Assembly (NCBI GenBank): GCA_046497485.1 | Contig: JAWOFP010000045.1 | Span: 1 to 59,095, forward strand | Reading direction: 5' to 3' | Origin: Candidatus Nanohaloarchaea archaeon | GTDB taxonomy: Archaea; Nanohalarchaeota; Nanosalinia; Nanosalinales; Nanosalinaceae | Length of the DNA: 59,095 nucleotides | Made by a program: the position numbers and the translations under genes | Shown: in pieces, positions 1 to 59,095 of the stretch | How positions within the stretch are numbered: the first letter of the stretch is position 1 | How the letters are laid out: every line of letters starts with the position of its first letter | Notes under the pieces: model-generated | What the model was told of the DNA's origin: nothing | The model's input: the letters and a program-made list of their open reading frames with translations, nothing else | Database searches by the model: none

Positions 1-222
1 AGCGCTAATATTTCCGGTGAGAAGACGAGTTACTCGGTTGATGATATTTCGGAAGAGTTACTGGATAAAGTTGATTTTGTGTTGGATAAAGGACGGCTTC
101 CTAGAGGTCCGACTTCTACTATCGTTGAAATTAGGGACGGTGAGGTTTTTATTCACAGAGATGGACCTATTTCACAGGAAGAGGTAGAGAAAGTTTTAGA
201 TGATAGAGGTATTCACAGCTGA
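1..222 (+). CDS. C-terminal fragment of a YrdC/Sua5-family L-threonylcarbamoyladenylate synthase (5' end lies outside the window)
   Basis: Frame 1 is open from base 1 to the TGA at 220-222. The translation SANISGEKTS...LPRGPTSTIVEIRDGEVFIHRDGPIS carries the SANxSG and (T)STIV motifs typical of YrdC/Sua5. Confidence 0.7.
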   Translation, partial: SANISGEKTSYSVDDISEELLDKVDFVLDKGRLPRGPTSTIVEIRDGEVFIHRDGPISQEEVEKVLDDRGIHS

Positions 223-1876
223 CCTGGCATTAATCATAGTCACAGCCACTTTGCTCGCCTTTTTAGCTAGAAAAACTGGGCAGCCAACGATAATTGCTTA
301 CATCGCGACAGGCCTTGTACTGGGGCCTGTAATGTTTGACTTGGTTGTGGAGTCAGAGATGACGCATCTAATGTCGGAGCTAGGCCTAGGATTTCTGCTG
401 TTTTTACTGGGTATAGAGATGAATTTGAAGGAATTAGAAGATCTTCTCAAACCTATCGCAAATATTGCAATATGGCAGACAGTGTTACAGACCGGGTTTG
501 CGTTTCTGATTCCGCTCCTTCTAGGATTCAGTTTCCTGGAGACATTGGTAATTGCATTATGTACTGTATTCGGCGCAACACCTGTAATCGTCAAACTTCT
601 GACAGATAAAGATGAGATTTCTTCTCTACCTGGAAGGATTGATGTTGGAGTGCTGATTCTGCAGGATATCTACCTAATCATAATTCTTGCACTGTTTTCC
701 GCAGATTCGTTGACAAGCGCATCACAGATCGGGTTTCAGCTTGTGAAGATTTTCTCATTAATAGGCCTTATAGGAGGTTTCTCGTATCTTTCAGCACAGT
801 ACTTCCTTCCGAAACTTTTCAAGAGGATAGCTGATAATAAGCATGCGTTCTTTGTACACGGAATAGCATGGGCGTTCCTGTTTATCTCCCTGGCTCTAGC
901 GCTCGACCTTTCTATAGAGGTTGGAGCATTTCTAGCAGGCCTAGGATTAGGTCAGATGCCTTATAGAAATGAGTTGAAGGAGCGTGTCAGGCCTTTGACA
1001 GACTTCTTTATAGTTATCTTCTTCTCAAGCATTGCCTTGACTTTGGAAACCTCAAATCTCTATGCTTACTGGCTTGAAGCAGTCGTGGCTTCAGTCCTGC
1101 TAATGATCGGGAATTTCATGATAATGTTCTACCTTATCAACAGGCTAGGCTTCGACGCAGAGACCAGTTTCCTCGGCTCAATCAACATGACACAGGTATC
1201 GGAGTTCTCACTTGTAGTAGGAGGTCTCGCAGTGACACAAGGCTACATTGGTAATGATATTTTGGGATACCTTTCTCTGATGGCGTTGATGACGATGACG
1301 GCCTCAACTTACCTGATAAACTACAATAGAGAAATCTTCGAGAAAGTAGAGCATTTACTTGAGAGATTTGACTCTGAATCAAACTATGAGGCCTCAAAGC
1401 TTGAGAATCACGCAGTCGTTGTAGGCTACGACAATCTTGCGATGAACGCAGTATCTGAACTTGAGAAGTTCTATGAGGATGTAGTAGTAGTCGATAGAAA
1501 CCCTGAAAATGTGGAAGAGCTTGAAAGCTCGGAGCATGAATATATCTATGGCGATATTACTCATGGCGAGGTCAGGAAAAACTCAGGCCTAAAGAGAGCT
1601 GACTTCGTGATATCGTTCGTACCTGATATGAATATTAATAAACAGATTTTGAGGTCCTCAAAGGAAGACGCAACTAGGATTTTGAAAGCACGGAACTTTG
1701 AAGAGGCCTCAGAGCTTTATGAACTGGGCGCTCATTATGTAATCATCAAAAATACTTTGTCGGGCGACAAACTTGGAGAACAGCTCAAGCTTTACTTTGA
1801 GGACCGTGATCTTTTCCTTGAAGAGGTAAAAGAAGAGCATAAAAAGATCCAGTGGAGGAACGACCGATGGAAATAA
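200..1876 (+). CDS. Kef-type monovalent cation:proton antiporter (CPA2) with a C-terminal TrkA-N/RCK domain
   Basis: 558 aa. The N-terminal ~380 aa are polytopic and hydrophobic (GLVLGP, ELGLGFLLFLLGIEM). The tail has a Rossmann-like VVVGYDNL...VVVDRNPE segment. Confidence 0.8.
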   Translation: MIEVFTADLALIIVTATLLAFLARKTGQPTIIAYIATGLVLGPVMFDLVVESEMTHLMSELGLGFLLFLLGIEMNLKELEDLLKPIANIAIWQTVLQTGFAFLIPLLLGFSFLETLVIALCTVFGATPVIVKLLTDKDEISSLPGRIDVGVLILQDIYLIIILALFSADSLTSASQIGFQLVKIFSLIGLIGGFSYLSAQYFLPKLFKRIADNKHAFFVHGIAWAFLFISLALALDLSIEVGAFLAGLGLGQMPYRNELKERVRPLTDFFIVIFFSSIALTLETSNLYAYWLEAVVASVLLMIGNFMIMFYLINRLGFDAETSFLGSINMTQVSEFSLVVGGLAVTQGYIGNDILGYLSLMALMTMTASTYLINYNREIFEKVEHLLERFDSESNYEASKLENHAVVVGYDNLAMNAVSELEKFYEDVVVVDRNPENVEELESSEHEYIYGDITHGEVRKNSGLKRADFVISFVPDMNINKQILRSSKEDATRILKARNFEEASELYELGAHYVIIKNTLSGDKLGEQLKLYFEDRDLFLEEVKEEHKKIQWRNDRWK

Positions 1877-3474
1877 TCTCAACGCTTACAGCCATATTCG
1901 TAGCAGCATCAGTTACACTGCTGATATTCGACAAGTTCAATCATCCCGCGATTCCCGCTTATATTATAGCAGGCCTAACAGTTGGATACTTCATAGATTC
2001 GCAGTCGTTAATGAATCTTGCACAGATAGGGATCGCGTTCCTAGTATTCATATTTGGGCTGAAATTTGATCCAAAAAGGCTGAAAGATGAAGCAAGAACA
2101 AGTCTGAACGCGACAACAGTCCAGATACTATTGACGAGCTTTATAGCCTACTCGGCCTCAGTATTTATAGGTTACAGCTCCTTCGACTCTGCAGTCTTCG
2201 CAATAGCAGCAGGCCTCAGCAGCTCCCTTATCGGATTAGAGCTTGCGGAAAAAGAGATACAGTTCGAACTACTTCACGGCAGAATCGCAGAATCAATGCA
2301 TATGATACAGGATATTATAGGTTTGCTAATTCTCGGAGTGATATTTGCATCCGGCATCGAAAACGCAGTATACTCTCTTGGAATAACAGTTGGGATGCTG
2401 GCCTTCGCATTAGTATTGAGAGAGTTCGCTTTCGACTTTATAGCAAAACAGGCAGATTTCAGCTCTGAACTAATGATGCTCTCAGGCCTCACAGCATTAG
2501 TAGGATTTATCTCGGTGACACAGTTCTTCGAAATCCCAATGGCTATAGGAGCATTCGCGGCAGGCCTCACGGCTGCAAAATTCCCTCACAACATGGAATT
2601 ACTGGATACAATGGGCTCGATCAAGGATTTCTTCTCAGCCGTGTTTTTCGTAGCGCTCGGAGCACTTGTAACATTCCCTACTCTAGGAGTCCTCAGCCTC
2701 GCAGCATTACTAGTATTCTTCACTTCCTTCGTAAATCCGTACGCATCTTACAAAGCACTTAAAATTCAAGGATATGATTCCAGAACTTCAATGCTTGCAT
2801 CATTCCCATTGGATCAAATAAGTGAGATAACATTAATTATAGCGATTCAGGCCTCAATCTTAGGGCTTTTATCTAATACGATGTTCCAGGCAGTTTTACT
2901 GGCAGGTGTTATGTCCATGATGATCTCATCATACACCAAAAAGTATGAAGAAGAGCTCTACCAAATGTTGAAGCCTGAAAAGAAAGCTGAAGATCCGTTA
3001 GACATTGAAGATCATGTAATCATCGTAGGCCACCATATTCAAGGCAAAAGAATACTAGAACATCTTCAGGAAGAAGGTGTCAAGGTCGCAGTCATCGACA
3101 ACGACCCAGAAAAAGTCTCAGAAACTGAAGAAAAAGGAGTTCCCGCAGTTTACGGCGATATCATGGATCAGGAAACCTGGATAGAAGCTAACTACACCGA
3201 AGCACAGCTAATAGTTTCAACTGTACCCTCCAAAAAAGTCTCGGAGAAAATACTGGACCTCGAAAAACCTGAAGACAAGATCGTAAGAGCTTCAGACCCA
3301 TGGGAAGCAGTAGAACACATGGAGAACGGTGCAATACATGCAGTAGTACCGGATATTGCAGCCTCAGAGCTCTTGATAGATCACATTGAAGGGGTCATGC
3401 ACCACGAAAACTACCGTGAAGAATTGCGGAGGAAAAGTCTTTTAGAAGTAAGAGAGTACCTTGAGAGCCGTTGA
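1852..3474 (+). CDS. Second CPA2 antiporter with an RCK domain, a tandem paralog of the previous gene (the start may be the ATG at 1867)
   Basis: 540 aa with the same architecture as the previous gene. The tail motifs are HVIIVGHHIQG...VAVIDNDPE. It overlaps the upstream stop. Confidence 0.8.
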   Translation: MEERPMEIISTLTAIFVAASVTLLIFDKFNHPAIPAYIIAGLTVGYFIDSQSLMNLAQIGIAFLVFIFGLKFDPKRLKDEARTSLNATTVQILLTSFIAYSASVFIGYSSFDSAVFAIAAGLSSSLIGLELAEKEIQFELLHGRIAESMHMIQDIIGLLILGVIFASGIENAVYSLGITVGMLAFALVLREFAFDFIAKQADFSSELMMLSGLTALVGFISVTQFFEIPMAIGAFAAGLTAAKFPHNMELLDTMGSIKDFFSAVFFVALGALVTFPTLGVLSLAALLVFFTSFVNPYASYKALKIQGYDSRTSMLASFPLDQISEITLIIAIQASILGLLSNTMFQAVLLAGVMSMMISSYTKKYEEELYQMLKPEKKAEDPLDIEDHVIIVGHHIQGKRILEHLQEEGVKVAVIDNDPEKVSETEEKGVPAVYGDIMDQETWIEANYTEAQLIVSTVPSKKVSEKILDLEKPEDKIVRASDPWEAVEHMENGAIHAVVPDIAASELLIDHIEGVMHHENYREELRRKSLLEVREYLESR

Positions 3475-3480
3475 ATAGAC

Positions 3481-4617
3481 TTAATCCGCAAGGCCTATAT
3501 CTTGTGCCAGGAATCTTATTCCTTGATCGTAGTCTTCCAAACTGTAGTGCTCCGGATTCTTCCCCATCTCCATCGCCAGGTCAAGGCCTCTCTGTGAGAT
3601 CTCATCCAAGCCTCCTTCATCTTCTAGGAGATCTTCAAAAGTCACGCCTATATCAAATAATCTCGAGCCTATGTAGTTTCCGACCGAATGATTGTAATCA
3701 GTGCTCATATTATCCAGTTCTCCGGACTGTATCCTTGCCGAGAAATGATCTGGATTTGAGGTCGCGATCTCCTCCAGATCAGAATGCGGAGGAATTCCCT
3801 GTCCAATCTGCATACGCGTTCTCTTGGCCAGCAGACGACTCCTCAAATCTTTCATAATCCATACAGAGTTCTCCTCTATAGTATCTCTAACCGTTTCAAG
3901 ATCTCGATCACTGCTATACGGGCTCTCCAGTTCTATTTCAAGGTAATCTTCCACAGTATCCTGGAAAACATCTTCCCTCTCTGTGTTCGAACGTTTACGT
4001 TCCCACCATGTATTGTAGAATATCTCAGCGATATCTTCCTTATCCTCATTCCACAGCTCTCCGACCTCTCTTCTCAACACATCGTACTCCCTGATACTAT
4101 CAGGAGACTCAAAATAAGTCAGTCCGTCGCTTTCCTCCTTCATACTCGAAACACTGCCAACAGGCTCTGACCGCGTAAAATCATCGAAGGCCTGTAAATG
4201 AGGTTTCACCGCAGCCAGAGGATTCCGGGAAAAGGTCTCCTCTTCACCTACAAAACTTCTGGCAACATTCTCGGCGAAAACCTCCTGCACCAGTACATCA
4301 AAATCATCATTACGATTCAAACTGCCTCTAACAGTTATCCTCCCTTCATTATCGAAATCTAAATCTACATCAGGGAACTCATCTCTCAGAACCTGATAAA
4401 AGACATCATGACCGATCTCATGCGCTGTAACATACTCGCTCTCATCACCCAAGCCTATAACTATACTATCGCCGTCTCTACCAGTGTAAACTCCACCGTC
4501 ATTGTCAGCAGGATAAACAACAACCTCATCCGCATCAACATCTAGACGATCCGACACCCCATCCACAAAATCACTCAAAGACTGGCTAGGAGGCCTGTTC
4601 TTAAACCGAGTATGCAT
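3481..4617 (-). CDS. Hypothetical acidic protein with an HEXXH motif, a putative zinc metallopeptidase
   Basis: 378-aa ORF with an acidic composition like its neighbours. The motif is VTAHEIGHDVF. I recognised no other family. Confidence 0.5.
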   Translation of the reverse strand: MHTRFKNRPPSQSLSDFVDGVSDRLDVDADEVVVYPADNDGGVYTGRDGDSIVIGLGDESEYVTAHEIGHDVFYQVLRDEFPDVDLDFDNEGRITVRGSLNRNDDFDVLVQEVFAENVARSFVGEEETFSRNPLAAVKPHLQAFDDFTRSEPVGSVSSMKEESDGLTYFESPDSIREYDVLRREVGELWNEDKEDIAEIFYNTWWERKRSNTEREDVFQDTVEDYLEIELESPYSSDRDLETVRDTIEENSVWIMKDLRSRLLAKRTRMQIGQGIPPHSDLEEIATSNPDHFSARIQSGELDNMSTDYNHSVGNYIGSRLFDIGVTFEDLLEDEGGLDEISQRGLDLAMEMGKNPEHYSLEDYDQGIRFLAQDIGLAD

Positions 4618-4737
4618 AATAACTGAATCTTTGAAGCAATACTCATAAAACAGCTTTGGAAATTTTCTGACTCTCCAATCACAAATATCTTTTTTGATGC
4701 AAAAACGCTTTTAGAAATAAACCCAGAAAAAACATCT

Positions 4738-5301
4738 ATGAACATTAAGGGCGCAGAAGCAGAAGTCGAAATAAAAAAAGATGAAGTAATCAAAACGAGG
4801 CCTCAGAAAAAATATCGGCATTCAGAACTTGATAACAGAATCAGGAAACAGAGAACTCAGACAGAGTTTTCCTCAATGCAGAAGGCGCGTAGAAACAATG
4901 TAAATGTCCCGAAAGTGGAGAAAGACTCAGACTATATATTGAAAATGGAGAAGATCGATGGAAAGACTCTGGAAGAAGATTTCAAAGTTGAGAAAATGGT
5001 TGAAGTTGGAGAAAATATTCAGAAGCTTCACGAAGCAGGCCTGATCCACGGCGACCTAACGACCAAAAACATTATGTCGAACGGCGAAGTAACCCTAATC
5101 GACTTCGGGCTTTCAGAAGACTCTAAAGGCGTGGAGGATAGAGCAGTCGATCTGCATCTTCTAAAACAGATCCTGGAGAGCTCGCATCCTGAACATTTCG
5201 AGGAGGCCTGGGAAAACTTCCTAGAAAATTACAGGCCTGAATTTAGAGAAAAAGTCCTGGAAAGACTACAAGAAGTAGAGGAAAGGGGCCGTTACAAGTG
5301 A
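4738..5301 (+). CDS. bud32: Bud32/PRPK-type small kinase (KEOPS complex subunit)
   Basis: 187 aa with GAEAEV, KKYRHSELDNRIRKQRTQTE, IHGDLTTKNIM and LIDFGLS, which are typical Bud32 motifs. Confidence 0.8.
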   Translation: MNIKGAEAEVEIKKDEVIKTRPQKKYRHSELDNRIRKQRTQTEFSSMQKARRNNVNVPKVEKDSDYILKMEKIDGKTLEEDFKVEKMVEVGENIQKLHEAGLIHGDLTTKNIMSNGEVTLIDFGLSEDSKGVEDRAVDLHLLKQILESSHPEHFEEAWENFLENYRPEFREKVLERLQEVEERGRYK

Positions 5302-6206
5302 AAGAAAAAGTTTCTGAAATTTGTCTAAAATATTTAGATTCAGAGCCTTCGGAAGTCGAGGAGATTGAAGGAGGCCTTAACAGCCATACTTACAGAGTTT
5401 CAGTGGAAGACTCGGATTATATTATTCAGGTTGGTGAGGCTTCTGAACCTCATGAATTGAAAAACTGCGTGAAATCATTTGAATTTTTGAAAGAGTCTGA
5501 TGTTCCGGTACCTGAAGTTGTCTCAGGGCTGAAAGAACATGAATCGCTGTATTTTACTATTGTAGAATTTATCGAAGGGGAAACATTGGGAGAGGATTTC
5601 ACGGGTTCAGAGGCAGAAAAGGCAGGAAAAATTTTAGCCAAGATACACAGCTTCCGGGAATTTGATGAAGCAGGATGGATCGAATGGAAAGAAAACGAAC
5701 CCGAAGTTACCGGATTTGATGAAGATTCTCTAAAGAATAGGATAAGACAGTTGATGGAAGAGCGAGCAGAATTATTTGAAGAAAGAGGCCTTGATGAATT
5801 AGCTAAAGTCGCAAATCAGTTCTCAAACAAATATTATCAGAGAATTCCGGAAAACTTCAGGCCTGTATTTGTCCACCATGATTTTAACCCTGGGAATATA
5901 CTTGCAAAAGATGGAGAGATAACTGCTGTACTTGACTTAGATTACGCACACTCCAGCCATCCGCAGAGAGATTTAGCCAAGGCCTCCAACAAGTTCTGGC
6001 TTAGAGGCGGAGATAGAGAGGATTTTTACCGTGGATACAAGCAGGTAAGAGAGATAGATGAATCCTATTCGGAAAATGAGCCATTGTTCCAGCTTGAGTC
6101 TCTACTAGATGAGATAGCCGCCATGCTAGACCATGAACATATAACAGAAGAACAAGCCAGAAGTTACTTAGATGAAATTCAAAGACTAGAATCAGAACTT
6201 AACTAG
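5298..6206 (+). CDS. Aminoglycoside/choline-kinase (APH) family phosphotransferase
   Basis: 302 aa with a GTG start overlapping the upstream stop. It has the catalytic HHDFNPGNIL and VLDLDYA motifs. Confidence 0.65.
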   Translation: MKEKVSEICLKYLDSEPSEVEEIEGGLNSHTYRVSVEDSDYIIQVGEASEPHELKNCVKSFEFLKESDVPVPEVVSGLKEHESLYFTIVEFIEGETLGEDFTGSEAEKAGKILAKIHSFREFDEAGWIEWKENEPEVTGFDEDSLKNRIRQLMEERAELFEERGLDELAKVANQFSNKYYQRIPENFRPVFVHHDFNPGNILAKDGEITAVLDLDYAHSSHPQRDLAKASNKFWLRGGDREDFYRGYKQVREIDESYSENEPLFQLESLLDEIAAMLDHEHITEEQARSYLDEIQRLESELN

Positions 6207-6212
6207 AACATT

Positions 6213-6701
6213 ATGAAATATTTGATTCCTGCAATTATGACTTTAGCGATCTTATTTTCGGGACAGGCTTTATCGACTCAGGAAGAAGTTGAACTAGTAG
6301 AGGTGATGGACGGCGACACTATCAATGTGGAAAATGATACTATCAGGTTTATCGGAATCGATACTCCTGAAATTTCTTCTGAAAACAATCCAGCGGAATA
6401 CGGTTTTGAGAACAGGACAGAGACTAGAGAATGCCTCAACCGTTACGGAGAAAAGGCCTCAAACTATGTGAAAAACTCCACATCAGAAAAAGTAGGGCTT
6501 GTCAATGACATCAGATCAGACGACAGAGGAACCTATGGTCGAAGGCTTTCCTATATCCAGACTGAAGGAGACCTGAACAGAAAACTGATTGTCAAAGGCC
6601 TTGCGCAGGTTTATCGCTCCGATTTTTCGAGGAAGAATGAGTTCTATTTCTGGGAGTATGTCGCAAAGAAAAATGATCGAGGCCTCTGGAGCTGCTCCTG
6701 A
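6213..6701 (+). CDS. Secreted staphylococcal-nuclease (SNase/thermonuclease) homolog
   Basis: 162 aa with an N-terminal signal-like hydrophobic segment, followed by VMDGDTINVENDTIRFIGIDTPE and a GRRLSY-type motif. Confidence 0.75.
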   Translation: MKYLIPAIMTLAILFSGQALSTQEEVELVEVMDGDTINVENDTIRFIGIDTPEISSENNPAEYGFENRTETRECLNRYGEKASNYVKNSTSEKVGLVNDIRSDDRGTYGRRLSYIQTEGDLNRKLIVKGLAQVYRSDFSRKNEFYFWEYVAKKNDRGLWSCS

Positions 6702-6787
6702 TATAAAAAATTTTGTTCCAAGTGTTGAAGTTAGAGCGGTGAAGTCCGAGAGGCTTAGCCGTGTCGGCAATTAAAAGTGATAACATA

Positions 6788-7213
6788 ATGGCAAAAATGC
6801 ATTCTGATGGAAATGGAAGTTCTGGAAGCAAAAAACCTTTAGAAGAATCTAAGCCTGACTGGGTAGACTACGATGAAGAAGAAGTCACCGAGCTAGTGCT
6901 TAAACTGAGAGACGAAGGCCTACAACCAGCTCAAATCGGTTTAAGGCTGAGAGATCAGTACGGCATCCCAAGTGTAGAACAGATCACTGATAAGTCTGTT
7001 ACTGAGATTCTTGAGGACAACGATGCTTCTCTTGAACTACCTGAAGACCTTCAGAACCTTCTAAACAAAGCTGAAGATATTGAAGAACATATTGAAGACA
7101 ATCCTGAAGACGCACAGGCAGAGAGAAGACTAGAGCTAACAAAGGCAAAGATCCGTAGAATCGCTGCATACCACAGAGATAACGGAAACATTGATCAGTC
7201 CTGGAAGTACTGA
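6788..7213 (+). CDS. rps15: 30S ribosomal protein uS15 (S15P/S13e)
   Basis: It has MAKMHS...GSSGSKKP at the N-terminus, LRLRDQYGIPSV, and a C-terminal KIRRIAAYHR...WKY. The ORF track starts at 6761, but the ATG at 6788 fits the family N-terminus. Confidence 0.85.
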   Translation: MAKMHSDGNGSSGSKKPLEESKPDWVDYDEEEVTELVLKLRDEGLQPAQIGLRLRDQYGIPSVEQITDKSVTEILEDNDASLELPEDLQNLLNKAEDIEEHIEDNPEDAQAERRLELTKAKIRRIAAYHRDNGNIDQSWKY

Positions 7214-7220
7214 ATAATAC

Positions 7221-8579
7221 ATGTCAGGCCTAGAACAACTTCGAGAGAAAGCAGGCGAAGCAGCAAAGCAGATTCAGGAATTCGACGGAAAAATCCGATT
7301 AGTCGGACAGTACGACGCAGACGGAATCTCGGCAACAGCTATAGCTCATCAAATGCTTGAAAGAGCAGATAAAGATTTTGAATATGAAATTCTGAGGCAG
7401 CTCTACGAAGAAGATGTGGAAAGACTGGCTGAAGAAGACGAAGGCATGATTATCTTCGTCGATATCGGTTCAGGAAAGGCCTCAGACATTGAAAGAATTC
7501 TAGCAGATGAAAAAGAGATAGTAGTTTCTGATCACCACGAACCTTCAGAGGAAGGCTCATTCATGCATATGAACCCTCATTTCTTGGGGATTGACGGCGG
7601 AGAAGCAATTTCAGCAGCAGGAATGACATTTATTCTTGCTCATGAATACGATAAAGATAATATTGACTTAGTTGAATGGGCCTTGATCGGAGCGACTGGT
7701 GACATGCAGAAGCAGGAAGGCCAGTTCATGGGACTCAACCAAGAACTTGTAGAACTGGCGCTTGAAAATGATATAGTCGAAAAGAGACGAGGCCTAGATC
7801 TTTATGGTAGAAGCACTAAGCCGCTCAAAGACTCTCTGAAATACACCACAGATCCTCATCTTGAAGGAATCTCCAATGATGAGATGGGAGCAGTCCAGTT
7901 CGTAAAGTCTCAAGGAGTAGAGATAAGGAAAAACGGGGACTTCAGAACCTTAAGCGACTTAACACCTGAAGAAGAGAAAAAATTGATTAATGGATTGATT
8001 AAGACAGGCAGGCCTGTACAGCCATTACTTAACGATATCTATACTCTTGAGAACGGCTATGAAATCGGAGAGTTCTCAACAGTGATTAACGCTTGCGGAA
8101 GACTGGGCAGAGCAAAGGACGGTGTCAAGATTCTAGTCGAACAGGACTTAGATCTTGCGAAGACAGTTTCCCGAGCTTACGGCAGAAAGATCAGCGAATC
8201 ACTAAGATTTGTTGAAAATAATAGAGATAACGAAGAATATATCTACGAAGACACTATCGGAGTAATCGACGCGGAAGACAATATTCAGGACGACTTCATA
8301 GGAACTGTTACAACAATTAGCATGTCAAACGGATTTTTCGAATCCAATATAGTAATGGGCGCAGCACACTCAGGAAAAGACGAGATAAAAGTCTCTTCTA
8401 GAGCAACAAAAGAACTAGTGGAAGAAGGCCTCAACCTTGGAGAAATCATAGGAGAAATATGCGAAGAGCTTGAAGGGGAAGGAGGAGGCCATAATGTAGC
8501 AGCAGGAGCTAAGATCCCGCGTGAGAATAAAGATGAATTTATTGAGATGTTAAAGGAAAGAATCAGTCAAGAGGCTTAA
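7221..8579 (+). CDS. Archaeal RecJ-like DHH/DHHA1 phosphoesterase
   Basis: 452 aa with the DHH motif (VVSDHHEP) and the DHHA1 motif GGGHNVAAGA. The S15-RecJ-like adjacency is conserved in archaea. Confidence 0.8.
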   Translation: MSGLEQLREKAGEAAKQIQEFDGKIRLVGQYDADGISATAIAHQMLERADKDFEYEILRQLYEEDVERLAEEDEGMIIFVDIGSGKASDIERILADEKEIVVSDHHEPSEEGSFMHMNPHFLGIDGGEAISAAGMTFILAHEYDKDNIDLVEWALIGATGDMQKQEGQFMGLNQELVELALENDIVEKRRGLDLYGRSTKPLKDSLKYTTDPHLEGISNDEMGAVQFVKSQGVEIRKNGDFRTLSDLTPEEEKKLINGLIKTGRPVQPLLNDIYTLENGYEIGEFSTVINACGRLGRAKDGVKILVEQDLDLAKTVSRAYGRKISESLRFVENNRDNEEYIYEDTIGVIDAEDNIQDDFIGTVTTISMSNGFFESNIVMGAAHSGKDEIKVSSRATKELVEEGLNLGEIIGEICEELEGEGGGHNVAAGAKIPRENKDEFIEMLKERISQEA

Positions 8580-9328
8580 CTGTAAAGATTTTCAACAGCA
8601 TCATCAACTAGCTCTCTGGTCCGTTTCTCTGAAAGTTCTGGTAGACTCTCTACTTTGAGGCCTTTGTTCTCTATTATCCAGCGGAAGATTTCAAAGGATG
8701 CAGGATAACCTTCAGCGTCCTGCGATTCATCGCCACCTTGGTCAAAGAAACTGCTTCCTGTCCTATCTTTCTCTAGTTCCTTCTTCAGTTTCTTGTAGTC
8801 GAAACTGTTTCCTAAAGTTCTGTAATCTGGCCGCCAGCCGTACCCTTTCACTTCATCTACTTTCTTCGCTGAGTTCGTTGAATGACCCTCGAAAAGCACA
8901 CTGTTGTAGTTGGAACCGTTCAAACGTTTCGCAAGCTCCTCATCACTGTAGTGATTGTAGAACTCGATGTGCGAGCCTTCGTGAACTGCCAGATTTTTCA
9001 AAGCCTCTCTCCAGTCATTTTTCGAGTCGTTAGCGTACAGGAATATGAAGTCCCTGTCAAAATCATCGAACCAAGAGCCGAAGGTGAACCCATAGACATG
9101 AAAATTAGTATCAGCACCCTCACCCCATTTATCTTTGATCTTCTCCGGATCAGAAAGACCGAAAACTACCTCTATATCAGTACCTCTACCGAGAACCTCT
9201 TCCGCATCCTCCAAGGCCTTTTCTATAGTTTCCCTGTATTTCCCGACGTTCTTTGGAGCCACAAGAACCTCCTCAAAACTATCCCATAGATAGTCATCCT
9301 CTCTAGGATTGTAAGTTTTGAATTCCAT
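8576..9328 (-). CDS. Hypothetical protein with an HEXXH motif, a putative metallopeptidase-like protein
   Basis: Motif AVHEGSHIEF. I chose the start at MEFKTYNP (ATG at 9328). The longer ORF to 9487 would run through the rps3ae promoter and start codon. Confidence 0.5.
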   Translation of the reverse strand: MEFKTYNPREDDYLWDSFEEVLVAPKNVGKYRETIEKALEDAEEVLGRGTDIEVVFGLSDPEKIKDKWGEGADTNFHVYGFTFGSWFDDFDRDFIFLYANDSKNDWREALKNLAVHEGSHIEFYNHYSDEELAKRLNGSNYNSVLFEGHSTNSAKKVDEVKGYGWRPDYRTLGNSFDYKKLKKELEKDRTGSSFFDQGGDESQDAEGYPASFEIFRWIIENKGLKVESLPELSEKRTRELVDDAVENLYS

Positions 9329-9383
9329 AAGAAAAGGTTCTAAAATTAGTTTTTTGTAAACTTGGCTTGAATAAGTATCATTG

Positions 9384-9395
9384 TTTATAAAGTTT
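9384..9395 (+). promoter_or_regulatory. TATA-box-like element TTTATAAAGTTT upstream of rps3ae; the spacing suggests a leaderless or very short-leader mRNA
   Basis: An AT-rich box is centred about 25 nt upstream of the ATG at 9414. It is related to the TTTAAAGTTT boxes elsewhere in the window. Confidence 0.35.
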
Positions 9396-9413
9396 TGACT
9401 TTGAACTTTAGGT

Positions 9414-9965
9414 ATGGCTAAAGCGGTATTGCAGAAAAACTGGTATGAGGTACAGGCACCGGATATTTTCGATGAAGACACTGTCACTGAAACACCTGCA
9501 GAGAAAGATTCTCAGGTAGTCGGAAGAACAGTTAAGGAAGGCCTGAATGACCTACTTGAACAGTCAGATAAATACTACGCAGATGTAACCCTGAAAGTAA
9601 CAGATGTTGAAGGAAACAAGGCATTCACAAGAATTCAGGAAATGAGTGTATCATCAGAGTTCGTATCAAGAATGATTAGAACTGAGACTGATAGATTTGA
9701 CTTAGTTGAAGACTATGAAACTTCTGATGGAGAAACCGTCAGAGTAAAGGTAGTCGGTTCAACACTTAGAAAGGCCTCAGGGAAAGCTCACAAAGCCGCT
9801 AGAAGAGAGATCTCAGAAGTAATCGAAGAGAACGCTTCCAACCAGACATACGAAGAATTCATGGAGAATATCTTCACTGACAAAGTTCAGGAAGAGTTCA
9901 GAGAGCGAGCTGAGAAAGTCTACCCGTTCAGACAGTTAGAGATTAGGAAGACTGAGCTCAGATAA
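9414..9965 (+). CDS. rps3ae: 30S ribosomal protein eS1 (S3Ae)
   Basis: 183 aa with the family signature KNWYEVQAPDIF near the N-terminus. Confidence 0.85.
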   Translation: MAKAVLQKNWYEVQAPDIFDEDTVTETPAEKDSQVVGRTVKEGLNDLLEQSDKYYADVTLKVTDVEGNKAFTRIQEMSVSSEFVSRMIRTETDRFDLVEDYETSDGETVRVKVVGSTLRKASGKAHKAARREISEVIEENASNQTYEEFMENIFTDKVQEEFRERAEKVYPFRQLEIRKTELR

Positions 9966-10050
9966 AAAACCCTTATTTTTCTCTAATTTAGTTTCACTAT
10001 TTGATTTTACTTAATTTCCTAAGTTTTCAGGCCTTTTCTAAGGTTCTGTG

Positions 10051-10060
10051 TTTAAAGTTT
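10051..10060 (+). promoter_or_regulatory. TATA-box-like TTTAAAGTTT upstream of tRNA-Lys
   Basis: The exact 10-mer lies ~30-38 nt upstream of the mature tRNA 5' end. The same 10-mer recurs upstream of rpoH, tuf and tRNA-Ser. Confidence 0.35.
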
Positions 10061-10088
10061 TACTATCTAAACTTCTATTACTAGGCTG

Positions 10089-10162
10089 GGGCCCGTAGCT
10101 CAGTCTGGCAGAGCACCAGGCTCTTAACCTGGTAGTCGCGGGTTCAAATCCCGTCGGGCCCA
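10089..10162 (+). tRNA. tRNA-Lys (anticodon CUU)
   Basis: The cloverleaf folds by eye. The acceptor is GGGCCCG/CGGGCCC. The anticodon stem is CCAGG/CCTGG with loop CTCTTAA. The T arm is GCGGG-TTCAAAT-CCCGT. There is no intron and no encoded CCA. Confidence 0.9.
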
Positions 10163-10172
10163 TCTATTCAAT

Positions 10173-10178
10173 TTTTTC
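10173..10178 (+). terminator. Oligo-T tract, a candidate archaeal terminator after tRNA-Lys
   Basis: TTTTTT lies 11 nt downstream of the tRNA 3' end. Confidence 0.3.
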
Positions 10179-10241
10179 TCCATCACTAATTGAACAGATT
10201 GACCAAAGGAAACAAAACTAGGCCTTCACAAATACTTGATT

Positions 10242-11108
10242 ATGAAGGTATATGTGACTGGAGGCACAGGATTTGTAGGAAGTCATTTAGCGCATAAACT
10301 GGCTTGGGCCGGGCACGAAGTTACGCTTGGAGGCCTTTCCACTGAAGGAGTAATTGATTTGCCAGAAGATGCGGAAGTTGAAGAAATTGATGTTACTGAT
10401 CCCGAGTCACTTGATTTCTCCGGTCATGACGCAGTTATCCATCTAGTAGGGCTCTCGCCTCTATTCGAGCCGAAAGTTCCATACCATAAGATTCATGTTG
10501 AGGGAACTGAGAATGTGATGGAGGCCTGTGAAGAAGGAGATATTGATAGATATATTCATATGAGTGCGTTAGGCGCAGATCCAAAAGGAAATACAGACTA
10601 CTTGAGAACCAAAGGAGAGGCCCAAACATTAGTTGAAAATTCCGATCTTGACTGGACCGTTTTCAGGCCTTCAGTCATCTTCGGAGAAGGAGGACAGTTC
10701 ATTGATTTCACAGATTCCTTACTGACGCCTTTTGTAACCGGTCTGCCAGCCGCAAATCCAAAGTTCCAACCGCTTTACGTTGAGGATATAGGAGACTTAT
10801 TTGTGGAAGCAGTTGAGGACGAAAAACATATTCACCACGTATACGATCTTGGCGGACCTAAAGTTCACTCAATGAAAAATATCGCAAAATTAATTGAGAA
10901 ATCGAAAGGGCGAGAGCTGAAAATTTTACCAGTACCTATGCCTTTTGCAAAGATTGGCATGCTTCTAAGCGAGAATCTAGGCCTAAACTTTGGTATGGAC
11001 CAGTATAGGTCACTGAAAAACGATAATATTACAGAGGAAAACGACGTGAAACATTTCCGAAAAGAAATTGATGAAATGGAAACGCTGGAGAGCTATCTGG
11101 GCCTATGA
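10242..11108 (+). CDS. NAD(P)-binding epimerase/dehydratase-family protein (NDUFA9/NmrA-like)
   Basis: MKVYVTGGTGFVGSHL Rossmann motif. About 288 aa from the ATG at 10242; the track starts at the TTG at 10236. Confidence 0.75.
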   Translation: MKVYVTGGTGFVGSHLAHKLAWAGHEVTLGGLSTEGVIDLPEDAEVEEIDVTDPESLDFSGHDAVIHLVGLSPLFEPKVPYHKIHVEGTENVMEACEEGDIDRYIHMSALGADPKGNTDYLRTKGEAQTLVENSDLDWTVFRPSVIFGEGGQFIDFTDSLLTPFVTGLPAANPKFQPLYVEDIGDLFVEAVEDEKHIHHVYDLGGPKVHSMKNIAKLIEKSKGRELKILPVPMPFAKIGMLLSENLGLNFGMDQYRSLKNDNITEENDVKHFRKEIDEMETLESYLGL

Positions 11109-11587
11109 TCGACTGGTTCCTTGCTTTAGCAATCATATTAATGGTTGGAGGGATCTTAGGCAGTTTTCTACCAGCTCTGCCAGGCCCTTTACTTTCAATG
11201 ATTGGAGCCTCAGTCTACTTTTGGAGCACTAGTTATTCTTCACCAAGACCGATAATTTTCACTCTGATAATCTTCACAGGCCTAGTAGCTCTAGGACTCG
11301 ACTACTTAGCAGGTTATATCGGCGCCGATAAAGCCGAAGCCTCTCAGAGAACTGCGATAGCTGCTGGAATCGCCTCATTTCTATTATTCTTTGTATCGGG
11401 ACCCATAGGAATAATAATAGGTACCGGCGCAGTAGTCCTTGTAAGGGAACTAATGCTTGGAAAAGATTTCGATAAAGCATTAAGAGCATCTGCATATACT
11501 ACAGTTGCAATGCTAGGCTCGATCTTTGCAAAAGCAGGCCTCACATTCTTAATGCTGATAGTCTTCTTGATCACAGTTCTGCTCTAA
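11105..11587 (+). CDS. Small polytopic membrane protein, DUF456-like
   Basis: 160 aa with four hydrophobic segments. The GILGSFLPALPGPLL pattern resembles DUF456. Its start overlaps the upstream stop by 4 nt. Confidence 0.55.
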   Translation: MIDWFLALAIILMVGGILGSFLPALPGPLLSMIGASVYFWSTSYSSPRPIIFTLIIFTGLVALGLDYLAGYIGADKAEASQRTAIAAGIASFLLFFVSGPIGIIIGTGAVVLVRELMLGKDFDKALRASAYTTVAMLGSIFAKAGLTFLMLIVFLITVLL

Positions 11588-11620
11588 TGTTTCAAAAAGC
11601 TCTCAGGCAAAGATAGGATT

Positions 11621-12358
11621 ATGAGCAAAATTGTTGCTGTAGGCGGCGGAGACTGGCAAAACTTAGAGACTCTTGATATAAATAGAGAGATTAAAAATCT
11701 AGCAAAAAATCCAGAAAACGCATTACTTATCCCTACAGCGATGGAGGACTCAGAAGAATACCAAGAGAATTTTAAGAAACTTTACAGGGACGAACTAGGC
11801 CTTGAAACAGATTCTCTGCTACTTTACAGCGATCCTTCAGAAGAAGAGATTAATAGGAAGTTTGAGTGGGCTGATATAATCTATGTAAGCGGCGGAAACA
11901 CCAAAGAAATGATGAATAAATGGAAGGAAACAGGAGTAAATGAAAAGCTTAGAAAGGCTTACAATGAAGAGAAATTATTATCTGGTCTGAGTGCTGGAGC
12001 AATCTGCTGGTTTGAATACGGTCACAGCGACTCTGAAAGCTATGAAACAGAAGACTCTGAATGGAGCTTCATTCGAGTAGAAGGCCTGAACATAATTGAA
12101 GATATACTCTACTGCCCTCATTACCACAGCGAAGACCGTGAAGAAGGATTTAGAAAGATGATAAAAGAAAACCCGGAAAAATTAGGCCTAGCAGTCAACG
12201 ACCATGCAGCAGCCAAGATAGTGGACGGAGAGCTTGAAATAATTAAGAGCGGAGATGAAGGTAAGGCCTATACTGTCAAAAGCATAAATGGAGAAGTTCA
12301 TAAATCAGAGCTCAAAACTGGAGAAAAATACAACTTAGATAGACTCAGGGAAACCTAA
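11621..12358 (+). CDS. Peptidase S51 (dipeptidase E-like)
   Basis: 245 aa with the YVSGGNT and GLSAGAICWFEYGH motifs of the S51 family. Confidence 0.7.
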   Translation: MSKIVAVGGGDWQNLETLDINREIKNLAKNPENALLIPTAMEDSEEYQENFKKLYRDELGLETDSLLLYSDPSEEEINRKFEWADIIYVSGGNTKEMMNKWKETGVNEKLRKAYNEEKLLSGLSAGAICWFEYGHSDSESYETEDSEWSFIRVEGLNIIEDILYCPHYHSEDREEGFRKMIKENPEKLGLAVNDHAAAKIVDGELEIIKSGDEGKAYTVKSINGEVHKSELKTGEKYNLDRLRET

Positions 12359-14329
12359 GACACGGGTCTCATACTCTCCACCTTCTCCAGCGGCATGAAA
12401 ACAATATTCTCCAGATAACTCAATTAATTCTTCTACAGAGTCTTCATCCAATACTTTTCCAACCCATTCCTCTGTTAGGCCTCGGGCCGCAACATCAGTT
12501 ATCTGGACTTCAAAACCTTCTCTAACCAGCCAGCGCATATAGTTGGATTGGTTCTCCTGCCAGAGCGGAGTGAAGACTTTCAGGCCTAGCTCTTCCGCGA
12601 CTCTATCAACTCGATCACGCTGGTAAGTAGAGGCTAATGCCCCCGCTATTACTCCTTCAATATTATACTGGTCGATCGCTTTCTGAAGGCCTTTGTTTAG
12701 ATCTTTCAGTTCTTTCTCTTTCTCACCTTTGGTCTCCTGAACGATTAAAGGGATATCAAGCTTGGAGGCTTGCTCCTCTAAATGGTCTTGAGTCTTCTTT
12801 GAGTCGAACATGTAGCTTTCTTTGTTCTCAGATCTGAGAGTAAGTAGGCAGGAAATCTCATTATTTCTTCTCAGCATTCGGTAAAGAGCGGCGTTAGAGT
12901 CCTTCCCTCCTGAAGTCAATGCGACTAATTTGCGGTTAGGCCTGTCTCTGAAGCTATTGAGATATTCTTGTTTGTGATCAAAATCATTATCTTTAGCAAG
13001 CCTATCAATCGCTTTGTCAAAGTTGCTGCCATACTGTGCCGCAGTCTTTCCTCTCCAGGCGACTTCTTCTGGGACTCCAAGTTTCTCTGCTGCTTTTCTC
13101 AACACATATTTCCTGTACTCATCTTTTACCTTGTAATCCTCTGGAATAGTTAATGCATGCTCAATTAAGTCGTGGTCAAGGAAAGGAACTCTTAATTCGT
13201 AGCCATTTCTGAAGCTGATAACATTATCCCGATACAGATCTCTTTCAAAGATTGAACGAAGGCCTGAAAGACACTCCTTGTTTAGGTAACCTTGCTGGCG
13301 ATGATATCCTGCATAGAGCTGTTCTGATCCTAGGCCTGACATAACTACCTGTTCGTCTCCGTTCAACGCGAAGTGGAAAGGCAGTGCGACGCCGTTTTTC
13401 ACTACTGAAGTGCTGGAGATCCAATCAGCGATTTTAGGCAACTCTTCCTCTACCTCTTCCAGCGAGGCGTCATAGCTCTCCAAGTTAATATCCATTTTAT
13501 CAGCGATTTTTTCCGCCCAGTCCATGTCTCTAGGTGCGTTAACGTTTCCATGCTGAATCCCGGAAGTGTAGGCCGTAAATTCTTTATCTAACTCCTGTAG
13601 AGCAGCTGCGACCATCGTGGAATCGACTCCGCCCGAAAAAAGGAGGCCTAGTTCTCCTTCAGGAACTCTCTTCTCGACTGCCTGTAAAAATAATTCTTTG
13701 ATCTCTTCCGCAGCCTCATTTAACTCTTTTTCCTCATCCGAAAACTCTTCACGAGTTTTCTGGTTATTAGAAGAACTAGTAAAGTTCTTCGGGACATCAA
13801 GTTCAAAGAATTCTCTCTGCTCCCTTGATATAACGCCGTTATATAAATCATATTTCAGAATCTGCCTCGGATGTAACTCCCGGGCTTCAAAACCTTCTTT
13901 CTCCAAGGCCTGTTTCTCAGAAGAAAAAGCAAATTCCTCTTCAGAATACCAAATCGGATTAACACCGAGAAAATCTCTAGCAAGAATTAGCTCACCGTCT
14001 CGGATATACGCAAATGCATAGATTCCATCGACTTCCTCTAAACCTTCAAGGCATACCTCATCTAAAATCTTGAGTAGTGTTTCTGCATCATTCTCCGTCT
14101 CCCAGCCGTATTTTTCGTTAAGCTCTCTCCAGTTATAGATCTCGCAGTTAGCGCTCAAAAGGCCTTCTTCTTCTATAGGTTGTTCAAGTTCCCCAATTAT
14201 AGAATGTAGTGTATGGCCAAGTAAGAAGTTCTCCGTCTCTACTGCTTCCTGAGAGCCGCCTCTATGCTCTAAATTTTGGGCAAGTTTTTCTACTGTTTCA
14301 GGGTTTTTGCCGCCGTGAATGCTGCACAT
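12335..14329 (-). CDS. Fusion protein: class-II glutamine amidotransferase plus asparagine-synthetase-like PP-loop domain, joined to a C-terminal Dph6/MJ0570-type PP-loop ATPase domain (diphthine-ammonia ligase family)
   Basis: I set the start at MCSIHGG (ATG at 14329), which gives the N-terminal Cys needed by Ntn amidotransferases. The AsnB-like motifs are CEIYNWRELN, DGIYAFAY..LARDFLGVNPIWY and the first PP-loop LFSGGVDST. The C-terminal ~200 aa carry VALTSGGKDSNAAL, GALASTYQRDRV, FTPLW and AAGEGGEYETRV, typical of the Dph6/MJ0570 family. Confidence 0.7.
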   Translation of the reverse strand: MCSIHGGKNPETVEKLAQNLEHRGGSQEAVETENFLLGHTLHSIIGELEQPIEEEGLLSANCEIYNWRELNEKYGWETENDAETLLKILDEVCLEGLEEVDGIYAFAYIRDGELILARDFLGVNPIWYSEEEFAFSSEKQALEKEGFEARELHPRQILKYDLYNGVISREQREFFELDVPKNFTSSSNNQKTREEFSDEEKELNEAAEEIKELFLQAVEKRVPEGELGLLFSGGVDSTMVAAALQELDKEFTAYTSGIQHGNVNAPRDMDWAEKIADKMDINLESYDASLEEVEEELPKIADWISSTSVVKNGVALPFHFALNGDEQVVMSGLGSEQLYAGYHRQQGYLNKECLSGLRSIFERDLYRDNVISFRNGYELRVPFLDHDLIEHALTIPEDYKVKDEYRKYVLRKAAEKLGVPEEVAWRGKTAAQYGSNFDKAIDRLAKDNDFDHKQEYLNSFRDRPNRKLVALTSGGKDSNAALYRMLRRNNEISCLLTLRSENKESYMFDSKKTQDHLEEQASKLDIPLIVQETKGEKEKELKDLNKGLQKAIDQYNIEGVIAGALASTYQRDRVDRVAEELGLKVFTPLWQENQSNYMRWLVREGFEVQITDVAARGLTEEWVGKVLDEDSVEELIELSGEYCFHAAGEGGEYETRVLGFPESI

Positions 14330-14413
14330 AATTTTAGTGTTGAGAAGGAATTGTTTTGTATCTGGGATCAAAGTTTTATCGGTTAGGCCTCAACTAAATT
14401 ATGTGAGCAAAAA

Positions 14414-14614
14414 ATGATGTACGAGAAGTTAAAGCAGTCGGTCAAGAAGAACGGAGAAGTAATGATAAAATTCACTTCTGGTGAAGAAGCAGAACTACAT
14501 AAACACAACACAGAGTTCTTGGAAGAACCAATAATCAAAGTTGACGCAGACGACAGAGTCCATTGGTTCAACGCTGAAAAAGTAGAACGCTACTGGATCC
14601 ACGAAGACTTCTAA
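14414..14614 (+). CDS. Hypothetical small protein (66 aa)
   Basis: An ORF with acidic, neighbour-like composition sitting in an otherwise empty spacer. I recognised no family. Confidence 0.4.
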   Translation: MMYEKLKQSVKKNGEVMIKFTSGEEAELHKHNTEFLEEPIIKVDADDRVHWFNAEKVERYWIHEDF

Positions 14615-14639
14615 ATATACCTATCTTAATTTTTCTTAC

Positions 14640-14972
14640 ATGAGCTCAATTAGGCATAGTAAATCAGATAGAGTCAGGACACCCGGAAAAATAAATTCAG
14701 AAACGTGGAAAACTGAGAAAAATCTAACAGATATAGCAGCAATCCTACTACTAGAACCCGATTTTCCTGATAGATTAACATGGAACAAAGCTGACAACTG
14801 GATAGAATCAAACTATTCCGGCGAGACTACAGTATTCGCTCCAGAGAAAGAAAGATATCAAGTATCAGTGACTGAAAGATCATACGGACGGCATTTCGTG
14901 GACTTCATCTATTTTGAACATCCAAACGAAGAGATTAACTCAAAAATATCGGATTATAGAGAAAAACTTTAA
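14640..14972 (+). CDS. Hypothetical protein (110 aa)
   Basis: ORF only. I recognised no motif. Confidence 0.4.
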   Translation: MSSIRHSKSDRVRTPGKINSETWKTEKNLTDIAAILLLEPDFPDRLTWNKADNWIESNYSGETTVFAPEKERYQVSVTERSYGRHFVDFIYFEHPNEEINSKISDYREKL

Positions 14973-15751
14973 TCCGCTGAATAATCGGCATCAAAATCAG
15001 ATAGGCCTTTCTGACTATTATCGACAGCCTCGTAGCTCGGGATCACATCTTCCATATCTACATTTACAAATTCTAAGCCTCTCTCCTCTAGGTATTCAAG
15101 CACTTTATCAGTCATCTTTGGAGCCACCAAGATTCCTCTAATATCTCCGTTAAATTCGTCCTCTATCTCATCCACATACCGTTGTAACTGTAGAACAGTG
15201 TTGTAGTCAGGATTTCTCTTGACTTCTATCACCACATAGTCATCGCTCTCATCACGGGCGAATACATCGATGAATCCTGCTGGAGTCTCTCTTTCCCTCT
15301 CAACTACTTTCAGGCCTTCCTCAATCATCTCAGGATCCTCCTCAATCGACTCATGGATATCGACTTCGTGCCCTGCAATCTTCAACTCGGACTTATCCAC
15401 TAATTGATCTACTGTAATCAATGAAATCTCATCGAAGAAAACCTCAACCTTCTCATCAGGACTGAATCTTGAAGCAGTCAAAACCAAGGCCTCATCCCGC
15501 ACCTCGACATCAAAAGAATCAACTGTCGGCTGCCAATTCTTCGGCTGATAATTATCAGGCCCATGCACCAATAAAGCGGAATCCTGCTTCTTGATCAACA
15601 GACGCTCGCCTCGGTCCAGTTTAGAAGAAGCCCTACCAGTATAATTAACAGTACATAGCCCGTTCACCTGGACAGTAAACTCTCGGGAAAGATACTCCTT
15701 CAAAATCTCAGAGGCCTCATCAAAATCAGGGTTTTGAATCAGTTCTTTCAT
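14969..15751 (-). CDS. nucS: Endonuclease NucS/EndoMS (mismatch-specific, RecB-like nuclease fold)
   Basis: 260 aa. The N-terminal domain has YTGRASSKLDRGERLLIKKQDSALLVHGP...PKNWQP. The C-terminal domain has GFIDVFARDESDDYVVIEVKR...QLQRYV. Confidence 0.8.
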   Translation of the reverse strand: MKELIQNPDFDEASEILKEYLSREFTVQVNGLCTVNYTGRASSKLDRGERLLIKKQDSALLVHGPDNYQPKNWQPTVDSFDVEVRDEALVLTASRFSPDEKVEVFFDEISLITVDQLVDKSELKIAGHEVDIHESIEEDPEMIEEGLKVVERERETPAGFIDVFARDESDDYVVIEVKRNPDYNTVLQLQRYVDEIEDEFNGDIRGILVAPKMTDKVLEYLEERGLEFVNVDMEDVIPSYEAVDNSQKGLSDFDADYSAD

Positions 15752-15830
15752 ATAAAGTCTTTGAGGCCAAATATTTTTTACTTCTCTTAAAATCAGGAAT
15801 ATTTTATGTAGAAAATTATAAGAGAAATTT

Positions 15831-16493
15831 ATGGATTACAGCATTCATGACTTGCCTGAGAGTGAGAGGCCTCGTGAAAAGCTGCAGGAAAACGGTGTTG
15901 AGGCTTTAAGCGATGCGGAGCTGTTGGCGATTCTGTTGAGAACCGGTATTAAAGGAAAGAATGTGAAGGAACTGAGCTACGAGATTCTCGATGAATTCTC
16001 CTTGGAAAAGCTTTCTGAGGCCTCGATGAATGATTTCAAGGAGCTGGAAGGGATTTCCAAAGTTAAAGCCGGCCAGTTGAAGGCTATCGGCGAGTTAGGC
16101 CTGAGGCTGCAGAGGGAGGAAAGGGATAGAATTGAGAATCTCTCGGATGTGAAAGCCCGTGTAGAGGACCTGAAGTTCAAGTCTTCTGAAGTTTTGAGAG
16201 TATTCTATCTTAACTCAGGTAATGAGATAGTGGCTGAGAAGGAGTTTGAAGGCGCGGTCTCAAATGTTTCAGTTGATCCGAAAAAGATTTTCTCTGAGGC
16301 TCTAAAGAATGATGCTGAGGCCTTTATTCTGTGTCACAACCATCCTTCGGGCGAATCAGATTTCACTCGGAAAGACTTAGATTTTACTAGAGAGTTGATT
16401 GAGTCGAGTGAAAAATTAGGCCTGGAGGTCTTGGATCATGTGGTGGTTGGGAAGGAGGTTGTGAGTATGCGTTCTTCCAGTGAAATCTGGTAA
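15831..16493 (+). CDS. radC: RadC-like JAB/MPN domain protein
   Basis: 220 aa with an N-terminal ERPREKL..G...LSDAELLAILLRTG segment and the JAB motif HNHPSGES. Confidence 0.8.
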   Translation: MDYSIHDLPESERPREKLQENGVEALSDAELLAILLRTGIKGKNVKELSYEILDEFSLEKLSEASMNDFKELEGISKVKAGQLKAIGELGLRLQREERDRIENLSDVKARVEDLKFKSSEVLRVFYLNSGNEIVAEKEFEGAVSNVSVDPKKIFSEALKNDAEAFILCHNHPSGESDFTRKDLDFTRELIESSEKLGLEVLDHVVVGKEVVSMRSSSEIW

Positions 16494-16530
16494 GATGGTT
16501 TAAGTAGTTTTTGGTACTCCTCACTATGTA

Positions 16531-16540
16531 TTTAAAGTTT
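16531..16540 (+). promoter_or_regulatory. TATA-box-like TTTAAAGTTT upstream of the rpoH operon
   Basis: The exact 10-mer lies ~47-56 nt upstream of the rpoH ATG at 16587. Confidence 0.35.
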
Positions 16541-16586
16541 GTGAAAACGTTTCTATATGTAAACTTTCTCTCTAGAGGGCAAAATT

Positions 16587-16823
16587 ATGGCAATTGATGT
16601 ACGTGATCACGAATCTGTTCCGAAGCATGAAAAAATGACTGAAGATGAGGTTGAGGACCTTCTCAAAAAGTTTGATACGAGTAAAGAGAAGTTACCTCAA
16701 ATAGAGCGTACTGACGCTGCCTTGAAGCAGATGGATGTGGAAGAAGGAGATGTCATTCATATTAAGCGTGACAGCCCTACAGCAGGAAAAACAGATTATT
16801 ATAGAATCGTTGTCGACAGGTGA
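16587..16823 (+). CDS. rpoH: DNA-directed RNA polymerase subunit H (Rpo5)
   Basis: 78 aa with HESVPKHEKMTEDEVEDLLKKF and a position immediately upstream of rpoB''. Confidence 0.85.
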   Translation: MAIDVRDHESVPKHEKMTEDEVEDLLKKFDTSKEKLPQIERTDAALKQMDVEEGDVIHIKRDSPTAGKTDYYRIVVDR

Positions 16824-16831
16824 ACTAATCC

Positions 16832-18289
16832 TTGAATCAAAAATTCCTAGATCAGTTAATAGAACGAAACTTAGTAAAACACCAGATCGAAAGCTACAAC
16901 CGGTTCATCGAAGACCGAATACAGGCCATTCTTAACGAAGTTGGAAGCATTGAGCCTGAGCTACCTGATGGAGAAGACCTTGTAATAAAAATTGTCAGTG
17001 TAGATATTCAGAGGCCTGAAATGCATGAAGCAGACGGTTCAGTCAGAAAGATTACTCCTAGAGAAGCCAGAATGAGAGATATAACTTATTCTGCAGAAAT
17101 TAAAGTAGAGATGGCTCCGATCTTTGAAGGAGTCAAACAGGAAGTAGAAGAAGTTACTATCGGAGAAATCCCAGTAATGGTAGGATCAGATCTTTGCTGG
17201 AGTTCCGAGTGGGACGACGATGAAATGAGAAAGAATGGGGAAGATCCGAAAGATCCAGGAGGATACTTCATCATCAATGGATCAGAAAAAACCATCATCG
17301 CAATGGAAGAACTGGCGAACAACAAACCAGTATTCCTTGAGGACGACGATGTCCAGAAATGCCGTGTCAACTCAGAGAACTCTGGATATGTTCAGAGACA
17401 TGTTCTGGAAAGGGAAAAAGACATAATCGATATTTCATTCGCGAATGTCAAGAACACTCCTGCAGTCGCACTACTAAGAGCATTAGGCCTAGAAACAGAC
17501 AAAGAGATAATCGAGAAAATCGGAGAAGAGTATGCCTCCGATGTCTACCTGAATATTTACGAGGTAGACGCATCAAACCAAGAAGAGGCCTTCGAATATA
17601 TTGCCAATAGATCAGGAGTCACGAACGATGTCGAGGAACGAGTAGGAAGTATTTTAGACGATTACCTTTTGCCTCATATCGGACAGGACGAAAAATATAG
17701 GGACGCAAAGGCTGATTTCCTTGCGAACATGATCAGAAATACTATTGCATTAGGTAAAGGAGATATCACTCCTGACGACATCGACCACTATGCTAACAAG
17801 AGACTAAATCTTGCTGGAGAGCTTCTTGAGATGCAGTTCAGATCAGTATTCCTTGGAAAATGGGGGTTAGTTGCACGAATGAAGTACAACTTCCAGAAAT
17901 CAGCAAAAAGAGGAAGACTTCCATCACTACAGTCTACAATTGTTTCCGATACGCTTTCAAAACAGATTATGGGAGCAATGGCTACAGGAAACTGGGTAGG
18001 GGGACGAACAGGAGTATGCCAGACACTAGAGAGAAACAACAGAATCAAGACACTCTCACATTTGAGAAACATTGTATCTCCACTTTCAAGCGACAGGCAG
18101 CACTTCGAAGCGCGTGACCTGCATCCAACGCACTGGGGACGCATATGTCCGATCAAAACACCTGAAGGCATGAACATTGGTTTGAGAACGCACTTAGCGA
18201 TGTCCGCCGATGTTTCCACAGGAATGAACGAGATGGAGCGAAACGCTCTGAAAAACACTTTAGAACAGGAAGGAATCGAGGTTGAATAA
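16832..18289 (+). CDS. rpoB2: DNA-directed RNA polymerase subunit B'' (N-terminal half of the split Rpo2)
   Basis: 485 aa with a TTG start 8 nt after the rpoH stop. Motifs are LVKHQIESYNRFI, GGYFIINGSEK and HPTHWGRICPIKTPEG. Confidence 0.95.
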   Translation: MNQKFLDQLIERNLVKHQIESYNRFIEDRIQAILNEVGSIEPELPDGEDLVIKIVSVDIQRPEMHEADGSVRKITPREARMRDITYSAEIKVEMAPIFEGVKQEVEEVTIGEIPVMVGSDLCWSSEWDDDEMRKNGEDPKDPGGYFIINGSEKTIIAMEELANNKPVFLEDDDVQKCRVNSENSGYVQRHVLEREKDIIDISFANVKNTPAVALLRALGLETDKEIIEKIGEEYASDVYLNIYEVDASNQEEAFEYIANRSGVTNDVEERVGSILDDYLLPHIGQDEKYRDAKADFLANMIRNTIALGKGDITPDDIDHYANKRLNLAGELLEMQFRSVFLGKWGLVARMKYNFQKSAKRGRLPSLQSTIVSDTLSKQIMGAMATGNWVGGRTGVCQTLERNNRIKTLSHLRNIVSPLSSDRQHFEARDLHPTHWGRICPIKTPEGMNIGLRTHLAMSADVSTGMNEMERNALKNTLEQEGIEVE

Positions 18290-18292
18290 AAA

Positions 18293-20086
18293 ATGACAGA
18301 TGTATTCCTAGACGGAGAAATTCTGGGCGATATTGACTCGCCTGAAGACATAAAAGAAAACCTAGTAGAACACAGAAGAGAAGGCCTAATTGACAAAGAA
18401 GTCAGCCTCCATTACAGCGAAGACAAGGATGAGCTTCGAATCAACAGCGACTCAGGAAGAGTTCTAAGGCCTGTAATAATTGTAGAAGACGGAGAGCCTG
18501 CAGTAAGCGAAGAAGACATTCAAAGACTTGAAGAGAACGAGATTACTTTGCAGGATCTTGAGGAAGAAGGACAGATTGAGTACATGGACGCAGAGGAAGA
18601 GGAAAACGCCTATGTAGCGATTGATAGAGAAGAAGTAACTGAAGAACATACTCACTTAGAAATCGACCCTCAGATTATCAACGGTATTTCAGCTTCGCTT
18701 ACAGTCTTCCCGGAACATAATCGTGGAGACCGTGTAAACTTCGGAGCAAAGATGGCAGGGCAGGGACTTGGACTCCCAAGCAGAGACTTCCATCAGAGAT
18801 TCCCAACCCGTTCAAATGTAATGAGCTACCCTCAGCAGCCGATTGTCGATACAAATACTTACGATACGCTTGTAGGAGACCATCCAATTGGACAGAACAT
18901 GGTAGTTGCACTTGCATCCTTCGATGGATACAACATCGAGGACGCTGTAATCATGAACGGAGCCTCCATTGACAGAGGCCTAGGAAGAACAACTTACATG
19001 AGAACTTACCAGACAGAAGCCCAGAGATTCTGGGGAGGCCAGCAAGATAATATCGGCATCCCTGGAAAAGATGTCAGAGGTTACAGACATGAAGAGGCCT
19101 ATGTCCACTTAGATGAAGACGGAATAATAAATCCTGAGACAGAAGTAGATTCCGATGATGTATTAATTGGTAAGACTTCTCCTCCAAAGTTCCTTGGTAG
19201 TGACGGCGGAGAAGTCCAGATGGGACTAGCAGATAGAAGAGAGACCTCACTGACCGTAAGACACGGTGAGCAAGGTAAAATCGATAAAGTTATGATTTCA
19301 GAGACTGGAGACGGTGACAAACTGTTGAAAGTTAAGATGAGAGAATACAGAACGCCTGAGCTCGGTGACAAGTTCGCAACACGACATGGACAGAAGGGAA
19401 CAATAGGAATGATCAGCCCTGAGGAAAATATGCCTTTCACAAAACAGGGAATCACGCCAGACATTATTCTTTCGACTCACGCAGTACCGAGCCGTATGAC
19501 AGTCTCACAGATAATTGAATTAATCGGAGGTAAAGCAGGAGCGCTTCGTGGAGACCCAGTAGACGGATCCGCATATGAAAACGAAGACGCAGACGACCTC
19601 AGAGACCAGCTTGAAGAACTCGGATTCCAGAGATCAGGTAAAGAGACAATGTACAATGGAGTGACCGGAGAAGAAATGGAAGCCGACATTATGGTCGGAC
19701 CAGGTTACTACCTCAAGCTAAGCCACATGGTTGGAGACAAGGTCCACGCAAGAGGAAGAGGACCTGTCACACTGCTGACAAAGCAGCCGACCGAAGGTCG
19801 CAGCCAAGAAGGAGGCCTCAGACTTGGAGAGATGGAAAAGGATGTCTTTGTAGGACACGGAGCTTCACTTCTATTGAAGGAGAGATTCGGATCTGACTCC
19901 ACAGAAATTAAAGTAGATGAAAACGGCAACATAGGATATCTTGACAGAAAGGAGAACAAGTTTGTCTCCCCAGAGCTGGACAAATCAGAGTTTGATGAAA
20001 CAGAGATACCTCATGCATTCCTGTTGCTGCTGAACGAGTTGAAATCCATGATGATGGATACAAACATTGAGCTGGAGGAAGAGTAG
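18293..20086 (+). CDS. rpoB1: DNA-directed RNA polymerase subunit B' (C-terminal half of the split Rpo2)
   Basis: 597 aa with GYNIEDAVIMN, KFATRHGQKGT, PSRMTVSQIIE and LGEMEKDV. Confidence 0.95.
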   Translation: MTDVFLDGEILGDIDSPEDIKENLVEHRREGLIDKEVSLHYSEDKDELRINSDSGRVLRPVIIVEDGEPAVSEEDIQRLEENEITLQDLEEEGQIEYMDAEEEENAYVAIDREEVTEEHTHLEIDPQIINGISASLTVFPEHNRGDRVNFGAKMAGQGLGLPSRDFHQRFPTRSNVMSYPQQPIVDTNTYDTLVGDHPIGQNMVVALASFDGYNIEDAVIMNGASIDRGLGRTTYMRTYQTEAQRFWGGQQDNIGIPGKDVRGYRHEEAYVHLDEDGIINPETEVDSDDVLIGKTSPPKFLGSDGGEVQMGLADRRETSLTVRHGEQGKIDKVMISETGDGDKLLKVKMREYRTPELGDKFATRHGQKGTIGMISPEENMPFTKQGITPDIILSTHAVPSRMTVSQIIELIGGKAGALRGDPVDGSAYENEDADDLRDQLEELGFQRSGKETMYNGVTGEEMEADIMVGPGYYLKLSHMVGDKVHARGRGPVTLLTKQPTEGRSQEGGLRLGEMEKDVFVGHGASLLLKERFGSDSTEIKVDENGNIGYLDRKENKFVSPELDKSEFDETEIPHAFLLLLNELKSMMMDTNIELEEE

Positions 20087-20096
20087 GTGATCAAAA

Positions 20097-22574
20097 ATGA
20101 GTAAGAACATTAACAAACTTGAATTTGGAATTGTAAGCCCTGAAAAGCTAGACAACATGGCTGTCAAAGAGATTGACAAAGCCGAAGTCTACGATGCAGA
20201 CGGATACCCTGTAGAGGACGGAGTAATGGATCCATCCCTAGGAGTAATCGATCCTGGAATGACTTGCCAGACATGTGGCGGAAAGATCAGAGAATGTAAA
20301 GGGCACTTCGGACAGATCACACTTTCCAGGCCTGTAGCACATGTGCTTTATGCAAAGAAGATCAGGAACCTTCTCAGATTCACAAACATCAATGAGAACG
20401 GTAACTGCACACTACTAATCAAAGACGAAGACAAGGCCTTGAGGAAATCAAATAGAAAAACTGAAGATCCGGAGACAGGAGAGGAAGTTCCAGACATCAA
20501 ACTGAACAAGCCTTACACGTTCATGGAAGATGGAGAAAAGCTTACACCTACAGAGATTAGGGAAAGGTTCAAGCAGATTCCAGATGACATCGCAGCAAAG
20601 GTAGGTGTCGAAGGAGGAAGACCAGAAGACCTCATAATGACGAGAATTCCAGTACCGCCTGTAACAATCAGGCCTTCAATTACACTGGAGACAGGAGAAA
20701 GATCCGAAGACGATATCACACACAAACTAGTAGATATCATCAGGATCAACAAGAGGCTTCAGAACAATATTGAGATCGAAGCACCTGACTTCATTATCGA
20801 TGATCTATGGGAGCTACTTCAGTACCACGTTGCGACACTTTTCTATAATGACATGAATAGCGTACCGCCGGCACGACATCGTTCCGGAAGATCACTAAAA
20901 TCTTTAATTGAAAGAGTTCAAGGTAAACAGGGACGCTTCCGTGAGAATCTAATCGGTAAGCGTGTCAACTTCTCAGCTCGTACAGTAATTACTCCTGATC
21001 CTAATATCGGGATCAACGAAGTAGGAGTTCCTTATGAAGTAGCAGAGAAACTAACTATTCCAAAGAAAGTAACGGAAGAAAACTACGATCAGGCCATAGA
21101 ATGGCTTGAGAATGGACCTGACACTCATCCTGGTGTGAACTATGTATTCCAGCCGGATGGAAGCAGGAGAAGAGTAACTGAAGAAAACCTTGAAGATTTA
21201 ATAGAAGCAATTGAGCCTGGAGAAGGCTGGAAGATTGAAAGACATCTAATGGATGGAGACACAGTACTATTCAACCGTCAACCATCCCTGCACCGAATGT
21301 CAATCATGGCCCACGAAGTTCGTGTACTACCTTACAGGACATTCAGACTCAATCTGAATGTATGTGCGCCTTACAACGCAGACTTCGACGGAGACGAGAT
21401 GAACCTCCACGTTCCACAGACAGAGGAGGCTCGTGCAGAAGCCAGTGAACTGATGAAAGTACAGGAACACATCAAATCACCGAAGATGGGAGGACCAATC
21501 GTCGGTATGCTTCAAGACTATATTTCAGGCCTATACCTGTTAACTCAAGAAGACAAGGAAGTAGACAGAGAGAAAGCCTTCAACATTCTAGCAGAATCCG
21601 GAGAGCATTTCTCCGAGCTGCCTGAAGGCGACAAGATCTCAGGAAGAGACCTAGTAAGTATCTTCATACCTGATGACATCTCCTTGACAATCAACGAAGG
21701 AGAAGAAGATGAAGTAGTAATTGAAGAAGGACAGTTAGTCAAAGGAGTACTAGATGAGGACGCACTTGGAGACTACGGTGGAGAGATCATCCAGCAATTA
21801 GATATTGAATACGGAAGCGACATGGTCGCAGAGTTCCTCAACAGAGTCTCAAGAGTTGGAGCAATCTTCCTAACAAAGAGAGGATTCTCCATAGGCCTTG
21901 AAGACCTAGAAGTCCCAGATGAAGCAACAGAAAAGATACAGGAAGTTATCGAAGAGTCTCTTGATGATGCAGACGAGCTTCTAAAAGAGTACGAAGCTGG
22001 AAAGATGGAAGCAATCACAGGAAAGACACTGGATGAATCCAGAGAGATCAGAGTAACCAAACAGTTGAACGAGGCCTTCACAGAGATCGGAGAGATTATC
22101 TCAGATCAGTTCGATGAGTCCTCTTCAGCTTACGTCATGGCAGACTCAGGAGCAAGAGGTTCCATGCAAAACGTTACAACGATGGCGGGAATGCTTGGAC
22201 AGAACTCAGTAAGAGATACAAGAATTCAGAGAGGATACAAGGAAAGAACTCTTTCCCACTTCAAGAAAGGAGAGATGAGTCCAAAATCCAAGGGATTCGT
22301 TTCCTCAAGTATTTTAGAAGGCCTAGACCCTCAGGAGATGTTCTTCCACCAGATGGCGCAGAGAAAGGCGCTCGCGGACAAGTCCCTGAACACAAAGACT
22401 TCGGGATACATGTATAGGCGTATCTCGAACTCGCTTCAGGATCTACGGGTAGAATATGATCAGTCTGTGCGTGATGCACAGGGCAAGATCATCCAGTTCC
22501 GTGCAGGAGAAGATGGAATTGACCCACAAAAATCCGACAGAGGAAAGATTTCAACCAACATTTCAACCAAATAG
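20097..22574 (+). CDS. rpoA1: DNA-directed RNA polymerase subunit A' (Rpo1N)
   Basis: 825 aa with the zinc motif CQTCGG...CKGHFGQI, RQPSLHRMS, and the catalytic NADFDGDEMNLH. A GGTGA Shine-Dalgarno lies upstream. Confidence 0.95.
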   Translation: MSKNINKLEFGIVSPEKLDNMAVKEIDKAEVYDADGYPVEDGVMDPSLGVIDPGMTCQTCGGKIRECKGHFGQITLSRPVAHVLYAKKIRNLLRFTNINENGNCTLLIKDEDKALRKSNRKTEDPETGEEVPDIKLNKPYTFMEDGEKLTPTEIRERFKQIPDDIAAKVGVEGGRPEDLIMTRIPVPPVTIRPSITLETGERSEDDITHKLVDIIRINKRLQNNIEIEAPDFIIDDLWELLQYHVATLFYNDMNSVPPARHRSGRSLKSLIERVQGKQGRFRENLIGKRVNFSARTVITPDPNIGINEVGVPYEVAEKLTIPKKVTEENYDQAIEWLENGPDTHPGVNYVFQPDGSRRRVTEENLEDLIEAIEPGEGWKIERHLMDGDTVLFNRQPSLHRMSIMAHEVRVLPYRTFRLNLNVCAPYNADFDGDEMNLHVPQTEEARAEASELMKVQEHIKSPKMGGPIVGMLQDYISGLYLLTQEDKEVDREKAFNILAESGEHFSELPEGDKISGRDLVSIFIPDDISLTINEGEEDEVVIEEGQLVKGVLDEDALGDYGGEIIQQLDIEYGSDMVAEFLNRVSRVGAIFLTKRGFSIGLEDLEVPDEATEKIQEVIEESLDDADELLKEYEAGKMEAITGKTLDESREIRVTKQLNEAFTEIGEIISDQFDESSSAYVMADSGARGSMQNVTTMAGMLGQNSVRDTRIQRGYKERTLSHFKKGEMSPKSKGFVSSSILEGLDPQEMFFHQMAQRKALADKSLNTKTSGYMYRRISNSLQDLRVEYDQSVRDAQGKIIQFRAGEDGIDPQKSDRGKISTNISTK

Positions 22575-22585
22575 GTGAATAAAAA

Positions 22586-23692
22586 ATGAGCGAACTACAC
22601 TGGAAAGACAGAGCAGAAGAACTGCCTGAAAAGTATCAAGGCCTAGACCTTGACAAAGAAATAAGAGAAAAGCTTGAACAAAGATATGAGCAGATGCAGT
22701 ATGAACCCGGTGAATCTATCGGAACAGTTGCTGCACAGTCAATCGCAGAACCTGCTACACAGTTGACGATGGAGACATACCACCAGGCAGGAGGAGCACA
22801 GGTTTCCTTGACAGCAGGCCTACCACGACTTATCGAGATTGTGGATGCAAGAAGAGAGCCTAAGACTCCAGCAATGGATGTCTATCTAGATGAAGAGTAC
22901 AACACAAAGGAAGATGCCAAGAGACTGGCTCGAAAGCTTAGGGAAGTTAAGTTTGATGATCTTGTGAAGAAGGATACACTGGATATCATGGGATTGAAGG
23001 TTGAGTACGAACTGAATACTGATCTTCTTGAGGATTACGATATTGAGATGGATGATCTTCCTTCAAGAATTAAGGATTCAGCTAGAAAGGCAAAAGTCGA
23101 GCTTGATGACAACACAGTTATACTTGAATCATCTGAAGATGATTACGATCTCAGAGATCTTAAAGACTTGAAGAACAAGGTCGAAGAAGCAAGAATTAAA
23201 GGCCTGAAAGGAATCGAGCAAGTAGTAATTAACGAAGAAGACGGCCAATGGCAGCTTCAGACAGCTGGAACCGCACTAAGAAAGACACTGAAGATTGAGG
23301 AAGTCGATCCAAATAGGACAATTTCTAACCACCTTTTCGAGGTTATGAGGGTGCTTGGAGTCGAGGCCTTGAGACAGAGAATCATTGTGGAAACTAATGA
23401 GACTCTAGGAGCCCAGGGTATCAGCATTGATGATAGACATATCATGCTTCTAGCCGATATGATGACGCGCACAGGAGGACTGAAAGGAACCACAAGATAC
23501 GGAATCGTTGGCGAGAAAGAGTCCATCCTTGCAAGATCTGTCTTCGAGGAGACGAAGAAGCATTTGCGTGAAGGAACTCTCGGCGGTTCAGTCGATGAGA
23601 TTGAAGGCGTAGTTGAAAACCTAATAACGGGGCAGCCTGTCCCTGTAGGTACTGGAGTAGTAGACCTCAAACCTAGCTTCAGTACCGATTAA
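22586..23692 (+). CDS. rpoA2: DNA-directed RNA polymerase subunit A'' (Rpo1C)
   Basis: 368 aa with [25 protein letters not shown] and a C-terminal [20 protein letters not shown] Shine-Dalgarno lies upstream. Confidence 0.95.
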
Positions 23693-23758
23693 ATCCTTCC
23701 ATATATAAAATATGGGGGACAATCTTAGATTACAGATAACACATAGATTCTACGTGAT

Positions 23759-24184
23759 ATGATGGTAACAGCGACTTACGACACAGACATGATCAGAACT
23801 CTTCACATGTTCGAATCCCTTACAGATGTAGAGGCAAGAGACTGTATAATTAAAGACGACGAAGCCTACTTCATCGTACCAGAAGGTAAAGCCGGTATGG
23901 CGATTGGTAAAGGAGGACAAATCGTTCAGAAGGTTCAGAACCAGTTAGGAAAAACTGTCAAAATTTACGAATACAATGACAACATCGGAGCCTTCATCAA
24001 CAACATAGTCCCTGGAGATATTAGAGGAGTAGACATTGAAGACACTGAAGAAGGAAAGAAAGTCTCAATCAATGTTCCTAACAGCAACAAGGGAAAAGTT
24101 CTGGGAAGAGAAGGAGAAAGAATCGAATCGATTAGAGAACTTCTAGCAAGAACACATAACGTGAAGGAAGTTAAGGTCGAATAA
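23759..24184 (+). CDS. nusA: Archaeal NusA-like KH-domain protein
   Basis: 141 aa with two KH-like GxxG segments (AIGKGGQIV, VLGREGERI) and a conserved position after rpoA''. Confidence 0.85.
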   Translation: MMVTATYDTDMIRTLHMFESLTDVEARDCIIKDDEAYFIVPEGKAGMAIGKGGQIVQKVQNQLGKTVKIYEYNDNIGAFINNIVPGDIRGVDIEDTEEGKKVSINVPNSNKGKVLGREGERIESIRELLARTHNVKEVKVE

Positions 24185-24317
24185 GAACTCATTTCTCTAG
24201 GCTATATTCCGCATCATGATAATACTCTCATAGTGGGGAAGCAAAGGCATCTATATCTTAATAAGTTCTATTTGAAAAACTCCACCTTTCTTATTCCAAC
24301 TTTCCAAAATTTCTCAT

Positions 24318-25886
24318 ATGATCAGAAAGAAAATCGGTAACCTCAAGAGATTCGACCGAGTCCTGAAGATACTGTTAGAGAACGAGATGGGATTCCTCAT
24401 AGAAAAAACAGGCCTATCCGACCAACTACCATTTACAGAAAGACTGAAGATAAAGAAGCACGAAAAGCCTGGACCAGAAAGATTGAGAGAGACGCTTGAA
24501 GAACTTGGAAGCATCTACGTCAAATTTGGGCAAATACTTGCTCAAAGACCCGATTTGATACCTAGAAGATACTGTGAAGAGCTAGGGAAACTGGAGGATC
24601 ATGTCCCTTCGTTTAAATGGAAAGAAGCTGAAAAGATAATTGAAGAAGAGATAGGCCTCAACCATTTTGAGAATATAGATGAGGATCCTATTGCTGCAGC
24701 TTCTATTGCACAGGTGCATAAAGCAACTTTGGAGAACGGCGAAGAAGTTGTCATCAAGGTTAAGAGACCCTGTATTGATGAGAAAGTTGAGCAAGATTTG
24801 AAGATTTTAGAATTCTTTACTAAGCAGGCAGAGAAGCATTCAAAGATTGCGAAAAGATCCGATGCATTGGAGTTTGTGAATCAGTTCTCGAGCTGGACAC
24901 GGGAAGAATTAGACTTAGAACGTGAAGGCCTAAACGCCCAGATATTCAAGGAGAATTTGAAGGAGGAAGAAAATCTGAAAGCGCCAAAAATTTATCCAGA
25001 ACTGAATACTGAGAAAGTATTGGTCATGGAGTATGTTAAAGGGGTTAAATGTACCAATACTGAGAAATTGAAAGAAATGGATATCGATGCCGAAGAGATT
25101 GCAGAGACTGCTGTCAGAGCAGGTATTAAGCAGTCGATTATCGATGGATTCTTCCACGCAGACCCTCATCCTTCTAACTTTCTACTTACAGAAGACTCAA
25201 AGATAATATACATGGACTTTGGGATGATGGGTAAAGTCAGTCATGAGAATGGAGAAAAACTAGGCCTACTATTAGTTTACCTGATTAGAGAGGATATTGA
25301 TAGCATCATAGACTGCCTTGAAGATCTAGGAACTATAAAATCCGAATACAACAGAGAAGGCGTCGAAGAAATAGTTAAGGAAAAGGTCTTGATACTAAAA
25401 AATACTTCTCTAAAACAGACAAGTATCACAAAAGAGATGTTCGATTTATTTGTGCAGATATCAGATGAAGGTCTTCAGATGCCTTCCAACATGGCTTTGC
25501 TTGGAAAGAACTTAGTGACTATGGAAGGAATCGCCCTAACTATCTACCCTGATTTCCGTATTCAGAATAGTTATGAAGATGTCGTTAAAGAGACATTGAA
25601 GAAGAAAAACTCACCGGACAAACTTGCTGAGGACTTCACTATAGACCTGATTAAGAACAAGGAGTTATTCACCAAGTTACCGACCAAGTTAAACAATAAA
25701 TTGGACTCCAATGAGGACAGAGAGATCAATATAACGCAAGATTCTAAGAACATTGAAACTTTGCCAGCAGGCCTAATAATTTCCTCAGGCCTTATATTTA
25801 CGGCTTCTCCTTTTTACCCTCCACTAGCAATATTAGGTATTGGCCAGCTAGGACTAGGCCTTTACCTGCACCACCAGACCGATTAA
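24318..25886 (+). CDS. ABC1/UbiB (AarF) atypical kinase-family protein with C-terminal membrane segments
   Basis: 522 aa with [48 protein letters not shown] and a hydrophobic tail. Confidence 0.8.
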
Positions 25887-25921
25887 AGGGGTATAAAAAG
25901 TTTGGTTTTCAGTATTTGGGT

Positions 25922-26344
25922 ATGGGAATGTACGGCGCACGAAAGATGAAGAAGAAGCGACAGGAGTACCGCTGGAGCGATAAGAATTACAAGAGAAGAA
26001 TGCTGAATTTAAAGGAAAAAGCAGACCCATTAGAAGGAAGTCCTCAGGGTAGAGGAATTGTTTTAGATAAGCGTATAATTGAAGCAAAGCAGCCTAACTC
26101 CGCGCTGCGTAAATGTGTGCGTGTACAGCTTCTCAAAAACGGTAAACAGTTGACAGCTTTTGTTCCAGGAGACGGAGCAATCGAATACATCGATGAGCAC
26201 GACGAAGTACTTATCGAAGGAATCGGAGGAGCAGACTCCGGACCGAAGGGAGACATTCCAACTGTCAGATACAAAGTAATCAAAGTAAACGGAATCTCAC
26301 TGGAAGGCCTAGTTTCAGGCGACCAGGAGAAGCCAACACGGTGA
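25922..26344 (+). CDS. rps12: 30S ribosomal protein uS12
   Basis: [14 protein letters not shown] and [21 protein letters not shown]. The track starts at the TTG at 25916. ATG codons at 25922 and 25928 are more likely starts. Confidence 0.9.
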
Positions 26345-26351
26345 TAAAATA

Positions 26352-26981
26352 ATGAGCAATGCAGCTACAATCAACATTGAAGACGATAGAATCCTGACAT
26401 TTGGAAGATGGGATGCAGAAGATGTCCAGATCGGAGACGATGGACTTGTAAGATACATCAATCTTGAGAACATCATGGAGCCTAGAAGTAAAGGCCGTCA
26501 CACAGATAAACAGTTCTACAAGGCAGAAGTTCCAATTGTTGAAAGACTTCTTAACAGAATGTATGTAGCTGGACATAGAGGTAACAAGCATAAAATCACC
26601 TCTGGAATTAACACAGGAAACAAGGAGAAACTTTGGAAGATAATTGAACAGACCTTTGAAGAAATTGAAGAAGAGACAGATGAGAACCCAATCCAGGTTT
26701 TAGTTGATGCGATTGAGAACTCTGCTCCAGTAGAAGAAGTTGTAACATATCAAAGAGGTGGAGCAAGAGCAAGAAAAGCTGTAATCGTTGCACCTCAGAG
26801 AAGAGTAGACCTTGCACTAAGGCTACTTGTCCAGGGAGCATACGAGAACAGGCTTGCAGACAGCAAAAATGCGGTTCAGGCCTTGAAAGAAGAACTTGTC
26901 GGCGCCCAGGATAACGACACGAATGTCAGAGCAGTAATGACCAAGCAGAGAAAGGAGAAAGAAGCAGAAGGCGCACGATAA
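26352..26981 (+). CDS. rps7: 30S ribosomal protein uS7
   Basis: 209 aa immediately after rps12, with a GGTGA Shine-Dalgarno. Motifs are ERLLNRM and YQRGGARARKAV. Confidence 0.9.
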   Translation: MSNAATINIEDDRILTFGRWDAEDVQIGDDGLVRYINLENIMEPRSKGRHTDKQFYKAEVPIVERLLNRMYVAGHRGNKHKITSGINTGNKEKLWKIIEQTFEEIEEETDENPIQVLVDAIENSAPVEEVVTYQRGGARARKAVIVAPQRRVDLALRLLVQGAYENRLADSKNAVQALKEELVGAQDNDTNVRAVMTKQRKEKEAEGAR

Positions 26982-27117
26982 AAACCACATATCCATTTCA
27001 ATTCATTTTTCCATTTCAATTAGAAAGTTGTATTAGATTTTTCTACTGTGACAGGCCTGTATCCTTTTAAAAAACTTGTAAAGTATTTCTCTTCTATAAC
27101 TTGGTGAAATTTAATTT

Positions 27118-29301
27118 ATGGGAGACGAGCTTGACGCAATAAAACAAGTGATTAACGATCCTGAGCATATCAGGAATATCGCAATCGCAGCACACATCGA
27201 CCACGGTAAAACAACATTAACAGATAACCTTCTAGCCCGAGCAGGTATGATCTCGGAAAAGTTGGCCGGAGACCAGCGTTTCATGGACTTCGACGACCAG
27301 GAAGCAGAGAGAGGAATCACAATTTACTCTGCAAACGTTTCAATGGTCCACGAACACAGCGGAGACGACTACCTGATCAACCTTATCGATACCCCAGGGC
27401 ACGTAGACTTCGGAGGAGATGTTACCCGTGCGATGAGAGCTGTAGATGGAGTAGTAGTGCTTGTCGACGCAGTTGACGGAGTAATGCCTCAGACAGAAAC
27501 AGTCATGAAACAGGCACTTAATGAAGGCGTCAAGCCAGTACTGTTCATCAACAAAGTAGATAGATTAATTGAAGAGATGCAGCTAACTCCTGAAGAGATG
27601 CAGGAAAGATTCATCGATATAATCAGAGAAGCAAACACCGCACTTCGTAAATACGCGGATGAGGAAACTGCAGAGGCCTGGAAGATGAAAGTAGACAATG
27701 GAACAGTCGCATTCGGTTCTGCACTTAAGAACTGGGCGATTTCCGCTCCTTACATGGAGAAGACCGGCATCACCTTCGGAGATGTAATTGATAGAGTAAA
27801 CGATGGAGACCATGAAGGCCTAAGAGAGGATGCCCCGATTGAGGAAGTTGTACTCGACATGGTAGTCGAGCACCTAGTGAACCCTCAAGAAGCTGCATCC
27901 AGAAGAATTGACAAAGTATGGCCTGGAGATCCTGAAAGCGATATAGGAACGAGCATGAGAGCTCATGATCAGGATGGACCTCTTGTAGGAGTAGTCACAA
28001 ATGTTGAGGATGACGAACACGCAGGTACAATCGCAACCGCAAGACTGTTCTCCGGAACCGTGAGAGAAGGAGACGAACTATATGGGCTTGGATCACAGAA
28101 GACTGAGAGAGCACAGCAGGTCGGAATCTATTCCGGACCAAGAAAGCTTACAGTTGATGAGGTCCCATGTGGGAACATCGCAGCATTAACCGGTCCAGAC
28201 TTTTCGACAGGAGAAACATTTATTCTTGAAGGCGAAGAGGAAATCGCAGCATTCGAGCAGATCGAACACGTATTCGAGCCTGTTGTCACAAAGTCAATCG
28301 AGCCAAAAAGGACTTCAGACCTTCCAAAGCTTATTGAAGCATTAAGAAAACGTGCTAAGGAAGACAACACAATCAAAATTGAAATTGACGAAGAAACAGG
28401 AGAGACACTGGTTTCAGGCCTTGGAGAGCTTCACATCGAAGCAAAGGTTGAAAGATTCCTTGACGAACAGGGAATCGACATCAATGTTTCCGAGCCAATC
28501 GTTGTATTCAGAGAAGGAATCAGCGACGAGAGCCCAGAAGTCACAGGTAAATCCCCTAACCGGCACAACCAGCTGGTTATGACGGTCGAACCGATAAAGG
28601 AAGAACTTAGAAAATTCCTGAAAGAAGACTACAAAGAGCTCAAATTAAAGGCTGACGACGAAACAGAAGTCAGAGACGCGCTTGTAGAACACGGAATGGA
28701 CCAAGACGAAGCAGACAACATCATGGATGCTTACGAAGAGAACCTATTCATTAACGCTTCAAGAGGTATCAAGAACCTGAGAGAAATCCAAGAGTACTTA
28801 GTTGATGCATTCCATGAGTTCTGCGATGAAGGACCGATGGCTAACGAACCAGTTATTGGATTGAAAATCAAGTTGCACGACGCAAAGCTGCACGAGGACG
28901 CAATCCACAGAGGCCCATCTCAGATGATCCCAGCAACAAAGGACGCCATGAAGAGAGGATTCCTACAGAGCCAGCCAAGACTCATCGAGCCAAAACAGAA
29001 GATGAGAATCGATACCCCAAGCGACACAATGGGAGAAGCAATGACAGAAGTCAACAACAGAAGAGGAGACATCATCGACATGGACGAAGAAGGAGACTCA
29101 GCAATCATCCGCTGTAAGCTACCAGTTGAAGAACTCTTCGGATTCGAAGCAGCTCTCAAGTCTGCTACAAACGGTAAAGGATTCTTCTCCTTAATCGACA
29201 TAATCTTCGAGCCACTGGACAGAAACCTTCAGGAAGAAAAGATCCTAGAGATCAGAGAAAGAAAAGGAATGAAGGAAGAACTTCCAAGCATCGAAGAATA
29301 A
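27118..29301 (+). CDS. fusA: Translation elongation factor aEF-2
   Basis: 727 aa with the G-domain motifs AHIDHGKTT, DTPGH and NKVD. The diphthamide-site context HEDAIHRGPSQ is present. Confidence 0.95.
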   Translation: MGDELDAIKQVINDPEHIRNIAIAAHIDHGKTTLTDNLLARAGMISEKLAGDQRFMDFDDQEAERGITIYSANVSMVHEHSGDDYLINLIDTPGHVDFGGDVTRAMRAVDGVVVLVDAVDGVMPQTETVMKQALNEGVKPVLFINKVDRLIEEMQLTPEEMQERFIDIIREANTALRKYADEETAEAWKMKVDNGTVAFGSALKNWAISAPYMEKTGITFGDVIDRVNDGDHEGLREDAPIEEVVLDMVVEHLVNPQEAASRRIDKVWPGDPESDIGTSMRAHDQDGPLVGVVTNVEDDEHAGTIATARLFSGTVREGDELYGLGSQKTERAQQVGIYSGPRKLTVDEVPCGNIAALTGPDFSTGETFILEGEEEIAAFEQIEHVFEPVVTKSIEPKRTSDLPKLIEALRKRAKEDNTIKIEIDEETGETLVSGLGELHIEAKVERFLDEQGIDINVSEPIVVFREGISDESPEVTGKSPNRHNQLVMTVEPIKEELRKFLKEDYKELKLKADDETEVRDALVEHGMDQDEADNIMDAYEENLFINASRGIKNLREIQEYLVDAFHEFCDEGPMANEPVIGLKIKLHDAKLHEDAIHRGPSQMIPATKDAMKRGFLQSQPRLIEPKQKMRIDTPSDTMGEAMTEVNNRRGDIIDMDEEGDSAIIRCKLPVEELFGFEAALKSATNGKGFFSLIDIIFEPLDRNLQEEKILEIRERKGMKEELPSIEE

Positions 29302-29327
29302 AAATCATCGAGGCCTAAATTTGAGGT

Positions 29328-29708
29328 ATGAGAGATTACCTCCACATATCTCTAATTTTCTTTATTTTAACTGGAATATCATTTTTGAGTCTAAAGCCTA
29401 TTTCACTACCTAGTTCCGGATTACCTATATCCTATATCGGGCATTTCATGATTTACTTCTTCCTTTCAGGGGCTTTCATGCTCTACTTTCATGACAAGGA
29501 ACATGATCATCTGGATGCGGTAATTCTGGCAGGCCTAACAGGATTGTTTTTTGAGCTGCTTCAGTCACAGCTGGCCTTCAGAACTTTCAGCTACATCGAT
29601 ATCATAGTCAATTTTCTTGGTGCTTCAGGCCTTTTCCTAGAACTAAAGTTTCCAACAGTTCACAAGATTGTGGATTATGAAGACAGAATGCTAGAGAATC
29701 TGACTTAG
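29328..29708 (+). CDS. VanZ-like small membrane protein
   Basis: 126 aa with four hydrophobic segments. The pattern GHFMIYF...FELLQ...RTFSYIDIIVNFLGASG resembles the VanZ family. Confidence 0.5.
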   Translation: MRDYLHISLIFFILTGISFLSLKPISLPSSGLPISYIGHFMIYFFLSGAFMLYFHDKEHDHLDAVILAGLTGLFFELLQSQLAFRTFSYIDIIVNFLGASGLFLELKFPTVHKIVDYEDRMLENLT

Positions 29709-29713
29709 GACAT

Positions 29714-30130
29714 CTAATCCTTATCTTCTCGGTAATGCTTTTCAGTTCCCAAGGCATTAGCTGTTGCAGCGGCTGCCCCTTCTCCAACACTCTTAATGCT
29801 GTAATCTCCTGTAACAAAATCCAAGGCCTGAAGTCCTTGAGCCGCGTTACCTGTGGCAAGACCCCCTACTACCATAGCAGGTTTCCTAGTTTTCTCCCAA
29901 TCTTCCCCAGGCTCCAAATAATCGTATGCTATATCTGTAAGAGATGACCCGAATGAACCTGTCGCTAGGTGTCCAGCAGTATTTACCCATTCAGGACTAT
30001 CAGGATTGAGTGCAGCGTTTATTGCTACGGCGGTTGAACCAATAAAAATTGAGGCTTTGACAGGATCAGTTTTACCATAAAATCCCTGGACTCATCCAGC
30101 AGCCCGTTCATAAAGGTCTTCGGATGACAT
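29714..30130 (-). pseudogene. Interrupted ORF: ATG plus 12 codons, then an in-frame TGA (30092-30094), then ~125 further open codons of Gly/Ala-rich sequence
   Basis: My reverse-strand translation is MSSEDLYERAAG*VQGFYGKTDPVKASIFIGSTAVAINAAL...GTEKHYREDKD. After the TGA there is no ATG, GTG or TTG until the TTG that heads the 67-aa track ORF. Confidence 0.35.
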
Positions 30131-30183
30131 AATTGCCACATAGAAGTAACATATAAAATAGCTGTGATAGGTTAGGACTCCTT

Positions 30184-30193
30184 TTTAAAGTTT
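30184..30193 (+). promoter_or_regulatory. TATA-box-like TTTAAAGTTT upstream of tuf
   Basis: The exact 10-mer lies ~47-56 nt upstream of the ATG at 30240, and a GGTGA Shine-Dalgarno sits between them. Confidence 0.35.
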
Positions 30194-30239
30194 TAAGAGT
30201 TTACTGTTGATTATACGCTGTATAGGTGAAAATTCAAAA

Positions 30240-31505
30240 ATGGCAGATAATGCACACATTAACTTAGTATTTATTGGACACGTAGACCACGGAAAGTCCA
30301 CTACAATCGGAAGATTGCTATGGGACACTAAAAACCTTCCAGAAGAAGAAATGCGTAAGCTAGAAGAAGCTGCAGAAGAAGCAGGTAAAGAATCCTTCAA
30401 CTTCGCGTTCGCTATGGACTCCCTCGAAGAAGAGAGAGAAAGAGGAGTTACAATCGACCTGGCACATCAGAAATTCGATACAGACACATACAATTTCACA
30501 ATCATCGATGCTCCAGGACACCGTGACTTCATTAAGAACATGATCACAGGAGCTTCCCAGGCAGACGCAGCAGTTCTAGTAGTTGCAGCTGACGACGGAA
30601 TCCAGCCTCAGACAAAAGAACACGCTTACCTCGCAAAGACACTTGGAATCGACCAATTAGTCGTTGCAGTCAACAAGATGGATCTTGAAGACTACAATGA
30701 GGATTCATTCAACGAGATAAGCCAGGAAGTATCCGACCTAATCGCAGGAGTAGGATACCAGCCTGACGACATTGACTTCGTACCAATCTCCAGCTTCCAC
30801 GGCGTAAACGTAGTGGAAACAGAAGGAGAAATGGACTGGTACGACGGACCAACACTATCCGAAGCACTAGACGACTTCGAAGAACCTGAAAAGGCAATCG
30901 ACCTACCAATGAGAGTTCCAATTCAGGACGTTTACTCAATTTCCGGAATTGGAGCAGTAACAGTCGGAAGAGTCGAAACAGGAGAAATCAACCCTGGCGA
31001 CGACGTCACATTCCAGCCAGCAGGAGTAGGTGGAGAAGTTAAGACCATCGAAATGCACCACGAAGAAGTAGACTCAGCAGAACCAGGAGACAACATCGGA
31101 TGGAACACAAGAGGAGTCGGAAATGACGACGTCAAGAAAGGAGACGTAGCAGGGCCAGCAGACAACCCTCCAACAGTCGCAGAGACTTTCGAGGCACAAG
31201 TAATCGTCCTCAACCACCCTAACGTCATCTCCGAAGGATACACACCAGTATTCCACGTCAACACAGCACAGGTAAGCTGTACTTTCGAGGAGCTTCATTC
31301 AACAATGAACCCTCAGACAGGAGAGACACTGGAAGAAGACCCAGACTACATCAAGCAGGGTCAGGCAGCAAAGGTCACAATCAGACCTCAGCAGCCGCTC
31401 GTTATCGAGGAGAACGACGACATCCCACAGATGGCACGATTCGCTATCAGAGACATGGGACAGACAGTCGGAGCCGGACAGGCACTCGAAGTAAACGAGA
31501 AATAA
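30240..31505 (+). CDS. tuf: Translation elongation factor aEF-1 alpha
   Basis: I set the start at [21 protein letters not shown]; the track ORF begins 33 nt upstream. It has the DAPGHRDF and NKMD motifs. Confidence 0.95.
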
Positions 31506-31576
31506 AACAACTAAAGGCCTGATTTAGGCCTCACATATTTTCATTTCATTTTATTCTGAATACAGGTGGTTAAAGC

Positions 31577-31828
31577 ATGAACTTGAAACATGAATTATAT
31601 CTAGCAGCATACAATGCCAACCCCTTTAGCAGAGGGAAAATCAAAGAGAAGGGAAATCAATACATTTGGACAGACGGCCCAAATGAAGCTTATAACAGAC
31701 AAGAACTAGAAAGACTTGGGATCTCCAATAGAACTTCAAGAATTCTCGAAGAATTAAACGATTCCGAAGATTCTCTTGCAACCATTACAGATTCTCACCT
31801 AGAAAATAGATATGCTGGAAGCGACTAA
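31577..31828 (+). CDS. Hypothetical small protein (83 aa) lying between tuf and rps10
   Basis: ORF only, with no recognised family. It is flanked by an 11-nt direct repeat (see findings). Confidence 0.35.
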   Translation: MNLKHELYLAAYNANPFSRGKIKEKGNQYIWTDGPNEAYNRQELERLGISNRTSRILEELNDSEDSLATITDSHLENRYAGSD

Positions 31829-31864
31829 AGGCCTTTATAAGAATTAAGTTTAGAGTTATTTAGT

Positions 31865-32173
31865 ATGCAGAAGGCACGTGTAAAGCTTAGAAGTACCAGT
31901 CAGGAAAAAGTAGACGATCTATCAGACGAGATACTAGAGATAGGAGAAGAGTACAATGCAGATGTTTCAGGGCCAGTACCTCTTCCAACAAAGAACATGA
32001 AGATCACGACAAGAAAAGCACCTGATGGAGAAGGAAGCTCAACGATCGAAAGATTCGAGATGCATGTGCACAAGAGACTTATCGACATCGAAGACTCAGA
32101 GAGAGCACTTCGACAGGTCATGAGAGTACATGTACCAGAAGGCCTGGATATCGAAATCGAATTAATGGAATAA
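31865..32173 (+). CDS. rps10: 30S ribosomal protein uS10
   Basis: 102 aa with ARVKLRSTS, GPVPLPTK, and RFEMHVHKRLIDI. Confidence 0.9.
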   Translation: MQKARVKLRSTSQEKVDDLSDEILEIGEEYNADVSGPVPLPTKNMKITTRKAPDGEGSSTIERFEMHVHKRLIDIEDSERALRQVMRVHVPEGLDIEIELME

Positions 32174-32196
32174 AAGGTATGATTTTCCCGTTCTAA

Positions 32197-32206
32197 TTTA
32201 AAGTTT
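32197..32206 (+). promoter_or_regulatory. TATA-box-like TTTAAAGTTT upstream of tRNA-Ser; the spacing is unusually long
   Basis: The exact 10-mer lies 83-92 nt upstream of the tRNA 5' end, which would imply a ~60 nt leader. Confidence 0.25.
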
Positions 32207-32288
32207 CCAAATTTCAATAATTTCTAAGAGAGATCGTTCAAGTCATTCATAGAATGGCTTTTGATGATCAAACTTTCAGAAGTTTGAT

Positions 32289-32374
32289 GCCGGAGTGACT
32301 GAGTGGCTAAAGGTGCCGGTCTTGAAAACCGGTGACCCTTACGGGTCTCCTGGGTTCAAATCCCAGCTCCGGCG
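32289..32374 (+). tRNA. tRNA-Ser (anticodon UGA) with a long variable arm
   Basis: The acceptor is GCCGGAG/CTCCGGC. The anticodon stem is CCGGT/ACCGG with loop CTTGAAA. The variable arm is GACCC-TTAC-GGGTC. The T arm is CTGGG-TTCAAAT-CCCAG. Confidence 0.9.
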
Positions 32375-32390
32375 AATCTTATTTCTAGGT

Positions 32391-32756
32391 CTAATTTACT
32401 TCAGAAATAAGTATCTCTCTTTTGACATGATATTCTTCCCTGTAAAGTTCAGAGAAATATTTGGTGACTGAGAAAAGAACTAGAAGTACTGAAACCCCGA
32501 TATATGATGCTATTTGTGCAATATACTCGACCTGTTCGATACCAAATGTTGTGGCTACAGATGTAATTATTCCTGCATACAGAAGGACTTTGACAATATT
32601 GTGAAGCATCTTGTTAGTTCTATATTTTGCTAGAACTATCTCATATTTCGACAGAAGCTCCTCATCGTAATCTTTATTTTCCACGTACTGCCTCAGATCC
32701 TGATCTGCTCTCCCAAGCGGCGTCAATCTGAAGATGCTATCAAATATTACTTTCAC
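32391..32756 (-). CDS. Hypothetical membrane protein (121 aa)
   Basis: Two hydrophobic segments (LLYAGIITSVATTF, IASYIGVSVLLVLFSV). I recognised no family. Confidence 0.5.
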   Translation of the reverse strand: MKVIFDSIFRLTPLGRADQDLRQYVENKDYDEELLSKYEIVLAKYRTNKMLHNIVKVLLYAGIITSVATTFGIEQVEYIAQIASYIGVSVLLVLFSVTKYFSELYREEYHVKREILISEVN

Positions 32757-32810
32757 AAATGAAAATTATCATGGATAAATTAAAAGAACATCTTCCTACA
32801 ATACAATTAT

Positions 32811-33923
32811 ATGGAAATTGAGGTAAATGAGCGACTGCTTCTAGGCCTGATATCTGTACTGGGTTTAGGCCTTGTCGCGGCTTCGGCTGCAACAGTAATG
32901 TTAATCCAGGATATGGACAGTCTTGAGTCACAAATTGAAAATATTGGGAATCAAGAGAGAGTTATCTACGTAAATAATACTGATAGAGGATTTGAATCTA
33001 TATACAACCAATCCGGAGACTCTGTAGTATACATCCAAAATGGAGATTCACAAGGGTCAGGTTTCGTATACAACGAGACCGGCTATATCGTTACTAATGA
33101 GCATGTAGTGGGAGATAAAGAAGAATTACAAGTTACTTTTACTGATGGCGAAACACTCAATGCTGATGTAGTTGGGAAAGATGTCTACACAGATCTAGCG
33201 GTTTTAGAAGTTGATAGAGAAGATTTGACACCTCTAGAGTTTGCAGACTCCGAAGAGGTAAATGTTGGACAGACCGCAATCGCGATCGGTAATCCTTTCG
33301 GACTAGAAAGTTCAATGACCCAGGGAATAATCTCACAGAAAGGTAGAAGCATTACAATAGAAGGAGGATTCTCAATCAGAAACGTGTTACAGACAGATGC
33401 CTCAATCAACCCAGGTAACAGTGGAGGACCATTAATGAACAGAGAAGGAGAAGTAGTAGGGGTAAATACAGCTATTGAAACAAATACAGGGACTTTCTCG
33501 GGAGTAGGATTTGCAATACCCTCCAATACAGTACAGAGAGTTGTCCCAAATATAATCACACAGGGAGAGTACAAACACCCATGGATTGGAGTCAGAGGTC
33601 AGGATGTAAGACCTGAAATAGCCGATGAAATGGATTTAAACCAGAGTAGCGGATTCCTTGTTCTTGAAGTGGTTGAAGACAGTCCTGCAGATGAAGCAGG
33701 CCTGCTACCAAGTACTGAAGAAGTAGAGATAGAAGGAACCCCAGCATTAGTTGGCGGAGATGTAATAGTTGGAATAGACGAATACGAGGTCAGAGGAATC
33801 GAAGACGTCCTAGAGCATCTTGCGTTAAGAACAGATGTAGGCGATACAGTAACACTGGAAGTAATCAGAGATGGCCAGAGAGAAGAAGTTGAATTGACTC
33901 TAGGTCCAAGGCCTCAAAGCTAA
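32811..33923 (+). CDS. HtrA/DegP-family serine protease (S1C) with a PDZ domain and an N-terminal membrane anchor
   Basis: 370 aa with GSGFVY...IVTNEHVV, DLAVLEV, GNSGGPL, and a C-terminal PDZ-like region (VVEDSPADEAGL...GDVIVGID). Confidence 0.85.
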   Translation: MEIEVNERLLLGLISVLGLGLVAASAATVMLIQDMDSLESQIENIGNQERVIYVNNTDRGFESIYNQSGDSVVYIQNGDSQGSGFVYNETGYIVTNEHVVGDKEELQVTFTDGETLNADVVGKDVYTDLAVLEVDREDLTPLEFADSEEVNVGQTAIAIGNPFGLESSMTQGIISQKGRSITIEGGFSIRNVLQTDASINPGNSGGPLMNREGEVVGVNTAIETNTGTFSGVGFAIPSNTVQRVVPNIITQGEYKHPWIGVRGQDVRPEIADEMDLNQSSGFLVLEVVEDSPADEAGLLPSTEEVEIEGTPALVGGDVIVGIDEYEVRGIEDVLEHLALRTDVGDTVTLEVIRDGQREEVELTLGPRPQS

Positions 33924-34900
33924 CGAGGATTGTATCTTAGAATTGCTGCAAGGCCTCCTAGGCTTTCCAGTCTTTCGCCGGCTTCATGGTCTGGATGAAC
34001 TTTTTTGACATATCCACCAGTCTGCTCGACTTTTTCTATTAATTCCTGATTCTCTCGGTAAATTTTTGGCGTCACGAGAAGAGTCTCTACAGCACCTTGT
34101 TCTACTAAATCTCTGACTGGTTCACCGTAACTAACTTTCTCATCCTTCTCCATGTTTTCAAAAAGGCCTTCCATTAACTCTGTTTCCTCATCAATCCTGG
34201 ACTTCTGGACCACATCTTTCAGTGCTCCTCTCTTTATTGACTCATTGAGGCCTGTTTTTCCAGTCACAGATGTGTCTTTCACGAAGACATTTTCTTTGTC
34301 ACCGAGCGCATTGTAAAGCTTGTTTTTGAAGAATCCAGGGCCTGCGACAATCACCGCATCGTATTCATCCTGAGTTCTCTCTATCGCTGTTTTGACATCT
34401 CCAATAAAGTCCGGTGAGGCCTGATCACTGTACATCTTACCCGGAATATTATCTGACAAATTTGAGATATCTTTGATACCTGACTCTCTAACCTCGTAAA
34501 AGGAGGCCTCTCCCTCTTCAGTTATACAAAATAATACATTGTAGCTCCGAGTCTCTTCAGCTTTTTCCAAAGTTTTCCAGTCGTTTTCGGAAAAGTCTTT
34601 CCATAATTGGATTTCATCGTCTTCTTCTACATTGAAAGTATGGAATCCTAGCTCGACTCCTTCAGCGCCTTGAGTAATCTCTCCAGTGATTCTTAACCTG
34701 TCTTCCTGATATTCAGTCTTCTCGACACGAATCTTTAGGGTAACCGTTTTCTTCTCTCTTCCGTCCAGTTTGGTTCGATGAGTCTTTTTCTTTACTTCAT
34801 CTCCTTTCCCTATTACCTGACTTAGATACCATAGGTCATCACGGTTCTCTATCCGGATCCTGACATATCCTTCTCCTCTGGATTTTTCTAAAAGCTTCAT
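33920..34900 (-). CDS. pelA: Pelota/Dom34 mRNA surveillance factor
   Basis: I set the start at MKLLEKSRGEGYVRIRIENRDDLWYLSQVI (ATG at 34900). The track ORF extends to 34948. The C-terminal region is eRF1-like. Confidence 0.8.
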   Translation of the reverse strand: MKLLEKSRGEGYVRIRIENRDDLWYLSQVIGKGDEVKKKTHRTKLDGREKKTVTLKIRVEKTEYQEDRLRITGEITQGAEGVELGFHTFNVEEDDEIQLWKDFSENDWKTLEKAEETRSYNVLFCITEEGEASFYEVRESGIKDISNLSDNIPGKMYSDQASPDFIGDVKTAIERTQDEYDAVIVAGPGFFKNKLYNALGDKENVFVKDTSVTGKTGLNESIKRGALKDVVQKSRIDEETELMEGLFENMEKDEKVSYGEPVRDLVEQGAVETLLVTPKIYRENQELIEKVEQTGGYVKKVHPDHEAGERLESLGGLAAILRYNPR

Positions 34901-34954
34901 AAAAGATGAAAAAGAGTCGTACAAATAAAAACCTCCATCTCTAAACATCTAACA

Positions 34955-36094
34955 ATGTCAAACGCATTTGTCGCAGTACTTGCAGTAGGCCTTACAGTAT
35001 TTGGATTAGCTTTTATCGCGACCGAAGTCGGTCCAGGTTTACAGGAAGATACTGATGAGATGACTTTCTTCGATAAAGATATTGGACAGGTGGGAGAAAC
35101 TCAGACAGATACAAGATCTATAGAACTGGGAAGCTTTACCGTAGGAGAAGGTCGTGGGGATGTCCAAGCCTACAGACGCGACAGCGCTGAAGTCTCTCAA
35201 GGCCGCATCGGGTCCGACCCAATAACCTTCCAGTATGAGGCATCCCAACCTAGAGAAGGATCAGTAAGCTTCCGGGTAATAGGAAGAGAAGGTAACGGAA
35301 ATATCTATATTGAGGTAAATGGAGAAAGAATATTTGAAGAGCCAATGACCTCAGACTTCACAGGAACAGGCTCAGAGTTCACAGTTCCTCAAAGAACACT
35401 TGAACAAGGAACAAACAACTTTGAGATTGGCGCAACAAGAGGCTCACTCTTCTCACCAACAACTTATAGCCTAGAGAATATTCAGGCAGAAGTGAATGAC
35501 AGAGACTTCCACGATCGCGTGGAGACATTCAGGATGTTTGAAAACGAATTCGAAAACCTGTATGATACAAAATTAAGCTTCAAAATCCCTCCACAATCCA
35601 CTCAAGCAGACGCACCGTTACAGATACGCGTAAACAATAATACAGTCAGAGAAGATACATTAGCAAGAGGAGAATACGAAGTCGAATTAACGCCAGAAAA
35701 CTCTGACTTGAGTCCTGGAAGAAATACTATCAGGTTCCTTACATTTGATCAGGCCTTCTATGAGATAGAGAACTCTATACTAGACGTTCAGTACAGCGTA
35801 ACGACTTCAAGCGATGCAGTCACAGAAGAAATTACTCTTTCAGACTCAGAGTTAAGGTTTGCTGACCGTGAAGAAACCCAAGAAGAGTTGAGATTTACGT
35901 ACACTAATCTAAATAACCCTAACAATCTGCAGATTGATTTAAACAACGAAACCTATAATCTGGAGCCTGAAAACGGGCCTAACACTGTAGAACTTGAGGA
36001 AGATGTTCTAACTGAAGACAATATTCTGAGTATGAGTAGCGATGGATCTTTCAGGATGGAAAACCTCCAGTTAGCGAGCTCAGTGAATAATTAA
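34955..36094 (+). CDS. Hypothetical N-terminally anchored extracytoplasmic protein (379 aa)
   Basis: A single N-terminal hydrophobic segment (FVAVLAVGLTVFGLAFI) is followed by a hydrophilic, beta-rich-looking sequence. It is the first gene of the envelope block. Confidence 0.6.
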   Translation: MSNAFVAVLAVGLTVFGLAFIATEVGPGLQEDTDEMTFFDKDIGQVGETQTDTRSIELGSFTVGEGRGDVQAYRRDSAEVSQGRIGSDPITFQYEASQPREGSVSFRVIGREGNGNIYIEVNGERIFEEPMTSDFTGTGSEFTVPQRTLEQGTNNFEIGATRGSLFSPTTYSLENIQAEVNDRDFHDRVETFRMFENEFENLYDTKLSFKIPPQSTQADAPLQIRVNNNTVREDTLARGEYEVELTPENSDLSPGRNTIRFLTFDQAFYEIENSILDVQYSVTTSSDAVTEEITLSDSELRFADREETQEELRFTYTNLNNPNNLQIDLNNETYNLEPENGPNTVELEEDVLTEDNILSMSSDGSFRMENLQLASSVNN

Positions 36095-39090
36095 TGTTTT
36101 TATTCAAATGGATTAAGGAATACTTTGCAATTTTCTTTCTAGGCCTCATCTTCATATGGATGGCCACATTTACGATGATATCTCCATCAGGACTTATGGG
36201 ATTCCTTTTCTGGATAGGCGCATCGCTATTTGCTTCCCTTATGTGGAACGCGTTATGCGGACTACTAATAGGCCCGCTTTATATCATTGTTTTAAGGCCT
36301 GCGCTAGTTATAGCTGTAAAAGTTCCGTTAATCATTCTCAGGATTTTACTGCATATTTTCGTAGCCACTCCATTGAAATTCATGGGACAGTCTAGTTCCT
36401 GGCTCTGGAACGGATTTGAAGGCTCAATAGGAAATATGGTGGCTCGAGATGAAGAAAGCGGAAGAAGAAAACCTAAATTAAGATATATGGCAGTTTTCCT
36501 ATTCTTCCTGGCAGGCCTGACTTATATCGTAGGAGTTGACATTGAAACTTTCACTGCTATGATGCGTGATGCAACAATTTTAGCCATCCCGCTAATTTTT
36601 GTACCTCTAATTTTGACAATGATAGTCAGCGGGATAGGCGTCAAATTAAGCGGTCGTTCATTGGGCGAGACTGCGGAAGAATCCTATGATGATCGAATGA
36701 ATACTGTTGATCAGGCAAGTGAAGTGGCTGAAAGCGCTGTCGGAATCTACAAAGACTTAGACCATATCAACGAACATAAGAAAGCTATAGAGAAAAATGG
36801 CAGCGTTAAAGAAGGTATTAAAGATACAGTAGGTAACAATGGAGTAAGTCAAAGAGCTGCAAGAGCCGGCTCCAAAGCTGATTCAGTAGTAGCTAACAAT
36901 AGATGGCTTACAAGAATTGCAGGAAGCCTTGATGAACTTCCTCTAATTGGAGACTGGCTAGCAGGCATGTTAGGTGGTGTGACAGGCGGTTCAGCTATTG
37001 CAGTACTCATTGTAGTACTCATTATACTGATTGTAGTATGGCTCTTCGTCGCATTGATATTCATAATATTGTTCGGTGGAATCATGTATGCCACAGTCTT
37101 CCCATTCCTTGAGTCCACATTTGGAGTAGCATCAGGATATGGCGCAGATATAGGAGGAGTATTAAGCACAGGCCCTGATGCAAGCCTAGGAGGCCCCTCA
37201 CCAGAGTTCAACAGTTTGAAACTTGCAGGAGCACGGGTAAGCTGTATGCTTGAAGGACCTGCATGCATGAGAGAATGGAGAAACAATAATACACAAAGGC
37301 CGGGATCAGAATCTGTAGGCACAGAATTCGGATTGGAGATAGAAGAATTCAGTGTAAACTCAGGCCTCACTTTGGATATCTCTACACGTAATCAAGATGA
37401 TACTATACCGATTCAGTTTGATGTCTACAACCCGATTCAAGGCCTTAGAGGGATAGAAGCTAGAAATGTTCAATACAGAGTCTCAGTCGATGGAGGACCT
37501 ACAACAAGCTGTAAGAGCGATTGGAAGGATCTAGGAGGCCAGTTTGTAGGAGATAAAGACAATGCGATCGCACCCGGAGGATTTGCAAGGCCTGGCGGAG
37601 AATTAGAAAACCTAACTTTGAAGAACTGTGGAGCCTTACAGCCGGGTTACAGCCAAGACATGTCTGCGGAACTTCAGATAAAGTATGATTACTCTTCACA
37701 GTCTACCTTACAATTCCAGGCGATGGAACAGAGCTACATGATTGATGAAGGTATGAGGCCTGAACCTACTAAATCTGAGACTGCTGATACTCCTGTAAAG
37801 ACCTATGTAAATGTGCAGTCTCCTGTTACATTCAGGAATCCTGAGGATGGAAATGGCCGAGCGCCTATAGAGTTCCCAGTCTGGGTAGGATTCGAGACAA
37901 ACAGATTTGACTTAGAATACCAAGTCCATCCAGACGATTTGAAGATCTACAGTTCTAGTCTATTAACTGATGTAGATAGAACGGAACCAAGCGATTTCGA
38001 TGTAGATCTAAATGAAGAAAACAATGAATTCAGTAGCACATGCTCAGACTTAGAACATCAATCCGGCACAGAATATGCTTTATCAGATGATTACAAAGGA
38101 AATATTAATCAGTCACAAACTGAGGATGGCAACTGGTACACTCGAGGCCTAGGCCCAACATTAGCTCAGTGTTCTATGGTTCTAGCTCCTGATACAATCA
38201 ATTCAATAAGTGAGACAGGAGAATCAATGAGCATCAGAATCGACGGCAACTACACTGTAAGGCTTTCAAGCAGCTCAAAAGACTTTGAAGTAATAAATAA
38301 TAGATGCGGAACAGAGTACAACTGTCCATTCATTGTTACAAAAGAAGAAAGTGATGCTGAGGAAGGTCAAATCTCTGCAGAATGTTCAACAGAAACTAGT
38401 GTAGATTCTACAGATGGATGCACAGTTTTAGAGAACACTAATGCATGGGCTAGTAGGCCTTCACCAGTCAATGATAATAACCAGTTAAGCAACACTATAG
38501 AGAACCGTGAGACTGCCTACAATCTGACAAATCTAGTGACAAATAGACTTTCAAGAAATGAACCTAGCGGAGAAAATATTGACTTTTCAGGATATGAAGA
38601 AAGAGGAGGAGAATTTTACTCTCCAGAAGCTGCAGTAGGCCTAGAGCCAAGAAATGTTGAAGAAGTGAACCAGTCAGACCTTGGTTATGCTATAACCGCA
38701 ACAGAGACTAATAACCATCAAACCGAGATACAGGTGCTGGAAGAGTACTACTTGTGCCAGGATAATAAAAATAAAGCAGAAGACTTCGTATCGGAACAGA
38801 CCGGATCAGATAACATTGTCTATTACAAGGTGCCGGTTATAGACTGTGATCAGAGCTTGCTAGATATCTATGAGTCTCAGGCTAGCAGCAATTTGCAGTG
38901 TGCTATAGATACTGTTGACCCTACCGAAAATGTATTCACAGAGGTAAGAAAAGGCGCGGATTCGTTATGGGATGCCTTCACCCCAGATAGCTGCAGTCTA
39001 GACCCTCTAAGAGGAAGTATTGAGAAGTGTGAAGGAGAAACATACAAAGTATTCGATCCACAATCAGATGCACAGACATGCTTCAGCTAA
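36094..39090 (+). CDS. Large polytopic membrane protein (998 aa) with a Cys-containing extracytoplasmic C-terminal region
   Basis: Multiple hydrophobic segments lie in the first ~330 aa. The following ~650 aa are hydrophilic and carry about 20 Cys. A segment resembles the downstream lipoproteins (AELQIKYDYSSQSTLQFQ). Confidence 0.65.
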   Translation: MFLFKWIKEYFAIFFLGLIFIWMATFTMISPSGLMGFLFWIGASLFASLMWNALCGLLIGPLYIIVLRPALVIAVKVPLIILRILLHIFVATPLKFMGQSSSWLWNGFEGSIGNMVARDEESGRRKPKLRYMAVFLFFLAGLTYIVGVDIETFTAMMRDATILAIPLIFVPLILTMIVSGIGVKLSGRSLGETAEESYDDRMNTVDQASEVAESAVGIYKDLDHINEHKKAIEKNGSVKEGIKDTVGNNGVSQRAARAGSKADSVVANNRWLTRIAGSLDELPLIGDWLAGMLGGVTGGSAIAVLIVVLIILIVVWLFVALIFIILFGGIMYATVFPFLESTFGVASGYGADIGGVLSTGPDASLGGPSPEFNSLKLAGARVSCMLEGPACMREWRNNNTQRPGSESVGTEFGLEIEEFSVNSGLTLDISTRNQDDTIPIQFDVYNPIQGLRGIEARNVQYRVSVDGGPTTSCKSDWKDLGGQFVGDKDNAIAPGGFARPGGELENLTLKNCGALQPGYSQDMSAELQIKYDYSSQSTLQFQAMEQSYMIDEGMRPEPTKSETADTPVKTYVNVQSPVTFRNPEDGNGRAPIEFPVWVGFETNRFDLEYQVHPDDLKIYSSSLLTDVDRTEPSDFDVDLNEENNEFSSTCSDLEHQSGTEYALSDDYKGNINQSQTEDGNWYTRGLGPTLAQCSMVLAPDTINSISETGESMSIRIDGNYTVRLSSSSKDFEVINNRCGTEYNCPFIVTKEESDAEEGQISAECSTETSVDSTDGCTVLENTNAWASRPSPVNDNNQLSNTIENRETAYNLTNLVTNRLSRNEPSGENIDFSGYEERGGEFYSPEAAVGLEPRNVEEVNQSDLGYAITATETNNHQTEIQVLEEYYLCQDNKNKAEDFVSEQTGSDNIVYYKVPVIDCDQSLLDIYESQASSNLQCAIDTVDPTENVFTEVRKGADSLWDAFTPDSCSLDPLRGSIEKCEGETYKVFDPQSDAQTCFS

Positions 39091-39688
39091 AATAAACTAA
39101 AGCATTACTTACCGTGAGGTAAAGGCCTACTACATAAATTATCTTAAGCAACAGCTTTGACTCTTTTTCAGGAAGCTTTAGATAGCTGTAAATTATTACA
39201 GGCAAAATTACCGCTTTCACGCCAAAAATAGAGATAGACCCAAAATTATCTATAATCAAGTCAATTAATGGATTTACTTCTCTAAGGCCTTTTCTTATTC
39301 CTATATAGGTTGTAAATGCATCACCCACATGGGTTAAAGTAGCAAGGAGCATTAACGAAAATCTTTCAGAGTAAGATGAAAGAACTAGGTTTGCGATAAT
39401 GGCGCTAACCCCTGCCATAATTATTAGGCTTGCCGGCGTTCCAGATTCCAGAGTTAGAAATGATATAAGAGATATTAGTAGTAGACCCGGACGGGGATAA
39501 AAATGCAATACAGAGAGAAAAATTAGGGAGACTAAAGCTGCAAAAATCCCCGACATATAACCTGATAACTGGAAGAAGGCCTGTAATACTGAAGCAGACA
39601 GAACAGCAACTGTTATCTCCGGGAATGAAAATGAGTTCAGGAAAGACACCATTTGGTTTTCTGGAATCTTTTTATTCAAGGCCTCCAT
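39083..39688 (-). CDS. Polytopic membrane protein with a DUF5658-like C-terminal segment
   Basis: I set the start at MEALNKK (ATG at 39688) to avoid overlapping the gene at 39700. The motif is THVGDAFTTYIGIRKGLREVNPL. Confidence 0.5.
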   Translation of the reverse strand: MEALNKKIPENQMVSFLNSFSFPEITVAVLSASVLQAFFQLSGYMSGIFAALVSLIFLSVLHFYPRPGLLLISLISFLTLESGTPASLIIMAGVSAIIANLVLSSYSERFSLMLLATLTHVGDAFTTYIGIRKGLREVNPLIDLIIDNFGSISIFGVKAVILPVIIYSYLKLPEKESKLLLKIIYVVGLYLTVSNALVYFS

Positions 39689-39699
39689 AATATAGAATA

Positions 39700-40623
39700 A
39701 TGCGTAATGGATATATTTTAGCTTTAGTGGGTCTAGTAATTTTAACCTCTGGATGTATGGATGGAGGAGAGGAAACCGAGTCAGAAGGAACTCAAGCGAT
39801 TGGAGTGAATGAATTGAGTGTAACGCCTCAGACAATCTATGCAGATTCCAGCACTACAGCCATACTTCATATCGAGAATACAGGCCTGCTTGACGCAAAT
39901 CTTACTATTGACAGCGAATGGAGTCAGGACGATACTCATCCGAATTACGGGGATAGATTATTGACCAATAGGTGCAGAGATATTTTTGAGGTAGATGAGT
40001 TTTCTGCTAGAGGGCCTGGAGACCAAAGTAAGGATAGATATAATCTTCCTTCAGGTACAGAGGCAAGGTTTAGCTGGAGTCTCAGCACGAGAAACGCTAA
40101 TGTCCCTATTCAAGGCCTTGATTGTAACATGAGGTTTGAGGTTCCGTTCGATTACAGTGTATCTGCTTATCGACAGCTTCAGTTTTTGGAAAGCCGAGAA
40201 GTTCAGGGCGTATCAGAGTTAGATTCGAGGTCTTCGAGAGGGCCTATGGCGATAAACATTGAGACAATCGGATCGACTTCAGAACAAGGTTCTTCAACCT
40301 TTGTAGAAGGAGATAATGCAGAAGTAATAATTAGACTGCGAAATCAGGTAGAGGAAGGATCAAGTTACACAGGATTTATACAGGCAGAAGTACCGGAAAT
40401 TGAGGCCTCAGGCGTTGAGTTTGAGGAAGAATGTGAAGGCGCTCAGGGAGATACCATTACTATGTATGAAGGAGAGTCTCAGCCTATTAGATGCAGTATA
40501 AGCGATGAAGTATTTGAAGACCTAAATGGTTCTGCAAGAGGAGAAGTAAGAGTATCAGCTGACTATACCTATGTGAAAGATCTTGGATCAAAAAATGTGG
40601 AGGTAGAGTACCGTGGAAACTAA
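39700..40623 (+). CDS. Putative lipoprotein, paralog 1 of 3 (307 aa)
   Basis: The signal has a lipobox-like end (VILTSGCMDGGEE). It has a two-domain pattern, with FDYSVSAYRQLQF mid-protein and SADYTYVKD near the C-terminus. Confidence 0.65.
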   Translation: MRNGYILALVGLVILTSGCMDGGEETESEGTQAIGVNELSVTPQTIYADSSTTAILHIENTGLLDANLTIDSEWSQDDTHPNYGDRLLTNRCRDIFEVDEFSARGPGDQSKDRYNLPSGTEARFSWSLSTRNANVPIQGLDCNMRFEVPFDYSVSAYRQLQFLESREVQGVSELDSRSSRGPMAINIETIGSTSEQGSSTFVEGDNAEVIIRLRNQVEEGSSYTGFIQAEVPEIEASGVEFEEECEGAQGDTITMYEGESQPIRCSISDEVFEDLNGSARGEVRVSADYTYVKDLGSKNVEVEYRGN

Positions 40624-41425
40624 AATACTGTTACTTATCGGAATAATCGTCATAACTTCAGGATGTCTCGACCAAATAAACAACGGGAACAATAACAATC
40701 AAGAATTACCGAACAGAGGCCTTGTAATCGAGGATTTTACAGTTACAGACCAGGAATTAAGGCCTGAGCAGCAGGCAGTAGTTAGAGCAGACTTCAAAAA
40801 TTATCACGAGGAAATTGATGTACAGAATATTGAACTCCAGCCAGGGACTCGTTTGGATGTAAGTAGTGAGGGCTGTAGTCCCGAGCCAAGTGAGCTTGAA
40901 GGAGCAGGTAACGGTATTGCACCTACTATGTCATGCACCTGGACAGTTGAAGCCCCCCAAGAGGGAGACGCTGATGTTTATCAAGGAGGAGTCTCAGAGA
41001 GCTTACAGTTAAGAGCAGAGTACGAGGCCTCGATGGAGAATCAAGAGCCGATGAAATTAGATTTTAGCCCTGCGACCGATATTGAATCGACAAGCATAGT
41101 TTCTCAGTCATCCTCCAATGGAGAAATCTCACTAAGTTTAACTGCAGACAATCCTATCGCGATGAACGCAGGTACAGGTCTTGAAGTAGTAGCAGACAAT
41201 GACGGGCCTGGAAGATTACCTGAAGGCTTCAGTTTCGAGTTTGAGCCTGAGAGATTGTTTGATGACTGTGAATCCGGCAGAACCGAGGAAGGATTGCAGA
41301 ATGATCGAGTAAACTTTGTTTGCACGCTTAGCTCTTCTAATCAGGGCGTACAGAATGTTTTCGTTTCCACAGATTATAAATACATCAAATCACCAGTTAT
41401 AGACATAACAATTGTGGATCGCTAA
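40613..41425 (+). CDS. Putative lipoprotein, paralog 2 of 3 (270 aa)
   Basis: Signal VITSGCLDQ, with AEYEASMENQEPMKLDF mid-protein and STDYKYIKS near the C-terminus. It overlaps the upstream gene by 11 nt. Confidence 0.65.
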   Translation: METKILLLIGIIVITSGCLDQINNGNNNNQELPNRGLVIEDFTVTDQELRPEQQAVVRADFKNYHEEIDVQNIELQPGTRLDVSSEGCSPEPSELEGAGNGIAPTMSCTWTVEAPQEGDADVYQGGVSESLQLRAEYEASMENQEPMKLDFSPATDIESTSIVSQSSSNGEISLSLTADNPIAMNAGTGLEVVADNDGPGRLPEGFSFEFEPERLFDDCESGRTEEGLQNDRVNFVCTLSSSNQGVQNVFVSTDYKYIKSPVIDITIVDR

Positions 41426-42462
41426 TGGAAAAAAATACTAAACTTTTGATGGTACTTGTAAGCGCAGTTTTAATCACTTCAGGATGTATGGAAGGAGGTG
41501 AAAGCGAGGCCTCTACAGAGGCAGTCTCAATCAGTGACTTCAGTATTACCCCTAATCCCTCGCCAGGAGGTCAGCAAGCCACCCTCCAGATGCAGGTAGA
41601 GAATGCCGGAGATGCCGTAGCTACCGATGTAAGAGCTAATCTATTTGGACCTACTATAGGCGATGGCACAAGAACTTGGTCAGCGCTAGAAGGCACAAAG
41701 ATGGAGTTCAATGATCTTCAACCAGCTACAGATAACCAGCCAGCAATACCTCAGCAGGCCTCTCTTACAATGGAGACGCCTGAACTAGAGCAAGGAAGAG
41801 ATTTACCTTATGATTTTAATTCTCAGATATTTTACGGTTATGAGACTACAGCGTCTACATCTTTACAGGTCATGAGTCAGGAAAGATACCAGGAAACAGG
41901 CGCATCTCAAGAACAGACTTCTGTCAGCAACAGCAATGGTCCTATCCAGCTTAGTGTACAGGGTACAACACCAATAGTTTTCCAGCCTGATACGGGAGGA
42001 GAGAGAACAAGCGATTTATGTATAACAGTGACAAACAGTGGAAGCGGATTACCTTTCAATCCGGGAGCACTTCCTACTGAAGACAGTTCCGATATTGATG
42101 ACGATGATGAGAATAATGTCGAACTGGAAATTGAAAATGTAGGAAACATTGTATTTACCGCTGAAGAAGATGGAGAAGTAGAAACGGAAGATGGAGTAGC
42201 AACTAGTGTAGATATTATAGGAAATGAAGGTTTTCACTGCTTCACAATGACAGCAGCAGGCCTAGGGGACATCACAACTTTAGAACAGACTGCAAACATT
42301 GAGATAGATGCAGATTATGGGTACAGAGAAGAGACAGCAACTTCAGTAACTGTAGAAGGGCGCGGAACATCTTCATCAGGCAGCTCAGACACAGGTTCAA
42401 GCTCTTCAGATGATTCTGAAGACAATGAAGGTCCCGGTGCGCCGCCAACTCCAGGAGAGTGA
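41425..42462 (+). CDS. Putative lipoprotein, paralog 3 of 3 (345 aa) with a Ser/Gly/Asp-rich tail
   Basis: Signal LITSGCMEGGE, with FYGYETTASTSLQV mid-protein and DADYGYREE near the C-terminus. The tail is SSSGSSDTGSSSSDDSEDNEG. Confidence 0.65.
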   Translation: MEKNTKLLMVLVSAVLITSGCMEGGESEASTEAVSISDFSITPNPSPGGQQATLQMQVENAGDAVATDVRANLFGPTIGDGTRTWSALEGTKMEFNDLQPATDNQPAIPQQASLTMETPELEQGRDLPYDFNSQIFYGYETTASTSLQVMSQERYQETGASQEQTSVSNSNGPIQLSVQGTTPIVFQPDTGGERTSDLCITVTNSGSGLPFNPGALPTEDSSDIDDDDENNVELEIENVGNIVFTAEEDGEVETEDGVATSVDIIGNEGFHCFTMTAAGLGDITTLEQTANIEIDADYGYREETATSVTVEGRGTSSSGSSDTGSSSSDDSEDNEGPGAPPTPGE

Positions 42463-42468
42463 TTATTA

Positions 42469-43956
42469 ATGAAAAAGATAGCCATTTTCTTTTCCTTAAT
42501 TATTTTTACAGTTTCTTCTTCAGCAATTATGCTGGATCAGGGTTGGAATACTATATCAGTTAATTCAGAGTTTGATATCTCAGATGCAATAGAGAAAAAT
42601 AATAACTGTGAGTTTGAGAGATATCAAGGAGAGTACATCTGGAAATATGATAATAGACAGGACGATTGGACTCATCCAGATACACTGCAGCCTGAAGACG
42701 GATTCTATCTATATACCGACAATAACTGTGAACTGGAAGTTGACCAGAGTACCGAAAACAATATTGACAATTTAGAAATGGATTCAGGATGGAACATGAT
42801 AGGCGCTTCACACGACCAACTTTCGAGAGTTCAATCAAGCTGCGATATTAACCCTCATTTAAACAATGGAGACTTCAGTTTTCTCCTCAACGGAGAATGG
42901 TACCATCCTCTAATATCGGCATCGGAGATGGAAAACAGAGGTTACTGGCTGAATCTTAATGAAGGGGACTGCCAAGTTAACTTTGATGAAGAGCTCGATG
43001 AACCTGAAGAAGAACCTATTGAAGACAGCTACCTTGAGTTCAATGATGCAGAAATAGTATCGGAAACAGTTTCAGCAGATGGTGAAAACCTAGATGTGGA
43101 TTTCAGCTTTGACAGAGATTCAGCCACTGAAAACGATGTTGAGGCTAAAGTAGGTCTTCACATAGATGAGAGTAGTTCTCCGGTGAAGACTTTTGAGTTA
43201 TCTGATAAGAGAGATCAGACAGTTTCAGCTAACTGGAAAAATATATGGGAAGAAGTTGGAGAAAGCAGTGGAGATTCTTCTGCCCAGCTTGTTCTTCAAA
43301 AGAAGACTGAAGGTGAGTTTAGGTGGAACAGAGATAGTATAGATGTTGGAGAGTTTACAGTTGAGAGATGTAGCAGTTTCAATCCAGAGACCAGTAATAA
43401 CTGGGAGCTGACCTATGAGCCAGATAATGAGGAAAGGTGCCTAGATAAGGTGAAAGCAGGAGAAAGCTCCGATGGAAGCCAAGGACTATTGATAAGATCC
43501 AACCAGGGCGGAGTAGCAGGATCAGTTGAACTTAGAAAAGTATATCGTGATACTGAGGGAACTGAGAGACTGACAATTGATCTTACCAAGCTAAAAGATT
43601 CAAGCCAGATAAGAACTTCGAATATCGAGATCAGACATTTCAAAGGTGGAGAAGGAGACGGGTGGAATACGGTTCTAGAAGACGAGGTATATAATCTGGA
43701 CCCACAGTCAGTTAAACTGGACTTCAGTAAGGCCTTGAGCGGAACTCATCCATATAATATCGTGGAAGTCACTGTTGAGAATAATAGATATAGTTCCAGT
43801 ATGGATCCCCTGGAGATAGAAGGAGATCTACAGTTTGAGAGGTATCCTGAAGATGGGTCAGGGACATGTCAGCCAGGTCAGACTTGGTGTGGAGATGGAA
43901 GCGGCGGAGGAACTTGTATTGATGATGAAAGTTACAGTCCAGGCCTCTGCTACTAA
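42469..43956 (+). CDS. Secreted hypothetical protein (495 aa) with a duplicated N-terminal GWN module and a Cys-rich C-terminus
   Basis: It has a Sec-type signal (IFFSLIIFTVSSSA). There are two similar ~85-aa modules (LDQGWNTISVN..C..W..GFYLY..C and MDSGWNMIGAS..C..W..GYWLN..C). The C-terminus is GTCQPGQTWCGDGSGGGTC. Confidence 0.6.
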   Translation: MKKIAIFFSLIIFTVSSSAIMLDQGWNTISVNSEFDISDAIEKNNNCEFERYQGEYIWKYDNRQDDWTHPDTLQPEDGFYLYTDNNCELEVDQSTENNIDNLEMDSGWNMIGASHDQLSRVQSSCDINPHLNNGDFSFLLNGEWYHPLISASEMENRGYWLNLNEGDCQVNFDEELDEPEEEPIEDSYLEFNDAEIVSETVSADGENLDVDFSFDRDSATENDVEAKVGLHIDESSSPVKTFELSDKRDQTVSANWKNIWEEVGESSGDSSAQLVLQKKTEGEFRWNRDSIDVGEFTVERCSSFNPETSNNWELTYEPDNEERCLDKVKAGESSDGSQGLLIRSNQGGVAGSVELRKVYRDTEGTERLTIDLTKLKDSSQIRTSNIEIRHFKGGEGDGWNTVLEDEVYNLDPQSVKLDFSKALSGTHPYNIVEVTVENNRYSSSMDPLEIEGDLQFERYPEDGSGTCQPGQTWCGDGSGGGTCIDDESYSPGLCY

Positions 43957-43996
43957 ATTGAAAAGAAATGAGAAAAATAAGAAGGAAGAAATGAGG

Positions 43997-45721
43997 TTAC
44001 CATTCTCTTACGAGAATGACTGCAGTGATTACGAGGCCTGCGAGGATTGCTGCTATTCCTCTTGAAATGTTGTCTGCTTCGGTTATTGCCTGATATAGGC
44101 CTGAAGCGCTGCTTGAGAATCTTCCTACGAAGCGGCCTTCATTGCTTCTGATGGCTTCTTCTACTTCTTCGTTTATCACTAGGTCGACTTTCTGTGTTGC
44201 TCTGACTTCGTTTCCTTCTGCTACTGCTGTGATTTCTACTTCTCCTTTCTTCTCGAAAGGTACTCCTGCATACATGTAAACTGTCTCTGTCTGTCCAGGA
44301 CCTACTGTGACTTCTTCAGGCCTAATAGATATCCATTCAGGGCCTTGGTGTGTTAGTCTGTAAGTGTTCTCTCTTGTTCCAGGGTTTTCCACGTTGATCT
44401 CGTATATGGTGGACATGTTTTCTCCTGCTGAAGCAATTTCAGGCACAACATCTAGACCTATATCCCAGCAGTTTTCGACTGTTAAAGTTGTCTCATCCGA
44501 GTTTGTTGGCTCGTCAAATGTTGTAGCCTGAGATTCTAGATTTACTGTGTGTTCTCCGTCATCCATTCCTGAACTATTCACTGTTAGGCCGACTTCCTCC
44601 GAATCTCCAGCATCTAAAGTTAGCTGGTCTTCTTCTAAGGCTCCTATGTTGCTTGAGAGATTGTATGTCTCTTCTGCTTCTCCATCATTCTCTATCTCTG
44701 CTTCGTACTCTGCAGATTCATCTCTGCAAACTGTTGTAGACTCATCAAATGTAACGTCGGAACTCATTCCATTATATGAATTGACTGATACAGTCTGTGA
44801 GGATTCAGAGTTTCCTTCTGCATTTACTGTTATATCCTGTTCTCCGACATCCTCTGGTGTGAAGCTAAGAGTGGCAGTCTCTGTGGAGTCTGCATCTACA
44901 TCTAGAACAGTCTCTGATAATTCTCCTCTGTCTGTGGTTAATGCAAATTCATCGTCTCTGGTTCCATCATTTCTTACTGTCACATCGAACTGTGACTCGG
45001 TAAATGCTGCTGCATCCTGTGTTTCTGGACTGATAGATACCTCAGAGTCGAAACAGTTTTCTGAATTGAATTGCACATTCATTGTTTCTGTTGCATAGCT
45101 AGTTGTAGACGATGCTTTGACGTTGAAGTTTTCCTCGGCGACTTCTTCGGAAGAGGCAGTTAATACTACTGTAGTAGATTCTCCCTGATCAAGGTTTACT
45201 CTATCCCTATCCAGTTCTCCATATTCAGTTGTCAATGCGAATTCCTCCTGCTGGAGTCCTTCATTAGTGACATCTATCTCATAGTTTGCGGTTTCTCCTC
45301 TACATACAACTGCCGAGTCAGAACCTGATACAGATACTTCGTGGTCCTTAATTACGTTTACACGGCCCGAAGTTGAGTAAGTTTGTCCATCTGCACTAGA
45401 ATCTGCGTCAATCCTGAAACTGTAGGTTCCTGCGTCTCTATCAACTCTAGGATTGAACCATACATTGAATGTCTCGGTCTCCCCTGATTCAAGCTCGATC
45501 TGAGTCGGAGCTACAGAAATTTCTCCAGGATAATTGTGCTGGATCTCATAGGTATCCTTTACAGGCCCGACATTCTGGATGTCGACCTCGTAAGATGTGA
45601 AGGAGTTAATCTCAGTGCTTGATTCCTCCGGGAAAATTGTTAATTCTGCTTGGCTCGCCGTTGCGAGGCCTAATAGTATAGTTGTTGTTATTAGTAAAGT
45701 TGCAAGTTTGGAAACCTTCAT
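43997..45721 (-). CDS. Cell-surface repeat protein (~574 aa): signal peptide, about five CARDB/S-layer-like beta-sandwich repeats, and a C-terminal transmembrane anchor
   Basis: The likely start is MKVSKLATLLITTTILLGLATASQA (ATG at 45721). Repeat units have the form EFALTTEYGELDRDRVNLDQGESTTVVL, EFALTTDRGELSETVLDVDADSTETATL and TYNLSSNIGALEEDQLTLDAGDSEEVGL. The C-terminal anchor is AAILAGLVITAVILV. Confidence 0.7.
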   Translation of the reverse strand: MKVSKLATLLITTTILLGLATASQAELTIFPEESSTEINSFTSYEVDIQNVGPVKDTYEIQHNYPGEISVAPTQIELESGETETFNVWFNPRVDRDAGTYSFRIDADSSADGQTYSTSGRVNVIKDHEVSVSGSDSAVVCRGETANYEIDVTNEGLQQEEFALTTEYGELDRDRVNLDQGESTTVVLTASSEEVAEENFNVKASSTTSYATETMNVQFNSENCFDSEVSISPETQDAAAFTESQFDVTVRNDGTRDDEFALTTDRGELSETVLDVDADSTETATLSFTPEDVGEQDITVNAEGNSESSQTVSVNSYNGMSSDVTFDESTTVCRDESAEYEAEIENDGEAEETYNLSSNIGALEEDQLTLDAGDSEEVGLTVNSSGMDDGEHTVNLESQATTFDEPTNSDETTLTVENCWDIGLDVVPEIASAGENMSTIYEINVENPGTRENTYRLTHQGPEWISIRPEEVTVGPGQTETVYMYAGVPFEKKGEVEITAVAEGNEVRATQKVDLVINEEVEEAIRSNEGRFVGRFSSSASGLYQAITEADNISRGIAAILAGLVITAVILVREW

Positions 45722-45820
45722 TGTTTGGTGTGTCACCTATACATGATTACACCGACAAAATTTTAAATAAAGGCAGGGTAGAATTAGTTACTCTTAAGTA
45801 AAATAAAGAAAAAGAAAGGC

Positions 45821-48800
45821 CTATCTGTAACGAAGCCACATCATGAAACGGTCCAGACGAGAAGGTTCTCGATCAGTTCCCCCTGAACTTAGATCGATAT
45901 CCTCGGTGTAAACCGTTCCGTCTTCAGACTCGACTCTCAGAGTTCCTGTAAACTCGCCTTCTTCCTTTGGAGTGAAGTAGAGGTACTCTGTCTTTCTCTC
46001 ACCACTATCCAAATGAACCTGTTTCCTACTCTGAGCCGTCCAGCTATCTGGAAGGCCTTCCAGGCTGATTTCATAATTCCTGAACTCTCTCTGATTGTTA
46101 TAGAGCTGGACTCTAACCATCCCGCTTCCAGATCTGACAGATGCTATCTGGTCAGGGAAGTTTCTGACCTCTGAATCCATCTCCATAACTTCAACTGAGG
46201 TAGACTTGGTAGATGACTGTCCTCTAGCGTAACCAACTACTTCATAGTCATAGTTGCCAGGCTTGGTTCTTCTATCGAAGCATACTTCTCCACGACCATA
46301 CTTTGAATCAACCTCTTCGCCATCTTCCTTAAGCACGACCAATGGACCTGAACTCTGTGACTCTACCTCTGCACATACCTCATATGTGTCACCCTCAAAT
46401 ACACGATCAGGGCTTGAAGAAGCGCTTACTACAGATACTGTCGGCAGCACATCTACCCTAGTATTTGCCTCCATCCCTGAAGCCTCAGCCGTCAAAGTCT
46501 GCTCACCAATACTACTTGGTTCCACATATAGTTCGTAGTATCCACTTGGATCTGTAGTCGCAGATCCCAGACTTCTATAACTATTACTTGAACCTATATT
46601 GACCTGAGTTCCTCTATCAACATCATCAACATAACCCGAGACTCTGACAGATTCTCCTACTCTAATCTGTGTAGGCCTAGCGCTTACTGAGATATCAGAG
46701 TCATCTTGATCTCCACAGTCTCTGACCTGGACGGTTTTTTCCCTTGAGCCGTCTCCAGTTGTGAAGCTGACTCTCTCATTCCCTGAACCTTCGACATTGA
46801 TGAACTCTATTGTTCTTGTAAAGCTTTCATCATCATCCAAGCTATAGCTTCTATCGATTTCATTCTCTAAGCCTGACGCCGACAAAGTAAATGTTCTATC
46901 TCTATCACCAGTATTCTCTATATCAAGTCTTGCGGTTACATCCTCGCCTCTGCAGACTGAGTTAGGCATCCTGATATCCTGAATCCTTATCTCTCCTTGT
47001 CCAATATCTCTATCTCTCGAATCCAGTTCTACCTCAATATTTCTATCTCTGTCAAGAGTAACAGTTCTGCTCTCTGATCTGTAATCATCAGCAGACACAA
47101 AGACTGAGTAAACCGATTCCTCTAAATTGAAGCCTGCTTCTCCATCACTATCAGTAGTTCTAGTTCTCCCATCTACCGATACTCTCGCATCCTCTATCTC
47201 ATCATCTGTCTCAGAATCCACAACGTCTACATCAAGATTATAGAACTCTGGATCGGCTTCTTCCGACCTGACATGGACTACTCGAGTCCTGTCATCAGTC
47301 CTACCTTGAGAGTCCTCTACCTCAAGATTGACTCTGTAAAAACCAGAGTCATCAAATTCATGAGTTACAGTTCTACCTGAAGCCGTCGAACCATCGTCAA
47401 ACTCCCAGTCATAGCTCTCAATATCTCCGCTCGACAGGCCTCCATTGAACTGCACGGTCTGATCTTCTAAAGGCCTTTCAGGACTGAAGCTGAAGTCTGC
47501 CTCAACCCCATCAACTTCGCTCAATGTCAATGAGATAGTTCTATCTCTATCAAGTTCTACATTATTTCTTACTCTGGTGCTGTAACCTGGTTTGGAAGCA
47601 ACTACATCATAGCTTCCTTCTTCCAAGTTCTCGATTGTTGCTACACCGTTTGATCTTGTGAATGCTGTCTCGCCCCCCACATTTACTTCTGCATTCTCTA
47701 AAGACGAGCCTGAACTGCTTAGAACAACAACATCTAGGTCAAATTCCTCTTCCGTATCCTCAGGCTCATCTTCCTCCTCCAGACATAAATTCTGAGGAGC
47801 GCTTCTGCTATCTGCAAGGTCTCCGCCAGACCTCAGTCTAGCGCTGAGACTGTAACACTCGCCAGCTTCCAGGCCTTCAGACAACAACTGATTATAAGAT
47901 CTATCGCGTTCCAAATCTCTCTGACTATCTCCAGGCACCGTTCTACTATCGGAACCGATCCTGTTTCCTCCGGCTCTCCAGTCAACCTGTACTGACGCAG
48001 AGCTACCGCCCTCATTTTCTACAGTAGATCTGAGCTCGGTTGATTCGCCCGGCCCTACACTATATCTTGAGGTAGAGACCGATTTGAACTCAACATCTGC
48101 ATCTTCAACAGATTCATCAGATTCTCTTACATTGATGTATGTAAAGTCTTCGTCATTTTCGGTTTCGACATCCGCCCTTCTATATCCAGAATCTCCGTCT
48201 TCAGTCTGCCATTTGAGCGTGCCGGTTTCGGACTCATCCGAATCAAGAGATACCCAGTCTCTGTCTCTTCTTTCCCCTCTAACATATAGTTCAACATACT
48301 GCGAGTCTTTACCCCCTCTATTCTCCACTTCGTAGTCAACTAAAGCAGTCTCCTCTTCATCTACAGGACTATTCGAATCGATATTTGTTATTCTGAATTC
48401 GGAGTCTTCTTCAGGCTCTTCTGGTTCATCCTCATCTTTCAGTACTTCAACTATTTCAGTCGCGTCATCGTTTTCAGATTGGACTTTGATGCTTCTATAT
48501 CCAGAGTCCCCATCTTCTGTATCCCATTCTAATTTTCCAGATTCAGATTCTCCAGGTTCAAGGTCTATATTAGAGTCTCTGTCCTGTCTCTGACCTCTAG
48601 CCCTAAGATCAATATCTTGAGAATCCTCTTGATCCCCTGTATTCGTAACAGTATAATCCACATATACAGATTCTCCTTCAGTAACTTTATCATCGAAATC
48701 ATCTATCTCTACATCAAAGTTAGCAGGATCATTGCTCTGGTCGCTTCCCTTGATATTTACAAATTTTGTCGCTTCATCATTTTCAGAACTTATCTTGATA

Positions 48801-50080
48801 TTCCTATAACCTGAATCTCCTTCTTCAGTATCCCATTCTAATGTGCCGGATTCAGATTCTCCAGGTTCCAAGTATGAAACATATTCTCTATCTCTTCGCT
48901 CATTTCTGGCATCCAATTCTACATACTGTGAATCTCTCTTGTCGCCAGTATTTGTGACAGTGAAATCTACTTCCAAAGTTTCTCCTTCAGTCACTGATTC
49001 AGCCCGATCTATCTCTACATCAAAGTTAGCAGGATCTTCGGGTTCATCTTCTTCTAAAAGCGTTACTGTCTGGCCTGAATTTCTTTCATCACCGCTTACT
49101 TCTTCCTCTGCAGATACATCATATTGCTTTCCAATTTCTAGGCCTGACTCTTGGAGCTCAGAGTAGTCTCTGTTCAAGGTAACTGTCCTAGAGTCTCCAG
49201 CATCAATATTCACATACTTTGAGCCTACCTTGATATCGTCTGCATACCAGTTGATATCAGAATACCCATCGGCAGATCCTTCATTCTCTATTTCGGCCTC
49301 GAAAGTTGTCGATTGGCCTTCCTCTATTTCTTCATCTTTGATTGATACATCGTTAATTACGAAATCAGACTCTGCTTCTTCCACATTAAAGCTTTCTTCA
49401 CGAGAGATGAGTTTTCCATCCGAGGCCTCTATCTCTGCCACGATTTTATTTGCAGTGGCTCCTTCAACCGGTTCAAACTCTCCTTCAGCCGAACATCTTT
49501 CTCTCTCAGTTCCCAGCCTCGGATTCCAATAACAATCACTCGACCCTATCTCCTCCTGTTTAAAACCATTTTTATAGTATTCATAGTAGATATCTAGGTT
49601 TCTACTCCATAAATTGCCTCTAGAATCATAGGCTTCAGCATTTACTGTATATGTTTCTCCTAGCTTCGCTGGGTCTGGAAGCTCCGAGAAAGTCATACTT
49701 GTAACTCGTGATCCTACATCATCTTCTTCAGTAATATCTATAAATTCTGTTCTTGAAGTTTCTAGTCCGTCCTCATCTTCAGCAGTTGCAGTAACAGATC
49801 TGTACCCCTCATTATCTATCGAAAAATTCCACTCTCTTTCACAGTATACCGGCTCACCACAGGATTTTTCCTGGATACCTTCGCCCCAGTTAAGACCCAT
49901 TATCTCTACTTCCTTGTCATCTACTTTAGAGCGAATAGTTACTGTTATTTCCTCCCCCTGTTCGGCCTGCTCAGGCATGTCAAATTCTGTTACCTCTATC
50001 TGATCCTGAGCTACCACAGGACTGGCAAATACTGCCAAAACCAGCATCGCAATTATTAGTATTTTATTTTTCATGAGCAA
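45821..50080 (-). CDS. Giant secreted multi-domain surface protein (1419 aa) with CARDB-like repeats, two carboxypeptidase-regulatory-like domains and a PKD domain
   Basis: It has a signal peptide (ILIIAMLVLAVFASPVVAQ). The PKD-like segment is FSFSPERPLEDQTVQFNGG...YDWEFDDGSTASGRTVTHEFDDSGFYRVNLEVED (about 47267-47503). The CarboxypepD_reg-like segments are AEVNVGG..TRSNGVATIENLEEGSYDVVASKPGY and ARVSVDGRTRTTDSDGEAGFNLEESVYSVFVSADDY. Confidence 0.75.
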   Translation of the reverse strand: MLMKNKILIIAMLVLAVFASPVVAQDQIEVTEFDMPEQAEQGEEITVTIRSKVDDKEVEIMGLNWGEGIQEKSCGEPVYCEREWNFSIDNEGYRSVTATAEDEDGLETSRTEFIDITEEDDVGSRVTSMTFSELPDPAKLGETYTVNAEAYDSRGNLWSRNLDIYYEYYKNGFKQEEIGSSDCYWNPRLGTERERCSAEGEFEPVEGATANKIVAEIEASDGKLISREESFNVEEAESDFVINDVSIKDEEIEEGQSTTFEAEIENEGSADGYSDINWYADDIKVGSKYVNIDAGDSRTVTLNRDYSELQESGLEIGKQYDVSAEEEVSGDERNSGQTVTLLEEDEPEDPANFDVEIDRAESVTEGETLEVDFTVTNTGDKRDSQYVELDARNERRDREYVSYLEPGESESGTLEWDTEEGDSGYRNIKISSENDEATKFVNIKGSDQSNDPANFDVEIDDFDDKVTEGESVYVDYTVTNTGDQEDSQDIDLRARGQRQDRDSNIDLEPGESESGKLEWDTEDGDSGYRSIKVQSENDDATEIVEVLKDEDEPEEPEEDSEFRITNIDSNSPVDEEETALVDYEVENRGGKDSQYVELYVRGERRDRDWVSLDSDESETGTLKWQTEDGDSGYRRADVETENDEDFTYINVRESDESVEDADVEFKSVSTSRYSVGPGESTELRSTVENEGGSSASVQVDWRAGGNRIGSDSRTVPGDSQRDLERDRSYNQLLSEGLEAGECYSLSARLRSGGDLADSRSAPQNLCLEEEDEPEDTEEEFDLDVVVLSSSGSSLENAEVNVGGETAFTRSNGVATIENLEEGSYDVVASKPGYSTRVRNNVELDRDRTISLTLSEVDGVEADFSFSPERPLEDQTVQFNGGLSSGDIESYDWEFDDGSTASGRTVTHEFDDSGFYRVNLEVEDSQGRTDDRTRVVHVRSEEADPEFYNLDVDVVDSETDDEIEDARVSVDGRTRTTDSDGEAGFNLEESVYSVFVSADDYRSESRTVTLDRDRNIEVELDSRDRDIGQGEIRIQDIRMPNSVCRGEDVTARLDIENTGDRDRTFTLSASGLENEIDRSYSLDDDESFTRTIEFINVEGSGNERVSFTTGDGSREKTVQVRDCGDQDDSDISVSARPTQIRVGESVRVSGYVDDVDRGTQVNIGSSNSYRSLGSATTDPSGYYELYVEPSSIGEQTLTAEASGMEANTRVDVLPTVSVVSASSSPDRVFEGDTYEVCAEVESQSSGPLVVLKEDGEEVDSKYGRGEVCFDRRTKPGNYDYEVVGYARGQSSTKSTSVEVMEMDSEVRNFPDQIASVRSGSGMVRVQLYNNQREFRNYEISLEGLPDSWTAQSRKQVHLDSGERKTEYLYFTPKEEGEFTGTLRVESEDGTVYTEDIDLSSGGTDREPSRLDRFMMWLRYR
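48116..49036 (-). repeat. Three tandem ~100-codon intragenic repeats within the 1419-aa gene
   Basis: The units are DPANFDVEIDRAESVTEGE...SGYRNIKISSENDEAT, DPANFDVEIDDFDDKVTEGE...SGYRSIKVQSENDDAT and SEFRITNIDSNSPVDEE...SGYRRADVETENDEDF. The DNA string tctctacatcaaagttagcaggatc is identical at about 48706-48730 and 49012-49036. Confidence 0.8.
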
Positions 50081-50556
50081 TTCTCCCCCGCGTAGTTCTC
50101 CAGCGTTCCATCATAATTTTTTGCCTCTGCAAACGGCTCTATAACCTCATTACTGGCCGAATACCATCCTAAAGTATGAGTCTCATCGCTATTCTCAAGC
50201 TCAACTTTATATCGGAAAGAGGATCCTACATCTCTTGGGCCACCTGAAGGATCATATACGAACTCGGCTTCTATAACATCCCTTCCTGTCTCTGGATCCA
50301 GCAATTCATCTAAAGATTCGTCTATACCTTTCAGCTCTTCATCATCTAGGCAAGATCTAAGGCTCTCTAACTCTTCAGCATCATAAGACTTTCTTACTGG
50401 ATTATTTGATTCAGGATCTTGTGGTTCCTCATCTTCTTCATCTAAATAAGAAGCTACACCTACTCCTGTGCCTATTGTTCCTGTCAATGCTCCTATCACT
50501 GCAGCCGCCGTGGTCTTATTGAATTCTCTTCTATTTACTTCATCTCTTATTGGCAT
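50071..50556 (-). CDS. Hypothetical exported protein with a twin-arginine-like signal (161 aa)
   Basis: The N-terminus NRREFNKTTAAAVIGALTG matches the Tat consensus (S/T-R-R-x-F-L-K plus a hydrophobic stretch). Its stop overlaps the start of the 1419-aa gene. Confidence 0.55.
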   Translation of the reverse strand: MPIRDEVNRREFNKTTAAAVIGALTGTIGTGVGVASYLDEEDEEPQDPESNNPVRKSYDAEELESLRSCLDDEELKGIDESLDELLDPETGRDVIEAEFVYDPSGGPRDVGSSFRYKVELENSDETHTLGWYSASNEVIEPFAEAKNYDGTLENYAGENCS

Positions 50557-50562
50557 TTCATC

Positions 50563-50970
50563 TCACCTCTTAGGATCTCCATTTAATAGACCTCCTAGGC
50601 CTTCTATAGGTTTAGTACTGAAAACGCTTGGTCTAGTATATTCATCCACTTCTACTCTCGGCAATCCTACTTCACTAAATGGAGCATCATATCCATGTCT
50701 TTTAAATAAGGCGTCAATTTCGTCTTCCTGATCTCTAGCTGCATCTTCCTCTCTGTATGTTACGCCTTGACCATAATGTCTTCCTATTTGGCTAAGACCA
50801 ATATGAAAGTCTTGTTCTGCATATCGTTCCAGTTGTTGAAGCGCTCTATCGTTTGCATCTTCTAATCGATCTATTACTGCCCCATATTCATCATTTTGCT
50901 CCAGCATTAATCTCGCCGCTCTATCTGATACTCCATCAAGTCTGTTGGCGAAATCTTCTAGGTCGCTCAT
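50563..50970 (-). CDS. Hypothetical acidic protein (135 aa)
   Basis: ORF with a helical-looking N-terminus, MSDLEDFANRL..., which resembles the C-terminal module of the upstream 338-aa protein. Confidence 0.5.
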   Translation of the reverse strand: MSDLEDFANRLDGVSDRAARLMLEQNDEYGAVIDRLEDANDRALQQLERYAEQDFHIGLSQIGRHYGQGVTYREEDAARDQEDEIDALFKRHGYDAPFSEVGLPRVEVDEYTRPSVFSTKPIEGLGGLLNGDPKR

Positions 50971-51062
50971 ATGTTATTACCTGTTAGTAACACTTATATA
51001 TCTTTTGTTTTAGATTCAAATCCTAATAATTGAATAGAAAGAGAAGAAAAAAGAAAAGAGAA

Positions 51063-52079
51063 TTAACGATTTAGAATGTTATCGGCCGCATCCATATCAC
51101 TTTCAGCGCGGTCTAATTCATTCTCAATGTAATTAGCGTGAGATTCAGCATTGTCTCTCTTGTTGTCTCTTCTTGCTGATTCTCTAGCTACAGTCTGATC
51201 TAAATCGTCTAGGATGTCGTGAGCCTCTTGAAGAGTATCGTCTACATCTTCAACTAGATCTCTATACCTATTAGCAAATTCCTGAATCTGATCATCGTCA
51301 ATCTTGTCTTCATAGAGCTCTCTCACCTCATCAATTAATTCAGTTGCGTCAATAAGATCGTTCTCGTACGCATCTGCTGCAGCCCTCATTCTACTTGCAT
51401 AATCTTCTAGGTCATCTGTCATATCATTGTCACCTCCTTGATTTGATTCAGGGTTTTGATTATCCGTAGGTTCGTATACCATGACTCCTGGAGGAAAACT
51501 TTCTCCATCATAAGGCCTGCGGTCAACAGGCTCATGATCACTTTCCTTAAATTCGCTAGTACTCATACCTCCTTCAGTCATGTTATCACAAGCAAGTAAT
51601 AAACCACTATCTTTATATAAATTTTCAAGTTTTTCCTCCTGACCTGTCTCAATATAGAAACCAGCAACCATCTCAACTAGAAGGTCATGTCCGTTTGCTT
51701 CCTCACCGTTAAATCTTCTTTCCGCTAGACTCAACTTTCCGCCAGGCCTATTTTCAGAATCATAGGCGATATTGGCGATCCTGCTCCTGCCGTAACGCGG
51801 ATTTCCGTGCTGCTCAGCCAGAACCCTATCAGCCTCCTCAACCAACCCCTCATCAACTAGAACCTTGTCATCTACCTCAAAAACTGCTAGATGTGCAATC
51901 CAGTTAGCCAGACCATCATTACCTTTTCTTTTAGATGGAGCAGGATGAATCTTCTCTAACTCGTCAAGGAAATCATATTCCGAGGCCTCAATTTCAGGAT
52001 CCCTCACCTGTTCCAAGGCCTCTATAATAATTTCTGCATCTTCTGAGGCATCCTCAATTACTTCATCCCGGCTCATCAT
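51063..52079 (-). CDS. Hypothetical highly acidic protein (338 aa), with no signal peptide
   Basis: ORF with a C-terminal ~120 aa helical D/E-rich module that starts MTDDLEDYASRM. Confidence 0.55.
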   Translation of the reverse strand: MMSRDEVIEDASEDAEIIIEALEQVRDPEIEASEYDFLDELEKIHPAPSKRKGNDGLANWIAHLAVFEVDDKVLVDEGLVEEADRVLAEQHGNPRYGRSRIANIAYDSENRPGGKLSLAERRFNGEEANGHDLLVEMVAGFYIETGQEEKLENLYKDSGLLLACDNMTEGGMSTSEFKESDHEPVDRRPYDGESFPPGVMVYEPTDNQNPESNQGGDNDMTDDLEDYASRMRAAADAYENDLIDATELIDEVRELYEDKIDDDQIQEFANRYRDLVEDVDDTLQEAHDILDDLDQTVARESARRDNKRDNAESHANYIENELDRAESDMDAADNILNR

Positions 52080-52087
52080 TCAGGCCT

Positions 52088-53044
52088 CTAGTCGGCTCTT
52101 CCTTCTGCATATTCAAGGAGGTCCGTAAATTCATCTCCATCATCCCTTGACAGTTCGTGAAGATCTTCAGCAAAAGACTGATCGAAACCTACAACATTAC
52201 CATCATCATCTTTATAATCTCCATCAAGTCTTAGGCCTCCATAGTCCGTATCTCCATTTCTCCTATCTAGAATGTAACCAATGTCAGTATCTACTACTCT
52301 CATTTCATCTAGAAATTCTCCATATTCTTCATCTAGGCGCGTCTCAAATCGGGTCCTTGACCTTGAACTCTGTTCGAGATAGTCTTCTTCTGTGATAGAT
52401 CCGAAGTCTAGCCCCTCATCAACTTCTCCATCGTTATTTCCAGCATCCCCGTTGTTGTTTTCAGCATCTCCATTTCCGGGTTCTAGAGCATCTTCTGGAT
52501 TGTATTCAACCCTGAACTTAGCGTGTTCCTGATGTTTTGATACATCTGAAACATCACCAGGATTATTAGATTGTGGCGATAGTCCTACTCCAAACACATA
52601 GGTTCCTGATTCTTCAGGAGTTAGAGCGCCTTCAAATTCCTCATCACCTGTTAAAGTCTGGCTAATAATTTCTTCGCCATCTAACATCATATCAAAAACT
52701 GCTTCTCCTTCTACCTCTGCTGCGATATCATAAGGTATTTCACCTTCGAATTGGTCGTTAGGAGAAGGACTGTAAACATTTAGACCTATATCATTATTTC
52801 CAAAAACTGCATCTCCTGCACGATCTAGGCCTGTTCCCACACCATTTCCTGCGGCTACAGCAGCGCCAGGAGTTCTTTTGGCGCCTTCCCAACCAGCTAT
52901 TAATGACCCTGCTGAAACAATAGCTCTTCTTCTAGACATACCTGATGCCTCTCGTTCGTCCTTATTTACAATGTCTACATCATCCCCTCTCATGATTTCA
53001 ACTGTCGAATATATGTTCTCTTTGAAATCTTGCAAAATACCCAT
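52088..53044 (-). CDS. Hypothetical exported protein with a twin-arginine-like signal after a long n-region (318 aa)
   Basis: MSRRRAIVSAGSLIAG begins at residue 36. A GGTGA Shine-Dalgarno lies 8 nt upstream of the ATG at 53044, and a TATTTAAAG box lies further upstream. Confidence 0.55.
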   Translation of the reverse strand: MGILQDFKENIYSTVEIMRGDDVDIVNKDEREASGMSRRRAIVSAGSLIAGWEGAKRTPGAAVAAGNGVGTGLDRAGDAVFGNNDIGLNVYSPSPNDQFEGEIPYDIAAEVEGEAVFDMMLDGEEIISQTLTGDEEFEGALTPEESGTYVFGVGLSPQSNNPGDVSDVSKHQEHAKFRVEYNPEDALEPGNGDAENNNGDAGNNDGEVDEGLDFGSITEEDYLEQSSRSRTRFETRLDEEYGEFLDEMRVVDTDIGYILDRRNGDTDYGGLRLDGDYKDDDGNVVGFDQSFAEDLHELSRDDGDEFTDLLEYAEGRAD

Positions 53045-53078
53045 TTTTTATTCACCTATAGATAACAAATACAGCTAA

Positions 53079-53088
53079 TCTTTAAATA
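53079..53088 (-). promoter_or_regulatory. TATA-box-like element (TATTTAAAGA on the minus strand) upstream of the minus-strand gene array that starts at 53044
   Basis: An AT-rich box lies ~35-45 nt upstream of the ATG, with a GGTGA Shine-Dalgarno between them. Confidence 0.3.
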
Positions 53089-53114
53089 CTTATCGGAATT
53101 TCACCACTGACTAC

Positions 53115-54092
53115 TCACAAAACACTGATATCAAAACAGTAACGATCCTCTGAAGGCGACTTATAACCGCACCTAACCCTATTCATTACCTCATATCCCA
53201 GGCATTTATCCGCCATAATTTCATCTATTTTTTCTTCTACAGGCCTGAAATCCCCGTCCTCTACAAATGAATATAGATGAACTATTCCATTCTCTTTCAA
53301 AGAATTTACAGCAAGATCCAGAAAATTAATAGCTGATTCCGGAAGCGGCATAATAACTCTATCAAATTCTTCATCCAAATCCGGAACTATCTTCTTAACA
53401 TCTCCACAGTAGGCCTCAATCTTATCTTCAAAATTATTCAACTCAATATTTTCCTTCAGATACTTACAGGCCTCAGGATTTTTCTCTACTGCAACTACTT
53501 TCTCAGCCTTTTCAGCGCATAATACTGCGAAAGGCCCGACACCTGCAAACATTACAAGAACTTTCTCTCCTTCTTCAATTTGATCTGCTACTCTCTTTCT
53601 CTCTGTCGCAAATCTTTCACTATAGTAGGCCTTTGTCGGATCCACCCTGAATTGGCAATTATGTTCTTTGTGAGTCGTCTCTGTCTCTTCTCCATAAAGC
53701 CCCTCATATTCTCCGACGCGGAACTCTCCGGAAAGGCCTTCTGTCTTCAAGAGAATAGTTTTGACATCGTGATGCGCCAATATACCCTCAACAGCTTTAT
53801 CTCTATTCCGTCCGGAGAGATCATTGATTATTGCGATATCTCCGATTATCTCAAAGCTCGGCAAATCATATTCTTTCTCTTCCTCAACTGTATAGGCATC
53901 TTCTACATCTAAGCCTTCATCGACAAAAATCTTATCCTTAGAAAAATCGATATCTTCTTCAGAATATTTTTCAGATGAGTAAATCCCTAATTCAAGCTCA
54001 ACTTCTGGCTTCTTGGCGACACCGTCTTCTATCTCAAATCCTTCCCTCGATAGAATCTCCGCGACTTTTTCCTCAAGTTTTTCCTGTTTCAT
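53115..54092 (-). CDS. Trm5/Taw2-type (Met-10+ like) SAM-dependent tRNA methyltransferase
   Basis: 325 aa with VLVMFAGVGPFAV, a class-I methyltransferase core, and DRVIMPLP. Confidence 0.75.
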   Translation of the reverse strand: MKQEKLEEKVAEILSREGFEIEDGVAKKPEVELELGIYSSEKYSEEDIDFSKDKIFVDEGLDVEDAYTVEEEKEYDLPSFEIIGDIAIINDLSGRNRDKAVEGILAHHDVKTILLKTEGLSGEFRVGEYEGLYGEETETTHKEHNCQFRVDPTKAYYSERFATERKRVADQIEEGEKVLVMFAGVGPFAVLCAEKAEKVVAVEKNPEACKYLKENIELNNFEDKIEAYCGDVKKIVPDLDEEFDRVIMPLPESAINFLDLAVNSLKENGIVHLYSFVEDGDFRPVEEKIDEIMADKCLGYEVMNRVRCGYKSPSEDRYCFDISVL

Positions 54093-54163
54093 ATCATGTT
54101 ATTTTTAGGCTCACAGTTTTGTATCCAAAAGATTTTTGTATGTTTACACGTAAACTTACTTGT

Positions 54164-54379
54164 ATGGCTACGAAGACTATCACTATCAAAGAAGAGGCCT
54201 ATAACAAGTTAAAGGCCTTAAAAGGAGAGAAAAGTTTTTCAGACCTGATCATAGATATGACGGAAGAGAAAGATGTAGATCTATCTAAGAGCGCCGGGCT
54301 CTGGAGCGATGTAGATGAAGAAAAAATTGAGGAGAAACGTAAGGAGTTCAGAAGCGACTTTGAGGAGAAGTTTTCATGA
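54164..54379 (+). CDS. vapB: VapB-type antitoxin (71 aa)
   Basis: MATKTITIKEEAYNKLKALKGEKSFSDLI matches the archaeal small antitoxin pattern. It overlaps the PIN-domain gene by 4 nt. The track ORF starts further upstream, at 53975. Confidence 0.65.
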   Translation: MATKTITIKEEAYNKLKALKGEKSFSDLIIDMTEEKDVDLSKSAGLWSDVDEEKIEEKRKEFRSDFEEKFS

Positions 54380-54753
54380 AGTATGCCTTAGATTCAAGCG
54401 CCATAATAGATTATCTAAAGAATGAAACAGCTATTATAGAGTTTCTAGAAACATTACAAGATTCAAATATTGTTGTGCCGCTAATTGCAAAAGCCGAGGT
54501 TAAATATGTAAACAGAGAAATAGGCAGTTTTGAAAAATTAGAAACAGTTAATTTAGACGATCAAGATCTCCAAGAAGCAATGAGTATGCTTACCTATCTA
54601 GAGGAAAAAGGCGAGAGAATCAATATGGCAGATATTTTGATAGCAGCAAATGCAATCAAAGAAAACTCGGTATTAATCACTGGAGACAAGGACTTTGAGA
54701 AACTAGAAGACTATGAAGGATTCAGGTACAAAACAGTAATCCCCAACCAATAA
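54376..54753 (+). CDS. vapC: PIN-domain ribonuclease toxin VapC
   Basis: 125 aa with an N-terminal YALDSSAIIDY segment (catalytic Asp) and a C-terminal DILIAANAI...LITGDKDF. Confidence 0.75.
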   Translation: MKYALDSSAIIDYLKNETAIIEFLETLQDSNIVVPLIAKAEVKYVNREIGSFEKLETVNLDDQDLQEAMSMLTYLEEKGERINMADILIAANAIKENSVLITGDKDFEKLEDYEGFRYKTVIPNQ

Positions 54754-54756
54754 TAT

Positions 54757-55443
54757 ATGCTCTACATTATAGGCCTCGGACTCGACAACGATGAAATAAC
54801 GCAGAAAGGATTAGAAGCTTTAGAAAAAGTTGATCAGGCCTACGCAGAGTTCTACACAAACACCGCCAACATTGACTTAGATAGCCTTCCAGGAGAAATT
54901 GAAGTTCTTGAAAGAGAGCAAGTGGAGCAGGAAGACAAAATTTTGGAAACAGCAGAAGAAAAAGACATCGCTTTCCTAGTATCCGGCGATCCATTGACTG
55001 CTACAACACATTACGATATTAAACATAGAGCAGAAGAGAAAGGCCTGGAAGTCCAAGTAGTTCACGCACCTTCTATTTTCACTTCTATAGCTGAAACCGG
55101 ATTAAATGTCTACAAGTTTGGCAGAACCGTCACACTTCCGAGAGAAGGAGAGCCAGAATCAATCAGAAAATATGTGGAGAAAAACGATTCAGTAGGCCTT
55201 CACTCACTTGTGCTTCTAGACATTGATTACGATGCTTCTGAGGCTGCTGAAAAGTTACTGAATTTGGGCCTTGATGATCGCGAAGCATTAGTAGTTGAAA
55301 GAGCCAATCACGATAACATGAATATTACGCTAACTTCTCTAAAAAAGGCCTCGGAAAGTAGTTTTGGAGCGACGCCGCACTCAATTATATTGACAGGGGA
55401 AAAATCGTTCAAGGAAGAAGAGTTCGTAGAGCATCATGGATAA
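54757..55443 (+). CDS. dph5: Diphthine synthase (Dph5)
   Basis: 228 aa with MLYIIGLGL, AFLVSGDPLTATTH, and the tetrapyrrole-methylase fold pattern. Confidence 0.85.
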   Translation: MLYIIGLGLDNDEITQKGLEALEKVDQAYAEFYTNTANIDLDSLPGEIEVLEREQVEQEDKILETAEEKDIAFLVSGDPLTATTHYDIKHRAEEKGLEVQVVHAPSIFTSIAETGLNVYKFGRTVTLPREGEPESIRKYVEKNDSVGLHSLVLLDIDYDASEAAEKLLNLGLDDREALVVERANHDNMNITLTSLKKASESSFGATPHSIILTGEKSFKEEEFVEHHG

Positions 55444-55675
55444 GACTCAGGAAAAGTTGAAGGAAGAGACTGAGAAATGGTTGGAGAAACTGGAAGATAG
55501 AGTAGAGAAAAGAGATTCTTCAGTTGAGCAAATGGAGAATGTTGAGGCCTATAGAGACGATACTTATCATTTTTTGGAGGAAGAGGACTTTATCCGGGCC
55601 TGGGAGGCGGTTATCTATGCCTGGGGAATTTTAGAGACTTTGGAGCGTTTAGGCCTATTTGAGGAGAAGGATTAA
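55436..55675 (+). CDS. Small helical protein, DUF357-like
   Basis: 79 aa. The pattern EAYRDDTYHFLEEEDFIRAWEAVIYAWGILETLERLG resembles DUF357. Confidence 0.5.
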   Translation: MDKTQEKLKEETEKWLEKLEDRVEKRDSSVEQMENVEAYRDDTYHFLEEEDFIRAWEAVIYAWGILETLERLGLFEEKD

Positions 55676-55701
55676 TTAACACCAATGAGTAAAAACTCGA
55701 T

Positions 55702-57447
55702 ATGGTGCTTGGAACGGCCCTTGCCATAATAGGTATAATAGTAGTAATAATTGGTTTACTAGCTGTTCTAGGCCTTAGTTCTATAATTCCTGGCGAAGCT
55801 GTCGCAAGCGGAATTCAAGGCGCTTTCACAGTTTTCTTCAACTGGTGGCAATTATGGGCTCCACTACTGCTTATTGCCGTAGTTGCATATATTGCGAGAG
55901 GCGGAAGAGGTGGCGGAAGCTCAGCAACAGATACAGCAGTAGGCCTTGCAGAAGGAGTAACTAGAGGCGTTCGTAGCGATGGAGGAGATCCTGAACCCGA
56001 TCCTGTTCCTGATGACCCAACTCCGTCTCCGAGCCCTTCTGATCCTTCCGATTCTACAGATGATACTGGCGGAGGAGGCGGAAGTACCGGAGGCGGATCC
56101 TCAGGGGGAGATAATGTATACATGATGCAGCAACAGCAGCAACAGATGATGGCTTTATTTGGAAATCTGATATCAGGGCTGAGCCAGCAGCAGCAACAGA
56201 TGGCGATGCAGTTTATGCAGATTATGAACCCTGAAAATGTGGATCCTTCAGGAGAAGGCGTAGAAATTGATTTAGATAATGGAAGTAAAGCAGTAGTTGA
56301 TTCTGAAATATATTCTGCTTTAGTGAACGAAGTTTCAAATGCTGTGAGCCAAGTCAGTAAAGAGGAAATGAGACAAATGCTAGTGGAATTTGGAAACGAT
56401 ATTGAGACCTCGGGAGGAAATAATAATGAAATACTTATGGAAATTTTACAGGAAATCAGATCAGTGGAATCTGGTAATACTGATGTAACAGTTGAGAATA
56501 CAGCTACAGCAGGAAGTTCATCTGATCTAGAATCTGTTATGGCGCAGCACAATGAAATGGTTCAACAAATACTTGACAATCAGTTGAATGGAGATACAGG
56601 ATCAGACCAGGAAGGAAATACAAGCGTAGCAGCAAGTCTACAGCCTTTCCCCATCACGGAAGGAATGAATTCAGAAAACATCTTCCTAGTAATCTCGGCA
56701 GAAAGCAACAACACAATCAACAAACTCACAGCAGGCCTAGATGGAAACAATACTGAGATAAATTACAACAACCATGTTATTGAAGAAAGAATCCCTCTAT
56801 CAAGATTTATAGGTTCTCAACAATTCAATAAAGGAGAAACTCACCAGTACATCGCAAATATTTCTGCACAAGGAGACAACGCAAATGTTGTTAATCAATT
56901 CCAGGTGAAACCCCGAAGTAATAAAAACAGAGAAACAGGTAATTCTACTGTGTCTATGAACAACCAACAGATTTCTGAAGTCGAACAGAATATGGATGCC
57001 TCAGTCAAGAGAGAGATTGAGGAACTACAACAAGAATACGAAAACCTGACAGGAATGATAGATGATACAAATCAGCTGGAAAGAGTAGAAAGCGCTCTAA
57101 CTAATGATGTAGAAGAAGTCGTAAATCATCTTAAGAAAGCTAGGCAATGGGAACACAAACTCCAGCAACATCAGAATGGCAGATTAGAAAATTCCAAAGT
57201 TCAAGAACAAATTGAGCATGACCTTCATGAGATACAGGCGCAGATAAGCAGAGCTGACGATGCCGTAAAGCAGTTCAAGAAAGATTCCAGAAATATGAAG
57301 AAAATAATGAAGAAACTAACAACCGAATCTGAAGAATTCAATAACCTAACTAGAGCTATAGCAGAACAAGAGGAGAAGCTGGATGAACTTGATAGTACTC
57401 TCAATGGAGTTATGAATGATCTCAGGGATGCTGGGATAAGCGTATAG
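55702..57447 (+). CDS. Membrane-anchored low-complexity/coiled-coil protein (581 aa)
   Basis: It has two N-terminal hydrophobic segments. These are followed by Gly-rich and Pro/Asp/Ser-rich linkers and a Q/M-rich stretch (MMQQQQQQMMALF..SQQQQQMAMQFMQIM). The C-terminal ~170 aa are heptad-like and rich in E/K/Q. Confidence 0.6.
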   Translation: MVLGTALAIIGIIVVIIGLLAVLGLSSIIPGEAVASGIQGAFTVFFNWWQLWAPLLLIAVVAYIARGGRGGGSSATDTAVGLAEGVTRGVRSDGGDPEPDPVPDDPTPSPSPSDPSDSTDDTGGGGGSTGGGSSGGDNVYMMQQQQQQMMALFGNLISGLSQQQQQMAMQFMQIMNPENVDPSGEGVEIDLDNGSKAVVDSEIYSALVNEVSNAVSQVSKEEMRQMLVEFGNDIETSGGNNNEILMEILQEIRSVESGNTDVTVENTATAGSSSDLESVMAQHNEMVQQILDNQLNGDTGSDQEGNTSVAASLQPFPITEGMNSENIFLVISAESNNTINKLTAGLDGNNTEINYNNHVIEERIPLSRFIGSQQFNKGETHQYIANISAQGDNANVVNQFQVKPRSNKNRETGNSTVSMNNQQISEVEQNMDASVKREIEELQQEYENLTGMIDDTNQLERVESALTNDVEEVVNHLKKARQWEHKLQQHQNGRLENSKVQEQIEHDLHEIQAQISRADDAVKQFKKDSRNMKKIMKKLTTESEEFNNLTRAIAEQEEKLDELDSTLNGVMNDLRDAGISV

Positions 57448-57544
57448 GCTTTAGAACCTTACGCTTTTTCATTTTTACTCCCTTTTTAGGCAGTCGTTCT
57501 CAGTTTTCAGTAACAATTTAAGTAATCTTCAATAATTTCATTTT

Positions 57545-57826
57545 ATGAAGAATCTTTGGACCATTGCATCCTATCCGACTGCCGCAGTTGCAGGTTATTT
57601 TATCGCGTTTTTCACTGAAGACGCTGCTGCAAGCATTTTAGGCCTTGAACAGTGGATGAATACTGTAATCGTTTTAGCGATTTCAGGCCTTTTAGTCGGT
57701 TTTCTAGTAGATGAGGTTATTCCTACTTACATCCATGAGAAGAGAGGTCGTGGAGCAGGTTCAGCTGGAGGAGATGACTTTGGCGGAGGTGGAGACCTTG
57801 ACGGCGGAGACTTCGACTTTGAGTAA
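57545..57826 (+). CDS. Small membrane protein with a Gly/Asp-rich tail (93 aa)
   Basis: Two hydrophobic segments, then GRGAGSAGGDDFGGGGDLDGGDFDFE. Confidence 0.45.
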   Translation: MKNLWTIASYPTAAVAGYFIAFFTEDAAASILGLEQWMNTVIVLAISGLLVGFLVDEVIPTYIHEKRGRGAGSAGGDDFGGGGDLDGGDFDFE

Positions 57827-58262
57827 AGGCCTCGCAGTTTTTCTATTAGTTTTATTTTCAACCAGTTTTGCAGCTGCTCAAGGAGACTACTATTACCCTG
57901 ATCAAGGTAACTCTATGAATGACTGGGGAACCGTCCCAGAGTTCGATTCCCAGGAGGAGATTGTCCAGCAGTTTGTGGCGCCTTTCCTATTCATAGTTGT
58001 ACTGCTGCAGTTCTCACTGAAGAAGGCCTTAGCATTTACATTTTCAACCGATGACAGACAGCCTTACGATATTCTATCAAACAATGATAAGCCAAATGTA
58101 AACAAGGAAGCGACCATTATGTCGGTCGCGATTGCATTGATGATGGTGGCTTCTCCTTACTGGAGCTGGGTTCAGGCAGTTGCTACAGGATTAGGATTAG
58201 CGGCGATGTTCGGGCTTGTATTGACTTTTATGTTCTTGATATACCTTTTCGTGAGGCCGTAA
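57819..58262 (+). CDS. Small signal-peptide membrane protein (~147 aa; TTG start proposed)
   Basis: The in-frame TTG at 57819 gives LSKGLAVFLLVLFSTSFAAAQG, a signal-like N-terminus, followed by three hydrophobic segments. The track ORF from 57711 would overlap the previous gene by 116 nt. Confidence 0.45.
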   Translation: MSKGLAVFLLVLFSTSFAAAQGDYYYPDQGNSMNDWGTVPEFDSQEEIVQQFVAPFLFIVVLLQFSLKKALAFTFSTDDRQPYDILSNNDKPNVNKEATIMSVAIALMMVASPYWSWVQAVATGLGLAAMFGLVLTFMFLIYLFVRP

Positions 58263-58302
58263 CCCCTTTACAATAAAAACAGAGGAGTCACAAACATAAC
58301 TT

Positions 58303-58819
58303 ATGAAGGCCTGGAAATCCCTAGCCCTACTAACTGCATATATTTTTCTCGCCGTAACTGTATCCGCCCAAGGCCTTGGAGGAGCGGAAATGACGGTAGA
58401 GGAAAGCCTCACTACTTTTGTGACGGAAGTTTTGGGTTTTCCTGTAGCTGATGTATCTGAGGTTATTCTCTTTGTAGTTGGGCCTATTTTTGCGTTCTAC
58501 TTTTTCTTGACTAACATGATGACTATGGCCTTCGAGAACTTCGAGGACAGAATAGGGCGAGATGAATGGGATAAAAAGGAAGAATTACCGACCAATCTCA
58601 AACTTTTCTCACTAGTTACCGCATTCATAACAGTTGTTACTATAGGAAGAGTTGCTCCAGGCCTAATAATGGTTTTCGGAGCTCTCGCACTAATCCTCGG
58701 AATCTTGATGATGACAGGCCTACTGACTAGAGATGAAAACGGAAATAATGGCGGAGGAAGTGAAGAAGACGCTGGAGATACCGGAGGCGGAGCCGACAAT
58801 AACGGTAATGGCGCAACAA
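58303..58819 (+). CDS. Signal-peptide membrane protein; the 3' end is undefined because the frame stays open through the composition junction to the window end
   Basis: It is not in the ORF track because it has no stop codon. The ATG at 58303 gives MKAWKSLALLTAYIFLAVTVSAQG, then hydrophobic segments, then NGNNGGGSEEDAGDTGGGADNNGNG. Confidence 0.45.
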
Positions 58820-59095
58820 GAGGCGGTGCCGGGGGCGGTGCGCGCGGCGCGCCACGAAGACATCAATCTGATCACGCTGCTGATCGGCTCGCGCGAGCAG
58901 GGACTGGAAGTGCTGAACAGGCGCTGCAGCATGTCGCCGACGTTGACGATGATGGTGCCCGGCGACGCGGCGGCCCGGTCGCGCTACTCGATTCCGTTCT
59001 TCCTGCATCCCAACCCGGATTTCGTCATCGAAACCCTGCCGCAGTGCATCACGCAGGAAAACCCGAACCGCTATCCGGAACCGATTCGGTCGGAC
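58820..59095 (+). other. Compositionally foreign high-GC segment encoding fragments of a bacterial-type 2OG-Fe(II) oxygenase
   Basis: The frame starting at 58853 reads HEDINLITLLIGSREQGLEVLNR, and the frame continues to RYSIPFFLHPNPDFVIETLPQCITQENPNRYPEPI. By hand count G+C is about 60% here against about 40% upstream. The segment contains no AGGCCT. Confidence 0.6.

Follow-up and report, generated by a model that had tools for sequence, protein, structure and literature searches.

Why does a single six-base palindrome recur every few hundred base pairs in the DNA of a nanohaloarchaeon, a DPANN ectosymbiont? The question is raised by a stretch of 59,095 bp, here called the window, in which a first-pass annotation had noticed a massive excess of AGGCCT. 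This excess was ascribed to a constraint on the DNA itself, with biased very-short-patch repair as a possible driver.

Abundance and Strictness of the Motif

An exact string search finds 190 copies of AGGCCT in the window (Table 1), with a mean spacing of 309 bp and a density of 3.2 per kb, in agreement with the earlier estimate of about 190 copies, one per 300 bp. No other hexamer is as frequent; GAAGAA comes second with 123 copies. The G+C content is 42.6% rather than the 40% first assumed, and the expected number of copies is 9.9, 12.7, and 29.7 in zero-, first-, and second-order models, respectively. Base composition gives 10–13 copies, against about 10 in the annotation, and the excess is approximately 15- to 20-fold. 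The maximal-order Markov expectation of 173 is uninformative because the words on which it is built, AGGCC (214), GGCCT (213), and GGCC (263), are mostly the motif itself.

The motif is sharply bounded. As the annotation had stated, most GGCC tetramers (190 of 263, 72%) sit within AGGCCT and the one-off variants are rare: the 18 variants occur in 5–25 copies each, approximately background, and GGCC elsewhere in the window has an observed/expected ratio (O/E) of 0.9. The outer A and T are required as strictly as the core. The 190 copies share no consensus in the 10 flanking bases to their left and right.

Table 1. Positions of AGGCCT and of related features in the window.
Feature	Position	Strand	Remark
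AGGCCT copies, all 190	310..58721	.	exact string search; first start 310, last start 58716
AGGCCT starts, part 1	310, 382, 763, 937, 989, 1389, 1585, 1704, 1971, 2211, 2484, 2562, 2849, 3491, 3584, 4188, 4591, 4798, 5037, 5204, 5233, 5372, 5786, 5859, 5980, 6454, 6596, 6680, 6916, 7226, 7477, 7790, 8010, 8426, 8658, 9214, 9539, 9772		
AGGCCT starts, part 2	10029, 10220, 10331, 10522, 10665, 10979, 11278, 11536, 11797, 12082, 12184, 12264, 12477, 12582, 12687, 12938, 13260, 13332, 13644, 13906, 14160, 14385, 15003, 15312, 15487, 15712, 15867, 16018, 16097, 16318, 16418, 17012, 17485, 17586, 18382, 18467, 18976, 19095, 19813		
AGGCCT starts, part 3	20328, 20434, 20670, 21527, 21893, 22072, 22319, 22639, 22816, 23200, 23364, 24410, 24653, 24926, 25262, 25769, 25787, 25856, 26305, 26878, 27053, 27674, 27816, 28416, 29311, 29531, 29627, 29824		
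AGGCCT starts, part 4	31515, 31526, 31829, 32140, 32843, 32867, 33698, 33909, 33951, 34164, 34248, 34417, 34504, 34987, 35751, 36141, 36295, 36513, 37362, 37440, 37588, 37756, 38145, 38455, 38637, 39123, 39285, 39577, 39679, 39882		
AGGCCT starts, part 5	40113, 40403, 40717, 40760, 41025, 41507, 41756, 42258, 43730, 43941, 44034, 44097, 44318, 45666, 45817, 46053, 46673, 47436, 47471, 47871, 49140, 49423		
AGGCCT starts, part 6	50597, 51513, 51744, 51983, 52016, 52082, 52233, 52827, 53241, 53411, 53468, 53627, 53734, 54195, 54213, 54771, 54836, 55041, 55194, 55346, 55545, 55651, 55770, 55941, 56733, 57640, 57685, 57827, 58024, 58307, 58371, 58659, 58716		
In-frame AGG-CCT (Arg-Pro), example	4798..4803	+	within kinase-like gene 4738-5301
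Two non-coding sites flanking tRNA-Lys (10089-10162)	10029-10034, 10220-10225	.	outside reading frames
Three non-coding sites	31515, 31526, 31829 (31515..31834)	.	3' of EF-1alpha gene and next small gene
Longest AGGCCT-free stretch	29830..31514	.	1,691 bp start to start; covers EF-1alpha gene (30207-31505)

A Constraint on DNA Rather Than on Protein

AGGCCT lies in genes of both strands, in all codon phases, and in spacers, as had been claimed from the letters. In the refined gene model, plus- and minus-strand genes carry 3.16 and 3.09 sites per kb, respectively, and 3,645 bp of non-coding DNA contain 15 copies against 0.45 expected, an enrichment of approximately 30-fold. The 167 genic copies divide into 98 in phase xxA-GGC-CTx, 41 in xAG-GCC-Txx, and 28 in AGG-CCT. 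When synonymous codons were shuffled within each gene (500 shuffles), which keeps protein and codon usage, 21.6±4.1 copies were expected (highest shuffle 36). The genic excess is therefore 7.7-fold (z=35), well beyond the 2-fold below which the annotation would have given up its claim, and every phase is enriched 6- to 8.6-fold rather than one phase or a few dipeptides alone. Two annotated coordinates needed correction: the Arg-Pro example had been placed at 4799-4804, and the spacer site at 29321 holds no AGGCCT, a nearby copy being at 29311.

We give practically no weight to the notion that codon usage, preferred dipeptides, or base composition generate the excess as a side effect. It could appeal to the predominance of the xxA-GGC-CTx phase (98/167) and to Gly-Leu being a common dipeptide, but it is refuted by the synonymous shuffle, by the non-coding enrichment, and by orthologs of the same proteins in sister lineages, from which the excess is missing. 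Codon usage is rather a consequence of the motif, since 98 of the 302 GGC codons lie inside AGGCCT. These data support a constraint at the DNA level and not at the level of amino acids or codons, and neither reading frame nor strand, gene, or flanking sequence influences the force.

The force comes close to using up its opportunities. AGGCCT is the spelling in 28 of 39 Arg-Pro, 41 of 70 [KEQ]-Ala-[FLSYCW], and 98 of 155 x-Gly-Leu contexts in the window genes, so that synonymous opportunities have been driven to approximately 59–72% occupancy. This fraction is homogeneous across all 51 genes; the EF-1alpha gene uses none of its three permitted positions (P=0.05, which does not survive correction for multiple testing). 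Moreover, some amino acids have been changed. Gly-Leu dipeptides number 175 against 112 expected, permissive peptide contexts in 12 orthologs number 68–70 in AGGCCT-rich genomes and 50–52 in poor ones, and 17 of 48 sites of the window fall where both poor relatives have a peptide that cannot accommodate AGGCCT.

Distribution Among Nanohaloarchaea

The window lineage shares the enrichment with Nanohaloarchaea archaeon SG9 and with Ca. Nanohalovita haloferacivicina, a cultivated nanohaloarchaeon in which it takes a broader, GGCC-centered form. Over nine orthologous genes, observed and shuffled counts are 34 vs. 3.4 in the window, 38 vs. 3.6 in L081, 31 vs. 4.9 in SG9, and 18 vs. 3.1 in Nanohalovita, whereas five other nanohaloarchaea have 1–6 copies against 0.9–2.6. 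AGGCCT-rich and -poor lineages are interleaved on the RpoA' tree, and the poor lineages code for the same proteins. The trait is patchy: some nanohaloarchaeal lineages have it switched on, whereas their sisters do not. In a comparison of 144 archaeal loci surrounding the RpoA' gene, the O/E of the top palindromic hexamer is 15–18 in these nanohaloarchaea; in the remaining loci its median is 2.6 and it never exceeds 6.4. In Nanohalovita, GGCC outside AGGCCT is 3-fold enriched, in contrast to the window, a difference in motif specificity between lineages that would be expected if their enzymes differed in specificity.

Individual sites persist. A relative with a third codon position identity of only 58.7% shares 42 of 48 window sites, and SG9, at 47% identity, still shares 25 of 48. 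Judged from these alignments, sites have been retained long after neutral synonymous positions were randomized, a pattern that biased repair and selection for another function would both produce. At orthologous positions, poor relatives mostly have AGGACT, AGACCA, AGGTCT, or AGGGCT, and transversions or multi-step changes are thus needed to reach AGGCCT.

Relation to Known Iterated Palindromes

The annotation could point to no earlier description. A literature search found no published account of AGGCCT enrichment in archaea and the exact signal seems undescribed, yet cyanobacteria offer close precedents, to which the annotation made no reference. The highly iterated palindrome HIP1 (GCGATCGC) is 15- to 300-fold over-represented at approximately one copy per kb, and its function is unexplained after decades (PMC5861425; PMC4390886). 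Like AGGCCT, HIP1 is a short G+C-rich palindrome in non-coding DNA and in all frames of coding DNA, spread by point substitutions and not by transposition, with positions conserved between genomes and absence or replacement in some lineages. HIP1 is, however, an octamer of other sequence with a density of 0.5–2.5 per kb, below that of AGGCCT. Furthermore, AGGCCT occurs in Archaea, namely in ectosymbiotic DPANN members whose genomes measure ~1 Mb, while in cyanobacteria a symbiotic life tends to go with loss of HIP1. In the window, variants that differ by one base at an outer position show no enrichment.

Also close are the alternate HIPs, especially GGCGCC in Calothrix PCC 7103 but also rCCGGy and GCsGC, each of which is a type II methyltransferase recognition site or a subset thereof (PMC4390886). 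GGCGCC is also a palindromic hexamer with an O/E of ~15–20 and a density comparable to HIP1, and alternate HIPs are phylogenetically sporadic, marking single lineages and not clades. The same AGGCCT, on the other hand, is enriched in three or more separated lineages that belong to one phylum. Enrichment runs counter to the usual avoidance of type II sites, as the annotation had remarked: in a large survey, over-representation of restriction-modification sites was rare and mild, with ratios of ~1.4–1.5 (PMC4687349). CCGG in Helicobacter pylori is likewise an enriched type II site with no accepted explanation, but at a ratio of only ~1.4–1.5 (PMC4687349). Among archaea, AGGCCT looks like the first analog of the highly iterated palindromes, which themselves still lack an explanation.

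Candidate Driving Forces

We tentatively favor, at somewhat less than an even chance, an archaeal HIP driven by an acquired DNA enzyme with sequence specificity, which would probably be a methyltransferase of GGCC/AGGCCT. A strong directional, chromosome-wide force would have moved AGGCCT-capable sequence to AGGCCT and then kept it there, and horizontal acquisition of the enzyme might act as the on/off switch. The likeliest candidate would be a cytosine methyltransferase for AGGCCT, either an orphan or a restriction-modification component; in Ca. Nanohalovita, its target would be the GGCC core with A...T flanks preferred. Repair or gene conversion could be biased to the methylatable allele, a fixation bias that needs no benefit per site, or dense methylation might itself be useful to the cell. 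Nanohaloarchaea have NucS/EndoMS without an obvious MutS/MutL system, while Elhai's model of HIP1 assumes a MutS/MutL context, so repair coupling would differ from the cyanobacterial MutH-like model.

Several observations weaken the methyltransferase reading. To our knowledge, orphan methyltransferases such as Dam and CcrM generally do not enrich their own sites, and one-off variants at background are not obviously compatible with a simple one-step repair ratchet. A gene search of the kind proposed in the annotation detected no homologs of DNA methyltransferases, restriction enzymes, Vsr, or Mig in the 59-kb window (Pfam, NCBIfam, PADLOC), nor were any found in the ~22-kb loci of AGGCCT-rich relatives. 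For Ca. Nanohalovita, the published restriction-modification repertoire is a type III Mod/Res system only, and a type II cytosine methyltransferase is not reported (PMC10266531). In cyanobacteria, by contrast, a cognate methyltransferase gene was found with each sporadic alternate HIP, including GGCGCC, and this co-occurrence supports the reading (PMC4390886).

Alternatively, an abundant, lineage-specific dimeric protein with no link to methylation might bind AGGCCT, and selection would then favor the site. Such a protein could shape the nucleoid or chromatin or act in replication or segregation, and the cell would need its site at high density. A symmetric dimer suits a palindrome, conservation is far above neutral expectation, coding and non-coding densities are similar, and conservation of HIP1 has been read as selection, with a role in chromosome structure proposed (PMC5861425). 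We nevertheless consider this unlikely. Spacing is no more even than in a random subset of permitted positions, and the realized fraction is uniform, with no sign of selection on placement. The trait is missing from sister lineages whose proteins and habitat are the same, and selection acting individually on several thousand sites in an obligate symbiont of ~1 Mb would have to be very effective.

Distinctly unlikely is a self-recognition signal, uptake-like or a Chi-like protection mark. It would spread by molecular drive in an ectosymbiont that trades macromolecules with its host, as DNA with AGGCCT would have the advantage in import, in recombination, or in escaping degradation. Neisseria DUS and Pasteurellaceae USS reach thousands of copies, approximately one per kb, lie in genes in all frames, and accumulate by drive and not by benefit per site; AGGCCT resembles them in density and in occupying all frames. 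Drive is also compatible with uniform saturation lacking regular spacing. Nanohaloarchaeal giant surface proteins carry VirB4/TraG-like ATPase domains, and import of DNA for degradation to nucleotides and protein exchange with the host have been proposed (PMC6642349; PMC11001535). However, the known uptake sequences are asymmetric, 9–12 bp long, and have an extended flanking consensus and a known competence machinery, whereas AGGCCT has no such flanks and would discriminate only ~10-fold against host DNA. No feature of the window is tied to the motif.

Classical very-short-patch repair, the driver first suggested, is improbable. Here, 5-methylcytosine in AGGCCT would deaminate to T, and a Vsr/Mig-type enzyme would over-correct near-cognate T:G to C:G. 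The principle of repair biased to a methylatable palindrome is established for Dcm/Vsr at CCWGG in E. coli, and an archaeal analog sharing the GGCC core exists in Methanothermobacter, where plasmid pFV1 carries side by side the genes for the T/G glycosylase Mig.Mth and for M.MthTI, a GGCC methyltransferase. At sites that only the window or only its closest relative has, a transition at the outer C is also the most frequent single change, although numbers are small. Yet T-containing precursors are at or above background in the window (AGGTCT 12, AGACCT 25, AGGCTT 19, AAGCCT 21), leftover codons of x-Gly-Leu contexts show no specific loss of GGT, and the transversions, the strict outer positions, and the lack of a Vsr/Mig gene in the window all count against this repair. 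The known effect of Dcm/Vsr is below ~2-fold and comes with T-precursor depletion, far from the 15- to 19-fold enrichment of AGGCCT.

Finally, the copies might be what is left of a dispersed repeat or of a miniature mobile element, or might stem from faulty assembly. Such readings have high copy number in their favor and nothing else, and their chance is negligible: the flank analysis refutes them, as conservation stops at the six bases, and so do in-frame sites of conserved housekeeping genes that occupy orthologous positions in independent assemblies (ENA, NCBI, JGI, Logan).

Abundance and specificity of AGGCCT

An exact string search of the 59,095-bp window recovers 190 copies of AGGCCT, the number that the first-pass annotation had estimated by eye. 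Two of its example positions need correction, as the Arg-Pro site lies at 4798-4803 and the site placed at 29321 is absent, with one nearby at 29311. AGGCCT is the commonest of all 4,096 hexamers in the window, followed by GAAGAA with 123 copies, and has a density of 3.2 per kb over the whole 59 kb. At the window G+C content of 42.6%, base composition predicts 9.9 copies, a first-order Markov model 12.7 and a second-order model 29.7. The ratio of observed to expected copies (O/E) is hence 19 at zero order and 15 at first order, and the runner-up palindromic hexamer reaches 1.8. The maximal-order Markov expectation (173) was dropped as a null model because its component words, AGGCC (214 copies), GGCCT (213) and GGCC (263), are mostly the motif itself.

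In the window, the driver of this excess seems to demand the full hexamer. AGGCCT accounts for 190 of the 263 GGCC tetramers, and GGCC outside the motif has an O/E of 0.9 (0.9-1.1 when close relatives are included). The 18 one-off variants of AGGCCT occur 5-25 times each, near background, and those altered at the outer positions number 47 in all, where about 50 are expected. Neither flank of the sites carries a sequence signal over ten bases, and flank composition is at background. In Ca. Nanohalovita haloferacivicina BNXNv (CP107255.1:836826-859300), GGCC totals 163 (3.8-fold), with 117 copies outside AGGCCT against 38.5 expected (three-fold), and AGGCCB (53) and VGGCCT (27) are in excess beside the 46 full sites. 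Therefore, the Nanohalovita driver seems to recognize a core of GGCC or AGGCC, preferably within A...T flanks. This resembles HIP1, the highly iterated palindrome (HIP) of cyanobacteria, whose core, CGATCG, is the target of a methyltransferase and whose one-off variants are mostly altered at outer positions (PMC4390886).

Codon phase, strand and non-coding DNA

Genes contain about 175 of the 190 copies. In a 51-gene model, 167 sites are distributed over all codon phases, with 28 read as AGG-CCT, 41 as xAG-GCC-Txx and 98 as xxA-GGC-CTx. Shuffling synonymous codons within each gene, which keeps both the protein and its codon usage, yields 21.6±4.1 sites (maximum 36 in 500 shuffles), a 7.7-fold excess for the observed sequence (z=35), and each codon phase is enriched 6- to 8.6-fold. 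This null model is conservative because one third of the GGC codons (98/302) exist only within the motif. In a refined gene model, plus-strand genes have 3.16 sites per kb and minus-strand genes 3.09, and 3,645 bp of non-coding DNA hold 15 sites against 0.45 expected. Thus, the synonymous shuffle, phase, strand and non-coding counts together place the excess far beyond the roughly two-fold range that the first-pass annotation had allowed for codon usage, and equally far from its alternative of enrichment in a single phase. Codon bias is excluded as the cause. A dispersed repeat of the REP or MITE type was likewise rejected, as the flanks are not conserved and the copies are genic rather than mainly intergenic; repeats and artefacts are excluded.

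Use of permitted positions and effect on proteins

We define a permitted position as a place where the encoded peptide allows AGGCCT by synonymous spelling. In the window, the motif is used in 28 of 39 Arg-Pro contexts, 41 of 70 [Lys/Glu/Gln]-Ala-[Phe/Leu/Ser/Tyr/Cys/Trp] contexts and 98 of 155 x-Gly-Leu contexts, that is, at 63% of permitted positions overall, with no statistical heterogeneity among genes. Sites in the window are spaced no more regularly than a random subset of permitted positions (P=0.39), which leaves selection for even spacing unsupported. Therefore, AGGCCT density is set by opportunity rather than by any requirement for particular locations or intervals. The longest site-free stretch is the EF-1alpha gene, where none of three permitted positions is used; this is not significant, and high expression with its strong codon selection may account for it.

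The pressure towards AGGCCT reaches the proteins. The window encodes 175 Gly-Leu dipeptides against 112 expected. Across 12 orthologues, lineages with the excess (rich) have 68-70 permissive peptides and those without it (poor) 50-52, and 17 of 48 window sites lie where neither of two poor relatives has a permissive peptide. The force therefore also fixes amino-acid changes, for example from Glu-Glu-Trp to Glu-Ala-Trp and from Leu-Asp-Leu to Leu/Thr-Gly-Leu.

Distribution among nanohaloarchaea

Nanohaloarchaea are DPANN ectosymbionts of haloarchaea. The window encodes a split RpoB, RpoA', RpoA'', EF-2, EF-1alpha, ribosomal proteins, NucS/EndoMS and RadC, and the proteins nearest to its RpoA' come from Nanohalobium, Nanosalina, Nanohalovita, Nanohalococcus and Nanohaloarchaea archaeon SG9 (JGI Ga0136257_100001, 1.125 Mb). 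Relatives were compared over the syntenic RNA-polymerase region, and ten genomes over the same nine orthologous genes.

AGGCCT in nanohaloarchaeal lineages: copies in the syntenic RNA-polymerase region, and copies observed versus synonymous shuffle in nine orthologous genes (identity is that of RpoA' to the window)
Lineage	RpoA' identity	Class	Syntenic region	Nine genes
Window				34 vs 3.4
L081 (fetched nanohaloarchaeal locus)				38 vs 3.6
Assemblies of relatives	91%	rich	77 in 21 kb	
Relative	88%	rich	25 in 9.3 kb	
SG9	83%	rich	81 in 22 kb	31 vs 4.9
Ca. Nanohalovita haloferacivicina BNXNv (cultivated)	80%	rich	46 in 22.5 kb	18 vs 3.1
Weakly enriched lineage	86%	weakly enriched	13 in 22 kb	8 vs 1.9
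Relative	85%	poor	8 in 22 kb	
Relative other than SG9	83%	poor	1 in 8 kb	
Ca. Nanosalina J07AB43 (GCA_000220375.1)		poor		
Two further lineages		poor		
Groups	77% and 63%	poor		
Five poor genomes		poor		1-6 vs 0.9-2.6

Genomes classed as rich take in the MAG GCA_900492375.1, and those classed as poor the KOPF15-1 scaffold_14 organism and Ca. Nanohalococcus occultus. In a neighbour-joining tree of RpoA', rich lineages fall among poor sisters, a pattern that requires at least three gains or many losses. Beyond this group, background loci were taken from scans of genome and metagenome contigs with a universal RNA-polymerase peptide pattern and come mostly from distant archaea, with a few nanohaloarchaea. 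Among the 144 archaeal RpoA' loci in the matches listed, the O/E of the top-scoring palindromic hexamer has a median of 2.6 and does not exceed 6.4, apart from nanohaloarchaeal exceptions at 15-18.

Some poor relatives show slight deviations of their own. One (ENA ERZ28435101 k141_107599) has a single AGGCCT against 3.7 expected, and in this locus and another (JGI Ga0443338_000004) GGCC has an O/E of about 0.6, which is not significant on about 22 kb; these low values may be ordinary restriction-site avoidance. AGTACT, which shares the AG..CT frame around a GTAC core, is mildly over-represented (O/E 3-6) in the poor loci L084 (15 in 22 kb) and L087 (8 in 8 kb), at 83-85% RpoA' identity, and in nine genes occurs 7 times against 2.8±1.5 under synonymous shuffle. 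Chance could explain this, as could a weak alternative palindrome. A search of viral contigs for three closely spaced AGGCCT gave at least 120 matches, mostly chance or tandem repeats, and nothing recognizably nanohaloarchaeal among the matches listed. Two related viral contigs of 36% G+C (IMG/VR 3300029432_000018 and 3300045988_144701) have dispersed clusters, with 13 sites in 3.6 kb and 8 in 5 kb and identical local spacings of 14 and 26 bp; they are probably unrelated to nanohaloarchaea.

Individual sites across orthologues

A codon alignment of the 12 orthologues shows how single sites differ. At conserved peptides (x-Gly-Leu, Arg-Pro, Glu-Ala-Tyr and others), rich genomes have AGGCCT where poor genomes have AGGACT, AGGTCT, AGGGCT or AGACCA. 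Of 30 positions open to the motif in both poor genomes, 19 carry it in the window, 23 in L081 and 19 in SG9, versus 3 and 2 in the poor genomes themselves. L081 shares 42 of 48 window sites at 58.7% identity of third codon positions, and SG9 shares 25 of 48 at 47%, which is near saturation. Such sharing could reflect inheritance with maintenance or independent saturation, as each genome is about 60-80% saturated. Among positions permitted in both the window and SG9, the association of site use (odds ratio 7.6, P=0.049) is too weak to tell the two apart. Two near-identical assemblies, L081 and L082 (99.56%), are uninformative on recent polymorphism, with 70 of their 71 differing alignment columns in the first 413 bp at a contig end and no AGGCCT site that differs. 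The weakly enriched lineage shows no sign of a recent loss, as its sequences at window sites resemble AGGCCT no more closely than the poor lineages do.

Comparison with cyanobacterial HIPs

About 30 years after HIPs became known in cyanobacteria, their origin and function are still disputed. AGGCCT has the defining features of a highly iterated palindrome that were tested. HIPs are the most over-represented words of their length (O/E about 15 or more), as is AGGCCT, occur at 0.5-2.5 per kb, somewhat below the density found here across 59 kb, and populate all frames and non-coding DNA independently of codon or peptide bias, as in the window. HIP sites are conserved between orthologues beyond neutral expectation, which the shared sites parallel, with the reservation that independent saturation could also yield sharing. 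HIPs are also lost, gained and replaced sporadically among relatives, and the interleaving of rich and poor lineages matches this. A bias of one-off variants to outer positions is absent in the window but seen in Ca. Nanohalovita. For HIP1, a long-range periodicity of 10-90 kb has been reported (Xu et al. 2018). AGGCCT differs from HIP1 in the domain of life, motif, density, symbiotic carriers and repair background.

A full-text literature search linked AGGCCT and nanohaloarchaea nowhere, and the motif is unmentioned in the SG9 preprint, the Nanohalococcus and Nanohalovita papers and an archaeal restriction-modification survey. The same kind of signal in Archaea means that HIPs are not merely a cyanobacterial oddity and extends an unsolved phenomenon, with a signal that is stronger per kb than HIP1 in carrier genomes of only about 1 Mb. 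The cyanobacterial repair model cannot apply unchanged because the DNA examined from rich lineages encodes NucS/EndoMS and no obvious MutS/MutL system.

Possible mechanisms

A directional force acts on the DNA itself; it saturates synonymous opportunities, alters proteins and maintains sites, works genome-wide, and operates in some lineages but not in their close relatives. Because of this on/off pattern, the type II restriction-site palindrome and the lineage-specific breadth of the signal, the driver might be a DNA enzyme that recognizes a specific sequence and spreads by horizontal transfer. Every sporadic alternate HIP of cyanobacteria (GGCGCC, rCCGGy, GCsGC) occurs together with a matching methyltransferase (PMC4390886), and it is this coincidence that leads us to favor such an enzyme. 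By analogy, a GGCC- or AGGCCT-specific methyltransferase may give its sites a fixation advantage, a reading that we hold tentatively and at slightly less than an even chance. The advantage could come from repair or gene conversion that favors the sites, or dense methylation could itself be of benefit. Counting against the methyltransferase, one-off variants in the window are neither depleted nor enriched. Neither the window nor the fetched loci of relatives encode a methyltransferase, restriction enzyme, Vsr or Mig, and the unannotated window proteins have no methyltransferase, restriction or defence match in Pfam, NCBIfam or PADLOC. The repair enzyme encoded there, NucS/EndoMS, is one that poor lineages share. 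The only restriction-modification system named in the published BNXNv analysis is a type III Mod/Res pair (PMC10266531).

Two rivals to the methyltransferase stay in contention, namely selection for a binding site unrelated to methylation, and a self-recognition or uptake signal that spreads by drive. The pattern of known DNA uptake sequences (asymmetric, 9-12 bp, with a flanking consensus) differs from a six-base palindrome in background flanks. An unlikely further idea is that AGGCCT would be a dense mark of self on the symbiont chromosome, probably through modification, by which its own DNA is told from imported host DNA. Its premise is that the symbiont is physically joined to its host and exchanges macromolecules with it. 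The mark might protect the chromosome while nucleases break host DNA down to nucleotides or, alternatively, favor conspecific DNA in uptake and recombination, and the reader or writer enzyme would have been acquired repeatedly by horizontal transfer. Such a mark would amount to a palindromic counterpart, in Archaea, of Chi or uptake sequences.

Classical very-short-patch repair of T:G mismatches, which the first-pass annotation had offered as the precedent, fits poorly. The T-containing precursors AGGTCT (12), AGACCT (25), AGGCTT (19) and AAGCCT (21) are not depleted relative to the other variants (5-19), GGT codons are not specifically lost in Gly-Leu contexts of the window, and many conversions to AGGCCT need transversions. 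The only mismatch enzyme seen in the window is NucS/EndoMS, which poor relatives have too. A plain StuI-type restriction-modification system predicts an avoided or at most neutral site, not a 15-19-fold enriched one; the earlier remark that restriction palindromes are normally avoided agrees with surveys, in which avoidance is the rule and over-representation is rare and mild (PMC4687349).

The close on/off lineages with the same proteins form a natural experiment, in which a comparison of gene content should help to identify the responsible enzyme. Since BNXNv grows in co-culture, methylation and binding are directly testable. Furthermore, the motif shifts the codon usage and amino-acid composition of carrier genomes (the Gly-Leu excess), offers a sharp compositional signature by which nanohaloarchaeal contigs can be binned, and would let StuI cut carrier genomes into fragments of about 300 bp.

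Other features of the window

Features of the window
Feature	Position	Strand	Remarks
Two tandem paralogues	200-3474		Na+/H+ exchanger fused to TrkA-N domain
NucS/EndoMS	14969-15751	-	diverges from RadC-like JAB gene; upstream of RNA-polymerase operon
RadC-like JAB gene	15831-16493		divergent from NucS
EF-1alpha gene	30207-31505		
Six consecutive ORFs (379, 998, 307, 270, 345, 495 aa)	34955-43956	+	no Pfam, NCBIfam or PADLOC match
1,419-aa protein	within 43997-50080	-	CARDB, PKD, carboxypeptidase-regulatory-like and Ig-like domains
579-aa protein beside it	within 43997-50080	-	sub-threshold Ig/fibronectin-type-III-like (fn3, MSP) matches
Small ORF	53975-54379		overlaps start of PIN-domain gene
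PIN-domain gene	54376-54753		

The order NucS, RadC and RNA polymerase recurs in nearly all nanohaloarchaeal loci fetched, rich and poor, with RadC not called in the weakly enriched L287. The six unmatched ORFs are long-resident genes, because their AGGCCT density is normal. The 1,419-aa and 579-aa proteins are probably cell-surface or S-layer proteins, with a possible relevance to host attachment. The small ORF and the PIN-domain gene are likely a toxin-antitoxin pair, and the small ORF has two AGGCCT only 18 bp apart (54195 and 54213). SG9 has been tabulated with the lowest mononucleotide strand symmetry among the archaeal genomes listed (PMC6416199). Strand asymmetry is also strong over the whole window, with 18,448 A versus 15,486 T, and about two thirds of the coding DNA lies on the plus strand.

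Follow-up and report, generated by a model that had tools for sequence, protein, structure and literature searches.

The archaeal lipoprotein pathway was discovered recently, and AliA of Haloferax volcanii (HVO_2859, arCOG02177) is a DUF63 family protein with a putative catalytic pocket containing two conserved arginines. AliA has also been reported in DPANN archaea, genes for the paralog AliB (aliB) are often located near lipoprotein genes (Hong et al.), and the lipidation of archaeal lipoproteins has been assayed by mass spectrometry and Triton X-114 partitioning (PMC13631571). Cultured nanohaloarchaea have a single bilayer and an S-layer. The composition of the DPANN envelope is otherwise almost unknown, yet the cells live by contact with the surface of a host. 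The genes described here are not mentioned in the papers on cultured nanohaloarchaea, and they provide a concrete, conserved and experimentally tractable set of envelope proteins of Nanohaloarchaeota. Moreover, a gene of the AliA family adjoins its probable substrates in this set, which makes it a natural test case for the lipoprotein pathway in DPANN.

The window, i.e., the whole stretch of DNA analysed (59,095 nucleotides), comes from a nanohaloarchaeon, a reduced DPANN archaeon, and the original prediction, made from the letters alone, had correctly taken its source for a reduced archaeon. All seven open reading frames listed in that prediction (7/7) were found where they had been placed. 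The plus strand carries g1 (34955..36094), encoding a 379-aa protein with a single N-terminal transmembrane (TM) anchor (residues 4-22) and an acidic, Cys-free ectodomain, and g2 (36094..39090), encoding a 998-aa polytopic membrane protein. The minus-strand gene g3m (39083..39688) encodes a 201-aa membrane protein and is followed on the plus strand by the genes of three lipobox proteins, g4 (39700..40623; 307 aa, Cys19), g5 (40613..41425; 270 aa, GTG start, Cys18) and g6 (41425..42462; 345 aa, Cys21), and by g7 (42469..43956), whose 495-aa product is secreted, Cys-rich and has a signal peptide without a lipobox. On the minus strand beyond g7, and outside the coordinates originally given, lies g8 (43997..45736). 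Its 579-aa product has a signal peptide, CARDB/Ig-like domains in repeated copies and a TM anchor at the C-terminus; the gene is a conserved convergent neighbour and probably belongs to the same envelope neighbourhood. The next conserved neighbour (45821..50080, minus strand) encodes a secreted protein of 1419 aa in which CARDB, PKD and CarboxypepD_reg domains occur; this protein is a candidate for a major component of the surface or S-layer.

The stop codon of g1 overlaps the start codon of g2 in the sequence TAATG at 36094, the same TAATG forms the g5/g6 junction at 41425, and g4 and g5 overlap by 11 nt (40613-40623). These overlaps fit translational coupling, as expected from the operon originally proposed; however, the genes form two plus-strand units, g1-g2 and g4-g5-g6-g7, which are split by the minus-strand g3m and are predicted to be transcribed as leaderless units. 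Among sequencing runs, three DNA metagenomes and no RNA were found. A scan with bacterial promoter and terminator models found fewer sites than in shuffled sequences, and such models are not applicable to an archaeon. The earlier statement that no family could be named for these genes applies to the six plus-strand genes, for which no described family fitted in Pfam, NCBIfam or the PDB (g1 likewise had no family match), but not to the minus-strand gene, which is a DUF5658 protein related to DUF63/AliA.

The gene order HtrA, Pelota, g1, g2, AliA-like gene, g4, g5, g6, variable slot and g8 was constant in every related nanohaloarchaeal locus covering these genes (L001-L013, L017-L020), and the set is always adjoined by HtrA, Pelota and the S12-S7-EF2-EF1a-S10 genes. 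These envelope genes thus form a set that is found throughout the nanohaloarchaeal lineage in the fixed order g1, g2, AliA-like (minus strand), g4, g5 and g6. In each related locus spanning its position g1 was kept, and g2, g4, g5 and g6 were each present as a 1:1 ortholog, in fixed 1:1:1:1 synteny, in the sampled lineages, none of which had lost, gained or reordered a copy. The set was also found in non-acidic lineages at the same fixed place by the housekeeping genes. The genes were retained with moderate divergence across the relatives, identity falling from 88% to 34% for the g2 core and g4, compared with 92% to 54% for Pelota. Variation was confined to the g7 slot and the C-terminal part of g2, and the set itself was always retained. 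A g7-like gene occupies the slot in L004 and L006 and, in part, in L009; another gene is found there in L001, L007, L008 and L011, and the slot is empty in L010, L012, L013 and L017. A homolog of g6 (P0043) occurs in Aenigmatarchaeota, but it sits on short contigs on which no g2-like neighbour is visible, and the set can therefore not be extended beyond Nanohaloarchaeota.

The signal ends LTSGC, ITSGC and ITSGC noted in the original prediction are present in g4, g5 and g6, respectively. Each of the three has a Sec-type lipobox signal with a short polar n-region, an h-region and the Cys at +1, and these are the only lipobox-type N-termini within the 59-kb window. In nearly all full-length orthologs of the three families the lipobox Cys lies at position 17-23, directly after the hydrophobic stretch, and the forms ITSGC, LTSGC, IASGC, IISGC and IVAGC were observed. 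Residue -3 is T in the window, and the strict pattern [LVI][ASTVI][GAS]C occurs only in divergent lineages. When family profiles without the signal peptides were compared with hhalign, the three proteins proved paralogous with probabilities of 90-94%, i.e., 91.8% for g4 and g5 (221 columns, near full length), 93.7% for g5 and g6 (159 columns) and 90.1% for g4 and g6 (42 columns). The orthologs of each paralog scored far better than the other paralogs did, and the triplication must therefore be ancient. Taken together, g4, g5 and g6 are ancient paralogs consisting of a Sec-type signal, a lipobox Cys and two beta-sandwich (Ig/CARDB-like) modules. Conserved Cys pairs are located at 92/142 and 245/265 in g4 and at 88/108 and 219/237 in g5.

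A fourth, diverged copy of the two-module unit is recognised by profile homology in the ectodomain of g2 (aa 365-998), at aa ~403-741 (37300..38316, plus strand), directly after the last TM helix. The HMM of g6 matched all g2 orthologs (E 5e-8 to 2e-6), and that of the g2 ectodomain matched g6 orthologs (best E 2e-7), while the best decoy in this search, for which half of the database consisted of reversed sequences, reached E ~0.4. Similarly, a merged lipoprotein profile was aligned with the g2 ectodomain by hhalign over 260 columns (89.2%, E 2.2e-6), whereas reversed-profile controls gave 0.1% and g1 and g7, which showed no detectable relation to the unit in this profile comparison, less than 1%. 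The match is moderate (89%), with its strongest signal in a stretch of ~75 residues; it is reciprocal and collinear, and it was absent from the decoys and from the neighbouring Ig-like proteins. The sharing of the unit by g2 and the lipoproteins, proposed earlier from three motifs, is borne out by this alignment, which contains all three of them and pairs IEEFSV with ISDFSI, YDYSSQSTLQF with YGYETTASTSLQV and RIDGNYTV with EIDADYGY (g2 and lipoprotein, respectively). The unit does not account for the whole ectodomain as then described, since ~250 further residues follow it.

The conserved part of g2 is its core, which is comparable in size to a lipoprotein and is autonomous, as the two-module unit also stands alone in the anchored proteins P0145 and P0148 (277-289 aa). 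Ten invariant Cys residues were found in the g2 ectodomain between positions 384 and 776; six of them (473, 512, 650, 693, 738 and 744) fall within the core span and the other four flank it. One conserved Cys pair per module in g2, g4 and g5 fits extracellular disulfides. The C-terminal region (aa 746-998; 38329..39090, plus strand) contains Cys and is fast-evolving; its proximal part keeps the invariant Cys 764 and 776, and the region as a whole was not found in distant relatives by tblastn. The g2 family has no Pfam match and comprises ~104 clusters at 50% identity, and the homology search from its non-acidic relatives retrieved at least four proteins. These are new protein families without a Pfam or NCBIfam model, and g2 in particular (~100 clusters at that identity) merits a family definition.

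The N-terminal region of g2 (aa 1-345) is hydrophobic and includes a charged helical loop (~aa 185-295) that is probably cytoplasmic. Since a polytopic protein encoded together with lipoproteins is superficially like a binding-protein-dependent transporter, and since nanohaloarchaea have no lipid synthesis and must import lipids, g2 could be imagined as a permease or channel, and the lipoproteins as subunits that bind its substrates, namely lipids or nutrients from the host that the cells cannot make. Such an uptake machine is very improbable. The set contains neither an ATPase nor a known permease family, and the model of g6 shows two Ig-like sandwiches rather than the alpha/beta fold of binding proteins. 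Moreover, the number of TM segments in the membrane region differs within the g2 family (~1 to many), and in distant orthologs this region cannot be recognised from the sequence, whereas the ectodomain core is constant, which suggests that g2 serves as an anchor and not as a transporter. The full-length AlphaFold2 model of g2 was of too low confidence for a comparison with the fold of g6 (pLDDT 45, from a 13-sequence alignment), and the lack of Foldseek matches for it at E<=0.001 carries no weight. A fusexin-like nature of g2 was considered and rejected; the listed Foldseek matches included no fusexin, and g2 has its TM helices at the N-terminus.

The minus-strand gene g3m has a true length of ~201 aa, and a 250-aa ORF with a TTG start, which extends into the start of g4, is too long. 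The genes g3m and g4 point away from each other, and their start codons are 11 bp apart. In Pfam only PF18902 (DUF5658) was matched (E 1.7e-9); PF01889 (DUF63) was not matched at E<=1, so that the protein does not belong to DUF63 in the Pfam sense, and no NCBIfam model matches DUF63-type proteins. When compared by hhalign with a DUF63-type profile, g3m gave 96.8% (E 2e-10, 152 columns), with its residues 49-200 aligned to positions 98-264 including the H-x-x-D-A-x-[ST]-T motif, and the HMM of its family matched DUF63-type proteins with E 1e-11 to 3e-7. Genes at the same position in L010-L013 match DUF63 in Pfam (1e-11 to 1e-47), and the one in L019 matches the profile of these four proteins (E 1e-75). 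The gene in the window covers only the C-terminal ~60% of DUF63, lacking the N-terminal ~95 residues, and the Arg of the C-terminal GTRNIL motif of DUF63-type proteins is replaced by Ser in its family. No other gene of the set evolves as fast as g3m, which has 51% identity to its closest relative. As judged from profile similarity, g3m is a shortened, fast-evolving relative of DUF63/AliA, the family of archaeal lipoprotein lipidation enzymes, and it may lack activity as a lipid transferase.

The confident AlphaFold model of g6 (pLDDT 84) consists of two generic Ig-like beta-sandwiches (aa 34-151 and 165-311), followed by a disordered, acidic and Ser-rich tail (aa 316-345). The similarity of g6 to CARDB (PF07705) was below the threshold (E 0.011; 16.4 bits versus a cutoff of 22.7), and g4, g5 and g2 had no Pfam match to CARDB. 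Sequence-profile searches of the PDB with g6 and g2 gave nothing relevant. In Foldseek searches against the PDB and viral models, the matches of g6 were confined to generic proteins with tandem Ig-like domains and a DUF11 protein, with TM-scores <=0.26; the C-terminal domain of AglB/STT3 (prob 0.99, TM 0.26) was judged to represent generic beta-sandwich similarity. In agreement with the original prediction, no S-layer, PGF-CTERM or solute-binding family was matched by Pfam, NCBIfam, PDB profiles or Foldseek (the fold search being that with g6). To judge from the model, the fold is a generic Ig-like sandwich, and its function is one that we infer.

The best structural matches of g6 include integrin leg domains and MSCRAMM-type adhesins, and Ig-like domains are also typical of adhesins. 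Nanohaloarchaea are host-dependent and need cell contact, and it could be supposed, as in the host-contact system originally suggested, that the Ig-like lipoproteins attach to the surface of the haloarchaeal host together with the g2 ectodomain, and that host specificity is set by the g7 slot and by aa 746-998 of g2, both of which vary strongly among lineages. We regard this as unlikely, and as less likely than a core role in the envelope. The matches are the generic ones described above, the shared modules themselves are the most conserved parts, and the host-interaction proteins proposed for nanohaloarchaea (SPEARE, LamG/PKD) are strain-specific and much larger. Moreover, every lineage sampled keeps the core genes as 1:1 orthologs at their fixed place by the translation genes, and this holds even for the non-acidic lineages, whose hosts are probably different.

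The best reading is that of a core structural envelope complex anchored by lipid and by TM helices, to which we assign a probability of roughly 0.45. The AliA-like protein, or another AliA encoded elsewhere in the genome, would modify g4, g5 and g6 with archaeol at their lipobox Cys. These lipoproteins and the TM-anchored unit of g2 would then form a single hetero-oligomer, stabilised by disulfides, at the external surface of the membrane, with g1 as a probable accessory subunit. The complex of g2, g4, g5 and g6 is proposed because all four are 1:1 orthologs kept in the same order everywhere and because translational coupling is indicated; the heteromeric assembly originally suggested may likewise be inferred from paralogy together with the fixed synteny. 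The most likely role of the complex would be to organise or anchor the envelope, e.g., by connecting the membrane with the S-layer or with the giant CARDB/PKD proteins of the neighbouring genes, and lineage-specific surface features would come from the two variable parts, the g7 slot and aa 746-998 of g2.

The four proteins could also act independently on the surface without forming a complex, brought together by tandem duplication beside the gene of a shared lipidation enzyme. Tandem paralogs are often mere duplicates, and what has been demonstrated amounts to homology and adjacency. Nevertheless, this explanation seems quite unlikely to us, as the triplication is ancient, the start/stop overlaps suggest co-ordinated synthesis, and the unbroken retention and order of the copies is not usual where duplicates are redundant and genomes strongly reduced. 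For the core envelope complex, a more far-reaching version can be put forward only tentatively, with some doubt. It might be an undescribed, phylum-wide heteromeric complex of four two-Ig-module paralogs, one polytopic-anchored and three lipid-anchored, encoded in a cassette around its own diverged AliA-type transferase, which would link the membrane to the S-layer and provide a host interface through its variable parts.

When compared with known systems, g4, g5 and g6 resemble archaeal lipobox lipoproteins in their short Sec-type signals ending in [ST/IA]-[SA]-G-C. The gene of a DUF63-related membrane protein directly adjoins them, and a place near lipoprotein genes is often reported for aliB; unlike AliA, g3m has only 201 aa, is assigned in Pfam to DUF5658 instead of DUF63 and evolves fast. 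The two modelled beta-sandwiches of g6 are like the CARDB/DUF11 Ig-like surface domains, including those of archaeal S-layer and cell-surface proteins, and the neighbouring g8 and 1419-aa proteins are true CARDB/PKD members. However, the g2/g4-g6 family reaches no Pfam or NCBIfam cutoff, and both its long terminal hairpins (with YDYSSQSTLQF-type and DxxYxY-type motifs) and the pattern of one Cys pair per module are specific to it. Unlike archaeal S-layer proteins, the set has no PGF-CTERM or other known S-layer anchor. With the bacterial BamA-BamBCDE it shares, by analogy and not by homology, one membrane-embedded subunit encoded together with several lipid-anchored partners; Bam differs in its beta-barrel and POTRA domains, neither of which the nanohaloarchaeal set has, and the lipid-anchored partners in that set are paralogous to the ectodomain of its membrane-embedded subunit.

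The plus-strand genes of the envelope set were all recovered in the ORF listing where the original prediction had placed them, i.e., g1 (34955-36094, 379 aa), g2 (36094-39090, 998 aa), g4 (39700-40623, 307 aa), g5 (40613-41425, 270 aa, GTG start), g6 (41425-42462, 345 aa), and g7 (42469-43956, 495 aa). The G+C content of the window is ~42% and the proteins of the set are strongly acidic. The six genes gave nothing above threshold in Pfam or NCBIfam, profile searches of PDB sequences returned no relevant match, and the distant g2 relatives were without a Pfam domain; no mention of these genes was found in the papers on cultured nanohaloarchaea. The claim that the set matches no nameable family therefore held for the plus-strand genes but not for the minus-strand membrane gene (g3m), which is assigned to DUF5658 and is related to DUF63.

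BLAST and phmmer pairs among the lipobox proteins g4, g5, and g6 consisted mostly of signal peptides, plus a weak full-length match between g5 and g6. When family alignments from syntenic loci were compared in hhalign with the signal peptides removed, g4 and g5 matched at 91.8% over 221 columns (near full length), g5 and g6 at 93.7% over 159 columns, and g4 and g6 at 90.1% over 42 columns, in keeping with the proposed relatedness of the three. The g4 HMM recovered g6 orthologs at E 1e-9 and the g5 HMM recovered g4 and g6 at E ~1e-3 against 2664 sequences, of which half were reversed decoys. Judged by these profiles, g4, g5, and g6 are paralogs. Nearly all of their full-length orthologs have the lipobox Cys at position 17-23, just past a hydrophobic stretch, and no other protein in the 59-kb window has such an N-terminus.

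The ectodomain of the polytopic protein g2 had been predicted to share the lipoprotein pattern, and the reciprocal searches agreed. The signal-free g6 HMM matched every g2 ortholog (E 5e-8 to 2e-6) and 58 of the 102 g2-family representatives, several with a second collinear match at the C-terminal strand motif, while the g2-ectodomain HMM matched g6 orthologs with a best E of 2e-7; the best decoy reached E ~0.4. The strongest segment (g2 515-589 versus g6 121-194) spans the last hairpin of module 1 to the first strands of module 2. A merged g4, g5, and g6 profile aligned with g2 at 89.2% (E 2.2e-6, 260 columns), from g2 residue ~403 to 741 and over almost the entire mature lipoprotein, collinear across all three motifs originally noted. 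Controls gave 0.1% (column-reversed profiles) and <1% (g1 and g7); g8, a neighbor with genuine CARDB repeats, matched the lipoproteins at 40% and g2 at 0.3%. Moreover, an exhaustive profile search found two proteins of 277-289 aa (P0145 and P0148; whole-library E of 3e-11 and 1e-6) which, apart from one N-terminal anchor, consist solely of a g2-type core and match g2 residues 365 to ~720 at 99.7%; the g2 core is thus an autonomous unit of lipoprotein size. The N-terminal membrane region of the g2 family is bimodal, with ~140-290 aa and 1-4 TM segments or ~320-460 aa and many, while the core is constant. Support for g2 carrying the shared two-module unit, as read from these profile comparisons, is moderate but specific.

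The predicted model of g6 is confident (pLDDT 84, pTM 0.75) and shows one beta-sandwich module at aa 34-151 and a second at aa 165-311, with the N-terminal signal and an acidic Ser-rich tail disordered; the full-length g2 model was poor (pLDDT 45). On the g6 model, the three motifs fall on the first strand of module 1 and on the terminal long hairpins of modules 1 and 2. Foldseek matched g6 only to generic tandem Ig-like proteins at TM-scores ≤0.26 (integrin leg domains, MSCRAMM adhesins, transglutaminase barrels, the AglB C-terminal domain, and a viral DUF11 protein). Conserved Cys pairs occur once per module in g2, g4, and g5 and as a single pair (positions 199 and 272) in g6, and ten Cys are invariant in the g2 ectodomain; this pattern fits disulfide-bonded extracellular domains.

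The gene g3m was listed mechanically as an ORF of 250 aa (39083-39835, minus strand) with a TTG start, running over the start of g4. Its orthologs are called at 165-201 aa, mostly 199-201, pointing to a start at the Met codon at 39688 and a protein of 201 aa; the apparent overlap with g4 results from the over-extended TTG ORF. At this position and on this strand, the nanohaloarchaeal loci L010-L013, which are more divergent, encode an unambiguous DUF63 (PF01889) protein; E values were 1e-47 (L012), 4e-41 (L011), and 1e-11 (L010) in the three scanned, and the protein of L013 is nearly identical to that of L012. A profile of these proteins matched the gene of locus L019 at E 1e-75 and the g3m family at 96.8% (E 2e-10, 152 columns), the latter alignment being confined to the C-terminal ~60% of DUF63. 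HVO_2859 of Haloferax volcanii, for which PMC9426492 gives the name "DUF63 family protein", is AliA (arCOG02177), an enzyme which has been shown to be required for archaeal lipoprotein lipidation and is reported in DPANN; genes of its paralog aliB are frequently near lipoprotein genes (PMC12462473; PMC13631571). Since AliA is a DUF63 protein, the gene between g2 and the lipobox genes is, by homology, an AliA-family derivative and a putative enzyme. It is also the fastest-evolving gene of the set, with 51% identity to its closest relative versus 80-90% for its neighbors.

The gene overlaps behind the proposed operon were present, i.e., TAATG at g1/g2 and g5/g6 and 11 nt at g4/g5, with a 6-nt gap between g6 and g7. 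They fit translational coupling within each of two units (g1-g2 and g4-g7) rather than within one. Pelota and g1 (34946-34957) and g3m and g4 (39686-39702) are divergent pairs whose start codons are only 6 and 11 bp apart. TATA-like AT-rich boxes lie ~27 nt upstream of the g1, g4, and g3m starts, within the coding sequence of the neighbor, which suggests leaderless transcripts from embedded promoters.

Homologs bear source names such as "Candidatus Nanohaloarchaea archaeon" and all reference-genome loci recovered were nanohaloarchaeal, which assigns the window to a nanohaloarchaeon. The only lipoprotein-family relative bearing another organism name was P0043 (380-1294 of L014, a short contig of an Aenigmatarchaeota MAG; E 4e-22 with the g6 HMM against the local database), which adjoins MJ0043_C and DUF1512 genes, with no g2-like gene visible on that contig. 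Gene order was identical wherever covered in L001-L013 and L017-L020: S12-S7-EF2-EF1a-S10, HtrA, Pelota (minus), g1, g2, the AliA-like gene (minus), g4, g5, g6, a variable slot, g8 (minus), and a giant CARDB/PKD protein (minus). Synteny with L001, L003, and L004 puts the set immediately downstream of the conserved archaeal ribosomal and elongation factor string, which is followed by HtrA and Pelota (window 26352-31505, plus strand, and further upstream), an unusually stable housekeeping neighborhood for envelope genes. Identities at the closest and farthest locus were 92% and 54% for Pelota, 86% and 51% for HtrA, 87% and 36% for g1, 88% and 34% for both the g2 core and g4, 80% and 28% for g5, 82% and 30% for g6, and 79% and 45% for g8; the TM and C-terminal regions of g2 were not detectable in distant loci. 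About one-third of the g2-family representatives are non-acidic and synteny is identical in L017, from a non-acidic organism, so the set is older than the split of strongly and weakly halophilic lineages.

Loci differ in whether g7 is kept, replaced, or missing. Between g6 and g8 lies a variable cassette, with a g7-like gene in some relatives and unrelated genes in others (42469-43956, plus strand, in the window; 16443-17711 in L001; 8842-9996, minus strand, in L007; 5151-6776 in L011), and it is empty in L010, L012, L013, and L017. The conserved convergent neighbors are g8 (43997-45736, minus strand; 579 aa, with CARDB/Ig-like repeats, anchored by a C-terminal TM segment) and a secreted 1419-aa protein (45821-50080, minus strand) with CARDB, PKD, and CarboxypepD_reg domains, which is a candidate for a major surface or an S-layer protein and is also matched by the g8 HMM (E 4e-11). 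Farther on, two very acidic proteins (50071-50556 and 52088-53044, both minus strand) match no family; at the N-terminus each has a twin-arginine-like motif and then a short hydrophobic stretch (NRREFNKTTAAAVIGAL; SRRRAIVSAGSLIAG), and both are possible Tat substrates; a 338-aa acidic orphan (51063-52079) lies between them.

The set holds four paralogous two-module units, a conserved lipobox, an adjacent AliA-family gene, and deep synteny, and the observation in the original prediction was confirmed. Lipidation of g4, g5, and g6 and their assembly with g2, and perhaps g1, into one envelope complex are inferred. The original interpretation is supported in part: the four related units and the lipobox proteins stood. 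In these reduced genomes every paralog is strictly retained, the genes are apparently coupled, the membrane anchor varies, and the housekeeping neighborhood is fixed; all of these features favor a core structural envelope function over a rapidly evolving host-contact device or a transporter. Lineage-specific surface functions could still reside in the variable g7 slot and the C-terminal region of g2. The set is a lineage-specific form of a kind already known, archaeal Ig-like surface lipoproteins with their AliA-type enzyme.
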